DNA of 64,000 nt. It comes from a virus. Positions 1-64,000 of the stretch are shown here, in pieces. Numbering within the stretch: position 1 is the first letter of the stretch; every line of letters begins with the position of its first letter. The stretch spans positions 18,256-82,255 of the IMG/VR virus record IMGVR_UViG_3300037502_002391. One strand, 5' to 3'. The translations under genes and the position numbers were made by a program. The notes below the pieces were generated by a model. That model ran no database searches. It saw only the letters and a list, made by a program, of their open reading frames with translations, and was not told where the DNA came from.

Positions 1-44
1 AATTGTTTAAGTTTTTGAATAATTTCCATTTTATATTAATTTTA

Positions 45-509
45 TTAAGTTGATAAATTTTCATCAAGTAATCTATAAATTTCTGTTAATATTTGCAAGT
101 CTGCTTTACTAAAAGTACCCTCAATATTGAACAATTCAGATATAAAAGTCTTTATTGCTTTTTTATCGACTCCGGATACTTTATTGTAAAAAATATCAAA
201 ATAAAAAATCTTTAAATACTTGTAATGATTACCATTCTTTTTAAGAATTATATTTTCTTTTTTAAAAGAATCAATAGTTTTTTGCCAACACCAATCAAAA
301 TGTTTCTCATTATCATCCTGGGTGTATTCTATAGCAAAATTATCATTATGCGAATCACCTAGATATGTTTGGCTTATTGTATTATTCAATGAAATCAATA
401 TATCCAAAAATAGGTCAACCTTTTCTCTATTAATATTGTGCATATTAAAATAAGTTTCAAGTTCCTCTTTGGGTATTGGCTCAACTAGCCAGTTAAAAAA
501 ATTCTCCAT
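45..509 (-). CDS. hypothetical phage protein
   Basis: 154-aa ORF with ATG start, co-oriented with neighbours; no motif recognised. Confidence 0.7.
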   Translation of the reverse strand: MENFFNWLVEPIPKEELETYFNMHNINREKVDLFLDILISLNNTISQTYLGDSHNDNFAIEYTQDDNEKHFDWCWQKTIDSFKKENIILKKNGNHYKYLKIFYFDIFYNKVSGVDKKAIKTFISELFNIEGTFSKADLQILTEIYRLLDENLST

Positions 510-560
510 AAATCATTGTCTATGGAGAATTTTAATACAAAAAAAATATAATTGTATATA

Positions 561-1607
561 TTATTGTGTTTTTTGATTATAATTAATTAATTTTTTCATT
601 TTATCAAATTCTTCAACTAGAATTGGATTCCTTTTTGTGCTTTCTTTCATTTTTTTAATGAAATCTGGTCTTTGATCCCCATCTTGTACTATATGTACAT
701 CTTGAGATTTCTGATATGCTCTTTTCTTTTCCCCAGCAAAATAATTATTCTTTCTTTTTTTATTTACATTATTGTTAATATCACTTTTTTCAGTGTTTGC
801 CCATTCAGGATTATTTCCTGTTCTTGAACTTCCCTCAATATTGTCTGTTAACCATTCATCATCTGGGCTAACCTCATCATATGATAAATTCTCCATACCT
901 GGTCCACGACCCAGATTATCAATATATTCTTCTTCTGCTGAATCCATACGATAAGCCTTAACATCAGACTTCTTTAATTGTCCATTTGTCTTTGGAAAAG
1001 TATCTGGATTCTCAACATACTTGCCATTTGAACCATACTTAATATATTCAGACATTTTTTTGCCAACATCCTTTAAATTCTTTTCATTCTCACTTTTTGA
1101 CTTCTTTAATAAAGATTCAACATCAGTTAAACTTTTTGGCTTTTTTGTAAATGTATTCCTTTCTGCTTCATTGATAATATCTTTTATGAATGAAACCAAC
1201 TCATCTTCTGTCATTGCAATAGTACTATGCCCTAAATTAGCTTCACTAGATTCATTAATAATGTTTTCAATAAAAGATACCAATTCTTCTTCTGTCATTT
1301 TGACACTCTTTTTACCTTTCTTCAATAACTTAAAATCTTCAGCATCAATTTTGCCATTCTTGTTTTTGTCAATCTTATGTTGTTTACCAACTAACTTTTC
1401 TTTAACTTCTTTTTTGCCTTTCTTCAATAACTTGAAATCTTCAGCATCAATTTTGCCATTCTTGTTTTTGTCAATCTTATGTTGTTTACCAACCAATTTC
1501 TCATCTATATCTTTCTTCATCTTTTTTTCAAATAACAAATTTGACCTTTTATTAAATTCTTCATTTAATACCTTGTTAACAATTGAATCAATACTATTTT
1601 TATTCAT
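561..1607 (-). CDS. putative head-internal/prohead core protein with duplicated EF-hand-like motif
   Basis: Highly charged 348 aa; 2x EKLVGKQHKIDKNKNGKIDAEDFKLLKKGKK; 2x MTE(E/D)ELVSFIxxIINE; TATTTATA box upstream. Confidence 0.55.
   Translation of the reverse strand: MNKNSIDSIVNKVLNEEFNKRSNLLFEKKMKKDIDEKLVGKQHKIDKNKNGKIDAEDFKLLKKGKKEVKEKLVGKQHKIDKNKNGKIDAEDFKLLKKGKKSVKMTEEELVSFIENIINESSEANLGHSTIAMTEDELVSFIKDIINEAERNTFTKKPKSLTDVESLLKKSKSENEKNLKDVGKKMSEYIKYGSNGKYVENPDTFPKTNGQLKKSDVKAYRMDSAEEEYIDNLGRGPGMENLSYDEVSPDDEWLTDNIEGSSRTGNNPEWANTEKSDINNNVNKKRKNNYFAGEKKRAYQKSQDVHIVQDGDQRPDFIKKMKESTKRNPILVEEFDKMKKLINYNQKTQ
1316..1497. repeat. near-perfect tandem duplication, period 102 bp (34 aa)
   Basis: ttcaataactt(a/g)aaatcttcagcatcaattttgccattcttgtttttgtcaatcttatgttgtttaccaac occurs at ~1321 and ~1423. 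Confidence 0.9.
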
Positions 1608-1620
1608 AATAACTTTTTTA

Positions 1621-1628
1621 TATAAATA
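1621..1628 (-). promoter_or_regulatory. TATTTATA box, candidate phage late promoter
   Basis: 13 nt upstream of ATG at 1607; same 8-mer precedes 8 other structural-type genes. Confidence 0.6.
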
Positions 1629-3002
1629 CTATGATTTATGATTTGTTATAAGGTTTTTGACCTGAGATTCAGTAATATTCCACTTTTTAGCAACATTTTC
1701 AACAATTTTTTCAAATCTATGAGGTGTTCTAATAGCCTCCTCAATACCACCAATGTCAATTGTTTCAAATCCTTTTAACTTATCAAATGCTGGATTTTGC
1801 TCAATAGGGTCTTTCTTTGCTTGTTTCATAACACCCCAGGTAGATGGCTTCATTTTCATATGATTAATAACCAAATATTCAATAACATCAACATTTGTTC
1901 CCTCAAATGATTCAATCCAATCAGCATATTGTTTCACATATTCAGCAGATTTTGCATCATGCCCATATGCTGTTGGTTCACCTGTCTTGGGGTTAATTGC
2001 ATAAGTATCCATCTTTCCCAAGTCATGGAATAAAGCAGCCATAATCATATTTGGATCATCCCCATACTTGTTATAAGCCCTCCTTAATACCAGGATAATG
2101 TGTTTTAATGAATTACCTTCTGGATGCCATTTACTTGGTTGTTTTGCTCCCCATTGGTCAAAAAATAATTTCTTTAAATCTTGTGGCAATGACCTAATAA
2201 GTTCTTGTGCTGTACTTGGAATTTCTCTCTTGTTCATATTTTGTTCAGTTAATTTTAATGCACCAATATCCCCCTGATTACAATATGGGAATTTTAAACA
2301 CTTTTTCTTCACTTGCACAAATTGTCCTCCTGGTATTTGTGTCTTGCTCTTCCCCCTCCAATCTTTCTTTTTCATAGATTTTGCCCACATCCCTGGAACC
2401 TCATAAGACCCCGTAGAAGCAGTTGTAGTTGCTTCCTTGGCTTCTACCTTCCCTTCATTAAATATTGGCTTAAAATTAATTTCTGTCCACTCATTCTCTT
2501 TTATTGGAACACAATTTGGAACCATTTTTCCATTCTTCATTTTTCCCCCAACTCGTCTATATCCTTTCCAACATGCTTCACTCATACTTTCAAGGTTGGG
2601 AAATAATGGTGCAACATAACCACCAGATGAACCTGAACCAGTTGCTTCCTTAGTTTCCATCTTTGCCAATTTTTTGTAATAGTTGGGGTCTTCCCAAAGA
2701 TGGTCTTTTGCAATTTGTCTAGCAATTTTAATACTACTAGTATGTTCTTTCTCAATGTTAACACCTTTGTTTAGTTGTTTTTTCAAGAAAGCAACATAAT
2801 CTGTTGAATCTTTTGTTTTATTGTGTTTTCTTTCAATATCTATTAAAGATATATTTCTTTTTTTTAATTCCATTTTATCATCTTCTTTAATTTCACCATC
2901 ATTAACCATTCTAATGTAATTGAATTGTGCTGGGTATGATTTTGAATTCTTTGAAAATTCACTAGCTATGGTATTAGCAAAAAGTTTATTTGGATCTTCC
3001 AT
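1629..3002 (-). CDS. mosaic putative virion-internal protein: DUF5661-like module, short Cys motifs and an HD-domain phosphohydrolase
   Basis: EKEHT..IARQIAKDHLWEDPNYYKKL (DUF5661-like); QPSKWHPEGNSLKH...ALFHDLGK...YGHD...NHM...D resembles the HD domain of CCA-adding enzymes. Confidence 0.65.
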   Translation of the reverse strand: MEDPNKLFANTIASEFSKNSKSYPAQFNYIRMVNDGEIKEDDKMELKKRNISLIDIERKHNKTKDSTDYVAFLKKQLNKGVNIEKEHTSSIKIARQIAKDHLWEDPNYYKKLAKMETKEATGSGSSGGYVAPLFPNLESMSEACWKGYRRVGGKMKNGKMVPNCVPIKENEWTEINFKPIFNEGKVEAKEATTTASTGSYEVPGMWAKSMKKKDWRGKSKTQIPGGQFVQVKKKCLKFPYCNQGDIGALKLTEQNMNKREIPSTAQELIRSLPQDLKKLFFDQWGAKQPSKWHPEGNSLKHIILVLRRAYNKYGDDPNMIMAALFHDLGKMDTYAINPKTGEPTAYGHDAKSAEYVKQYADWIESFEGTNVDVIEYLVINHMKMKPSTWGVMKQAKKDPIEQNPAFDKLKGFETIDIGGIEEAIRTPHRFEKIVENVAKKWNITESQVKNLITNHKS

Positions 3003-3005
3003 AGG

Positions 3006-3251
3006 TTATGCATTTTTTAATTTTGGTTCCCAATAACTCCTATTCTGCCACATAAATTGATAGAATTCTCTAAACATCTTAACTGTTATATCTTTAACCT
3101 CACCTTCAAACTTGCCTCTCCTAAATTCTTTTTGAAGTTTTTCAATCAACTTATTCTCATATTGAGATAGTGTACTACTTTCAAAGAAATCTTTTATTTC
3201 TTTTCTCATTATAGTTTCAATTTCCTTCTTTTCAGATTGTGTTAATGCCAT
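3006..3251 (-). CDS. hypothetical protein
   Basis: 81-aa ORF; start overlaps the upstream stop (TAATG). Confidence 0.7.
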   Translation of the reverse strand: MALTQSEKKEIETIMRKEIKDFFESSTLSQYENKLIEKLQKEFRRGKFEGEVKDITVKMFREFYQFMWQNRSYWEPKLKNA

Positions 3252-3664
3252 TACTTAAATATTATGGAATATGTAAATCCAAATATTGATAAACCTATTA
3301 GGATTTGATTTATTACATTCTTTGTCTTTTCTTTTTGTAAAAGATTTTTATTGTCAATATAACTATTATTTAAAACCTCATACTTATCATTCTGTACTTT
3401 AATTAATTCTTTATATTTCTGTTCTTTTTCAATATATGAAAATAATAATGAATCTTTTAATGCTAGTTTTCTTGAATTCTCAATAATTAAGTTATTTGTA
3501 GTATTCAATTCATTTCTCACAGAATCATAACGAATCAAATCTTTTGCTATTTCTTTCACAATGCTAATTGGGAAAGTTTTAGTTTGAATTGAATCTGTAT
3601 CTACTTGTGAAGAAACTATCAATGGCAGCCATATTAAAAGTGTCAATAGAAATAACTTTTTCAT
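3251..3664 (-). CDS. signal-peptide/coiled-coil/C-terminal TM protein, possible spanin component
   Basis: MKKLFLLTLLIWLPLIVSSQ signal, coiled coil, hydrophobic C-terminus; overlaps the upstream gene by 86 nt. Confidence 0.45.
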   Translation of the reverse strand: MKKLFLLTLLIWLPLIVSSQVDTDSIQTKTFPISIVKEIAKDLIRYDSVRNELNTTNNLIIENSRKLALKDSLLFSYIEKEQKYKELIKVQNDKYEVLNNSYIDNKNLLQKEKTKNVINQILIGLSIFGFTYSIIFK

Positions 3665-3989
3665 AATAATATCTTCTAATAACTTCTTTTTTGTTGTTTA
3701 TATCTTTTATGTTTTTATCAATTTCAGAAATTTCATTAAAGTACTTATCTATTTTTTCTTCTAAATTTTTTTGACTATCCTCAATTCTTTTATTTGATTT
3801 TTCTAATTCAACAATTTTTTGGTTTGTTTTATCATCCAACTTAACTTTTGGTTCAGATTTCTTATATAGTGTTATTCCAATAAATACTAAAAATATAATT
3901 AATATAATTTTTAATATAGCATTTAAAAAACTATCAAAGTTTCCAGTTAATTTGGTGTTTTCTTCCTTATTGCTAATATTTTTGACCAT
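3579..3989 (-). CDS. N-terminal TM plus coiled-coil protein, possible i-spanin (Rz-like)
   Basis: ILKIILIIFLVFIGITLY TM followed by heptad coiled coil; near amidase-like gene. Confidence 0.45.
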   Translation of the reverse strand: MVKNISNKEENTKLTGNFDSFLNAILKIILIIFLVFIGITLYKKSEPKVKLDDKTNQKIVELEKSNKRIEDSQKNLEEKIDKYFNEISEIDKNIKDINNKKEVIRRYYYEKVISIDTFNMAAIDSFFTSRYRFNSN

Positions 3990-4525
3990 TTTGATTTAAA
4001 CTTTTGATAATATTGTTCTAATTTTGTTATTATATTTAAAAAATCTTCATCAACTTTAACAATATCAGCACTAACATAAACTCCACCATTCTCACCAATC
4101 GTATATAAAAATGTGATATTATCATCAATTAATTTACCACCCCACTCCACATTATTCTTATATAAATGTAATTCATCAAAATCAACAAGATCTGAAACTT
4201 CCTCAACAAATTCATCCATTGTTTCTTGAAAAGTTGATTTATCATCTGTTGTTATACTATCAACTTCTGATCTTGAATCCCCATGTATAACAAATATTCC
4301 TCCAGATATTTTATATTTTTGTTCAAACTCTGTATTTTTATTCACACTGCCTTTGCCATCATCATAGTCATCTCTAACAGTAGCATCATCTTCAACATTT
4401 TTTTTTATCCTACTTGAAATACTATCAATTGTATTTATTCTTGACATATCTGAGGTTTGCTCAAATAACATCTTTGATTTTTTCAATAGAGATTTCATCT
4501 CATCATATCTACTTTCTATTATCAT
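3947..4525 (-). CDS. hypothetical protein
   Basis: 192-aa acidic ORF overlapping both neighbours. Confidence 0.65.
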   Translation of the reverse strand: MIIESRYDEMKSLLKKSKMLFEQTSDMSRINTIDSISSRIKKNVEDDATVRDDYDDGKGSVNKNTEFEQKYKISGGIFVIHGDSRSEVDSITTDDKSTFQETMDEFVEEVSDLVDFDELHLYKNNVEWGGKLIDDNITFLYTIGENGGVYVSADIVKVDEDFLNIITKLEQYYQKFKSKWSKILAIRKKTPN

Positions 4526-5114
4526 TTTCTAATTTTTTTTCAAAAAGTTTTATATCAAAAGATGGTGATATATCTGTGTATGTTTTGTATATGTTACTTC
4601 TGCTTATTATTCCATTAAATTTTTTATCAATATCTGTATTTGTATTATGTCCTATGAATTTTTTTTCTATTTTCATATTTTTACAAATGTATAAACATAA
4701 TAAAGACAATTTATTAATTTGTTCATCTGTATATGTATCCCAAAAGTCATAATCTCTCCACTTTTTATAATATGGTTCACCATTATAAATATCGCCAATC
4801 CAATTATTATTTAACCCAGTATTTTTATTTTTTTCAATCCAACCAAGATTCTCAATTGCTACTACTATTGAATTATAATTCAAAATATCCTTGTTGAAAA
4901 AATTTGAATACTCATCATCATTTAATAAGTTTAATACCTCCCCTTTTTTTGTGATTACATAATTTGGTATTTTATCATAATTACCATTATGCCTATATTT
5001 TAGGGATATTAAGTAATTCTTAATATCCCTAAAAGTATTAATTAACACTATTTTATTTTTAATCTTTTGTTTTCCAGTAGGTTTAAAATCACCATACTTA
5101 ATTATCTCCAGCAT
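4509..5114 (-). CDS. N-acetylmuramoyl-L-alanine amidase (Amidase_2/PGRP-fold)-like protein, Zn ligands apparently degenerate
   Basis: IVLINT...PNYVITKKGEV...NSIVVAIEN...YTDEQINKLSLLC...IGH...TDISPSFD matches Amidase_2 architecture. Confidence 0.65.
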   Translation of the reverse strand: MLEIIKYGDFKPTGKQKIKNKIVLINTFRDIKNYLISLKYRHNGNYDKIPNYVITKKGEVLNLLNDDEYSNFFNKDILNYNSIVVAIENLGWIEKNKNTGLNNNWIGDIYNGEPYYKKWRDYDFWDTYTDEQINKLSLLCLYICKNMKIEKKFIGHNTNTDIDKKFNGIISRSNIYKTYTDISPSFDIKLFEKKLENDNRK

Positions 5115-5985
5115 TCCTTTTTCTATATGTTAATCTATTTAAATCATCAATATTATCATTTAAATCACCCAAATTTAAATTTATCTTTTTTCTTCTTGTG
5201 TTTTTTGGTTTTTGAGTCTCAATTAAATCTTCTTTTAATAAAGTATCTTCCAATAATGTTGGTGTAACTCTTGGCTTATATATTCTTTTTGTTGGTTTTG
5301 GTGAATCAACAAAAGGTGCTAAGTCATCCTTAGATTCAATATCAGTCTTTGATTCCTGTTTAGATTTTGTTAGATTATCAAGATATTCTTCTAACTTATC
5401 TAATTCATCCTGGGTTGGTGTATAAATATTTTTTTGTTTTTCTGCCTCTATTTTACCTGCTTCTATACTTAATTTATCCAACTCATCATCAGTTAATTGT
5501 TGGCTTGGGACCTTAGTTTCTGCATTGTTCTGATCTCTTAATTTTACCAACATATGCAAGAAAGATAAAGATATTATAGGCAATAGACCACCAGAGAATA
5601 AGGCCAAAACCCTTTTATGCCCAATAATATCACCCTCCTCAATAAAATATTGAAAAAACACATTTGATAACTCTACCCAATCTTTAAATTCTTTTGAGTT
5701 TTCATCAATGTATTGATATGAATAAAAGACATTTCCAACTAATTGTATTAGTGTAACAATACCAAAAGGTATATACACATTCTTACCCATATGAACTGAG
5801 ATTGCAGCCAAAGCTGATAAGGCTGCAATCTCAATACCAAAAGATAGATAAATAGCCCAAGTTGAATTATTTGTTAACCCATACCAACTAGTCACATGTG
5901 AAATTGACACAATTGCAACAGTTATAATTGGAACTAAAAATGCAAAATATACTATTTTTTCTAAATTTTTACTAAAAATATTCAT
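5098..5985 (-). CDS. multi-pass membrane protein (about 4 TM) with charged C-terminal tail, possible holin
   Basis: Four hydrophobic segments in the first ~150 aa; directly upstream of the amidase-like gene. Confidence 0.5.
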   Translation of the reverse strand: MNIFSKNLEKIVYFAFLVPIITVAIVSISHVTSWYGLTNNSTWAIYLSFGIEIAALSALAAISVHMGKNVYIPFGIVTLIQLVGNVFYSYQYIDENSKEFKDWVELSNVFFQYFIEEGDIIGHKRVLALFSGGLLPIISLSFLHMLVKLRDQNNAETKVPSQQLTDDELDKLSIEAGKIEAEKQKNIYTPTQDELDKLEEYLDNLTKSKQESKTDIESKDDLAPFVDSPKPTKRIYKPRVTPTLLEDTLLKEDLIETQKPKNTRRKKINLNLGDLNDNIDDLNRLTYRKRNAGDN

Positions 5986-6269
5986 TATCTAAGTTTTTCT
6001 AATTCTAAATCAATTTGAGTTTGTCTATTGACATCTAATATTTTTCTATCTGTTGACTGAATAAATCTTTTTTCAGTTTCTAAACTCATTATCTTCAACT
6101 GTTTGTCTAGTTCTGCCTTAGTGTAAGTTGAATCTTTTATTGCTGTAATTTCTTTTCTTATTTTAACTAACTCTCTATTATCTGAACAACTTCCAAAATA
6201 ATTTAAAGTCAATAAAACAAAAACAATTGTAATAAAATTCTTTTTTAAAAAGTTTCTAAAATTTTCCAT
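5985..6269 (-). CDS. putative lipoprotein/membrane-anchored coiled-coil protein
   Basis: Probable start MENFRNF at 6269; hydrophobic stretch ending NYFGSC (lipobox-like). Confidence 0.5.
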   Translation of the reverse strand: MENFRNFLKKNFITIVFVLLTLNYFGSCSDNRELVKIRKEITAIKDSTYTKAELDKQLKIMSLETEKRFIQSTDRKILDVNRQTQIDLELEKLR

Positions 6270-6288
6270 AAAATTTGTTGTTTTAATT

Positions 6289-7089
6289 TTAAATATAATC
6301 AAATAATACTTTTGACTCATTTCTGAGTTTTTTAAGTGCTTTTTCTTTTATCTGTCTAACTCTCTCCTTTGTTAGGTTGAAATCAACTCCAATTTCTTCT
6401 AATGTTCTAATAGAACCATTGAGACCAAAATAATCTTCAATAATTATTTTTTCTCTATTATCAAGAAGATTCAAAATGTTTAATAACTTTTCTCTTAAAA
6501 TTTGCTTTGTGTTAAAAACATCTTCAGGATTGTCAGCATTATCATTTTTAATTACAGTTAATAGTGTATCACCATCTTCATTTAATGTAGAATCCAGGTC
6601 AATTGTGAATGGTAAATTTGTTAACTTATCTGGTATATTATTGTCAAATTCATTTAAGAATTTCTTAATCTTATGATATTCTTGAACAATATTTACAGGC
6701 AACCGGATTGTTCTAGCATTATCATTTAAACACTCAATTATTGACTGTTTAATCCACCAAACACCATAGGAGATAAACCTCAAATTTTTTGACCAATCAA
6801 ATTTATCAATGGCTTTAAGTAAACCATAATTACCTTCAGCAATCAAATCAGATAAATCCATACCTTGATTTTGATATTGCTTACACACACTAATGACAAA
6901 TCTCAAATTACCTTCAACTAATTCTTTCTTTACTATTTCTTTTTGTGCTTGTGTAGAATTAGAATCTAGCATTATTTTTGCCAATTCCTTTTCTCGTTCA
7001 ATGGTCATAACTTTCAATTTCCTCACATCTTTTAAATATGATGAAATTTCTGATTGATTAATCATTGTAAATGTTTTCTCACTTTTCAT
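6289..7089 (-). CDS. phage-encoded sigma-70 family RNA polymerase sigma factor (Bacteroidota RpoD-like)
   Basis: Region 1.2 YLKDV; region 2 NLRFVISVCKQYQNQG..DLIAEGNYGL..FISYGVWWIKQSI..RTIRLP; region 4 TLEEIG..LTKERVRQIKEKAL. Confidence 0.93.
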   Translation of the reverse strand: MKSEKTFTMINQSEISSYLKDVRKLKVMTIEREKELAKIMLDSNSTQAQKEIVKKELVEGNLRFVISVCKQYQNQGMDLSDLIAEGNYGLLKAIDKFDWSKNLRFISYGVWWIKQSIIECLNDNARTIRLPVNIVQEYHKIKKFLNEFDNNIPDKLTNLPFTIDLDSTLNEDGDTLLTVIKNDNADNPEDVFNTKQILREKLLNILNLLDNREKIIIEDYFGLNGSIRTLEEIGVDFNLTKERVRQIKEKALKKLRNESKVLFDYI

Positions 7090-7576
7090 TTGTGTGTTGT
7101 TTTGAATATTTATCTAATAAACCCCTCTCAATTGTGGTTAATGAAGTTATACCTTTTTTTGAAATCTTTTCTAATATTAAATCTAAATCAGTTTCTGATT
7201 CCCCCTCCCTAATTTGAGAATATATCTTATTTAAATTATCCCCCTTTAATATCCCCAAGAATGGTTTTTTTGATTTTTTAAAATTATCTGGAATGTCATT
7301 TAGACCCAAATCATTAAAATTATCCATAGGGAAGAATGCAGCATAAGTATCTCCCAACTCAACTAATGTAAATCCATAACATAAATGTCCTAAAATACTA
7401 CTAAGGAAAGTGGATAAATCAAGCAATTCAACATCTGATCCAAAAATCATTATTGTAGAATCCCCCACTGTAGTTACAAGTGGTTCTGTATCTGAAACTT
7501 CAGAAAAATCCTCAAAAAATGAATCAATATTAAATTTCTTACTAGCCTGATAGATGGTTAAGTTGTAGTTCTTCAT
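7079..7576 (-). CDS. hypothetical protein with C-terminal DUF6576-like helical motif
   Basis: C-terminal DLDLILEKISKKGITSLTTIERGLL. Confidence 0.55.
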   Translation of the reverse strand: MKNYNLTIYQASKKFNIDSFFEDFSEVSDTEPLVTTVGDSTIMIFGSDVELLDLSTFLSSILGHLCYGFTLVELGDTYAAFFPMDNFNDLGLNDIPDNFKKSKKPFLGILKGDNLNKIYSQIREGESETDLDLILEKISKKGITSLTTIERGLLDKYSKQHTNEK

Positions 7577-7590
7577 TTCTTTTTTTTTTG

Positions 7591-7620
7591 CAAAGATAAG
7601 GTGTTTTTGATTAAATCAAA
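7591..7620 (-). promoter_or_regulatory. Bacteroidota-type sigma-A promoter (-33 TTTG, -7 TATCTTTG)
   Basis: + strand caaagata at 7591-7598 and caaa at 7617-7620 (18-nt spacer); 14 nt upstream of ATG at 7576 through an A-tract leader. Confidence 0.65.
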
Positions 7621-9929
7621 ACTTTTGACACATTATTTTTCTTTTCAACAATTATTTTTGATTCACCCCAATTACTAATTAGGGGGTTATGCGAAATTAA
7701 CAATATTTTCTCAAAATAACTCTTTAATCTGATAAAAAATTCTCCCATCATATCCAGGCTTTCATTTGACACCTTTCCAAATACTTCATCAGCCACCCAT
7801 ATATTTGGTTTTGGCAATGAACATACTTTGCTTAAAACTGCTCTTAATGCCAATGAAGCAACTGTCTTTTCATAACCAGATCCTGTTGTCATTAGTTTCT
7901 CAACACCTGTGTTATTATCAATCATAACAAATTCAACTTCATTCTTATCATTTACCCTAACATCAAGGGTAAAATAACACACATCTAATAACAATCTTTG
8001 CAATTCAGAGTTTATGACTGGAAGCATAGTTTTCATAATCATTTTTGATATTCCATTTTTACCAAATAGTTCAAGATATATCTTGTATTTTTTCTCTTCA
8101 TCTTGTTCTTTATATATAGTATCAATAATGTTTATATTTTTATCTTTCTTATCTTTATAATTTGAAATTTTAATTTCAATGCTATTTATTTCTTTTGTTA
8201 ATTTATTTTTCTCATATAGCAATTCATCAATTTTACTATTTGCCTTTATGATTAAAGCATCTATCTGATTATTCTTTTTTATTTTCTCTTGAACTTCCAA
8301 ATAATTTTTCATCTTGGTTTCTAATTGGTTTAGTTTAAGCATATTGCCTTCCAAGGACAATTGATGTTTCTTAATAACCAATTTATTCTTTTCATAAGCA
8401 TCAAATTCTTTTTTTAATTTATTAAAATTATCATTCTTTGCTTCAAGTTCAATTAAATTATTTGAGATAGTGTTGTAATTATTCTTGTGTTCTTCCAGGG
8501 ATTCAATCTTAGCCTTTGTGAATTCTGCATCAATTAAATTAAGACCACAATGTTCGCATTGTACACCATTTCCATATGTCTGGATTAATTTTGTAATTTC
8601 ATCCACTTTGGATTTTGCCATTTGCTTTTCCAATTTGGTTTCCATTATATCATCCTTCAAATTATCATGCTCATCTTCTTCATAGAAAGTTGTTGGCTTC
8701 TCATTTGAAATGGAATTTATCAATTCATTTAGTTTGATATTATTAATATTCACAGCCTCAATGTCCTTCTCCAACGATTCTTTATTCACAATCAAAAGTT
8801 CTTTATCAATATCAGAATGTTTTGATGTGTACAATTCATTCTTATATTGATTTCCCTTTGCTAATCTTTCATCATAATCCTTAACTTCAATGGTTAATTT
8901 ATCAAGATTAATTTCCAATTCATTGATTTCTTCTTCCAATGATATATTCTCAGCTTTTAATTTCTCAACATTATAAACATTTGAGAACATTCGTTTTGAA
9001 AACTCTTGATAAACTTCTTTGCCAAAATCTTCTTTCTTCTTCAAGTGCTCCAAACCTAGGAAACGACCCAATAATTGACCCCTTGCTGTGGGTTTTGATT
9101 CCAATAAATCTTCAAGATTATTTCCAGTTGTTAAAATGGTGGCCAAGAAATCATCCATATTACCAATGGTATTCTTAATGAATATTTCTGTTTCCCTTCT
9201 TTGTTCACCCTTTAGATTCTGCAGTTCCCCATTCTTTAATTTCTTATCAAATGATAATTCTGTCTTCACCTTCCATTCACCACTCTTGCTCATCTTTCTC
9301 TCCATATTCCTAGATATAACATATTCCTCACCATCAATAAGGATGTATCCAGTAACAGAAACGTGATCCTTGCTTGTAAATTTGTTAAAAATATCCTCTG
9401 CCTTGTTACTCTTGGTTGTGGTGTTAAAGAATAGAAATAACAACAAATCAATTGTTAGAGTTGTCTTACCCCCAGTATTCTGTGGGGTTGATTCAACAAT
9501 GGTGATACCATTTAACTTATCAAAATCCAATTCTTGATTTTCACCAAATGAAAGAAAATTGCTAAAATTAATCTTTTTTATATACCACTTATTGAATTGA
9601 GTTGGTTCTTGGTTTTCTAAAACCAATTTATTCTCCACAACCTTATTTATTTCCATAATCTTATCATAAAAATCAGAATTGCCATTTGTGTCAAGCAAAT
9701 TCTTTATGAGTTTGTTCTGGTAATTAATATCCATTATGTTTGATGAAACATCAACAGATTGCAATACTTTATCCTCATATTTGACTTTTGTGATTACATT
9801 AACACTAGATGTTCCATACTTTTTTGCAAAGTATTGACGGACATCCTTAATTTTATCTTGTGTTATATTTTCAGGATAATCCTCCCAAATAACTCTTATG
9901 TTTGGATTTTTCCATAGTTGTTCTTCCAT
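7611..9929 (-). CDS. SbcC/Rad50/T4 gp46-like SMC ATPase, recombination nuclease subunit
   Basis: INFSNFLSFG, Walker A NTGGKTT, coiled coils with CEHC Zn hook, signature GSGYEK, Walker B WVADEVFG, LISHN. Confidence 0.93.
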   Translation of the reverse strand: MEEQLWKNPNIRVIWEDYPENITQDKIKDVRQYFAKKYGTSSVNVITKVKYEDKVLQSVDVSSNIMDINYQNKLIKNLLDTNGNSDFYDKIMEINKVVENKLVLENQEPTQFNKWYIKKINFSNFLSFGENQELDFDKLNGITIVESTPQNTGGKTTLTIDLLLFLFFNTTTKSNKAEDIFNKFTSKDHVSVTGYILIDGEEYVISRNMERKMSKSGEWKVKTELSFDKKLKNGELQNLKGEQRRETEIFIKNTIGNMDDFLATILTTGNNLEDLLESKPTARGQLLGRFLGLEHLKKKEDFGKEVYQEFSKRMFSNVYNVEKLKAENISLEEEINELEINLDKLTIEVKDYDERLAKGNQYKNELYTSKHSDIDKELLIVNKESLEKDIEAVNINNIKLNELINSISNEKPTTFYEEDEHDNLKDDIMETKLEKQMAKSKVDEITKLIQTYGNGVQCEHCGLNLIDAEFTKAKIESLEEHKNNYNTISNNLIELEAKNDNFNKLKKEFDAYEKNKLVIKKHQLSLEGNMLKLNQLETKMKNYLEVQEKIKKNNQIDALIIKANSKIDELLYEKNKLTKEINSIEIKISNYKDKKDKNINIIDTIYKEQDEEKKYKIYLELFGKNGISKMIMKTMLPVINSELQRLLLDVCYFTLDVRVNDKNEVEFVMIDNNTGVEKLMTTGSGYEKTVASLALRAVLSKVCSLPKPNIWVADEVFGKVSNESLDMMGEFFIRLKSYFEKILLISHNPLISNWGESKIIVEKKNNVSKVLI

Positions 9930-9931
9930 TT

Positions 9932-10270
9932 TTAATTTTGTTTATTTTCATATGATTCAATTATGGCATTTATTGCCCAAACAATTCCAGATGAGAAAAT
10001 CCCATCAAAAAACCAAGATATCTCAAAACACAAAGAAAGATAAGTATTTGTTGGGGAATATATGAATAACCCCAAGAAAAATCCACCCCAAGTGCTAAAA
10101 CACATTGGACAAGATATAATTCCATAAATGAATTTGAAAGCTGGGGATATAAGCAATATATCTTTCTTCCCAACATCATTTATAAAATTTCTAAATCCTG
10201 AAAAAATTGATCCATAAACCATTATATTCATAAGACCATAACTTAAAAAAGCCCAAATTAAAATATCCAT
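9932..10270 (-). CDS. small membrane protein (DUF1360-like, CPMC motif)
   Basis: Hydrophobic helices with SCPMCFSTW. Confidence 0.6.
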   Translation of the reverse strand: MDILIWAFLSYGLMNIMVYGSIFSGFRNFINDVGKKDILLISPAFKFIYGIISCPMCFSTWGGFFLGLFIYSPTNTYLSLCFEISWFFDGIFSSGIVWAINAIIESYENKQN

Positions 10271-10271
10271 A

Positions 10272-10862
10272 TTATCTAATTTTTATATTTGATGTTCTAT
10301 GAAACCTAGTAGGTTGTGCTGTCATTTCAGCAAATAATCTACGATAGTCTTCTATAATCTTATTCTTATTTCTCAAATCTTCACTTACCAAATTTAATGT
10401 CATTTTTACATCACTAAGTTCATTTTCCAATTCTGTATTATCCCCAGGCACTTCTTTAATAACAAAAACTTCTTTTACTATTGGAACTTCCTTAATAACC
10501 TCAACCTCTTTTATTTCAACCCTAACTTCCCCAGTTTGAACCTCTTTAATAATTTCCTTGTATATGGGAACTTCTTTAGTGACCTCAACAATTTTCTCAA
10601 CAACTCTATCAACTGGAACTTCTACAATCTTTTCCACAATTCTATCAACTGGAACTTCCACAATTTTCTCTACCTCCTTAATAACCTCAACTGTGCTAGT
10701 TCTTAAATTACTATCATCACCCAACATTCCATATTTCTCAACATAGAACCCTGATTTTAAACATTTTGATGTAAATTCATCAATGTTGGAAATATTGTTT
10801 TTCTCACAATATCTTATGATGTCAACAAAAAAAGCATCATCAGTAATTATTTGTGTTTTCAT
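10272..10862 (-). CDS. hypothetical protein with V/E/K/P-rich repeats (VEKIVEVPVDR)
   Basis: Repeats visible in translation, followed by a coiled coil. Confidence 0.7.
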   Translation of the reverse strand: MKTQIITDDAFFVDIIRYCEKNNISNIDEFTSKCLKSGFYVEKYGMLGDDSNLRTSTVEVIKEVEKIVEVPVDRIVEKIVEVPVDRVVEKIVEVTKEVPIYKEIIKEVQTGEVRVEIKEVEVIKEVPIVKEVFVIKEVPGDNTELENELSDVKMTLNLVSEDLRNKNKIIEDYRRLFAEMTAQPTRFHRTSNIKIR

Positions 10863-10867
10863 TTGTT

Positions 10868-11653
10868 TTATTTGTTTGTTAAATTTTCATTATTATTTTT
10901 AATATCATCATATGAATTTATCTTAAAACTCAAAAATGGAGTTGGATTTGGTAAATCAACAAATTCATAATTATTATCATTAATTGTATAAACACCATAA
11001 CCATGATTTGATATGCTCTCTCCAAAATTCTGTTGTATAAAACTACCAATCATTATTGCTAATTTATTATCTGGTATATCAAAAATGGCTCTCTTATGTA
11101 TATCACCACAAAAAACAACATCACAACCATTAAAAATATTTGAATCAAACCCATCCTCTATGGTATGACCAATATCTGTCTTTAAACCCTTAACTGCACC
11201 ATGAAATAAACCCACATTAACTATACCCTCACTCTTCTTTGGGATGTCTGGGGGGATGTTATGCTGCATTAGTGAATATACACACCAGTTAACATTTTCA
11301 TCAGCATACACCCCCCGCTCCTTCAAATAACTAATTTTTGGATTTTTTATTGAATCTACAATAGGTGTAATAGCATCTAATCTATCCATATTTGTTTCCA
11401 AGAAATCATGATTGCCAATTATAACAATGGTCTTACTAATCTTTGCACATTCCTCAAGAACCCAAACAACAAACTCAACAAGTTCTGGGGTCATCTGATT
11501 CTTGCTATGCACCAAATCTCCTGTGAAAACAATTCTATCCGGTTTTAGTTCAACCCACTGTGCAAATGCTTCAGATAATATTTCCCTAAACAAATCATGA
11601 TCCTTATACAATCGTATATGCAAATCAGAGAAATGAACAATTTTATTTATCAT
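10868..11653 (-). CDS. SbcD/Mre11/T4 gp47-like metallophosphoesterase nuclease
   Basis: SDLH, TGDLVH, GNHD, FHG, GDIH motifs; probable start MINKIVH at 11653; near SbcC. Confidence 0.9.
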   Translation of the reverse strand: MINKIVHFSDLHIRLYKDHDLFREILSEAFAQWVELKPDRIVFTGDLVHSKNQMTPELVEFVVWVLEECAKISKTIVIIGNHDFLETNMDRLDAITPIVDSIKNPKISYLKERGVYADENVNWCVYSLMQHNIPPDIPKKSEGIVNVGLFHGAVKGLKTDIGHTIEDGFDSNIFNGCDVVFCGDIHKRAIFDIPDNKLAIMIGSFIQQNFGESISNHGYGVYTINDNNYEFVDLPNPTPFLSFKINSYDDIKNNNENLTNK

Positions 11654-11701
11654 ATTATTTTTTTTATAAGTATAGATAAATAAAATCATTCTATCAATAC
11701 G

Positions 11702-12502
11702 TTACCACACTTTAATTCTGCTAAAATACCCAAATAAAGGATCATTATCTGATTTTTTGAATGTTGCAGTAGCAGTAATTTCCTCACCAAGTCCAATAAG
11801 ACTACCTACATTACCATAGGCCTTCCATTTGCCTTCAACATTCTCAATCAATAACTTATATTTAACTGAATGATTATAGGAGTCAACAATACCTTTGCAG
11901 GAAAGAACTTTAAATACACCCTTAAATCTACCTACAACAACCTCATTTGCAACTAATTCTAATTGTCTCCTTCTTTCTGCTAATACTTTAACAAATTCTA
12001 TCTGTTTTTCTGAAATTTTACCTGAACTATAGAACTTACTTGCAATCTCTCTAATTTTATTATCATTAACAGATAATGTCTCCTCCAAATTTTCATTAGC
12101 AGCCAATATATTGGCTATTTGAATTTGCTTCAACCTTCTCTTACGTTGAATCATTGTTTGTTTAGTAACACCTTCAACATCAAATGTATATTTCATAATG
12201 TTGTTGGTGCAGTCAAACCCAACATAAATCAAATTAGATGTTTCTTTATCCAAGAAGAATGAACCCCTCTTTATACTGTGATTACAGCAAGAACATTTGT
12301 TACCATTTGGATTAAAATTAGCCATCCATTCTTTTGGATTATCCACACCAATCTTGTCAAAATCAACCTCAAACTCTGTTTCAGTAACATAACCATCTAC
12401 AGCATCTGGCACTCTAAATGAAGTGTAATACCCCACGTAAGTGAAGTTTTCAGGCTTAATTCCTTGTCCTACATATTTGAATTGGTTGGTGGTGGTTGTC
12501 AT
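11702..12502 (-). CDS. hypothetical protein with Cys cluster (CSCC...C), probable early gene
   Basis: Probable start MTTTTNQ at 12502; KCSCCNHSIKRG...YVGFDC; has its own host-type promoter. Confidence 0.65.
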   Translation of the reverse strand: MTTTTNQFKYVGQGIKPENFTYVGYYTSFRVPDAVDGYVTETEFEVDFDKIGVDNPKEWMANFNPNGNKCSCCNHSIKRGSFFLDKETSNLIYVGFDCTNNIMKYTFDVEGVTKQTMIQRKRRLKQIQIANILAANENLEETLSVNDNKIREIASKFYSSGKISEKQIEFVKVLAERRRQLELVANEVVVGRFKGVFKVLSCKGIVDSYNHSVKYKLLIENVEGKWKAYGNVGSLIGLGEEITATATFKKSDNDPLFGYFSRIKVW

Positions 12503-12526
12503 ATTGTTTTTGTTTTTATTGGATTG

Positions 12527-12558
12527 CAAAGATAAGAACTATATTCTAATAAAACAAA
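12527..12558 (-). promoter_or_regulatory. Bacteroidota-type sigma-A promoter (-33 TTTG, -7 TATCTTTG)
   Basis: + strand caaagata at 12527-12534 and caaa at 12555-12558 (20-nt spacer), intergenic. Confidence 0.7.
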
Positions 12559-12579
12559 CTTCTGTGAAAATATTTCTAA

Positions 12580-13404
12580 CTATATTTCCAAATCAAAAAC
12601 AATATTAGTAAACTCCTTTGGCACACGGTATTCAACAAAACCCCCATCTTTCTTTAGGTGACAAACAATGCAACCATATAGTCTAATTGCCCCATATTTT
12701 GATTGTGAGAGCATTTTAAGTAACAACCTAGCATAGAGTGGCAACTGGATATAATAATGCTCCAGGGCTGTGCTATTGTATTTTTCAAAGGGTTCAAACA
12801 TCTTTTCTGTGAAGTCATTTGATTGGAAACTTTTATCCTTATTTGTTTTCCAGTCTGTGATAATAATACCAAAATCAGATTTATCTTTATTGGGTATTAA
12901 CCATACCTTATCTGGTTGGCCAACATACCCAAGTTCAGGATCCCCAAGAACCATTTCTGTATCAAGAAGAACTGCACCTCTTTCCTTCATAAGATTGATG
13001 TATTGAATCCCTGATTGAATCATTCTCTCTGAAACAATCTTCTGTGACATATCGCATTCAAAAATTGGTTCTCTAACATCTTTGTAATCACCATAAGATT
13101 CAATTAATTTTTTTTCCAAAAAATAATGAACTCTTGAACCCAAGTTTGCTGCATAATTTGCTGAATCACTCCATTCCTTTAAAAAAGCATTGGCTTTCTT
13201 CTCATCCCCCTTTGCTTTTCTATAAGCAATCTCTTCACCTGGAAATTCCTTATAATATTTTTTAATTATTTTTGAAACAGATGGATAATCACTTCTCCCA
13301 TTCATATGATATATATGATCCTCCTCAATAAAACTTAAATTTAATTCTTTCTGTCTTTCATTAATTATATTCCTAATATCTTTTGCAATTTCTTCCAAAT
13401 TCAT
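12580..13404 (-). CDS. PD-(D/E)XK superfamily exonuclease
   Basis: YPSVSKII, GSRVHYFLE, E..GQPD..ITDWKT, YIQLPLYA; probable start MNLEE at 13404. Confidence 0.85.
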   Translation of the reverse strand: MNLEEIAKDIRNIINERQKELNLSFIEEDHIYHMNGRSDYPSVSKIIKKYYKEFPGEEIAYRKAKGDEKKANAFLKEWSDSANYAANLGSRVHYFLEKKLIESYGDYKDVREPIFECDMSQKIVSERMIQSGIQYINLMKERGAVLLDTEMVLGDPELGYVGQPDKVWLIPNKDKSDFGIIITDWKTNKDKSFQSNDFTEKMFEPFEKYNSTALEHYYIQLPLYARLLLKMLSQSKYGAIRLYGCIVCHLKKDGGFVEYRVPKEFTNIVFDLEI

Positions 13405-13405
13405 T

Positions 13406-14314
13406 TCACTTAATTTTAACATAATATTTATCAATCTCCCCCTTCAACTCACAAACATCTTTATCATAAGGGAGTTTGACCATCTTAATTCTATCATATA
13501 GTTTTCCACCATTTAACTCATTATACAATTTTAAAGAATCTTTATAAGCATCACCATCTAAACAAATGATAATGTCTTTCTCTGCCTTATCATACAATAA
13601 ATTAAATAACTTAATGCTAAGATGCTTACCAAGTAGGGGAATTGGATTTGGTAAAAATATACTATCAAATACCCCTTCTGTCAAATATACATCCTGTGAC
13701 CAATCAATTAAATGTTCATTAAATATTATATCTTCTTTGGGGGCTGTTGCATTTTTATATTTAATCTTTCTCTTTACCCAACTTCTCCCCAAAAAATAAT
13801 TCAACTCCCCATCCTTATCATAAGATGGAATAATAATTCTATTGGCAAAATCCCCCTTTATAGTATAACCCATATTATATCTATGAATCATATCATCTGT
13901 AATCCCTCTACTCAAAAGATAATTATAAGCCTCATTTCTTGGAATATGCAACTTGTTTGAATCCTTAAATGCAATAAATCCTTCTGGCAATTTTAACTTT
14001 GGATAAAAAACATCATTAACCTTTAAATCATCAGGTTTAATAAGGTCATATAATTTCTTCTGTTTCTTTGTGCCAAAAACATCAAATAGTTTACCAAGGG
14101 GACCATGTGTTTTATCATTATCCTCACCACAACTCCAACAATGATATAAATGCTTGGTTAATGAAACCTCAAAATTACCCTTGTTTTGATCCTCATCACA
14201 CATTGGGCAATTATACAAATACTGGTGTTTTGATTCATATGATTTGATTGGCTTACCAATCACATCACTAATCAAGTCCAATATTACTTCAATCTCTTTA
14301 TTTTTATTCTCCAT
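13406..14314 (-). CDS. DNA primase (Zn-binding domain plus TOPRIM)
   Basis: CPMC...HCWSC, YLLSRGI, RIIIP, TEGVFD, LDGDA, KDV; probable start MENKN at 14314. Confidence 0.9.
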   Translation of the reverse strand: MENKNKEIEVILDLISDVIGKPIKSYESKHQYLYNCPMCDEDQNKGNFEVSLTKHLYHCWSCGEDNDKTHGPLGKLFDVFGTKKQKKLYDLIKPDDLKVNDVFYPKLKLPEGFIAFKDSNKLHIPRNEAYNYLLSRGITDDMIHRYNMGYTIKGDFANRIIIPSYDKDGELNYFLGRSWVKRKIKYKNATAPKEDIIFNEHLIDWSQDVYLTEGVFDSIFLPNPIPLLGKHLSIKLFNLLYDKAEKDIIICLDGDAYKDSLKLYNELNGGKLYDRIKMVKLPYDKDVCELKGEIDKYYVKIK

Positions 14315-14342
14315 TTTGCAATTATATATAATAAATTGCAAA

Positions 14343-14942
14343 TTACCAAATTTCTTTCATCTTCATATAACCAAGAACAGCAGTATAAGCATCTGTTTGG
14401 TCAAAATTTTCTTTTTTTAATTTTCCATTTTTTGTATAATGCCAAGAAATCTGTGGTTCTTTCTTTGAAACTAATTCCCATATTAGATTTTTCTTATCCA
14501 CATTCTTATCATACCCACCAAAAAGAACATCCTTGCCTTTCTCATTCTTATTTATTAATTCAGGATATGCAAATTTTCTTGAATTATATGTTGATATGAA
14601 TTCTGGAATAATATTTAGGACATCAAAAACCTCTTTACAAACCAAAGTATTAAATCTCATCAAAACACCAACTGTATTTACATTGTTAGATGTAAGTAAG
14701 GGTTCTTCAATAATAACTTTTGTTATCCCTATGTTTTTATATTCTTCAAGTTTTAATTTGAAAAGATTTGATTTTATGATTAATTCTTGTATTTTAGAAC
14801 CAATTTCAGATTTTGGGATTGGGGATAAATGTGTTAATTCCAACAAATGTTCTGAATTAATATCAAACAATGCAATCCCAATTGTTTTTGTTGAAACATC
14901 CAACCCCAAAACTTTGGGGGAATTAATATCTATTTTATTCAT
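14343..14942 (-). CDS. RuvC-like Holliday junction resolvase
   Basis: VLGLDVSTKTIG, VIIEEP, DQTDAY. Confidence 0.85.
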   Translation of the reverse strand: MNKIDINSPKVLGLDVSTKTIGIALFDINSEHLLELTHLSPIPKSEIGSKIQELIIKSNLFKLKLEEYKNIGITKVIIEEPLLTSNNVNTVGVLMRFNTLVCKEVFDVLNIIPEFISTYNSRKFAYPELINKNEKGKDVLFGGYDKNVDKKNLIWELVSKKEPQISWHYTKNGKLKKENFDQTDAYTAVLGYMKMKEIW

Positions 14943-14944
14943 AA

Positions 14945-17131
14945 TTAGAAATCCAAACTTATATTATATTGTTGTGTACCTTCTCTTAATTTAGGTTCAT
15001 TAACTTTAGATATAACCATAAGTTCTTTGTTTGAATTGTAAAGTCCAATTTCTGTTATATACTTAGATCCACTTGAATAGGTTGGGTTTGTGGACGTTTT
15101 AAATTGTGTATCAACCAAATTGATAGCATACCTCATATCATATATTGTTGCCACAATACCTGTTTGAATATTACCATAGAAGAAATATTCATCACCAAAG
15201 TTTAGTTTTGTTGGTTCATCTTGACCTGGCAAATCAATAAAATTATTTAAGTTGTATGTTGTTGCTCCAGTATAATTTGATTCAGTAATAACAAATGTTG
15301 TTTTTGTCAATGCTGAAGCTGGAATATAACCATTTATCTTTTTTGATTCAATTTGGCTTGTAAAATCAATAATTTTCCAATTATCTGGTGTTGGCAATGT
15401 GCCTGTGTTTGTCCTTTGTGTTACAATCTTAAATTGATTTGCTGAAAACCCAGATAAACTATTATCAACAAATAAGAATGGAAATTCATCACCAAACTTA
15501 ACTGCAACATTCTGTGCTGTGCTTGTACATCCTGAATTTGGTCCAATAATTTTTTGATAATAATTACAATGTAGTGAATTGGTATAACCTGTTGAATCCA
15601 AACGATATGACACCCATAAAGTTTGGCTATCACCTGTTAAAACACCAACATCATCAGAGACATCAGCATCAAATAAATTTGGTGTTATAAGACTAACTTC
15701 TGGTGCTGGTAATGTCCAATTTCTATTTGACTTATAGGATAATGCTGCAATGATTTCATCATCATCAATAACAACAATCTGGTTATCAGGAAATACTCTA
15801 CCAACTCTATTTACTTTTCCTTTGCTATTTATATTATCATCCCATAAATTGAAGAACCTAATCCCAGGTTGATTCATATCCTGGTTCTTTGTTGATTTTA
15901 TAAAATATGGAATACATATGCCTTCTTTGTTTGGTGGATCCACATAGAAAGTTTGACCAATTGTTCCACCTGATTTTTTATGCCACATCAATGTTGGAAT
16001 TCTTAATTTAAAATCCCTTGCATTGTATCCTGAAATATTTGGGTTACTTGCACTATATGGATTCATTGCAAACTTCTCTCCATATACATTATCTATAGAT
16101 TGATTTGTATAATGAATAATAGCAATTGCTTTTTGTTCTTTTGATGGAACAACAATTTTATTTAATCTTGAATCATAATAATAAACATAACCATCAACAT
16201 CATCTATTGTTTGCCCAGAAATAGAATAAAGATATTCCTTTGTTCCAAGATATGATTGTGATCCATATTTTGTATAATCCTCAAATGTTGTTGTTCCTGT
16301 GACTCCAGCCACAGTCTGTGACCAAGGTATATTCATATTCCATATTCTTGTATCTTGTGTTGCAGATGTGTCACATATGCTCTCATAATTAAAAACATCA
16401 TTTGACCAGTTTGGATTTGGTGTTACACTATCATATAATGCTGTCATCCCTGATGGATATATGATACACCTTGCCAACTCACTCCCACTTGTTTTTGCTG
16501 AATATACCGGAAGATTTCTATCCAACCCAATCGTATAACTTCCACTTGCTCCTGATGTGGATGATTCAATCTTATATATAAGATTGGGAAATGAATTTCT
16601 TATACTTCCACAATCACCAATCCCATCATATATAATAGAAACAAAATCACCAACTTTTGGTACTCCTGCTGTTGCTGAACAACTATTTGCAGACATCACC
16701 AAACTTGTCTGACCTGTGATTCCAGACATAATTGCAACATAATTTGATGAAACTGTATATGCTGAACTTGTTTGTGCTGACCATATTGTTGCTCCACTAA
16801 CAAATAAACCCTTATCTGCTGCCAAGTTATAAAATTCTTCAACAACAGATTCATTGAATGGAATTCCATAAGTTGTTCCACTTGTCCCTGCCAAATAATA
16901 TGGATACTTTATATTTTGTTTGTTTACATTTAAATTTGAACTATCATTGTGAGCACAAAATGCAGGCATTAATATATTATTTGATGCAATACTTAATCCT
17001 GAATAATCAATTTCTGAATCCCCAACTTGAAAATATGCTATATTGAACTGCCCCTTAGATATTGCCCTTCTACCAACATCAGTTATCCTTGTGTTCAATA
17101 TTCCTGATGTGTTCTTTATTATGTAACCCAT
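14945..17131 (-). CDS. virion structural protein (tail/baseplate, tail-collar-fibre-like termini)
   Basis: N-terminal ITDVGRRAI..FQVGD and C-terminal ITEIGLYNSNKELMVISK, typical of tail-collar/baseplate-attachment domains. Confidence 0.6.
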   Translation of the reverse strand: MGYIIKNTSGILNTRITDVGRRAISKGQFNIAYFQVGDSEIDYSGLSIASNNILMPAFCAHNDSSNLNVNKQNIKYPYYLAGTSGTTYGIPFNESVVEEFYNLAADKGLFVSGATIWSAQTSSAYTVSSNYVAIMSGITGQTSLVMSANSCSATAGVPKVGDFVSIIYDGIGDCGSIRNSFPNLIYKIESSTSGASGSYTIGLDRNLPVYSAKTSGSELARCIIYPSGMTALYDSVTPNPNWSNDVFNYESICDTSATQDTRIWNMNIPWSQTVAGVTGTTTFEDYTKYGSQSYLGTKEYLYSISGQTIDDVDGYVYYYDSRLNKIVVPSKEQKAIAIIHYTNQSIDNVYGEKFAMNPYSASNPNISGYNARDFKLRIPTLMWHKKSGGTIGQTFYVDPPNKEGICIPYFIKSTKNQDMNQPGIRFFNLWDDNINSKGKVNRVGRVFPDNQIVVIDDDEIIAALSYKSNRNWTLPAPEVSLITPNLFDADVSDDVGVLTGDSQTLWVSYRLDSTGYTNSLHCNYYQKIIGPNSGCTSTAQNVAVKFGDEFPFLFVDNSLSGFSANQFKIVTQRTNTGTLPTPDNWKIIDFTSQIESKKINGYIPASALTKTTFVITESNYTGATTYNLNNFIDLPGQDEPTKLNFGDEYFFYGNIQTGIVATIYDMRYAINLVDTQFKTSTNPTYSSGSKYITEIGLYNSNKELMVISKVNEPKLREGTQQYNISLDF

Positions 17132-17149
17132 TATTCTTTTTATATATAA

Positions 17150-18208
17150 TTATCTGATATGTGAATTTATTCCAGCATTGCTATCAGAATTATATATCAA
17201 TTCACAACATTTACATGTATTTATTGCTGCTGAAATAATTCTTATTAGATTTTTTTGCTCAATTTTAGTAGAACATCCATTTGAATTAGTTTGCAAATCA
17301 ATATTATTGATTATTGATGTTGTAACACCTGTCAATGTATCCCCACTGATTAGTGTTGTGTTATATGTCAAAGCAGTATATGAACCAATATTTAGACTTG
17401 GTGAACAATAAGGTCTTGATTCATTTTTTGTTGTAACACTAGTTGTTGTAGGTGTTAATCCTGAAGTATTTTTATATACTGATATTGTATTTAGTGTTGA
17501 TGCTGATCCAGGTTGTGATGTTATTGTCTGCAAATTTGCATTCAATCCAATTGTTAACACATCCCCTGTTTTAAGTGGGGGATCAATAGTCAAATTCCAG
17601 GTTGTTTGAATTGTATCATTGGATATATTTGTTTGTGATATATTCTCAAGATTTAAAGCATATTGGTTTACTGTGCCATCAAATTCAACTGAAAATATTT
17701 TTGATGTTGTTACAGATGTATTTGCTGATGCAATAATATTATAATCACCTCCACATAAATTGCTAAATATTGGATTTGGTGTATATGTAACTCCATTATT
17801 TATGGAATACAAATATGGCTTTGTTTGCCCCTTGGCATTGGCCACAATGATACCATCACAATTTGATGAGCAAGTATTGTTTGTTACGGTTGCATTCAAT
17901 ACAAGGGGTGTATATGCCCCACAAGTGCCTGATGTAACAATCACCTCATTCTTGGGGATTTTGCCAATCAATTTCCAGTTTGATATTGGAAAATCTGTTT
18001 CAGTTTGACTTCTTAATGCTGAATTTGTTGTTCCTGTCCAATTTGTAATTTCCCAATATGTATTCCCTGAATTCCATTGCATATTCATTGCATTAGCAGA
18101 ATTCACCCAATATGGTTTTCCATTTGTTGTACCACTATGAACAAAGTTATAAGGCCCCAATTCATCATTTTCAAAAAAAATACTCAAACATAAATCACTA
18201 ACTGCCAT
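17150..18208 (-). CDS. structural protein with SprB-like repeat
   Basis: VTNNTCSSNCDGIIVANAKG..PYLYSIN..FSNLCGGDYNI; S/T/N-rich. Confidence 0.6.
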   Translation of the reverse strand: MAVSDLCLSIFFENDELGPYNFVHSGTTNGKPYWVNSANAMNMQWNSGNTYWEITNWTGTTNSALRSQTETDFPISNWKLIGKIPKNEVIVTSGTCGAYTPLVLNATVTNNTCSSNCDGIIVANAKGQTKPYLYSINNGVTYTPNPIFSNLCGGDYNIIASANTSVTTSKIFSVEFDGTVNQYALNLENISQTNISNDTIQTTWNLTIDPPLKTGDVLTIGLNANLQTITSQPGSASTLNTISVYKNTSGLTPTTTSVTTKNESRPYCSPSLNIGSYTALTYNTTLISGDTLTGVTTSIINNIDLQTNSNGCSTKIEQKNLIRIISAAINTCKCCELIYNSDSNAGINSHIR

Positions 18209-18210
18209 AA

Positions 18211-29004: not shown

Positions 29005-29970
29005 TTATTCTATACTATTTATTATTGTTAATTGACAACCATACTCTTCAGTATTATTAAGAGACACATTGCTAGTTGCACCCCCAATTGCTAAACTACA
29101 ATTTGATGAACCAGATCCAATTGTTCCACCACCTAAACTTTGCCTTGGACACAATAATCCTGTCCTAGAAGACCATATTGAACCATCATAGTCTTCAGTA
29201 CAACTAAGCATACTCCCATTTGTACCACCATAAGCAACTCCATCAAATTCATATCCAGAGGATGCTAAACATTCCCTAGCTGTTATTAATACACCACCAG
29301 ACGCCCATGATGTACCATTAAATTCTTCAGTACATGATACATAAGCATTAGTAAAACCACCTGTAACCATAGCTTGGGTTGGTACTCCAACACCAGTTAA
29401 ACTTCTTCTAGCTGTAATCATTGCAGTACATGTGGACCAAGCATTACCATTATATGCTTCATTACATGATACATTAACATTAGTAAAGCCACCAGCAAAA
29501 TAAGCTGAATTTTGTGCACCAGCACCTGCTGCTAATGATCTCCCATTAATTAATATCCCACCATTAGTCCATGTTGCACCATTATATTCTTCAACACACC
29601 TAAGCGAAGGATTACCACCAATTGCTAAACCTAAATTTTGAGTCCCAGCACCTCCTAAACGTGACCTAGCAGTTATTAATGCACCACCAGATGCCCATGT
29701 TGACCCATTATATTCTTCAGTACATGAGAGGTTAACATTTGTATATCCACCTATTGATAATCCTGCATTTTGTTGCCCGCCTCCGGCTAAACGTCTTCTA
29801 GCAGTTATTAATGACCCTCCTGTAGTCCATATTTTTGATGTAGATGTGCCACAATATGAAAAAACTGGTCTTTTATTAGTAGTATCAAACCACATACAAA
29901 CAGTATCTGTGCATATTGTTGCTGGTCTATTTGCCACTCCAACTATTTCTGTGCTTTGTAATTTTGCCAT
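29005..29970 (-). CDS. Kelch-like beta-propeller virion protein, paralog 2
   Basis: Same repeats and N-terminus as paralog 1. Confidence 0.75.
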   Translation of the reverse strand: MAKLQSTEIVGVANRPATICTDTVCMWFDTTNKRPVFSYCGTSTSKIWTTGGSLITARRRLAGGGQQNAGLSIGGYTNVNLSCTEEYNGSTWASGGALITARSRLGGAGTQNLGLAIGGNPSLRCVEEYNGATWTNGGILINGRSLAAGAGAQNSAYFAGGFTNVNVSCNEAYNGNAWSTCTAMITARRSLTGVGVPTQAMVTGGFTNAYVSCTEEFNGTSWASGGVLITARECLASSGYEFDGVAYGGTNGSMLSCTEDYDGSIWSSRTGLLCPRQSLGGGTIGSGSSNCSLAIGGATSNVSLNNTEEYGCQLTIINSIE

Positions 29971-29976
29971 AATATT

Positions 29977-30990
29977 TTAATGATAATTATCTCTTATACC
30001 TGTTGCTGTTTTTGTAAATTCCTCTGTATTAGAACTTGAACCTGTGTTAGATTGCCCACCAGCAACTAAACCAGAACTATCTGAACCAGCACCACCTAAA
30101 AAAGTTCTTGCTGTTGAAATTGCTGCACTTGCTGTTGACCATACCAATCCATTATATTCTTCGGTACATGTACATCTTGTACCAGATGAAAAATGAACAC
30201 TATCTCCACCACCAACAACAACTGCTGTATATCTTTGACCAAATCCAGTAAGACCTGTCCTAGATGTTATTAAAGAACCACCAACACACCAAGACACACC
30301 ATCATATTCTTCAGCAATTGCTGTAATAGTAGGTGTAAGACTTCCACCAGCAAAAAGTGCTTGATTTTGTGTTCCAATTTCTGCTCCACTAGATCTTGCA
30401 GTTATTAATGAACCACCTGCTGACCAAGATGTCCCATTATATTCTTCAGTACATGATAAAGCATTTGTTGCCCCCACGCTTACATTTGTTGAGCCCCCAG
30501 TAGCTAATCCAACATTTTGTGAACCAACAACACCAAGTGTATTTCTTGCTGTTATCAATGCACCACCAGATGCCCATGTTGTACCATTATATTCCTCAGT
30601 AACACTCAAAACACTTACTGAACAAACACCTCCACCAGTTGCTAACCCTTCATTTTGTGTCCCTGCTGAACCTAAAAAACCTCTTGCACATATCATATTA
30701 CCACCAGCAGCCCATGATGTTCCACCATATTCTTCAGTAGAATTATATACTTGTGTTGTTCCAGTTGACCCCCCCATAGCCAAAGCTAAATTTTGTGTTC
30801 CAGTTGCACTTAATGAAGCCCTAGCAGTAATCATTGTACCACCAGCAGCCCAAGTACCACCAGTAAACCCTGAATATGATACAACAAATCTATCACAAGT
30901 TGTATTAAACCACAAACACATTGTATTTGCACATATTGTTGCAGGTCTATTTGCTACTCCAACTATTTCTGTACTTTGTAATTTAGCCAT
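29977..30990 (-). CDS. Kelch-like beta-propeller virion protein, paralog 3
   Basis: Same repeats and N-terminus; TATTTATA box upstream. Confidence 0.75.
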   Translation of the reverse strand: MAKLQSTEIVGVANRPATICANTMCLWFNTTCDRFVVSYSGFTGGTWAAGGTMITARASLSATGTQNLALAMGGSTGTTQVYNSTEEYGGTSWAAGGNMICARGFLGSAGTQNEGLATGGGVCSVSVLSVTEEYNGTTWASGGALITARNTLGVVGSQNVGLATGGSTNVSVGATNALSCTEEYNGTSWSAGGSLITARSSGAEIGTQNQALFAGGSLTPTITAIAEEYDGVSWCVGGSLITSRTGLTGFGQRYTAVVVGGGDSVHFSSGTRCTCTEEYNGLVWSTASAAISTARTFLGGAGSDSSGLVAGGQSNTGSSSNTEEFTKTATGIRDNYH

Positions 30991-31004
30991 AATGAACTAT
31001 ATAT

Positions 31005-31012
31005 TATAAATA
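31005..31012 (-). promoter_or_regulatory. TATTTATA box, candidate late promoter
   Basis: 14 nt upstream of ATG at 30990. Confidence 0.6.
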
Positions 31013-31022
31013 TACTCAAATA

Positions 31023-31844
31023 TCATTTATAACCAAAAAAATCATAATACCATTGATATGTTTCTTTTATCATATCAATAGTGTATTGTCCCAAAATTTG
31101 TTTTGAGTCATTTGGTAACATTTCAAGTTTATTTCTTATAATATGATCACCATATATACCATGAATTGTATCATTCTCTATGGTTATTTGATTTATGTGT
31201 TGGAAATTATGTTTGTACTCATTTACCTCTAAATATTGATATATGGTTTTCATTACACTTTCTGGATTATTACATAAATCCTCATATCTAATGAATAAGA
31301 AATTTTTTGCTGTACCATCTAACAATGTCTGTTGTAATTTTTCAATAGAATAACCTAATGGATGTCCTTGTGCCCATAATTCAACTCTCTTATGTGTTGT
31401 TGTTCCTTTTATTTTAATGTTATCCATTAAACCATCATCTTTATCAGGATTTAATCTAAATTTTTTTTCAAATGATGCAAATATAGATGGAAGATTTCTT
31501 ACCATATATATTATTTTTGGATTTTCCACTATATTGGATAATAAATTATAATAAAACCCCCAAACTCTATTTTTATCTAAATAATATGGTTTTGTTGTTT
31601 GTGATTGTATGTATCCTTTTATTCCTTCTGAACAAAATTTATAGAATCCATTTTTCCACATTTTTGTATCACCTGCCTTTGATTCATGATTTTGGTTATA
31701 TCCAATTCTTGTACCTAGCATTAAATCAATAAGACCTGATGTTGGTGTTACATAAAATTCTGGGTTTTGACCTATTAAATTTTGTAATAATGTGCTACCA
31801 CTTCTTGGTAAAGTGGAGTTAAAAAAAATCTTTTGGTTATGCAT
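31023..31844 (-). CDS. PAPS-dependent sulfotransferase family protein
   Basis: 5'-PSB LPRSGSTLL, DKNR.W, 3'-PB VRNLPSIFAS, IRYEDL; probable start MHNQK at 31844. Confidence 0.88.
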   Translation of the reverse strand: MHNQKIFFNSTLPRSGSTLLQNLIGQNPEFYVTPTSGLIDLMLGTRIGYNQNHESKAGDTKMWKNGFYKFCSEGIKGYIQSQTTKPYYLDKNRVWGFYYNLLSNIVENPKIIYMVRNLPSIFASFEKKFRLNPDKDDGLMDNIKIKGTTTHKRVELWAQGHPLGYSIEKLQQTLLDGTAKNFLFIRYEDLCNNPESVMKTIYQYLEVNEYKHNFQHINQITIENDTIHGIYGDHIIRNKLEMLPNDSKQILGQYTIDMIKETYQWYYDFFGYK

Positions 31845-32475
31845 ATCTTCCAAATATAATTTCAGAAATTGTTTCTTTATCCCCCAATGTTCCTTTTGTT
31901 AAAGCATTCACACCTAATGCTTTCCTTACTCTATTTGTTCTATTTGGTGGAACTCCATGTGTTAGCCAAGATGGAAATATTATAAAATCATTCTTTTTTG
32001 GTGAAAAATATACCTCTTCTTGTGAAAATAAATGATTTTGATAATCATCAAGTAATGATGGTTCAAAATATGATCTATTAAATGATTTTACTTCTTTAGA
32101 AAAACATATGGCAGCATCATCCTCATGAGCATCATAATAAAAAACACCTGCTAGAATTGTGTTTGGATGTGTATGTGCTTTATGAATTTGTCCTGGTTTT
32201 TTATATGTCAACCATGATTGAGCAAATTGTAAATCTTTATAATTATATCTCATAACATTTGTTGCAAATTCTTTAAAACAAGACATAAAAAATAAATTTA
32301 AGTCATCACATATTGGATTGTCCAATATGTAACTATTTTTTGATATCATACCATACCCATGACCTGTTTCAGACATTTCACAACTATCAAAATAATTAAT
32401 AACATCATCTATGTTCCCACCATAATTTTTAACATATAATGGTGTTGGGAATAGTGAAAAAACTTGTGCATCCAT
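31837..32475 (-). CDS. putative 2OG-Fe(II) oxygenase (TIGR02466-like)
   Basis: LFPTP, SW, HTHPNT, GVFY, IFPSWLTHGV, R.ALGVN. Confidence 0.85.
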   Translation of the reverse strand: MDAQVFSLFPTPLYVKNYGGNIDDVINYFDSCEMSETGHGYGMISKNSYILDNPICDDLNLFFMSCFKEFATNVMRYNYKDLQFAQSWLTYKKPGQIHKAHTHPNTILAGVFYYDAHEDDAAICFSKEVKSFNRSYFEPSLLDDYQNHLFSQEEVYFSPKKNDFIIFPSWLTHGVPPNRTNRVRKALGVNALTKGTLGDKETISEIIFGRYA

Positions 32476-33071
32476 TATTTATCTTTTGGTACAAAATTAA
32501 ACGCAATTGAAATCCTTTCTCCATCTGAATTGTTGGTTTCAACATGATGCCTTACCCAACTTGGGAATATATAAAATAAAGATTCTATTGGTTTTTTAAT
32601 AGCACCAAATGAATTTGATTTTGTTGTTATTCTTTCCACATCAGATTTTAAAAAATATTCCGCAGTATCTCCTCTATGAAGAACTAAATCACCCATATCA
32701 CTAAAAGGTACTGAAACATAGTAAACACCAGATAAAATACTACTCTGGTGATCATGCTCCAAATTATAATTTCCCTTTTGATTGATGTTAACCCAAAAAT
32801 TACCTAATTTTAAATTTGGAACACCAATGTGTTTATAACAATTCTCATTAACAAAAATTTCAAGATTATTAAATAAATTTAATAATTCCTTTGGTAAAGG
32901 TAAAACAATATCACTACTATGCCAACCACCTCTATTTGATATTGTTGCACCTTTTGTATTTTCTTTTAACCATAAACAATATTCCTTAATTTCCTCATTG
33001 TTTATGTCTTTTACTTCAGATTCCCATATTGGTGTTGAGAACCATAATTCTTCATGTGTTATAATTTTCAT
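32475..33071 (-). CDS. putative 2OG-Fe(II) oxygenase (TIGR02466-like)
   Basis: SNRGGWHS, WVNIN, HDH, SGVYYV, FPSWVRHHV, RISIAFN; probable start at 33071. Confidence 0.88.
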   Translation of the reverse strand: MKIITHEELWFSTPIWESEVKDINNEEIKEYCLWLKENTKGATISNRGGWHSSDIVLPLPKELLNLFNNLEIFVNENCYKHIGVPNLKLGNFWVNINQKGNYNLEHDHQSSILSGVYYVSVPFSDMGDLVLHRGDTAEYFLKSDVERITTKSNSFGAIKKPIESLFYIFPSWVRHHVETNNSDGERISIAFNFVPKDK

Positions 33072-33649
33072 ATATCTATATGTGTGAACCAACCAGTTAA
33101 TATATATTTTGTTTGCGTGGGAGATGAAACTCCTCTATGCAAATGTGTCCAATCAGATGGCCATATCAATAACTTTCCTCTTTCTGGTGATTCAAAATGT
33201 TGTTGATAAAAAAATTCTGTTTCACCTCTATCTGTTAATGTATTCAAATATATCATCCAAACTAAAAGTCTATCAGAATGTTTTTTCCCAGCTCTTTCAC
33301 AATGCCAACCAAGAAAACCCTCATTTGGTTCATATTTTTGCATATTAAAATAGGCATATAAATCAATTGGATCCATCTTTTGCATTGCTGTTGAATGTCT
33401 ATTTAAATAATCTAATACACCATTTTTAACTGTAATAACAACCTCATCCAATAACATACCCCAAGGTTCTTTATTTAAGAAAGATGGGTCAAATGTTATG
33501 TCTGTTGATTTTTTATCACTATCAGATGATATACCTGTTGGACCATATAAAACACCTGGTTTTTTTAAATCTGATTGTTCAAATGCATTAATCAAATTAT
33601 GGCAAGTATTTATAGATAAAGCATTTTCTTTACGATATATGAAATTCAT
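33068..33649 (-). CDS. 2OG-Fe(II) oxygenase, prolyl 4-hydroxylase-like
   Basis: QKYEP..GF..WHCE, WMIYLN, GETEF, WP..WTHLHRG, KYILTGW. Confidence 0.88.
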   Translation of the reverse strand: MNFIYRKENALSINTCHNLINAFEQSDLKKPGVLYGPTGISSDSDKKSTDITFDPSFLNKEPWGMLLDEVVITVKNGVLDYLNRHSTAMQKMDPIDLYAYFNMQKYEPNEGFLGWHCERAGKKHSDRLLVWMIYLNTLTDRGETEFFYQQHFESPERGKLLIWPSDWTHLHRGVSSPTQTKYILTGWFTHIDI

Positions 33650-33652
33650 ATA

Positions 33653-34336
33653 TTAATTAAGTTTGTTTTTTTTATCTTCTGGTAATTCACCCAAAAAATT
33701 TAATATTCTACCCTCACTATCTTTTAATCTATTAAAAGAAAGATATGGACCCATTGCATTCATAATATCTCCAGGTGAGGATGAATCATTCAAAGATTTA
33801 ACTCTATTTTCAAAATATTTATGTAATGAATCTGCTTGATGTGTGTTGACATCTTTGGTATCAAAAGAACCATTATCTAATTCACCTTTAATTTTACTCC
33901 ATAAGGTCAACTCTCTAACTCTATCTTTAGCAACTTGTAACATACAACTTCTATCATATAGATTCCTATCCAAATCAATATGAGCATCCATTATATCAAA
34001 TTTATTATTTTCTTCATCTTGCATTAAATCATCTATTTTTTTGTCAAGTCTTAACTTTTCAACTGTATTCTTCCTTAAATCAAAAGTAAGATTCATTAAT
34101 GCATCAAAATGAGCAGACATTTCTCTAACAGATTGCCAATATTTTGAGGCAATTGTAGGATGTTTTGCATCATTTAAAACTGAAAACCTCATTTCAGTTT
34201 CAGTTCTAAAAATTTGTTTTTTATGCCAATTGTCAACTAATTCATCTTTTAGTGTTAGAATAGTGTTAACATCTTCTTCATTTAGAATGCTAATAATTTC
34301 TTTTAAATCTTCATTAAATTGTAATTCTTTTTTCAT
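33653..34336 (-). CDS. hypothetical coiled-coil protein
   Basis: Probable start MKKELQF at 34336; helical, charged. Confidence 0.65.
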   Translation of the reverse strand: MKKELQFNEDLKEIISILNEEDVNTILTLKDELVDNWHKKQIFRTETEMRFSVLNDAKHPTIASKYWQSVREMSAHFDALMNLTFDLRKNTVEKLRLDKKIDDLMQDEENNKFDIMDAHIDLDRNLYDRSCMLQVAKDRVRELTLWSKIKGELDNGSFDTKDVNTHQADSLHKYFENRVKSLNDSSSPGDIMNAMGPYLSFNRLKDSEGRILNFLGELPEDKKNKLN

Positions 34337-34346
34337 ATATTTTTTT

Positions 34347-34598
34347 TTAAGGTAAAATAACTTGTGGTGGATTTTGCTGTTCATTGTTTGATGGTGGTTG
34401 ATAAGATTCTGCAATTGCAGCATCAACAATTGCTTGTGCTTCTTCTTTTGTCTTTTCTACAGCACCAATTCTTTGTGGCCATATAGTATTTTCTGTTACC
34501 CATATATTTCCTGGATAACCAGAAATATGTGCAAGTTCATTGTCTTCATGGGTTATAAACCCATGACCATAGTTAATAGCATAATAATATTTTAACAT
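34347..34598 (-). CDS. small hypothetical protein, possible fibre chaperone
   Basis: Probable start MLKYY at 34598; first gene of the oxygenase/sulfotransferase run. Confidence 0.55.
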   Translation of the reverse strand: MLKYYYAINYGHGFITHEDNELAHISGYPGNIWVTENTIWPQRIGAVEKTKEEAQAIVDAAIAESYQPPSNNEQQNPPQVILP

Positions 34599-34657
34599 AC
34601 TAAGTTTTTTATAAAAAAAAATAAACACTTATAATCATAAGTAAATACTAACATAAT

Positions 34658-35182
34658 TTAAATAAATTCAACCCATCTAGCATTTTCCCTTGTAACACCA
34701 CTAATACCTTCAATTGATGATCCTGTCCAAGCATTTAATAGCAAAGCACCATCAACTGTATTGTCATAAACTTGATATCCAAAATAAATATCCACAACTG
34801 ATCCACCAGTTAATGCATTATTAAATAATGTTTCATAATTTGGTATTTGATATTGATATGTTTTGTTATTTTCACAAACATATGCAATCATGCCAAGTTT
34901 TCTTCTTCCAGAAGAAATACCATCTGAATATAGATTTATAACATTTGGTGAACCATTTGGTGCATTATAACTAAAATCAATAGGAATTGTATTTCCTGAA
35001 TATAATACTGTTCCTGTTGTCCCATTTGGTATAGTAAAATTCAAATCACTTAATTTAAATACTTCACAAAATCCACCAACTTGGAATGAACTAAAATTGC
35101 TTCCAGTATTTGAATCAGTATTAACTGAATTTGGTCCAGATAATACAACTGATGATTTTGGATTTTTATAATTAAAGCTCAT
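34658..35182 (-). CDS. putative structural protein
   Basis: S/G/N-rich, RRKLGMIAYV..KTYQY; TATTTATA box upstream. Confidence 0.6.
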   Translation of the reverse strand: MSFNYKNPKSSVVLSGPNSVNTDSNTGSNFSSFQVGGFCEVFKLSDLNFTIPNGTTGTVLYSGNTIPIDFSYNAPNGSPNVINLYSDGISSGRRKLGMIAYVCENNKTYQYQIPNYETLFNNALTGGSVVDIYFGYQVYDNTVDGALLLNAWTGSSIEGISGVTRENARWVEFI

Positions 35183-35192
35183 TAATTTATTC

Positions 35193-35200
35193 TATAAATA
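35193..35200 (-). promoter_or_regulatory. TATTTATA box, candidate late promoter
   Basis: 10 nt upstream of ATG at 35182. Confidence 0.55.
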
Positions 35201-35225
35201 TATGTTATTTTATTTTAACCATAAA

Positions 35226-38200
35226 TTAAACTGTGGTAAATGTGATTGTTGTTGTTGCTGTTATTTTATAAATGGTTGATGTTCCAACTTGTGTTACATT
35301 TGTCCCTATTACTCTATATCCATTTGGGACTTGTATGAATGCAACACCTGCCCCACCATTACAAGGGTTATTTGGACTTAATTGGGTTGAACCTCCTCCT
35401 CCATGATTAGAAATTGTAGGACATCCACAAAAAGCAAGAGATGTACTATTAGTTTTATTAACTCCACAACCACCAACGCCATAAATAGATATGGTTGAAT
35501 CAAGTGGAAGTGAAATTCCACCCTCACCAAAATATGTAGTAGGTTGTATAGAATAACCAGCTCCACCACCACTATTTTGTGAATTTATATTCACAAAATT
35601 ACCTGTTGCTCCTGAATAGTTTTGGCAACTGCTCTTTGAACCCCCACCTAAACTACCTAATCTACTTGCACCACCACCACCAAATCCAATTCCACTACCA
35701 CAAACACCTTCAATACCAACTGAACGACCACCACCACCACCAGCAGCAGATAATATCACATTACTACTTGTATCATATAATGTTGTTGTTCCACCAGTAC
35801 CACCAGGATCACAAAAACTTGAAGAGCCTGCACCTGCTGTGCCAATTATAATTGAGTGACTTGTATTTGTTAATACTGAAATACTATTTCCTGTTGCAAT
35901 ACAACCACCAGCACCTCCACCACCAAAATAACCACCAGATAAATCCCCATCAGATTTTCCACCTCCACCACCTCCACCAACAAGGTTGACATTTATGTTT
36001 ATTGAACAATTGGTACTTCCTGTTATTGCACCTGATGAATTAAAACCATAGCAAGTTCCACTTACTGAAAATATCCTTTCAGTTCCCCAAGCAGAAGTAT
36101 CATTATTGTTACATGATGTTAGTGATGGATAATAAATAGAACCATTTGAACTATTGAATGTAGAATATCTACCTACTACATAATTACTAGCCAAACAAGC
36201 TGTGCTACAATTGTTTAAACCACCAAGATCCCTACCTGCTCCAAATACTTTACAAGCAGTCAAGTTTGTTGGTGTGGTTGTTGGTGTGGTTGTTGGTGTG
36301 GTTGTTGGTGTGGTTGTTGGTGTGGTTGTTCTTGTATTAGTTGGTGTAGTGGTATTAGTCATTGTTTGAGTTGGTGTTGTTGTTGGTGTTCTTGTTGGTG
36401 TTAATGTTCTTGTTGGTGTTATGGTTGGAGTTGCAGTAGTTGATGGTGTTTGTGTTGGTGATGGTTGAGTAGGGCATGTTGTTACACTATCTATAACATT
36501 ATAAGCAAATAATCCAACATTTGGATCCCTAGACCATTCATAACAGGCAAAATCATCTGTAAATGTATTTGCTGATTCTCCATTATTTGCAAATGCTAAA
36601 TGATTAATATCACTATAATCATTCAAACAATTAATCTCAGAATTAACATCATTGTCAGAATAGTAAACTTTATCATTTATAGATAATGCACCTGAACTTT
36701 TTCTAACATATGCTGTAAATGTTGCACCACTTGCTGGACAACCATAAGTACAAGTAGCAGGTGTATTTGATGAAGCTCTAAAAGTCCTTGCATAACAGAA
36801 AATTGGTGTTGGTGTTGGTGTTGGTGTTCCTGTACTTGTTGGTGTTGTTGAAGGTGTGACTGTGTTTGTTGGCGTAACTGTATTTGTTGGTGTTGTTGTC
36901 CTTGTTGGTGTAACTGTATTTGTTGGTGTAACTGTATTTGTTGGTGTATTACTAGGTGTTGGTGGTATAGTTGGGCAACTAACTTCTATTTGAAATGTAC
37001 CATTAGGTTCATTAGTTGTAACTTGAACTATTACAGTAGTTGGCTCATTTAATGTTTTTGTAAAACTATTCTGGTATAATCCAGTGAATGTTCCTGAACT
37101 AATTACATTGGTAGAATTCCATGTTACTAAAACTGTAGTATTTACATTACTACTACAAATAACATTGATATTTCCTGTATTTAATCCAACATTATATGTG
37201 TATATATGATATGCTTTTGTTCCACCACTATTAATGATTGAAGTATTACAAACTCCAGTATAATTAATTGTTGCATATATTGTTGGTGTAGGTGTGTTTG
37301 TTGGTGTTACTGTATTTGTTGGTGTTATTGTGTTTGTTGGTGTAGATGTTTTTGTTGGTGTTATTGTGTTTGTTGGTGTAATTGTATTTGTTGGTGTTAT
37401 TGTATTTGTTGGTGTAATTGTATTAGAAGGTGTATTTGTTGGTGTTATTGTTCTTGTTGGTGTTATTGTGTTTGTTGGTGTTATTGTATTAGAAGGTGTA
37501 TTTGTTGGTGTAATTGTATTTGTTGGTGTTATTGTTCTTGTTGGTGTAATTGTATTAGAAGGTGTATTTGTTGGTGTTATTGTTCTTGTTGGTGTTATTG
37601 TATTAGAAGGTGTATTTGTTGGTGTTATTGTGTTTGTTGGTGTTATTGTATTAGAAGGTGTATTTGTTGGTGTTATTGTGTTTGTTGGTGTAATTGTATT
37701 AGAAGGTGTATTTGTTGGTGTTATTGTTCTTGTTGGTGTTATTGTGTTTGTTGGTGTAATTGTATTAGAAGGTGTATTTGTTGGTGTTATTGTATTAGAA
37801 GGTGTATTTGTTGGCGTTATTGTATTTGTTGGTGTTATTGTGTTTGTTGGTGTAATTGTATTAGAAGGTGTATTTGTTGGTGTTATTGTTCTTGTTGGTG
37901 TTATTGTGTTTGTTGGTGTAATTGTATTAGAAGGTGTATTTGTTGGTGTTATTGTATTAGAAGGTGTATTTGTTGGCGTTATTGTATTTGTTGGTGTTAT
38001 TGTGTTTGTTGGTGTAGATGTTTTTGTTGGTGTTATTGTGTTTGTTGGTGTATTTGTTGGTGTTATTGTGTTTGTTGGTGTAGATGTTTTTGTTGGTGTT
38101 ATTGTGTTTGTTGGTGTAATTGTATTTGTTGGTGTTATTGTATTTGTTGGTGTAATTGTATTAGAAGGTGTATTTGTTGGTGTTATTGTTCTTGTTGGTG

Positions 38201-38543
38201 TTATTGTGTTTGTTGGTGTTATTGTATTAGAAGGTGTATTTGTTGGTGTAATTGTAACAGTAGGAGTAATAGTTGTTGTTGGTGTAATAGTTACAGTAGG
38301 TGTTGGTGTTTTTGTTGGTGATGGTGTAATCATAGGATCAATCAACTGAAATCCACATGATTTATTTATAGATGAAAAGTATAAATCATATATACCATAA
38401 TAATACCCATCAACATTTGAATAAAAATATGGTAAAATAGCATTATTTATTATTCTAGTTCCACCAGTTTCAGGATAAAATGTAATTGTTGAATTATACC
38501 CAGAATAATTTAAAGTATCTATATATAGAACATTACTAGCCAT
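35226..38543 (-). CDS. mucin-like Thr/Pro-repeat fibre protein with C-terminal glycine-rich domain
   Basis: About 350 aa of [10 protein letters not shown] repeats, further PT linkers, Cys-rich modules, C-terminal VGGGGGGG...GGGGAGG domain. Confidence 0.8.
37280..38325. repeat. coding minisatellite of 18-bp (TITPTN) and 12-bp (TPSN) units
   Basis: tttgttggtgttattgtg and ttagaaggtgta units repeated dozens of times. Confidence 0.95.
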
Positions 38544-38579
38544 TTTTCATATTTTAAACTTTATAAATTTATAACAACA

Positions 38580-38587
38580 TATAAATA
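38580..38587 (-). promoter_or_regulatory. TATTTATA box, candidate late promoter
   Basis: Intergenic, 36 nt upstream of ATG at 38543. Confidence 0.45.
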
Positions 38588-38613
38588 TGTAATAACACAT
38601 AAATTATATTAGA

Positions 38614-39009
38614 TTAACAACCAATCCAATTTAATTGATTTTCATCCCATATGTAACATTCATTATCTTCTGGATATGGAATAGGTGGATTCCACAAACA
38701 ACTGAAGTCATCTAAAATCCAAGAATTAAATGGTTTTGGTGGTATAAAAGCATCTCTACTTTCATCATATGAATAACCAATTCCAGCATAATTTTTTCTA
38801 AAAGCCTTATCTTGATTTTCTGATGGTGTCATATTATCTGATTGATAATGTATTCCACCTTTTGTGTTATATGATGTTCTTTTACATATTTGATTTTTAA
38901 AATTACCATACCATAATTCTGGTTGTAAACCTTCTATTAATTCTGTTTCATCAACACCAACAATTACTTCTGTTACAATATTATTTGATAAAAATGCATA
39001 GTGTGCCAT
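38614..39009 (-). CDS. small protein accompanying the glycine-rich fibre tip (possible fibre assembly chaperone)
   Basis: Probable start MAHYA at 39009; TSYN..FRKNYAGIGYSYD..DAFIPPKPFNSW..W.PP.PYP..WDE. Confidence 0.65.
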   Translation of the reverse strand: MAHYAFLSNNIVTEVIVGVDETELIEGLQPELWYGNFKNQICKRTSYNTKGGIHYQSDNMTPSENQDKAFRKNYAGIGYSYDESRDAFIPPKPFNSWILDDFSCLWNPPIPYPEDNECYIWDENQLNWIGC

Positions 39010-39019
39010 ATAATTTAAT

Positions 39020-42000
39020 TTAGAATTGTATATTTCCTGTTCCAGCATTAATCTGATAAACTTTAAATCCTGAAGGTGTGTAGGATGCTGCAACTCTTGT
39101 TCCATTTCCACTTGTATCAACACCTGATGAATTTCTATATGTTAAACCAGAACCAATTAAAAGGTCAGGATATGTATTTGCATATTTTATAATAAGGACA
39201 CCAGAACCACCAGAACCACCAGTAGTGAAAACTCTTTCAGCGCCACCACCTCCACCACCTCTATTGGCAGTTCCACTTTGAGCAGCTAAAGGTCCTCCAT
39301 TTCTACCAATACCACCATCACCACCTCCACCATTACCACCAAGACCTTTGGTTGTTCCTGTATTATCATCATAGCAAGATCCACCTCCACCACCAGCATA
39401 ATATGTTGCAGTTCCAGTAATACTAGATTCTTGACCAATACCACCATCACCAGCCTTAGAACCAGTACCCCCAATACCATTTGAACCTTTACCACCTCCA
39501 CCACCAGACCCATATGCAGGTACATTAAATGTCCCACCACCACCTGTATTGCCTTCCCCAGATATACCTGTTCCTGGTAGTCCATAATAACCAGAACCAC
39601 CACCTGAACCACCAGTTGATCCATTTACTTCTTGTCTTCCACCAGCACCACCACCAGTTGTTGATATGGTACTAAAAGATGATGCACTACCATTAGCAGC
39701 AGAGCCACCCCCACCACCAATAGTCACTGAATAATTTGTGTTTTGAGCAAAAACAACACCACTATTACTTTTCATGCCACCAGCACCACCACCACCACCG
39801 TGATATTGACCAAAACCACCACCACCACCACCAGCAACAATTAAATATTCAATAATAGTTGCATTACTTGTTGGTGTTATTGTCATTGTTGGTGTTATTG
39901 TCCTTGTTGGAGTATTTGTTGGTGTTATTGTTCTTGTTGGTGTTATTGTGTTTGTTGGTGTTATTGTGTTTGTTGGTGTTATTGTGTTTGTTGGTGTTAT
40001 TGTGTTTGTTGGTGTAATTGTGTTAGAAGGTGTATTTGTTGGTGTTATTGTGTTTGTTGGTGTTATTGTGTTTGTTGGTGTTGGTGTTGGTGTTGGTGTT
40101 GGTGGAATTATAAAATTAGTGCCTCCTGAAATAGTCAATAGTGGAGAACTAACTACAACTGAATTCCCATATATTGTAATACTTTCACCATATAAAGGTG
40201 ATTGTAAATTATTTTGTTCATTATTCCAACAATCAATATAACTATATGTTTCATAACAAGGATTTGTACATCCAGTATTTGTTATAATATATTCTGCACA
40301 TGCTACAATTATATTACCATTAACATCACATAGTGGGTATTCTGTGCTAGTTGGTGTATTTGTTGGTGTTATTGTGTTTGTTGGTGTTATTGTATTAGAA
40401 GGTGTATTTGTTGGTGTTATTGTGTTTGTTGGTGTTATTGTGTTTGTTGGTGTTATTGTATTTGTTGGTGTTATTGTACTAGTTATTGTTTGGGTAGGTG
40501 TTGGTGTTTGAGTAGATGTTGGTGTTTCTGTTGGTGTTATTGTGTTAGTAGGTGTAGATGTATTTGTTGGTGTTATTGTGTTTGTTGGTGTTATTGTGTT
40601 AGTAGGTGTAGATGTATTTGTTGGTGTTATTGTGCTTGTTGGAGTTATTGTATTAGAAGGTGTGTTTGTTGGTGTTATTGTGTTTGTTGGTGTTATTGTG
40701 TTTGTTGGTGTTATTGTGTTTGTTGGTGTTATTGTACTAGTTATTGTTTGGGTAGGTGTTGGCGTTTGTGTAGGTGTTGGCGTTTGTGTAGATGTTGGTG
40801 TTTCTGTTGGTGTTATTGTGTTAGTAGGCGTGTTTGTTGGTGTTATTGTGTTTGTTGGTGTAATTGTATTTGTTGGTGTTATTGTGTTTGTTGATGTTAT
40901 TGTGTTTGTTGGTGTTATTGTGTTAGTAGGTGTAGATGTATTTGTTGGTGTAATTGTATTTGTTGGTGTTATTGTGTTTGTTGATGTTATTGTGTTTGTT
41001 GGTGTTATTGTGTTAGTAGGTGTAGATGTATTTGTTGGTGTAGATGTATTTGTTGGAGTTATTGTACTAGTTATTGTTTGGGTAGGTGTTGGTGTTTGAG
41101 TAGATGTTGGTGTTTCTGTTGGTGTTATTGTGTTAGTAGGTGTAGATGTATTTGTTGGTGTAGATGTATTTGTTGGAGTTATTGTACTAGTTATTGTTTG
41201 GGTAGGTGTTGGCGTTTGTGTAGATGTTGGTGTTTCTGTTGGTGTTACTATTGGTGTTACTGTATTAGAAGGTGTGTTTGTTGGTGTTATTGTGTTAGTA
41301 GGTGTCATTGTGCTAGTAGGTGTCATTGTGCTAGTAGGTGTTGGCGTTATTGTAACACAAACTGATGCTCCTGTTATTGTACCTCCTGAGTTTGTAGAAT
41401 AACAATACCCACTTCTATTGAAACTTGTACTAATACCCCAAGTATTAGTATTATTATTAATACAAGATTCAAAATCAATATAATATGTTTGACCAATAGA
41501 ACCATCAAATAATGTTGTTTTTCCACATATTTGTGTGTTTGGTTCTTCGCTACATACATCAGCACAATTTAATAATCCTGTGGAATCAACATAAACATCA
41601 AAACAATTGCATCCATTTGGATCTGGAATCAAGGAATTTCCTCTAAAATATATCTTATTATTGTTATTTATTAATCTAAAATTTGTATTGCTAAATGTTG
41701 TATATACATGATAAAAATCTTGTGGAATAGTAAAACCTGAATATTCAACTGTTAGTGAAGCATATGTCATATTCATATTAACTGGAACTAATGCCAAAGG
41801 ATCACTATATTCATTAACCCCTATATTGCTAACAAGATTTCTATTTGTATTTAAATTTGGAATTACCCAAGTGTACCAAGAATAACCTGTTGTGGTATAT
41901 TCTGGTACTTCATGTGTCTTAAATAAATATGCTTGTATAAAATTACCATACTCATCAAGTCCACCACTATTCTGACTTATTTTTGCTGTTCTAATTTGTG

Positions 42001-42616
42001 GTGCAGTAACACCCCAACCAGAGAATGATATATATCTATTTAATTCATCATTAAATGTTGTTGCACTTATGGATGGACCAATACCATTTGAAAATCCTCT
42101 AAACATACCAGAACTAGCACTCATCCAATTGCTAAAATCAGTATTTAAACTAACTGGTTCAATAAATAAATAAGCATCAAGTTCTTCTGGTGTTGTTGGT
42201 GTTATAGTTGGTGTTATAGTTGGTGTTGGAGTCTTTGTTCTTGTTACAGTTGGAGTTGGTGTTAATGTTCTTGTTGGTGTTACTGATGGTGTTTTTGTGT
42301 TTGATGGTGTTATAGATATAGTTGGTGTTATAGATGGTGTTATAGATATAGTTGGTGTTATTGTTGGAGTTGGTGTTGGAGTTGTGCATTGTAATTCAAT
42401 TACAACCCCTGCTAATAATTCATTTCTTGATACATTCTCATATATCGGTGTGCTATTTGTTGAATCAACATAAATGTTAAATGGACCTTTTGAGTTAGAT
42501 GATGGACTTAATTGAAATAAATACCTTGAACAAGCAGTAATACCTGTTATTTCACTCTCAATACTATTTACACATATTGGGTCAGTATTTATTACAAATA
42601 TTGTATAATCTACCAT
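39020..42616 (-). CDS. mucin-like Thr/Pro-repeat fibre protein with C-terminal glycine-rich domain
   Basis: Probable start MVDYT at 42616; long [16 protein letters not shown] tracts; C-terminal EYLIVAGGGGGG..GGSGVLIIKY domain. Confidence 0.8.
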   Translation of the reverse strand: MVDYTIFVINTDPICVNSIESEITGITACSRYLFQLSPSSNSKGPFNIYVDSTNSTPIYENVSRNELLAGVVIELQCTTPTPTPTITPTISITPSITPTISITPSNTKTPSVTPTRTLTPTPTVTRTKTPTPTITPTITPTTPEELDAYLFIEPVSLNTDFSNWMSASSGMFRGFSNGIGPSISATTFNDELNRYISFSGWGVTAPQIRTAKISQNSGGLDEYGNFIQAYLFKTHEVPEYTTTGYSWYTWVIPNLNTNRNLVSNIGVNEYSDPLALVPVNMNMTYASLTVEYSGFTIPQDFYHVYTTFSNTNFRLINNNNKIYFRGNSLIPDPNGCNCFDVYVDSTGLLNCADVCSEEPNTQICGKTTLFDGSIGQTYYIDFESCINNNTNTWGISTSFNRSGYCYSTNSGGTITGASVCVTITPTPTSTMTPTSTMTPTNTITPTNTPSNTVTPIVTPTETPTSTQTPTPTQTITSTITPTNTSTPTNTSTPTNTITPTETPTSTQTPTPTQTITSTITPTNTSTPTNTSTPTNTITPTNTITSTNTITPTNTITPTNTSTPTNTITPTNTITSTNTITPTNTITPTNTITPTNTPTNTITPTETPTSTQTPTPTQTPTPTQTITSTITPTNTITPTNTITPTNTITPTNTPSNTITPTSTITPTNTSTPTNTITPTNTITPTNTSTPTNTITPTETPTSTQTPTPTQTITSTITPTNTITPTNTITPTNTITPTNTPSNTITPTNTITPTNTPTSTEYPLCDVNGNIIVACAEYIITNTGCTNPCYETYSYIDCWNNEQNNLQSPLYGESITIYGNSVVVSSPLLTISGGTNFIIPPTPTPTPTPTNTITPTNTITPTNTPSNTITPTNTITPTNTITPTNTITPTNTITPTRTITPTNTPTRTITPTMTITPTSNATIIEYLIVAGGGGGGFGQYHGGGGGAGGMKSNSGVVFAQNTNYSVTIGGGGGSAANGSASSFSTISTTGGGAGGRQEVNGSTGGSGGGSGYYGLPGTGISGEGNTGGGGTFNVPAYGSGGGGGKGSNGIGGTGSKAGDGGIGQESSITGTATYYAGGGGGSCYDDNTGTTKGLGGNGGGGDGGIGRNGGPLAAQSGTANRGGGGGGAERVFTTGGSGGSGVLIIKYANTYPDLLIGSGLTYRNSSGVDTSGNGTRVAASYTPSGFKVYQINAGTGNIQF
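40345..41350. repeat. coding Thr/Pro minisatellite with higher-order duplicated blocks
   Basis: TPTETPTSTQTPTPTQTITSTITPTN block recurs four times among TITPTN units. Confidence 0.92.
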
Positions 42617-42617
42617 T

Positions 42618-43169
42618 TCAACAATCAATTATTTTAAAATAACTACAAGAATTGGAATCCTTGATTGTTATTATTATTTGTTCTGCACCATCAAATATTG
42701 TTGGAACTCCTATTGTTGCTGGTAATGAACTTGTATTTATAATGGTTGCCACATAAGTTTCATAATTGCCATTTATATCTGATATATAAACACTTAAAGG
42801 TGTTGATCCAGTTAAACCATTTAAAGTGATTGTGTTATTTGTTGTTGGTGTTGGTATATATCCTGGGGTTGCAGATGGGGTTGGGGTTGGTGTTGGTGTG
42901 ATTGATGTAATATCTGTAATATTATATATAATATCACAATTTATATAGCAATTAAACTTTTTTGTTATTCTACAACCTATATTATCTTGTACTATTATTG
43001 ACACTTGTGGTGCAAGATGAAAGATTTCTGGTAAATCAAATGAAACCTCCCCTACTATGGGTAAAGTGCTTATCTGACCCAAATATGCCTCATTTCCACC
43101 AAATGCATCAGCAACATAAATGCTCAAAGGTGTACTTCCACTCAAACTTGTAAATACAACTCTTGTCAT
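42618..43169 (-). CDS. small structural protein with internally duplicated beta domain and PT linker
   Basis: LSGSTPLSIYVAD and LTGSTPLSVYISD halves; probable start MTRVV at 43169. Confidence 0.7.
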   Translation of the reverse strand: MTRVVFTSLSGSTPLSIYVADAFGGNEAYLGQISTLPIVGEVSFDLPEIFHLAPQVSIIVQDNIGCRITKKFNCYINCDIIYNITDITSITPTPTPTPSATPGYIPTPTTNNTITLNGLTGSTPLSVYISDINGNYETYVATIINTSSLPATIGVPTIFDGAEQIIITIKDSNSCSYFKIIDC

Positions 43170-45325
43170 ATAGTACAACTAATATCATATGTTATCTTCA
43201 AGTTTATGGTCAATGCCTGTGAGGTTATACTATCGCCTGGAATTGCTATGATGTTTATTGTATTTGTTATTAAATCATATGATACACTATCTATTCCTGG
43301 TATTCCCCCAACTAAACTAACTATTGAATCAACATATACTGAATCTGTTGGAACATCTGTTCTTGTATATCCTGTGTAGAATGCATTTGTGCCTGTAATT
43401 CCACTTGGCTCTAATGTGTATTCTGTTGTGAATATTGCTGAATTTAAATTACATTTTGGATTTGTTATGGTGGTTGATCCACTAAACTCCATATTCACCA
43501 AATCACTAAATCCCTCATTCAAGAAATCTAGTAACCCAAAGTTATTTAATGGTTGTAATGCAAATGTTTGTGAATCCACAACATATATTTTATATGATGT
43601 ATTTATGCTAAAGCAATTTATGGATGTTTCTCTTGTTAATGTACAACCATTAGCATCTTGTAATGTTAAACTATAATTACCACTTGTTAATCCTGTTGCT
43701 ACTATGTATTGTGGATTTCCAGTTACATTACTTGACCAAGTGAATGTAAATGGGGGTACTCCTTCAGTTATAAGTGCTGTGATTGTTGCATCATTACCAT
43801 TCACACAAGATGTGGGATATAATGAAAAATCAATTCCATTACTAGATGTTAATTGTATCACATCTCTTTGTTCACATCCACTTGCATCAACAACTCTTAA
43901 TTCATATTGACCTTCTTGTAAATTTTGAAATGTTACACCTGTTAAATTTGTATCAATTATTGATATTGTATTCAAATAATAATCATATGGTGGTGTTCCA
44001 CCTGTACTTATATATGCAAATATACTCCCATTATTTGAACTACAAGTTGTTCCAGTTATAGAATACCCTAATGTGAATTTATCCTCTGCTATAATTGTTA
44101 CCTCTTTGTCATAATAACAACCTGTAGAATCTTGCATATAAGCAGTATAAGTTCCACTAGATAAATTATCAAATATGTAATTTGTAGTTGTTGTATTTAT
44201 TGTTGTAGTATCCCCACTTGGCCCTATTAATCCATAGGTATATGGACCAGTTCCGCCAACTAAACTAATATCAATTAGTCCATTTGATGATGAACATATT
44301 GAATTTGTTCCATTTATGGAAACAGATGAAACTCCATTGTCACTATCCAAACTTGTGAATATTGAATACTCACATAGTGCAGCATCTTTAACTAGTATTT
44401 CATATGAACCAGATGTTAATCCAGTCATTATAAAATTATTACTATAGGTTATATCATAATATCCAGTATTTGCTGAATAATAGAATGGTGCTGTTCCCCC
44501 ACTTATGGTTATATCCAATGCACCACTAGCAGTAAAACATGATGGTTGTGTTGGTATTATATTAACAAGACCAATTGTTGATGCATTATTTATTTCAATA
44601 GATTTTGTTAATGTGCAACCTTCCCCATCTGTAACACTTACAGAATATGTTCCAGCTGATAAATTACTTAATGTATTGCCTGTTGAACCATCATTCCAAA
44701 AATAAGTATATGGTCCAGGATTTGTCTGTCCTGTTATATATATCTTTCCAGTATTTCCACTAAAACAAGGGGAAGCATTTATTGTATAAAATCCATAATC
44801 AAAAGTTGTTGATGACTTTATTATAAAACTTTCTGTTTTTGCTGTACATCCACCAAGATCCTCAACATATATGTAATATGTATCTGCACTCAAATTTTCA
44901 AAAACAATAAACTCTGAATTAAATATATTGTTTGATATTAATGTATCACCACTTGTATATAAATAACAATCTGTTGTTGAAAAATAAGAGTTTGTGGTTG
45001 CTGTAACTGAACCATTTGCATCTCCACATAATGTATCTAATGTTGATAGAATTGTTCCACAACATCCACTTGAAACTGGTATATTTACAAAAAATTCTAG
45101 GTTCTCACTCAATGTTGAATCATTCAACCTAACCCCATATGTTGTGGCTGATAATCCTGTTTGAAGAATAGGAAAATCCTCTGTTGTTATAGTCACACCC
45201 AAATCAGGCTCAACCCATTCAATGGTATATGGAGGTGTACCCCCACTCAAAGATAATGATATAGCACCTACATTTGTGTTTGAACAATCACCGGTTACGC
45301 TTAAAAAATAATCAAATGCTGCCAT
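43166..45325 (-). CDS. SprB-repeat structural protein
   Basis: About 7 repeats of C...G.I......GG..PY.Y....L..G.Y...V.D..GC. Confidence 0.82.
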   Translation of the reverse strand: MAAFDYFLSVTGDCSNTNVGAISLSLSGGTPPYTIEWVEPDLGVTITTEDFPILQTGLSATTYGVRLNDSTLSENLEFFVNIPVSSGCCGTILSTLDTLCGDANGSVTATTNSYFSTTDCYLYTSGDTLISNNIFNSEFIVFENLSADTYYIYVEDLGGCTAKTESFIIKSSTTFDYGFYTINASPCFSGNTGKIYITGQTNPGPYTYFWNDGSTGNTLSNLSAGTYSVSVTDGEGCTLTKSIEINNASTIGLVNIIPTQPSCFTASGALDITISGGTAPFYYSANTGYYDITYSNNFIMTGLTSGSYEILVKDAALCEYSIFTSLDSDNGVSSVSINGTNSICSSSNGLIDISLVGGTGPYTYGLIGPSGDTTTINTTTTNYIFDNLSSGTYTAYMQDSTGCYYDKEVTIIAEDKFTLGYSITGTTCSSNNGSIFAYISTGGTPPYDYYLNTISIIDTNLTGVTFQNLQEGQYELRVVDASGCEQRDVIQLTSSNGIDFSLYPTSCVNGNDATITALITEGVPPFTFTWSSNVTGNPQYIVATGLTSGNYSLTLQDANGCTLTRETSINCFSINTSYKIYVVDSQTFALQPLNNFGLLDFLNEGFSDLVNMEFSGSTTITNPKCNLNSAIFTTEYTLEPSGITGTNAFYTGYTRTDVPTDSVYVDSIVSLVGGIPGIDSVSYDLITNTINIIAIPGDSITSQALTINLKITYDISCTI

Positions 45326-45328
45326 TTA

Positions 45329-48313
45329 TTAACATATTATACTTACATCCACACCAACATTTATGGTTAATAATTTATCAACCGCAATCTCATCAACACA
45401 ATCCAAATCAATAATTTTAATAAAACCATTATTTGGTGTTTGGTAATTTATATCAAAATAATATAAGTTAGGTAATGCACTAAGTAATGCTGATTCCCAT
45501 TGTGTTGTTGTTGGCACATCATCATTACCTATACCATCATAAAACTTAATCTTTGCCACAATATTATTATTCAATATAATTTCACTATACCAACTTGTTA
45601 GGACATTATCTGAATTGCAAGTCAAATTAAATTCATCTATTGTTGAACTTATAGCATTACCCAAAATTGAACTAAAAGGTTCTGCTGGTGTTGCCAATAT
45701 TGTTATACCATTCTTTATACATATATCACTAAAAATTGGTGATGTTATATAATCATCCCCACTTGAAATTGGTGTTAAACTACTAATAACCAAAGGATAA
45801 TTAACTGTGATAACTTTTGGTGTTGATCCTGAAAAACTAATTGGCATTACCCTTTTATAAACATATTTCTGTTTGTGGAATATTGAATTTTCAAACTTTA
45901 CACCCCCCATCCATAATGTTGTTGCAGGAATCATCTGTTCAACTAATTTAACCCAATATGGATTTATACCTTCAACAAATTTAATTAACTTCTCATATGT
46001 ATATTTATTTGTTGGAATATTAACTGTATATGGTGCTTCAATATATTTCCAAAAAATAGACTGTAATGTTGGATACCCACCAGTTTTACCATCTGTTATG
46101 TACATCCTATTTCTTGTATTAATCATATTTTTTGCAAAAGTTTGTGCAAATTCAAAAAATGATTTTGTTTTTGGTTCTGGATTGATAAATGTAGCATCAG
46201 TACCACCACTTGTAGGGTATGGATATGTCAAACCACTTTGTGGTATAGGATAATTATTATCTCTTGATTGAACCCAAACATCATATAACAATCCTTGTGC
46301 AGGATTTAAGAATACACTAGTATTCTTAACATTCAACAACAATCTCTCATCACTTATGGAATAATATGCATTATAATTACCATCTGATGAAACTCTCAAT
46401 AATGTATTATCTCTTGACCATGATTTTTTATTATCAATATATTTTGACAAAGTAAAACCTTCATCAATGTAGGGAAATTTCCTAAAAACATTTAAATATT
46501 TTTCACCATATGTGAATGGTTCAAATTCAGTACCATATTGTGCATTTGGACCTTCACCAATTTTTGTAGGGATTTCCAAACTTCTATGCCTAGGGGTTAA
46601 TTGATACCATCCAGCCCCAATTTGAAAGAAAAATTGATTAGTATTATTTGATTGTTGTGGGTATCCTGTTTCTTTATTCACAGGATAATTTAATGAATTA
46701 AAATTAATAGTTGTTGATGTTGTATTTTCTGTTACCCCAGTATATGTTCTACCACTTAGAATGTAAGTTGTTTGTGTTAAAACTGGATCATTATCAATAT
46801 ATTTACCTGTTTCTATTTTTACAAATTCATTATTAAACTTTGTCAAATTTATTTTTTGGTCAGCAATATAAATATGCTCATTGAATTCTACAATTGCTTC
46901 AGGAGCACCCACTAACCTAAGAATAAACTCAATTGACCTTCTTGTCCCTTTTGATTTAAATAAATAAAATGAATTTATAACCAAATTCCTATAAAAAGCA
47001 TAATTTAATTCTAATGGTGTTTGTGATCTATTATATGCAGGATATTTAAAATCACTTGAATTCCCAAATATTGAATCAAGTAGATTTTGGTCTGTAAAAA
47101 ATTGAAAATTATCCTCCCAACCTAAAGTTCTACTTAAATTTAACAATAATTGTGATGGTATGTCATTTTTTGGTGTATAATTAATTGAGTTCATATATGC
47201 TAAAGAATCAATGAATTTCTTAACCTCATCAAAACTTCTTCCATATATCTGCAACATACTCTCAACTCTTCTATCAAAAGTGTCAAATTCCTTCAATGAA
47301 TCAGATACAAAAAATCTTGATATTAAATTTGTTCTTACAGTGTCAAAATAATTTGCAATCTCTTGAATTGTATTCAAATAGTTCTCAAAATTTGGAGTTA
47401 TAATGTCAATGTTCCAAACTCCATCCAAAGGAAAAGTTATATTTGTATTTACTATACTAAATTGCCCATCTTCATTTTCTTGTGGAACTTGTAAAGTCAT
47501 TGTATATATTGGTGATGATATAGTATTTAAAATATATTGTTCAAATTCATCAAATTGACTTTTGAATACCAAATTATACAAAAAATCACTTGGTCTTATA
47601 ATATATGATGTTGTGCTATTTGTTGTAGATGTCCCAAAAGGAGAACCAAAAACACTAACACGTAATGTTCCATTATCCAAAAAAGTACTTGGGGATAAAA
47701 ATGAGACAGGATATGTTATTCCACTTATTGATAAAACATAATCTGAATAATATTTTGCAATATTTCTATATTCTGATACTTTAATTTCTTTTGCTAATAA
47801 ATTTGCTTCAGCATTTATAGTAAAATCAACGCCAAATGGATTGTGTATTTTTGATATGTCAATATCAAAAGTTGTGTTATTAGTTTCTATATCATATGAA
47901 ATATTTGTTGCAGTATATCCTGTATTTAAATCATTGTCAAAAAAATTAACATCAATTGATGCTGGAAAATTATTTATAATATTTGTTATTGATACTGAAA
48001 ATCTTTTTGATAATGAACCATACATAACAAAATTCATAACTTGACTTATATCATAGTTAGGATAAACTTGAAATTCTTTTGTTAGAATGGTTTTTATGTC
48101 TTGAATATTAGAAATACCTAATGTTTCAAGATTGACTGGTGAATCAAAAACATTTGTTAAAAATTTGCGAGGGATAGTTTCTGTTATGCCAGGTGTGAAA
48201 TCAAAAGTTCCAAAAGTTAAACCACCACCATTTACCAATTGGTATCCAACCAAATTATCAAACACACTACTTGTTCCACCATCTGGAACATTTTTAACAT
48301 AAATTATAGGCAT
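45329..48313 (-). CDS. baseplate wedge/tail protein (Tail_P2_I-like motif)
   Basis: LLLNLSRTLGW...YLFKSKGTRRSIEFILRLVG...EF; located downstream of gp6/gp25 homologues. Confidence 0.6.
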   Translation of the reverse strand: MPIIYVKNVPDGGTSSVFDNLVGYQLVNGGGLTFGTFDFTPGITETIPRKFLTNVFDSPVNLETLGISNIQDIKTILTKEFQVYPNYDISQVMNFVMYGSLSKRFSVSITNIINNFPASIDVNFFDNDLNTGYTATNISYDIETNNTTFDIDISKIHNPFGVDFTINAEANLLAKEIKVSEYRNIAKYYSDYVLSISGITYPVSFLSPSTFLDNGTLRVSVFGSPFGTSTTNSTTSYIIRPSDFLYNLVFKSQFDEFEQYILNTISSPIYTMTLQVPQENEDGQFSIVNTNITFPLDGVWNIDIITPNFENYLNTIQEIANYFDTVRTNLISRFFVSDSLKEFDTFDRRVESMLQIYGRSFDEVKKFIDSLAYMNSINYTPKNDIPSQLLLNLSRTLGWEDNFQFFTDQNLLDSIFGNSSDFKYPAYNRSQTPLELNYAFYRNLVINSFYLFKSKGTRRSIEFILRLVGAPEAIVEFNEHIYIADQKINLTKFNNEFVKIETGKYIDNDPVLTQTTYILSGRTYTGVTENTTSTTINFNSLNYPVNKETGYPQQSNNTNQFFFQIGAGWYQLTPRHRSLEIPTKIGEGPNAQYGTEFEPFTYGEKYLNVFRKFPYIDEGFTLSKYIDNKKSWSRDNTLLRVSSDGNYNAYYSISDERLLLNVKNTSVFLNPAQGLLYDVWVQSRDNNYPIPQSGLTYPYPTSGGTDATFINPEPKTKSFFEFAQTFAKNMINTRNRMYITDGKTGGYPTLQSIFWKYIEAPYTVNIPTNKYTYEKLIKFVEGINPYWVKLVEQMIPATTLWMGGVKFENSIFHKQKYVYKRVMPISFSGSTPKVITVNYPLVISSLTPISSGDDYITSPIFSDICIKNGITILATPAEPFSSILGNAISSTIDEFNLTCNSDNVLTSWYSEIILNNNIVAKIKFYDGIGNDDVPTTTQWESALLSALPNLYYFDINYQTPNNGFIKIIDLDCVDEIAVDKLLTINVGVDVSIIC

Positions 48314-49206
48314 TATTCTACTATATTATCAAAATTTTTGCTTATGTCAATATCATCACCACGATCCTCTCTAACCTCATATAACAACTCATTAAATTGA
48401 TTTCTAACCTCAAATAGATTATATTGTTTGTATATATTACTTGTTGTATCATATAATGTATATATACCATCTTCTATTGATTTGGTTTGATTTCCAAATA
48501 AACCAATTGCCAATGTTGATACATCATGTTCAGCAATCTCAATTTCTAGTGTTGTGGGGTTAAAATATGTATTTGTTATGATAATATTTTGATCTGGTTG
48601 TCCAATAAATGGTGTTGCATTTGTTTTGTTGGAAGGTGAATTGCTTGGAGTTAATGTTAAAAAAACTAAATTTGTATTATTATCTACATACCTATATCTT
48701 ATTGATTTTTGATTAGTATTAACCTCATTTGTAACAACTGGTTCACAAAAAAAAGAGGATGTTATTATTCTAAAGAAATTTGGTATTTTTTGTTTATTAT
48801 TTAAGTACTCAACCCTATATCCAACTAATTCTTGTGGAGTTTCAAATTTGTTCCTAAATTCACTTGTCACATTATTTAAATCAATAACAATACCTTTAAC
48901 ATTTGGTAAAGCACTTAATATACCACAATCAGTTATTTTTGTTCTTATTTGTGATGGTCTTAGATATAGAGTATAATAGCCAAGTGCTGTAAACTCATTT
49001 GCTGGTAATGTTAAATTATATAAACCACCTAAAATTTCATTAGGATAATCATTATCAAAATATGGTTTTAATATTGTTGTAGCATCTAATTTCTTTTGTG
49101 TAATCAAATCTGTTTGATCCCTTGTTGGAGCATAAACCATAACTATTTCCACATCATCTGGGCTCACATCACTAGGTCTTACTGTTCCATATGTACCAAT
49201 TGCCAT
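48313..49206 (-). CDS. putative structural protein
   Basis: 297-aa ORF in baseplate region; TATTTATA box upstream. Confidence 0.6.
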   Translation of the reverse strand: MAIGTYGTVRPSDVSPDDVEIVMVYAPTRDQTDLITQKKLDATTILKPYFDNDYPNEILGGLYNLTLPANEFTALGYYTLYLRPSQIRTKITDCGILSALPNVKGIVIDLNNVTSEFRNKFETPQELVGYRVEYLNNKQKIPNFFRIITSSFFCEPVVTNEVNTNQKSIRYRYVDNNTNLVFLTLTPSNSPSNKTNATPFIGQPDQNIIITNTYFNPTTLEIEIAEHDVSTLAIGLFGNQTKSIEDGIYTLYDTTSNIYKQYNLFEVRNQFNELLYEVREDRGDDIDISKNFDNIVE

Positions 49207-49222
49207 AATATTTTATTTTTAT

Positions 49223-49230
49223 TATAAATA
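49223..49230 (-). promoter_or_regulatory. TATTTATA box, candidate late promoter
   Basis: 16 nt upstream of ATG at 49206. Confidence 0.6.
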
Positions 49231-49240
49231 GTTTATTTCT

Positions 49241-50299
49241 TTATTTATTTGTCAATTTAAAATAACCATATCCATATTTTTCCATATCTTGTAATGTTTT
49301 TACTTCACCTAATCTTTGGACTTTTTCATAACCTGAATTTTTACCCCTCTCAACAAAAACATTTGAAAAAATTTGAACATCATCTACTGATTTTAACAAT
49401 GCTTCATTTTTTGTTATTGCACTTAACACTATACTTTCTTTACGCAAACCCTTGCTTTTAAACTCAAAGGTTGTAAGACCAAAAGAATAGTCCTTATATT
49501 TTATACCATCATTACCATTAACATAAATTGTATATCCTGTAAATGAATCATTTATTTCTGTTATTTTACCATATGTGTTTCCATTCTTTTTTATCTCAAA
49601 GCCAATATCATATGTTTTGTTTCCATATAAAGCCAAATCAAACAAATTTGATTTTGTATATCCAGTAACAGTTACCTCACTATCATATAGATAGTCATCT
49701 ATATCCATACCTGTATCCCCAGTAAAGATATAATTATATTTTAGTGGTGTTCCCTTCCAAGGACCCCCACTTGGGATAAATTCTATTGTCCCATTTGGAT
49801 TATTACTAACATTATTTTTATCAAATGGTATAGTTATAGTTTTACTTATGATATTTGTTCCAAAATTATTATTTTGTTCTATCCTTATCACATATTTCCC
49901 GTTTGAATCATATGAATGACATTTCTTTATGTCATCCATAACTTCAATCTTCCTATTATCTCCCCAATATATCTTGTATTCTGATTCTTTTGTATAAGAA
50001 TTAAAAATTGATGTGTTATAAACACAATAAGTGTTTTTATTTTCTGCACTAAAGACATAATTCAAAACTGTTTCCTTTTGTTGTATTGCTCCATCAAATG
50101 TTGAATAATAACCCATATCCAAACAATCTTGAGTTAATAATATGGGAATAGTCAAACCAGTAAGTGAAGATGTGCCATTAACCCCACTTGTGAGCAGACT
50201 AGTCATTCCTGTATATACACCAAATGTATTTCCACTATAAGTTACTTCCTTAATTATGGATGATAAAGACTCTGGAGATATTTTAATTTTATATACCAT
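49241..50299 (-). CDS. putative structural protein (PKD-like segment)
   Basis: YKIYWGD...HSY...GKYVI resembles PKD; baseplate region. Confidence 0.55.
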   Translation of the reverse strand: MVYKIKISPESLSSIIKEVTYSGNTFGVYTGMTSLLTSGVNGTSSLTGLTIPILLTQDCLDMGYYSTFDGAIQQKETVLNYVFSAENKNTYCVYNTSIFNSYTKESEYKIYWGDNRKIEVMDDIKKCHSYDSNGKYVIRIEQNNNFGTNIISKTITIPFDKNNVSNNPNGTIEFIPSGGPWKGTPLKYNYIFTGDTGMDIDDYLYDSEVTVTGYTKSNLFDLALYGNKTYDIGFEIKKNGNTYGKITEINDSFTGYTIYVNGNDGIKYKDYSFGLTTFEFKSKGLRKESIVLSAITKNEALLKSVDDVQIFSNVFVERGKNSGYEKVQRLGEVKTLQDMEKYGYGYFKLTNK

Positions 50300-50301
50300 T
50301 A

Positions 50302-50880
50302 TTATTTAGTTACATATTCATACCAATTCATAGGATTATTTTTAACCCCAACTTCACTATCATCTTTAATACTATAATAAGCATAAGTATAAGTTTTATA
50401 ATCCAAAACTATTTTATAGTAAAAATCAAAAACATCATTTAAATTATATTCTCCACTTGATTGTCTCTTATTTGCCATTCTTGTTGTAGAACCATTTTTA
50501 CCATTAAAAAATGTAGCACTAACATAGAATGTATCAATATTTAATATTTGTTTATCTTTTAGCCAATAAATAAAAAACCCTTCTGTGTTTTCAACATAAT
50601 CCAAATAATATGTTGGAATTATAGTTTCATTTAATTTAACCCCATTACTTGCTTGTAAAATTGTTGTTAGATAAATTTTTTGTGCTTTGCTAAATGGGGT
50701 GTCATAATAATCTAATTTGAAGAAAGAGTTGTTAAAACTACTTGAAATTCTTTTAATATCTTCTTCTAGCCTAAAGTTATTTTTTGGTGTAAAATATGTT
50801 GAATTCCAATTATCCTCTAAACCCAACTCTTTTCCATTGTGAAAATTAAAATTTATATTTAAACTATAATCTATTCCCAT
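50302..50880 (-). CDS. putative structural protein
   Basis: 192 aa, aromatic-rich (SFFKLDYYDTP, EGFFIYWLK). Confidence 0.6.
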   Translation of the reverse strand: MGIDYSLNINFNFHNGKELGLEDNWNSTYFTPKNNFRLEEDIKRISSSFNNSFFKLDYYDTPFSKAQKIYLTTILQASNGVKLNETIIPTYYLDYVENTEGFFIYWLKDKQILNIDTFYVSATFFNGKNGSTTRMANKRQSSGEYNLNDVFDFYYKIVLDYKTYTYAYYSIKDDSEVGVKNNPMNWYEYVTK

Positions 50881-50884
50881 TTGA

Positions 50885-51799
50885 TTAATCTTTTATACAT
50901 CTAATTGAATACCCATTGTTAGGATCATCTTCTTGAAAATCCAAGTTATTATTATCATATTCTAATTGTACTAATTTTTTAAAATTAAGCCCACTTCCAT
51001 TTGTTTGTGACCAAAATGTTGCTGTCTCTCCAAAATAATTAAAATTACCATTAAATACTCTTCTACCAGCTGGATAAGCATTAAATCCACTACTATTTGT
51101 TGCACCATTGTTTGGTGTTCTCCACCAAACTAAACCTTTTGTCTTCATTTTACCACCAGAAACACTATTACCACCAAGATATGTGCTTAATGTGATAAAT
51201 TCAGCATTTGTTGGAATATGCCATCCAGTAGGGCATAATCCCCCAGCATTAGAGATAGCATACCAGTTATATAAATAACCAAAACAACTATCAATTCCAT
51301 TATTATATGAAGAATATGCTCCAATTTTTAAATTGCTCCATGTAGTGTTATTTGTGATATATGGAATAGATGCACCATTATTATATCTTGTTGTTCTTAA
51401 ATTTTCTGTAAACCAAGTTTGTGTTCCAATCACTGCTGTGCCATAGTAATTCCCATCATAATCCCTAACAAATGTTGTTCCAGAACAAGTATTAACATTT
51501 GTTAACACTCCACTTGAATCAATCTCAAATACAGTTCCATTTGTACTACTAACATACCAACCTTCAGACAATTTAGTATAAACACCATCTATTTTAGTAT
51601 ATATTATATCACCAATTTCAATTTTCTGTGGATTTCTTAATGTATTGACATATAATGTATCACAATCACCAACACAATTTGTTGGTGATGTTGGACAAAA
51701 TATTGAATTACATGCAGCACCACTAGTGGAATGTGCAAACCAACTTCCACAGCCACTTGGACTTGGTGATGAACCAGCATATATGTTAAAATCTGTCAT
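50885..51799 (-). CDS. Cys-rich module plus FISUMP (Fib_succ_major) domain protein
   Basis: DYDGNYY...IGTQTWFTENLRT..GYLYNWY..GLCPTGWHIPT..GFNAYPAG.R..FW..GYSIRCIKD; probable start at 51799. Confidence 0.88.
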   Translation of the reverse strand: MTDFNIYAGSSPSPSGCGSWFAHSTSGAACNSIFCPTSPTNCVGDCDTLYVNTLRNPQKIEIGDIIYTKIDGVYTKLSEGWYVSSTNGTVFEIDSSGVLTNVNTCSGTTFVRDYDGNYYGTAVIGTQTWFTENLRTTRYNNGASIPYITNNTTWSNLKIGAYSSYNNGIDSCFGYLYNWYAISNAGGLCPTGWHIPTNAEFITLSTYLGGNSVSGGKMKTKGLVWWRTPNNGATNSSGFNAYPAGRRVFNGNFNYFGETATFWSQTNGSGLNFKKLVQLEYDNNNLDFQEDDPNNGYSIRCIKD

Positions 51800-51804
51800 A
51801 TTTA

Positions 51805-52329
51805 TTAACAATTTTGTTTAAATGCAATTAAATTATTTGATGAATAATAGTTAAATTGAGTTGGTGTGATAGTTGGAGTTGGAGTTGGTGTTGTTGTATT
51901 TGTTGGAGTAATAGTTGGTGTGATAGTTGTTGATGGAGTTATTGATGAAGTTGGTGTGTTTGTTGGTGTGTTTGTTGGTGTTACAGTTGGGGTACTTGTA
52001 TTTGTTGGTGTTACAGTTGTTGTTTTGGTTGGTGTAGGTGTAAGTGTGCTACTTGGTGTAGGTGTAATTGTGCTACTTGGAGTAATGGTTGGTGTTGGTG
52101 TTGGTGTAGAAGTCTTTGATGGATCAGGAAAACCTTCCCTCAATCCTTTATGTGTAAATCTAACTATTTCATAATCGACTAATCCATTTATTGAATTACT
52201 TAAAACATCTTCCCCATAATTATCTATAACATCTTGATGCCCAAGAATATCAAAATCAATCTTGATTGGTAAACTTATTGTTAAGTCATTAGCCCTAGGT
52301 TGTAGTAATCTATATCTATTCACACTCAT
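51805..52329 (-). CDS. structural protein with C-terminal Thr/Pro tract
   Basis: About 65-aa N-terminal domain followed by ~90 aa PT repeat. Confidence 0.65.
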
Positions 52330-53956
52330 CTATTATAGGTTTTACTATCAAAGGATTTTCTCCAGAGTTTGTTGTATTAAATACATTTTTCTCATAATCA
52401 TAACCTTCAGGAAATAATTTAAAAATATTATTAACAAAGGGATAGAAAGATCCATTTATGAATGGGTAGTTAACTCCATTATTATTTTCATCAAAAAATC
52501 CAACACTATAAATATCCCTCCATCTAAATTGATTGTCAATCTTTGAAAAAAAAGCATAATTTGGGATATTATCCGCCAAGTTTTTATCAACTGTTTCAAC
52601 ATAATCTGAAAATACTTTTAATTGCAATTTATTGTGAGGTTTATAATAATACCCTTTTTCATTATCATTTATGTCAAAAATTGATTGAGAATGTTTTATC
52701 TTATAATAAAAATCTGAAACAACTCTTTCTATTTGCTCATATTCATTATATTCACAAAAATCCCCATCAAACTCATCTGGGTGTTTGTAATAAAAAAATT
52801 CTTTATTATCATTATCAAAATAAGATGTTGTACCAATATTACTATTAGAATTTGGATTTCTACTTTCCCACCATACCTTATTATTTTTAAGAATGTTAAA
52901 ACCCCAACCTTTCTTCATACTATCATTCCTTGATGCAAAAAATCCAGATTGTCCTTTAAACACAATTGTTAAATACAATTCAGTTATGGGTCTATTATGA
53001 TTATCTACAATTCCATCAATATTAATTTCATTCTGTAATGTAAAATTATATGAATAATTTGATTCTTTTGTGTAGCCTGAAAATGAATCATTATTATAAC
53101 TCAACACACTTCTACCATCAAAAACACCTCTTTGGAATCCAGCTTTTGTTACAACTATTTTATTACCCCCACTAATGACTTTGTGTTTTCTAATATAATA
53201 TATTGAAGTTGTTTCTCCTGAATTACTAGCAATAATAACACGTTTTAATGTGTTAGGCACATTTGAGGCAATATTATTCTTAATGTTAAGTATATTAATA
53301 ATATATTTCTCTGAATTAAAAGAACCATCCCCAAATGAATAAACATCATACACAACACCATCAATCAAAACACTTTCACCCTCCTTAATATTATGCTCAA
53401 CCCAACAGGTTATCTTTACAATATTAAAACCATTTACAACAACTTTCTCACTAACAAATGGTATCCCCTTTTCCACATCCCAATCAAATGATTTCCCTTT
53501 TATTGTTATACTAAGTTGTTGTTTACTATCATTAGCATAAGGATAGGTCAAATAATAATTCCAATTATATGTATAAGCATTTGGTGTTTCATAACCAAAT
53601 GCTGTTAAAGTTGGGGGTCTAAAAAAATCAAATTCATATGCTCTAAGAAATCCTTTAGCATTATTAGTCTGTACATAAAATGTGTTAAGTATAGGATATA
53701 TTAATTCATTTTTATATTTGCTAGTTGTTATACCAGAATAAGTATTATCATAAATAAAATTTATATTAAAAATAGGTCTAATATTAAATGACCCACCCTT
53801 TTCTTTGTCATATAAAATATTTAAATCAACATTAATGTCTCTATCAAACTCAATAAGTTCTTTTCTTGTTGATTCAACTTCAACTGAAATCTGTAATCCA
53901 TTGTCATCAGATACTTTATTCTTATATGAACTTGGAACAATGCTATACTTATTCAT
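52316..53956 (-). CDS. putative structural (baseplate region) protein
   Basis: 546-aa ORF coupled to both neighbours. Confidence 0.6.
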
Positions 53957-56900
53957 TTAGATACTTAGTTTTAAATTTATCTAAGGCAGAAAATCCTTTC
54001 TTTATACCAAAATAGAAATGGAATGGTGCTCCAACTATAAAAGAATCAATTGTTCTATCATTCAAATTGTATAAATTATTTTTCTGTGCAAAAATATACC
54101 CCCTATCATTATTATAACTCAAGTCATAAGATGAATCTGAAAAATAATTAGTTTCTAAATCTGTTGTTGTGAATTTTATTCTTTCAAGAGATTGATATTT
54201 TTCTTTTTTAATATCTTTTTGGCTAGTTCCCCAATTGTTCTCTTCTGTGCCAAAAATTGTTTTTGAACCCTTATATAAAGTCCAAGAATAGAATGGCACT
54301 TCCTGTGATTTATTTCCATACTTTTCTAATTTAACCAAAGCATTACTATTTATATCCCTAATATTAACCCTACCTGGTGTTATATAATCTTTTAATTGCA
54401 AATCTGCTTGTGATGATGAGTAGAAAACCCCAATATGGTTTTTATTTTTACCATTAACACTTTTTTCACTAAAAATTATGGTTGGTGAATTATTTGTTTT
54501 AAATTCATATAATTCTGGTGAAAATTTAACAACTCCAAATTCAGAATTGATTGATAATAATTGTGCTAAATCCCCATCCACTTTTTTTCCAGCTCGGCTA
54601 AAGAATGAATCTATAATTTTATTATCTAAAATAAGCCCTTTCAAAACATTAGAATCTAATATTCTACTAATTACAAAGAAATTAACCAAATCAGAATTAT
54701 CATAATGACTTGTTGTGTTAAGTGAATTCATAACATAACCATAACTACTAAAATCATTAAATGACACCTGCTGTCTATTCTTAATACCCAAATTTACAAT
54801 TGTAGTTGGGTACATCAAATTATAATTATTTAGTTTACTGCTATTTGTATTATTATTGTTACCAACAAAGTTAGCATCATCATATGGTGAACTTCTATAA
54901 TAGAAATTATTTGTACTTGCATCATAATAAATCAAATCCTTACAATATTCTGGATTTGTCTTATTTATATTTGCTCTAAAAGAAAACATAAATAATGAAC
55001 CATTTACCCAATTATTTACAAATGATTCAGAAATAACACCTCTACATATACCATAATTTAACTTAAACCTAAACATCCATTCACGGAAAGCATTTATATC
55101 AGGAATTAAATCAAGTATTGGTCTTCTAACTAACTGATAACACCCATCTTTTATGTATATTTTTTGATATTTTGATGATGTACAATCATCACTTATTGTT
55201 ATCTTTCCCCCATTATTTGAATAGCAAGAATATGGTACTAAATTTCCACATAAATTAAATGTATTCAACACATCAGAAGCATTTGGTAAACCAGAAATAT
55301 CATATCCACCTATACTAGCATCAAAAAGTGGATTTGCTTCAGCAGGTAATCCCTCACCTTTTGACAATTTGGGATATCTATAAATTCTAAAAGCATTATT
55401 TTGTTGAAGAACCCCCACTGAATTATTAACCCAGTTTTTACCATCCAAACCATCTGATGTTGGAAGTCTATCTGTCCTTAAAACTATTTTATTTTTATTG
55501 GTATATGATAATGGGTTATCTTTTAATTCAAGATGTGAACTATATGAAAAATATAACATCAAATTTTGTTGCCTAAATAACCCTAAAATACTATCTATAA
55601 TACCAACAAGGAAAATAAGAGATGTTGATTCACCTTCATATTGATTTTTTTCCTTAACATTACCCATACCATTCATATAACTACCTCCATTAAAATCTAA
55701 TCTTGATAAATTATATTTTGAATCAAGTTGTGAAGTAGGGGTTTCTCTTTTATATTTTGTTGACAAAAATGAATTTGCTCTTCTCCCATTTTGTATAAAA
55801 AAATTATCATCAACAACAAATGGATGTGCTTTTGTCCAATTTTTTAAAATTTTTTCCTTATATGGTCTAAGCCCCAATATAAACACAAATGGGTTTTTTA
55901 TTGGGGTTTTATTATTTAATATACCAGCATAATAAGAAACAGCATCTGTTTTATAAGTAGAATATGTTTGTCCAGGTTGGAATGTATATGAATCAAATAA
56001 AATATCATTCTGATCTGTCAAGGTTTGTATTGTTAAATTATTGTTATAAATACTTCCATTATTAAAGTCATTAAGTTTTTGTATTGGTATATTTAATTTG
56101 GTATTAATAGTTAAACTAACTTGATCTTCATTATCATATCCAAAAATTTTACCTAAACCATACTTATTGGTATATTCAGGTGAGTAAGGGTCAACACCCC
56201 TCTGTATAATTAAAACATATTGGTTTTCTATATTTTGAAAATAATCAAGTGGATTATTTATTATTAATTCTTCTCCAACAACATCTTGATTACCTAGTTT
56301 AACTCTCAATACAGCAGGTGATGTTATAACACTAGGAAAATATCCTATTTTTGTTTTATCTGAAATATTTAGATATTCATAATATGTCATACCAGTTAAT
56401 ACTTGGAAATACTCCAAATCAGAAGCATAATAAGATGTATCTGTTAATCCTGTTAAAACTGGTAATGTATATGTTTTAGTTTCATCTTTATCTTGTGTTG
56501 TTGCATATCTTACAATTATATTTTTATTTTGTTCAGTTATCTTAATGCTTCCAGGTTTTCCAAAAAAAATTTCACCATTTGTTGTTGTTCCAGTATATTT
56601 AAAATTAACATCTTTTGATAAACTACTATTAACAAAACTTAATAATTCACCTGTCTCAATCAAAACATCAGATAATACAACAATAACATTGTCATAATGA
56701 TAAGTTCCTCTATTTAAATCATTTGCAAAAGAAACTTTTATTTTATTTTTACCAGAAAAATAACTATTTCTCAAATTAAAATAATTAATTCTTTCCCCAA
56801 CTGGTAATGTTTCACTATAAACTGAAAAATTCTTGCTAAGAATAGGTAACATATATTTATCCGACCTTGGCATCTTAATGTCTGTTTCACCTATTTTTTT

Positions 56901-59042
56901 AGAATCAATGCCTGTTGAATTTGTTGCTCGCCCAGATATAGCTTGTGTTAGTGCAAAAATCATCAAAGGTTTATCATCCTCATACAAAGTATCATCTTTA
57001 TATGCTTTATTATTTGTTTTATCAATAATAATATCTTTTAAATTAGCCCAATTAAAGTTTTGAGAAAAATTATCATAATATAATGAATAATTTGATAATT
57101 GTGATAATAATCCATTATTTTGATTCAAACCTTCCAAATCAACATCTACCTCTTCTATTTCACAATCACAAAGTTCACAATTTGGATATGTTATATTTGG
57201 TAAATGTATTTTTTTTATTTTTCTTCTTATTATTTTTTTAAAATTTCTTATTAAGAATATATTCAAAGTTGTTAAAACCACTATACCTGCAAGATCCTTA
57301 ATTAACATTCCAAATAAGAAAGCACTAAATAATGGACTTGCAGGATTAAAAGTTGCAAGTGAATATCCAGCTGTTGTTAACCACTTTATAAAATCAACAA
57401 TTTCTTTTGCTAATAAAAATGAAACAATTCCAAGTATTGCTGGTAATAATATTTGAGCAAAAAAGTTCCACAAAAAAGAAACCAAATGATATCCAAATAT
57501 TAAAGGAATATTAATAAATTGGATTAATTGAATTACTATGGAAAATAAAAAATATAGTAAATCAAAATTCTTAACTGCGTCATTAACTGGATATTTATTA
57601 ACATTTTGCTCACAACTTCTATCTGAAATTTCTTTTATTCCTATAAATTTACCTTGTGACGTACCACCTTGATATTGGTCAACCAATCCTGCAACTGTAT
57701 ATACCTTATTATATTCAAATTCATAAAATGTATCCTCACACCTTATTGCAGCATCTTTATTGGTATATCCATCCCAATCCAAACCAAAATAATATGAACC
57801 AGCTAATTCTTTTTTTATATTTGCATTAGTAGAATTAATAGGATCATTAGTACCTGAAGCACCCCAACCATACTCCTTAATATTTGGAACTAAAAAATGT
57901 GCCTTCCTTGAAGTATCTGTTGAGTTATCAACATCTTGCCATTTTACCTTAAATCTATATTTACCCTTTCTTGGTATGCCTATTTTCTCATCATTGGTTA
58001 TTATTTGATTTCCATTTTCATCTGTTACAACATATTCCAAATTCATTGGTAATTCAACAACCCAAGTACCATCTCCATCTATAACTCTACCATTATTATC
58101 TAATTCATACTCCTCAAGAATAGGTAAACCCTTTGAATCAAGATTTCTTGTTTGTCTTATGGCCAATATTTGCCCTGGACCAGTTTCAAGTTGGCACAAA
58201 TTGCCCATACTTTCTTTTACCCCACAATTAATTCTTATACTATCTATATTGCTTGTCCCAAAGATTGAGCCAATAAAAATTGCTGTTGGTTGAATATCAA
58301 TACTTGCATCAGCTCTTAAATCAAAGTCAACCCTATTTATGGTTGAATCACAAGTTTCTGGATCACCCCAAAGTGGGGATATTGTAATACCTTTTGATAA
58401 AGAAACAATTTGTGGCAAAGATTCCAAATCTGATGATTTTTGAAATGAATTTCCCTTAAATTGTGCTTCTGTTGCCCTCCCCATTCTAATCAAATCTTGT
58501 GGAGTCAATGAAAACTCACCTATATCTGACAAATCAAGATCCATTAATATGGTATAACTTCCAACCGGAATACCAAATATCATATAATCCCCACTTGAAT
58601 TTGTTTTTACTGTATATTTGTAATACTTCTCATACACTTCAATGGCTTGACCATCAAACATAACATCTTCCATAGTTGGAAAAGTTCCTGTTGCAATATG
58701 TCCTGGATATGATGGTTCATATGGTAATAAATTATACCTATAACCATCTTCATTTTTATCAGATATTGTTTTATATGGGTATATAGATGTAATTAACTCA
58801 TTATCTTCATCTTCCTCACTTAATGGTATAAAAATTGAAACCCTAGCATTTGGAATGCCAAAACCATTATTTGCTGTAATTCTTCCTGCTACAACTCCAT
58901 AATTTGCACAATCTAATGTATATACATCAGATTGTCTTATTTTAAATGATAAAATTTCAAGGAATTCAATATTCTGGTCTAACTGAAAATTAACAACTTT
59001 ATCTTGCCCAATATCAGTCTTAATTCTAAAAGTATTTTGCAT
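53949..59042 (-). CDS. large virion structural protein (1697 aa) with internal hydrophobic segment
   Basis: N-terminal GVVAGRI..GIPNARVSIF..TNSSGDYMIFG.P.G.Y (carboxypeptidase-regulatory-like fold); hydrophobic stretch near aa 495-600; follows gp6-like gene. Confidence 0.65.
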   Translation of the reverse strand: MQNTFRIKTDIGQDKVVNFQLDQNIEFLEILSFKIRQSDVYTLDCANYGVVAGRITANNGFGIPNARVSIFIPLSEEDEDNELITSIYPYKTISDKNEDGYRYNLLPYEPSYPGHIATGTFPTMEDVMFDGQAIEVYEKYYKYTVKTNSSGDYMIFGIPVGSYTILMDLDLSDIGEFSLTPQDLIRMGRATEAQFKGNSFQKSSDLESLPQIVSLSKGITISPLWGDPETCDSTINRVDFDLRADASIDIQPTAIFIGSIFGTSNIDSIRINCGVKESMGNLCQLETGPGQILAIRQTRNLDSKGLPILEEYELDNNGRVIDGDGTWVVELPMNLEYVVTDENGNQIITNDEKIGIPRKGKYRFKVKWQDVDNSTDTSRKAHFLVPNIKEYGWGASGTNDPINSTNANIKKELAGSYYFGLDWDGYTNKDAAIRCEDTFYEFEYNKVYTVAGLVDQYQGGTSQGKFIGIKEISDRSCEQNVNKYPVNDAVKNFDLLYFLFSIVIQLIQFINIPLIFGYHLVSFLWNFFAQILLPAILGIVSFLLAKEIVDFIKWLTTAGYSLATFNPASPLFSAFLFGMLIKDLAGIVVLTTLNIFLIRNFKKIIRRKIKKIHLPNITYPNCELCDCEIEEVDVDLEGLNQNNGLLSQLSNYSLYYDNFSQNFNWANLKDIIIDKTNNKAYKDDTLYEDDKPLMIFALTQAISGRATNSTGIDSKKIGETDIKMPRSDKYMLPILSKNFSVYSETLPVGERINYFNLRNSYFSGKNKIKVSFANDLNRGTYHYDNVIVVLSDVLIETGELLSFVNSSLSKDVNFKYTGTTTNGEIFFGKPGSIKITEQNKNIIVRYATTQDKDETKTYTLPVLTGLTDTSYYASDLEYFQVLTGMTYYEYLNISDKTKIGYFPSVITSPAVLRVKLGNQDVVGEELIINNPLDYFQNIENQYVLIIQRGVDPYSPEYTNKYGLGKIFGYDNEDQVSLTINTKLNIPIQKLNDFNNGSIYNNNLTIQTLTDQNDILFDSYTFQPGQTYSTYKTDAVSYYAGILNNKTPIKNPFVFILGLRPYKEKILKNWTKAHPFVVDDNFFIQNGRRANSFLSTKYKRETPTSQLDSKYNLSRLDFNGGSYMNGMGNVKEKNQYEGESTSLIFLVGIIDSILGLFRQQNLMLYFSYSSHLELKDNPLSYTNKNKIVLRTDRLPTSDGLDGKNWVNNSVGVLQQNNAFRIYRYPKLSKGEGLPAEANPLFDASIGGYDISGLPNASDVLNTFNLCGNLVPYSCYSNNGGKITISDDCTSSKYQKIYIKDGCYQLVRRPILDLIPDINAFREWMFRFKLNYGICRGVISESFVNNWVNGSLFMFSFRANINKTNPEYCKDLIYYDASTNNFYYRSSPYDDANFVGNNNNTNSSKLNNYNLMYPTTIVNLGIKNRQQVSFNDFSSYGYVMNSLNTTSHYDNSDLVNFFVISRILDSNVLKGLILDNKIIDSFFSRAGKKVDGDLAQLLSINSEFGVVKFSPELYEFKTNNSPTIIFSEKSVNGKNKNHIGVFYSSSQADLQLKDYITPGRVNIRDINSNALVKLEKYGNKSQEVPFYSWTLYKGSKTIFGTEENNWGTSQKDIKKEKYQSLERIKFTTTDLETNYFSDSSYDLSYNNDRGYIFAQKNNLYNLNDRTIDSFIVGAPFHFYFGIKKGFSALDKFKTKYLNE

Positions 59043-59058
59043 TAGTCTATTTATTGTT

Positions 59059-59066
59059 TATAAATA
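59059..59066 (-). promoter_or_regulatory. TATTTATA box, candidate late promoter
   Basis: 16 nt upstream of ATG at 59042. Confidence 0.6.
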
Positions 59067-59120
59067 TTTTATTATACATTATTTATAAACAATAAATAAT
59101 AATGAAGTAAAATAAATAAA

Positions 59121-60956
59121 TTAAATGATAGTCACACCACTATTTGTATTTACTTTTACTGTGATGTCTTTTTCAGGATATCTTATATGATATATTTCAT
59201 TTGAGTCAGCATAAATTGTTTCATTTGTTGCAACAATAATTCTATTAGAAATAGGTGGATAATAACCAACAACTGGTTCTCCACCAGAATAATTTCCTCC
59301 AACAAGATTTTTAAATAAAATATTTGAAACACTAATAACCCCATTCAAATTTTGAATATTACTTTTAAGTTCTGATATATTTATGTCCTTTCCTAATTGC
59401 ATATTTTGTGGTGATAAATAAGTGTTAACTGTTGTAATAATATTATTTATAATATCTTTTGATGTTAAACCTGGTCTTATTGTAACTGCAACCTCAACTC
59501 CAACATCAATAACTTTTGCTGCTGAAACTAGAACATAATCATTTATCATTCTATAATTTGAAATATAATTTGCAATATTATCTGTTAAAAATTTTGAATT
59601 ATCACTAATTAGTTTCCCATTTGAATCATAGGATAATACAAGAATTTGAATCTTGTTATCAACTTCTTGGACTGAAACTTTTGCTGGTGCTCCAAATTGT
59701 GGTGGCATATTCCTAATTATTGCCTCATAATCATTTATTGTTACTGCTCTTTTTTGTGCTGCAAAATTAAATGAAACAAAATTTCTTACTTCTTCTGTGG
59801 ATGGCAATCCTGCACCACCAATTGCTGGAAAGTTATTATTAACTCTTAATGAATTAATTACAGCAGCTTCTTGTGCTGGATTTCCAGCATTTATTGTGAA
59901 AACATTTGTACCAATCTGATTTATAGTATTTGGTCCAAGATTTGTATTCAATCCGCCACCAACCCTATATTGTACAAATAATGTACTATTTGGTTTTAGT
60001 GTTCTACCTAATGAAAAATTATTTAAATAATTCTGTAATGTTGGTAATTGCCCTGTTGTTGTAAATTGATTTAATTGCTCTAATGCTGTATTCACTCCAT
60101 TACCAAATGTAAGTTTTTTAAAACCTTCTGATGTAAATTCACTAATAAAACGATTATCTGTTTGAATGTACTTACCAACCTTAATCCCAGCATCACCTGT
60201 GTCTTTTGTTGTATCAACTATAAAAATTCTATCCTCTGCCAAAGAATCAACCTCATACCATCTATCTATTTCACTAATAAAATCAGATGATGGTGGAATT
60301 GTGTTTATTTGCCCATCTTTCAATAACACACTTGTTATACCCAAAACGTTCTTATCTGGTAAAAATAATTCAAAAAATGGTCTAACATCTGATGCTGTTA
60401 TAACTCTCTTTAACACTTTTGTTGTTCCATTTATAACCGGCTCTCTTTTTGTTAAAGTATAATTAACTAACTTAGAATTTATTTCATTTCGTACTATAGT
60501 TAAATTCTTTGTCCCTTGTGCACTATAACTTGATTTAAAATCAATATCATTAATTGTTTCAAATGCAACACCATTTCCAAAAACTTGTGCCCCTCTTTGT
60601 AGAACACCTGCATATGCATAATTTGCTGAATCCCCATCTGCTGGAACTGTTATTGAAAAATCACATAAGGTTAATGATGGTCTTTGCCCTGGTATTTTTA
60701 AGCCATAAGTCCTTGCTATATTATATATAGATGATTTTTGTTGTGCATATTGTAAAACAGTTTCTTGTAAACTTCTATCAATATGATAATGTAAATTATC
60801 AGCAACTGCTGCATTTAAGTCTAAAAATACTGAAAATATTGAAGCATCACTAAAATCATTTATCAAATCAGGGTAATATGTGTTTACATAATTTAATAAT
60901 TCTGTTCTTATGCTCTGAAAATCCCTAACACCATATGATATTTTTCTATCTGCCAT
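59121..60956 (-). CDS. baseplate wedge subunit (T4 gp6/baseplate J-like)
   Basis: RDFQSIRTEL, DLNAAVADNLHY, FGNG, YRVGGG..TN, QKRAVTINDY. Confidence 0.85.
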   Translation of the reverse strand: MADRKISYGVRDFQSIRTELLNYVNTYYPDLINDFSDASIFSVFLDLNAAVADNLHYHIDRSLQETVLQYAQQKSSIYNIARTYGLKIPGQRPSLTLCDFSITVPADGDSANYAYAGVLQRGAQVFGNGVAFETINDIDFKSSYSAQGTKNLTIVRNEINSKLVNYTLTKREPVINGTTKVLKRVITASDVRPFFELFLPDKNVLGITSVLLKDGQINTIPPSSDFISEIDRWYEVDSLAEDRIFIVDTTKDTGDAGIKVGKYIQTDNRFISEFTSEGFKKLTFGNGVNTALEQLNQFTTTGQLPTLQNYLNNFSLGRTLKPNSTLFVQYRVGGGLNTNLGPNTINQIGTNVFTINAGNPAQEAAVINSLRVNNNFPAIGGAGLPSTEEVRNFVSFNFAAQKRAVTINDYEAIIRNMPPQFGAPAKVSVQEVDNKIQILVLSYDSNGKLISDNSKFLTDNIANYISNYRMINDYVLVSAAKVIDVGVEVAVTIRPGLTSKDIINNIITTVNTYLSPQNMQLGKDINISELKSNIQNLNGVISVSNILFKNLVGGNYSGGEPVVGYYPPISNRIIVATNETIYADSNEIYHIRYPEKDITVKVNTNSGVTII

Positions 60957-60957
60957 A

Positions 60958-61434
60958 TTATATATTTATTACAACAAAGTCACTACCAGCAAAACTATTA
61001 TTATTTGTGGTATATTCTATTTTTATTTTTGCAGTATTTTGATATGTGCCATTACCTGGCGATCTATAAATCTTATCTGCAGAACTTAATCCAACATCAT
61101 CAAGACTTAATTTTGTTGTTTGAACTTCTTCATCCTGAGTGATTGGTTCAATTGTTATCCTATTGATAATTAAATTTGGTATGTATTTTGAAATAGCATC
61201 ACGTATGTCATTTTCAATAACATCAAATGATACAACATCCATTGGCTCAAATAGGTATTCATAAAGTCTTGTTCCAAAATCAGGAAGATAATACCTGCTT
61301 CCTTTTCTTGTTAATAACAAATGCAATAATGCAGACCTAACCTCATCAGATGCTGTTTCTGTCATTTTTAAAGCATCCCCCCTTGTTGATGTATCAAATG
61401 GAAATTTTACTCCATATGTCAAGCCTTCTGCCAT
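60958..61434 (-). CDS. baseplate wedge subunit (T4 gp25/GPW-like)
   Basis: LLHLLLTRKGSRYYLPDFGTRL..YLFEP. Confidence 0.88.
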   Translation of the reverse strand: MAEGLTYGVKFPFDTSTRGDALKMTETASDEVRSALLHLLLTRKGSRYYLPDFGTRLYEYLFEPMDVVSFDVIENDIRDAISKYIPNLIINRITIEPITQDEEVQTTKLSLDDVGLSSADKIYRSPGNGTYQNTAKIKIEYTTNNNSFAGSDFVVINI

Positions 61435-61449
61435 TATAAATCATTTAAA

Positions 61450-61457
61450 TATAAATA
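61450..61457 (-). promoter_or_regulatory. TATTTATA box, candidate late promoter
   Basis: 15 nt upstream of ATG at 61434. Confidence 0.6.
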
Positions 61458-61498
61458 TATCTTTTTCACAAATTTTAAAATTATTTTACTTTATTGTA

Positions 61499-61506
61499 TA
61501 TTTATA
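61499..61506 (+). promoter_or_regulatory. TATTTATA box, candidate late promoter (plus strand)
   Basis: 11 nt upstream of ATG at 61518; orientation flips with gene orientation. Confidence 0.6.
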
Positions 61507-61517
61507 TAAAAAAAAAT

Positions 61518-61778
61518 ATGAGAACTATAAGATTATCAGAAACTGGTTTAACTAAACTTGTTAAAAGAATTGTTGAAGAAAAAGAAAGTGAAGGCATGTT
61601 TATGGACTACCATAGCCATAGTAAAGCAACCACTGGAAAAAAAGCAATGTCTATGATTAACAAAATCATAAATAAACTTTCAACAATGAAAGATAAATTT
61701 GATAATAGTAATTTTGCATTTAGTGAAGCTGATTTAAAAAAACTTGAAAAGTTTTATGACACATTGAGTGGAAAATAA
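61518..61778 (+). CDS. small putative head-internal protein
   Basis: Probable start MRTIRLSETGLTKLVKRIVEE; resembles the MTEEELVSFIENIINE motif of 561..1607. Confidence 0.6.
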   Translation: MRTIRLSETGLTKLVKRIVEEKESEGMFMDYHSHSKATTGKKAMSMINKIINKLSTMKDKFDNSNFAFSEADLKKLEKFYDTLSGK

Positions 61779-61798
61779 GTCTAAATAAATACTAGTAT

Positions 61799-61840
61799 TA
61801 AAAACCCCCAAATCTAATTTAATAGACTGGGGGTTTTTTA
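61799..61840. terminator. bidirectional rho-independent terminator
   Basis: aaaaaccccca...tgggggtttttt hairpin between convergent genes. Confidence 0.8.
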
Positions 61841-61855
61841 TTTAACAAATTGAAT

Positions 61856-63481
61856 CTATGCCTCGCAACTAACACATTCATTTATATTTCTTGCAAATGA
61901 TTGTGCTGAACTTTGACTAAACTGATAATACAAAGTTTTAACTCCCTCCTCATGTGCATACAAATATAATTGATTTATATCTTTTGCTGGAACTGATGGA
62001 TGAATCATCAAGTTAAGTGATTGTGATTGGTCAATATATTTCTGCCTCTGTGCTGCTTGTAATATAAGTTCTTTTGGTGATATTTCAATGAATGATTTAA
62101 AAACCTCTTTGGTTGGGAAATCCAAGTGCTGCACTGAACCATCCTTCTTCAAAATGCTCTCCCATATTTCTGGTGTGTTCAATCCATATTTTTGCAATTC
62201 ACCTTCCAAATAAGGATTCTTATAAATTGTTTTTGATTTTGCTAAATCCTTTATAAAATAATTTGATTTTATTGGTTCAATACCCATACTAACTTGACCA
62301 TGAATAAATGAACTTGATTTAGTTGGGGCTATTGCTATTAAGGTGGTGTTTGCATAACCCTCTCTCAATGATTTATATCCTTTTTCCTCAAACAAATATC
62401 TTGATGTTGCATCTGATTTTTCCTTTATTACTTTGAAAATCTGATTATTCAATTGTTTTGCCATCAATGATTCAAATGGGATTAATTTTGATTGAAATAG
62501 TGAATGATAACCTAATACCCCCAATCCAATTGCACGGTGTTGTGATGCAAATCTATTAGCCCTCTTCATCCCTGCCATTTTTCCAGATTTAAGAATGAAT
62601 TCATCCATAACTGCATTCAAAAACATAACATAAATTTCAATTGCATCACTATCTTTAATCTCATCCCAATGAACTAAATTCAATGAACCCAAGCAACAAA
62701 CAAAAGAATTAAATGAATCTGTTGGCAATTGAATTTCAGAACAAAGGTTACTTGCTGTTATCTCCAAACCCAATTCTTTATAGGGTGAATTGTTATTTGA
62801 ATTATCCTTGAACATAATATATGGAAAGCCAAACTCATTACGTCTTTGAATTATCTTTGCCCATATCTTTCTCTTGGTTGGGTCTCCCCCCTTCATATCA
62901 TTAATCCAATTATCTGTAACTGTAATTCCATATTGTAAATTCTGGATAGGATTGCCTTCTGTTCCAATATCTAAGAACTCCATAATGTCATCATGTTCAA
63001 CTGGTAGCCAGACTGCACATGCACCCCTTCTTGCTTCTGATTGCTTACAAACATCAACTACTGTGTCATAAACCCTTGCATAATGAACTGGACCATCTGC
63101 TGTCCCCCCTGTTGATATCTTGCTACCCCTAGCTCTAATATTGCCCAAATATGCACTTGTTCCACCACCATATTTTGACATCATACCAATCTCTCTTCCA
63201 GCATTTAGAATACTATCTAATGTGTCATCAATATTTGATCCATAACAACTAATAGGCAATCCTTTCTCCTTACCAAAATTAATCCATACAGGTGTTGATA
63301 GACTATAGAAACCTCTTGCCATATAATCCTCAAACTTAATAGCAAATCCATCAATTTTTAAATATTCTTCTGCTTTATTTGCAATATCTTTAATCCTTTG
63401 CTCGGGGGTTTCACTAATATACCCCCTTGATAAGAAAAGCCTACTCTCATCATTTAGCCAATAATATTTTTCTTTATTCAT
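61856..63481 (-). CDS. nrdA: ribonucleoside-diphosphate reductase class I alpha subunit (short, no ATP cone)
   Basis: STP..N.G, ISCY, GGGTS, RRGA, SNLCSEI, VCCLGS, IAPT, KTLYY, C-terminal CVSC. Confidence 0.93.
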   Translation of the reverse strand: MNKEKYYWLNDESRLFLSRGYISETPEQRIKDIANKAEEYLKIDGFAIKFEDYMARGFYSLSTPVWINFGKEKGLPISCYGSNIDDTLDSILNAGREIGMMSKYGGGTSAYLGNIRARGSKISTGGTADGPVHYARVYDTVVDVCKQSEARRGACAVWLPVEHDDIMEFLDIGTEGNPIQNLQYGITVTDNWINDMKGGDPTKRKIWAKIIQRRNEFGFPYIMFKDNSNNNSPYKELGLEITASNLCSEIQLPTDSFNSFVCCLGSLNLVHWDEIKDSDAIEIYVMFLNAVMDEFILKSGKMAGMKRANRFASQHRAIGLGVLGYHSLFQSKLIPFESLMAKQLNNQIFKVIKEKSDATSRYLFEEKGYKSLREGYANTTLIAIAPTKSSSFIHGQVSMGIEPIKSNYFIKDLAKSKTIYKNPYLEGELQKYGLNTPEIWESILKKDGSVQHLDFPTKEVFKSFIEISPKELILQAAQRQKYIDQSQSLNLMIHPSVPAKDINQLYLYAHEEGVKTLYYQFSQSSAQSFARNINECVSCEA

Positions 63482-63493
63482 TATTTTTATTTT

Positions 63494-64000
63494 TTAAAAT
63501 AAGTCATCCTCTGTTATGCTCTTGCTCTTTTTATTATAATCAATCTGTTTCTTATAAAAGAAATCCCCCTCCTTTGTTGATAAAATCTCCACATCAAACC
63601 ATAATGTTTTTTCAATTTCAGTAAAATCAACCTCAAATACTGGCTTCATTCCAATTCTATTTAATGAATTATTAAATCTATTCTGAATGAAATGTTTAAT
63701 TGTATCTTTTGATAAGAAACTTAATTCACCATTCTCAAATATCCAATCCAATATTCCACATTCAGCGGCATATGCTTTATGACAAGCTGATACAATCAAT
63801 GCTTCAAATTCTTCATCAAACCATTCTGGATTTTCTTCCTTAATTATATTGATAAGTTCTGATCCAAAATTGCCATGTATTTCTTCCTCCTTTGAGGTAG
63901 CCTCAACAACATTTGAAATACCCTTGAATAGATTTTTCTCTTTGTTAAAAGACATCATAATCAAGAACTGGCTAAACAAACTCACATGTTCAATAAACAA
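63494..64000 (-). CDS. nrdB: ribonucleotide reductase beta subunit, C-terminal part (truncated by window)
   Basis: EHVSLFSQF, EEEIH, DFF..KQIDY, C-terminal DDLF; adjacent to nrdA. Confidence 0.9.
   Translation of the reverse strand: MFIEHVSLFSQFLIMMSFNKEKNLFKGISNVVEATSKEEEIHGNFGSELINIIKEENPEWFDEEFEALIVSACHKAYAAECGILDWIFENGELSFLSKDTIKHFIQNRFNNSLNRIGMKPVFEVDFTEIEKTLWFDVEILSTKEGDFFYKKQIDYNKKSKSITEDDLF

Follow-up and report, generated by a model that had tools for sequence, protein, structure and literature searches.

Two mobile enzyme modules lodged in the tail-fibre locus of a T4-like jumbo phage may tailor its own fibres

The window analysed here is a 64,000-nucleotide stretch of viral DNA from a source record of 82 kb that is 27% complete. 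Its part 17150-45325 is best explained as the hypervariable tail-fibre (host-recognition) locus of a T4-like jumbo phage, uncultured and low in GC. Conserved structural genes enclose the locus, which lies downstream of the baseplate wedge. From 14945 to 48313, genes are on the minus strand unless stated otherwise. The left border of the hypervariable region is a 728-aa structural core protein (14945..17131) with 323 relatives in viral contigs; in many of these, homologues of 43166, 45329 and 48313 are found at less than 10 kb. The right border is a conserved 994-aa structural protein (45329..48313), downstream of baseplate-wedge genes, for which PHROG matches were obtained at 59121-60956 and 60958-61434. 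Just inside the left border lie two fibre-type proteins (17150..19311), one of 352 aa that weakly matches SprB and one of 366 aa with a C-terminal Fib_succ_major domain (Pfam), whose homologues in the nearest relatives (L045/L046) are 77-78% identical. A 468-aa fibre protein with Thr/Pro (PT) linkers, the f19316 family, follows at 19316..20722. On the right, the stretch 42618..45325 encodes, by profile matches, a PT-linker protein of 186 aa and a virion protein of 719 aa; the latter (43166-45325) carries SprB repeats and a 'virion structural protein' PHROG. An earlier, sequence-only reading had called the flanking genes virion-type, and the baseplate-wedge, virion PHROG, SprB and Gly_rich_2 matches agree with it. 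In the nearest relatives the genes that flank the 20.7-38.6 kb block are adjacent: the homologue of a small conserved phage protein (38614..39123; phrog_7759) sits directly beside that of f19316. No membrane segments are predicted in any enzyme or fibre of the region.

Two giant fibres contain long arrays of the hexapeptide TITPTN, as judged by repeat count and profile. The first (35226..38543; 1105 aa) has ~56 TITPTN units and the second (39020..42628; 1202 aa) ~60 TITPTN-type units; both end in Gly_rich_2 and consist of 25-27% Thr. The corresponding 18-nt arrays comprise ~56 copies at 37280-38243, ~47 copies at 40355-41185 and ~14 copies at 39868-40100, and shorter PT linkers occur at 19316-20722 and 42618-43178. 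The hundreds of Thr/Pro repeat residues noticed earlier are thus real. Homologues of the 1202-aa fibre, 83-84% identical, are present in two contigs (L042/L043) that stop inside the repeats. For the TITPTN arrays the best reading is that of extended spacer stalks, common in the clade with or without such enzymes.

Module A (21065-27176, plus strand) consists of three genes that move as a unit, conserved together in ~35 viral contigs with varied genome contexts. Profile matches divide the 906-aa product of gene 1 (21065..23785) into a GT4 domain (PF00534, E 2.5e-13), a middle domain and an FkbM O-methyltransferase (TIGR01444, 86.9 bits against a cut-off of 37.7). The middle domain is perhaps GT8/GT-A-like, the weak leads being an invariant WxDGD motif and a match to a GT8 cluster with an Atlas score of 0.87. 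Gene 2 (23776..24444) encodes a 222-aa protein that is weakly Methyltransf_24-like, below threshold (22.3 bits against 26.3), and kept within the cassette at 45-57% identity. The 908-aa product of gene 3 (24450..27176) joins an N-terminal class-I SAM methyltransferase (PF13489, 33.8 bits), a middle domain known in phages only, and a C-terminal BAHT domain (TIGR04414, Aah/TibC O-heptosyltransferase; 290.6 bits against a cut-off of 200). This C-terminus (residues 543-907, aligning with TibC 18-382) is classed as a true TibC/Aah-type BAHT, an equivalog-level family member. It keeps the catalytic Asp-110, Thr-226, Lys-230, Trp-305 and the iron-finger Cys-339/342/358/370. Arg-286, the sugar-binding residue that TibC needs for activity, is Ile here and varies among phage homologues, so that a sugar other than heptose may be the donor; of 13 BAHT-positive records, only 2 have GmhA-like genes. 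BAHT substrates known so far are proteins only (PMC4358343).

Module B (27169-34628), whose enzymes have counterparts of 76-86% identity in other phage contigs, includes a 293-aa protein, GT9L (27169..28050). An HMM search gave no match for GT9L, and its GT9 fold is that of a predicted structure (AlphaFold AF2, pLDDT 85; Foldseek 3TOV, E 6e-10; TibC, TMq 0.65), with LPS heptosyltransferases WaaC and WaaF among the best structural matches; hhalign relates it to the phage BAHT domain (E 1.4e-4). It has Lys at the position of the BAHT catalytic Asp and therefore may not be a canonical transferase. Next come three paralogous six-bladed propellers of 304, 321 and 337 aa with a common 20-aa N-terminus (28089..30990). 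Propellers had been proposed from sequence, and they can now be named Kelch-type (family profile against solved Kelch domains, E 1e-17; all-beta model, pLDDT 89). In relatives the same Kelch domain forms the tip of long fibres with collagen-like stalks and a Peptidase_S74 chaperone domain; in one contig (L243), a 1316-aa protein of collagen repeats, Kelch and Peptidase_S74 chaperone adjoins both module B and a BAHT gene.

A PAPS-type sulfotransferase (31023..31853; PF13469, E 3e-16; PF00685) is followed by two 2OG-FeII_Oxy_5/TIGR02466 oxygenases by Pfam/TIGRFAM, OxB and OxA (31837..33092, divided into 31837-32475 and 32475-33092), whose only solved family relatives, 3BVC and 2RG4, are both uncharacterised. 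A family match identifies a 2OG-FeII_Oxy_3 (P4H-type) oxygenase at 33068..33649. APS kinase genes are present in 6 of 8 complete relatives, and in G014 and L025 such a gene adjoins the sulfotransferase, which makes a supply of sulfate donor plausible. Two proteins, u227 (~227 aa, all-alpha, phrog_1409) and s80 (~80 aa; together 33653..34628), accompany the propellers more constantly than any others and are possibly assembly factors. A 174-aa protein (34658..35182), in relatives the N-terminal domain of long fibres, heads an operon that runs into module B. Profiles and the GT9L model bear out the GT4, BAHT, GT9-like, sulfotransferase and three 2OG-Fe(II) oxygenase assignments made from sequence. 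Four glycosyltransferase and three methyltransferase domains had been counted: GT4, BAHT and the GT9 fold stand, as do FkbM and the class-I enzyme, but the GT-A-like domain depends on the weak leads given above and the third methyltransferase is the sub-threshold 222-aa protein.

Does module B share expression signals with the virion genes? At a distance of 15-40 nt, the motif TATTTATA precedes baseplate genes as well as GT9L, the propeller operon, the operon at 34658 and one PT fibre; of its 17 sites, 8 lie in the stretches immediately before starts, which make up 4.6% of the sequence (P=3e-7). Common to baseplate genes and module B, it is promoter-like. In module A, TATTTATA is absent in the sense of the genes.

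The region is a mosaic, with two separately mobile enzyme modules lodged inside the fibre locus. The gene set of module B is found in at least 10 different orders, and of 29 loci recovered by a search seeded with OxA (at least 45% identity), 27 have Kelch, s80 and u227; the oxygenase-Kelch linkage is found from either seed, propeller or oxygenase. Exceptions are some propeller loci without enzymes, and GT9L plus sulfotransferase without propellers in G007, G011 and G014. Where module B occurs elsewhere its propellers are just 50-59% identical, and this pattern of conserved enzymes next to fast-diverging fibre tips fits enzyme-substrate pairs. In relatives, the BAHT cassette is partnered with proline-free collagen-like (G-S/T-S/T)n fibres, not with PT repeats. 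Among 21 related records, 13 have both BAHT and such a fibre gene, none has BAHT alone, one has the tract alone (a contig that stops within the tract) and seven have neither; these and the other co-occurrence counts are raw, with kinship ignored, and G009, G010 and G019 are near-identical. The sole (G-S/T-S/T)n genes of G006, G007 and G009 lie within a few kb of the BAHT cassette. The tract is absent from the present 82-kb record (27% complete), so that the expected partner of module A is missing here.

Could the whole island instead be one pathway acting on the Thr/Pro 'mucin-like' tracts, as the sequence-only reading had it? Hydroxyproline would be made by the P4H-type enzyme, O-glycans placed on Hyp, Thr or Ser by the glycosyltransferases, and methylation and sulfation would complete a stiff glycocalyx or a glycan mimic, the latter perhaps open to capture through SusD/TonB systems. 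PT-rich fibres do physically flank the enzymes, a sulfotransferase and GT9L lie between PT fibres in L066/G011, and in the clade of the 728-aa protein BAHT genes often abut the PT-linker family, a recurrent neighbour in relatives (BAHT adjoins an f19316 homologue in L187, L193-L201, L080 and G009). There is also the precedent of chlorovirus PBCV-1, whose P4H acts on proline-rich repeats of the virus itself. In a comparison of 80 related fibre loci, however, the amount of PT tract is not associated with enzyme presence (Mann-Whitney p=0.67). A 99% complete genome (G013) carries the longest PT tract, with 1681 residues within a single ORF, and no BAHT, sulfotransferase or GT9L; relatives of this kind are what the sequence-only reading itself had named as refuting it. 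In G014, PT residues number more than 500, and BAHT and P4H-type genes are both absent. Conversely, G006 has the cassette and a P4H-type gene, and no PT tracts. In relatives, P4H-type genes mostly lie well away from the fibre region, three further TITPTN fibres are scattered elsewhere in the genome of the nearest relative, and modules A and B move independently, with different partners: collagen-like fibres for A and Kelch for B. For the hydroxyproline-glycan route the argument is family membership, and the likeness of the oxygenase to solved prolyl hydroxylases is weak (E 0.16, algal P4H 2JIG). We consider a single PT-directed pathway unlikely.

A second view, that the enzymes alter the LPS or capsule of the infected cell, for example against superinfection, seems to us similarly doubtful. 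It is the published view of glycosyltransferases in the fibre island of aquatic T4-like phages (PMC7029224); GT4 and GT9 are typically envelope-glycan families, and the WaaC and WaaF matches of GT9L point the same way. In contrast, the BAHT belongs at equivalog level to a protein-modifying family, co-occurrence with specific fibre protein types is near-perfect at genome level, conserved enzymes stand beside fast-diverging fibre tips, and neither a membrane-anchored enzyme nor a flippase, polymerase or ligase is encoded in the window. That the oxygenases and sulfotransferase make or modify a small molecule (a secondary metabolite, nucleotide or DNA base), with Kelch as an unrelated neighbour, recalls the metabolite biosynthesis proposed for tandem 2OG dioxygenase arrays of cyanophages (PMC2938197) and draws on the functionally uncharacterised state of TIGR02466, but is highly improbable, as NRPS, halogenase and carrier genes are absent, the oxygenases do not belong to the Tet/JBP type, linkage with Kelch tips and s80/u227 is tight in both directions, and for operons of 2OG dioxygenase and sulfotransferase the cyanophage paper itself predicts that the substrates are proteins (tail-collar or collagen-like).

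We favour, with a probability of roughly 0.6, the reading that soluble enzymes decorate the phage's own fibres, modules A and B being two mobile fibre-tailoring modules. It is supported by the protein substrates of the BAHT family, the lack of membrane segments and the position of the enzymes inside the fibre locus of many relatives, where BAHT or GT9L-plus-sulfotransferase genes are located within the same fibre region. The earlier idea that the phage modifies its own fibres is therefore retained as the most plausible, and PT tracts as the target are not. Domain identities, mobility of the modules, patterns of co-occurrence, lack of membrane segments and the promoter-like motif are observed, whereas virion proteins as substrates, the modified residues and the sugar used are what we infer. 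By analogy with TibC/Aah, the BAHT would act in the cytoplasm and transfer a heptose-type sugar onto Ser/Thr residues in a repetitive fibre protein; extension of the glycan would fall to the GT4 and middle domains of module A, and its O-methylation to the methyltransferases. The module B oxygenases would act on proteins of the fibre tip, of which the Kelch propellers are the likeliest targets, and once hydroxylated these would be capped by the sulfotransferase and GT9-fold protein before assembly onto the baseplate.

The closest known system is TibC-TibA/Aah-AIDA-I of E. coli (TIGR04414; PDB 4RAP/4RB4; PMC4358343), to whose enzymes the phage domain corresponds as a full-length BAHT. Like TibC, it has the beta-barrel, the catalytic and other conserved residues listed above and the four-Cys iron finger; like TibC/Aah it is predicted to be cytoplasmic and soluble, and its presumed target is a protein that is rich in Ser/Thr and highly repetitive. 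Unlike bacterial BAHTs, which are stand-alone proteins of ~400 aa, it is phage-encoded and fused behind a methyltransferase and a middle domain; it has no autotransporter partner, its partner in relatives being the proline-free collagen-like fibre, and with Arg-286 not conserved its donor sugar is uncertain.

Virion glycosylation reportedly influences immune recognition of mycobacteriophages of the Che8/Corndog type, in which modification of capsid and tail-tube C-termini is said to have been shown experimentally. As here, glycosyl- and methyltransferases are encoded beside structural genes, and there the phage's own virion proteins are modified in the cytoplasm. The enzyme families differ: those here include a BAHT, 2OG oxygenases and a sulfotransferase, and the putative targets are fibres. 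Chlorovirus PBCV-1 has a GT-GT-methyltransferase fusion, A064R, as well as its prolyl-4-hydroxylase, and Mimivirus L230 is a collagen hydroxylase/glycosyltransferase. Multi-domain GT-GT-MT fusions, and a virus-encoded hydroxylase and glycosyltransferase that modify repetitive or collagen-like proteins of the viral surface, would be shared themes, but these are eukaryotic viruses, unrelated in sequence and without BAHT, sulfation module or Kelch partner. Autonomous glycosylation by giant viruses has been reviewed (PMC4691112).

Module B resembles the bacterial operons predicted by Iyer et al. 2010 (PMC2938197), in which 2OG dioxygenases and a sulfotransferase (with or without PAPS synthetase) accompany tail-collar or collagen-like proteins: the hydroxylate-then-sulfate logic, enzyme classes and fibre-like partner are the same, and PAPS-supply genes are present in relatives. 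Those operons, likewise predictions, differ in having beta-hydroxylase and PhyH oxygenases and tail-collar or collagen-like partners, not Kelch. The locus is also like the host recognition cluster (HRC) of pelagimyophages and cyanomyophages, a large non-syntenic island of tail fibres and glycosyltransferases in the structural module of aquatic T4-like phages. Zaragoza-Solas et al. 2020 read the HRC glycosyltransferases as modifiers of the host O-chain (PMC7029224), whereas co-occurrence here points to the fibres themselves, in a separate jumbo lineage of ~270-320 kb.

What are two clusters of modifying enzymes doing among the fibre genes of a phage? The best-supported reading, to which we give a probability of roughly 60%, is that a tail-fibre locus here has taken in two mobile modules for fibre tailoring. 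Module A (21065-27176, plus strand) and module B (27169-34628, minus strand) stand side by side in the window, amid exceptionally long TITPTN fibres. The window covers bases 18256-82255 of an IMG/VR virus record of 82,255 bp, which is 27% complete (CheckV) and about 29% G+C, with nearly all genes on the minus strand. Baseplate-wedge PHROG matches lie at 59121-60956 and 60958-61434, and the 728-aa protein of 14945-17131 has 323 relatives among viral contigs, many of them in records of 270-320 kb, which places the locus among the structural genes of a jumbo phage of T4-like type. Most structural proteins have no PHROG or Pfam match, and the 994-aa protein (45329) had no match in a protein search of the phage collection. 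A ribonucleotide reductase large subunit (61856-63481) and an SbcC-like nuclease subunit (7611-9929) flank the structural block.

In many relatives the 14945 homologue lies less than 10 kb from the homologues of 43166, 45329, 48313 and 49241, so that the 26 kb between these boundaries here represent variable content. The homologues of 38614 and of the fibre at 19316, with its Thr/Pro (PT) linker, directly adjoin in the nearest related genomes, G001 and G002 (about 80% identity); the block of 20.7-38.6 kb, comprising both modules, 34658 and the 35226 fibre, is missing at that position, and the contigs stop just beyond. The nearest relatives, G001, G002 and the contigs L042-L044, break in or near PT repeats, G001 being without the whole baseplate side, and the closely related contigs L042, L043, L045 and L046 end inside or beside PT repeats and genes for Gly-rich fibres. 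Assemblies from short reads break systematically at the fibre locus. In the nearest relative (L046:663-4910) the equivalent position is occupied by a fibre of 1416 aa that is unrelated and has Laminin_G, SPRY, DUF7483 and Gly_rich_2 domains, which illustrates wholesale fibre replacement there.

Genes of module B share an upstream motif with structural genes. Read in gene sense, TATTTATA lies 15-40 nt ahead of eight genes on the minus strand, among them genes for baseplate, fibre, propeller and GT9-like proteins; in plus-strand coordinates the sites, which read TATAAATA on that strand (TATTTATA in the sense of the minus-strand genes), are 1621, 28090, 31005, 35193, 38580, 49223, 59059 and 61450. 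Of 17 TATTTATA sites, eight lie immediately upstream of starts on the minus strand, a zone that makes up 4.6% of the sequence (P=3e-7). The motif precedes the baseplate-wedge-region genes 53949 and 60958 and the conserved structural gene 48313, as well as the GT9-fold gene GT9L, the first propeller, the 35226 fibre and 34658, the last of which heads an operon running through the module B gene u227, the oxygenases and the sulfotransferase. TATAAATA is the T4 late promoter core and the promoter-like TATTTATA its reverse complement; TATAAATA is not enriched overall, TATTTATA being the recurrent motif. No TATTTATA motif in gene sense occurs in module A.

HMM, model and repeat searches bear out the features listed in the sequence-only reading: GT4, a TibC/Aah-type protein O-heptosyltransferase (BAHT), FkbM and class-I methyltransferases, a sulfotransferase, three 2OG oxygenases, propellers and PT repeats are all present. 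The 'GT-A-like' domain is a lead only, given by an Atlas match to GT8 together with a WxDGD motif that is invariant, and the methyltransferase match of the 222-aa protein of module A falls under threshold (HMM search). The 906-aa protein of module A combines GT4 (PF00534, 50.3 bits, cut-off 26.4; PF13692, 45.8 bits, cut-off 27), with GT4 relatives in PDB, and an FkbM methyltransferase (TIGR01444, 86.9 bits, cut-off 37.7; PF05050, 69.8 bits, cut-off 22.7). The 908-aa protein joins a class-I methyltransferase to a full-length Aah/TibC heptosyltransferase domain, the equivalog HMM TIGR04414 scoring 290.6 bits (cut-off 200) over residues 543-907. The middle domains of both proteins have no Pfam or PDB sequence match, and gave Atlas leads only.

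Does the BAHT retain the hallmarks of its bacterial counterparts? Its family profile matches TibC at E 2e-76, with residues 543-907 of the 908-aa protein aligned to TibC residues 18-382. In the numbering of Yao et al. 2014 (PMC4358343), the catalytic base Asp-110 and the sugar-binding Thr-226, Lys-230 and Trp-305 are identical, and the iron-finger cysteines 339, 342, 358 and 370 are kept (CNGC...WCP...EC); all of these are invariant in 12 phage homologues. Arg-286, a sugar-binding residue whose mutation cripples TibC (PMC4358343), is Ile in the window BAHT and I, A, V, T or R among the phage homologues, and the position of TibC Pro-300 and AAH Ser-294 is occupied by Ser. Given the conserved catalytic, sugar-binding and cysteine residues on the one hand and the Ile at 286 on the other, the enzyme class is secure, whereas the donor sugar is not. 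TibC/Aah enzymes act as dodecamers with ADP-heptose on the beta-helix of an adjacent autotransporter, and the window has no autotransporter. Phage BAHTs differ from bacterial ones in that each is joined to further domains, and these combinations are shuffled. Fusions of 700-1535 aa bring together BAHT, GT4, methyltransferase and the two middle domains in many orders (L023:8804-12739 and L030:3861-6470 in related contigs; a 1535-aa ORF at G016:C1:40887-41912), implying domain shuffling within one enzyme toolkit. Literature searches turned up no paper on a phage BAHT.

About 35 viral contigs carry the three plus-strand genes of module A together, with identities of 45-65% and with flanks unrelated to those of the window. 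The flanks in relatives encode proline-free collagen-like proteins of Gly-Thr-Ser or Gly-Ser-Ser triplets. Four whole genomes were compared; in G006, G007 and G009 (256-317 kb), the sole triplet-repeat genes are found no more than a few kb from the module A cassette. In 21 related records, BAHT and a triplet tract occur together in 13, BAHT only in none, a tract only in one (G015, whose contig stops inside the tract) and neither in seven (one-sided Fisher about 7e-5, ignoring relatedness, some of the records being near-identical). A further record with a triplet tract, G026, has its BAHT 37 kb away. No triplet tract was found in this 82-kb record despite its BAHT, even by a relaxed protein-level search. 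Gly_rich_2 was considered as the BAHT acceptor and ruled out, as it does not co-occur with BAHT.

Could the Thr/Pro tracts be the substrate instead? The sequence-only reading proposed that a single enzyme pathway coats the mucin-like PT fibres with glycans. In these fibres, 18-nt tandem units encoding TITPTN number about 56 copies in the 1105-aa protein and about 60 in the 1202-aa protein, both of which end in Gly_rich_2, and the genome of the nearest relative encodes three further TITPTN fibres with Gly_rich_2 at other sites. The arrays flip the local GC skew to +0.45, and the plus-strand ORFs 37294-38349 and 40542-41099 ('VFVGVIV...') are antisense artefacts of them. The amount of PT tract does not differ between loci that have island enzymes and loci that lack them (80 related fibre loci, p=0.67). 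At 1681 residues in a single ORF (L099), the longest tract belongs to G013, a 99% complete genome with no BAHT, sulfotransferase or GT9L, in which the sole GT1-type match is weak and distant. More than 500 PT residues occur in G014, where BAHT and P4H-type genes are both absent, and G006 carries the module A cassette with an adjoining P4H-type gene and no PT tracts. In relatives, P4H-type genes do not track PT tracts. By the refuting condition that the sequence-only reading set for itself, the PT-specific part of its model fails, and we consider a PT-directed pathway unlikely.

The partners of module B are propellers. Its three Ser/Gly/Thr-rich proteins are six-bladed Kelch propellers with six repeats of about 42 aa and a GG...Y...W signature; the family profile matches solved Kelch PDB chains (E 1e-17), AF2 gives an all-beta model (pLDDT 89), and Pfam Kelch models give no match. 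At least 592 matching stretches were found in a propeller search of viral contigs. The block s80-u227-P4H-type oxygenase-OxA-OxB-sulfotransferase-propeller(s)-GT9L is found in several phage groups, its enzymes 76-86% identical to those of the window, its propellers only 50-59%, and module B genes occur in at least 10 different orders around free or fibre-fused propellers. A search seeded with an alignment of the oxygenase OxA recovered propellers, s80 and u227 again in 27 of the 29 loci that reach 45% identity; many of the more distant, short contigs likewise carry them. GT9L and the sulfotransferase are also paired where propellers are lacking: G007 and G011 have the two genes in the fibre region, and G014 has them next to an APS kinase. 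In the related contig L243, a 1316-aa protein made of collagen repeats, a Kelch propeller and the Peptidase_S74 tail-fibre chaperone adjoins module B and a BAHT gene; this fusion marks Kelch domains as fibre parts, and it means that in some relatives a single polypeptide comprises the partners of both modules.

GT9L (27169-28050, 293 aa; AlphaFold pLDDT 85) finds its best matches in GT9 enzymes and TibC (Foldseek: 3TOV, E 6e-10; TibC, TMq 0.65; also WaaF and WaaC), with no Pfam or NCBIfam match even at E<=1, so that PF01075 is absent; in hhalign a Lys (GGLGKN) takes the position of BAHT SLGD, and the N-terminal catalytic Asp of GT9 was not found. The sulfotransferase scores 60.6 bits against Pfam Sulfotransfer_3/_1 (cut-off 27). 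HMM searches identify two TIGR02466/2OG-FeII_Oxy_5 oxygenases and one 2OG-FeII_Oxy_3 oxygenase, the latter P4H-type (PF13640, 41 bits, cut-off 27), with a weak match to the algal P4H 2JIG (E 0.16). No solved relative of u227 was found.

ADP-heptose and PAPS are both made by E. coli. Of the sugar and PAPS synthesis genes that the sequence-only reading proposed to look for outside the window, GmhA-like and APS kinase genes are absent from this 82-kb record, but 6 of the 8 complete relatives encode an APS kinase, which adjoins the sulfotransferase in G014 (C1:201919-203279) and L025 (251-1906). This adjacency suggests that the phage makes its own PAPS supply. The L025 sulfotransferase also adjoins a cytidylyltransferase-like HxGH protein. 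GmhA-like genes occur in 2 of 13 BAHT-positive records, the jumbo phages G008 (C1:254288-254746) and G016 (C1:88560-89015), where these sedoheptulose-7-phosphate isomerase matches score 208 and 179 bits, just under cut-off.

If the fibres are the substrates, as we infer, one tentative chemistry would have BAHT initiate methylated stalk glycans and have Kelch tips hydroxylated, then sulfated and GT9-capped, with PAPS via a phage APS kinase. The locus also fits the host recognition clusters of aquatic T4-like phages, being a non-syntenic island in a structural module, with fibres and glycosyltransferases and with baseplate PHROGs upstream, its gene content differing among relatives. Host envelope remodelling, as proposed for such clusters (PMC7029224), is a rival reading that we consider unlikely; the proteins across 17150-45325 are soluble, none having a membrane-like segment, and the modules recur with collagen-like and Kelch partners. 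Chemistry on small molecules or DNA is very improbable beside this recurrence with fibre-type partners.

The usual explanation of phage host range is the amino-acid sequence of the fibre tip. Should the modules decorate fibres, adsorption, stability or defence evasion would also depend on a second, transferable factor, namely the sugars, methyls, hydroxyls and sulfate on the fibres; sulfated or hydroxylated receptor-binding proteins would control host range at a post-translational level that is as yet undescribed. The glycosyltransferases that abundant aquatic phages carry in their host recognition clusters may then have been misread as modifiers of host LPS, and the BAHT, of a virulence-associated enzyme family, would be the first at work outside autotransporters. 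The closest published ideas include the TibC/Aah systems and, reportedly, mycobacteriophage virion glycosylation. Autonomous glycosylation in giant viruses (PMC4691112) is likewise close, as is the prediction by Iyer et al. 2010 (PMC2938197) of 'hydroxylate then sulfate' chemistry on tail-collar and collagen-like proteins.

In the propellers, the segment 'EEYNG' was considered as a tyrosine-sulfation site and dropped, being simply the structural Kelch signature. Kelch paralogues within one phage are nearly identical over an N-terminal stretch of about 20-40 aa (window 28089-30990; L184-L241), which differs by phage lineage: MAKLQSTEIVGVANRPATIC, MSTYYQIFGGKINV..., MTTFKEIRGTAIQS..., MPLPSSGQISFSQLA... 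In L243, the same C.WFDT.N junction joins the collagen stalk to the propeller.
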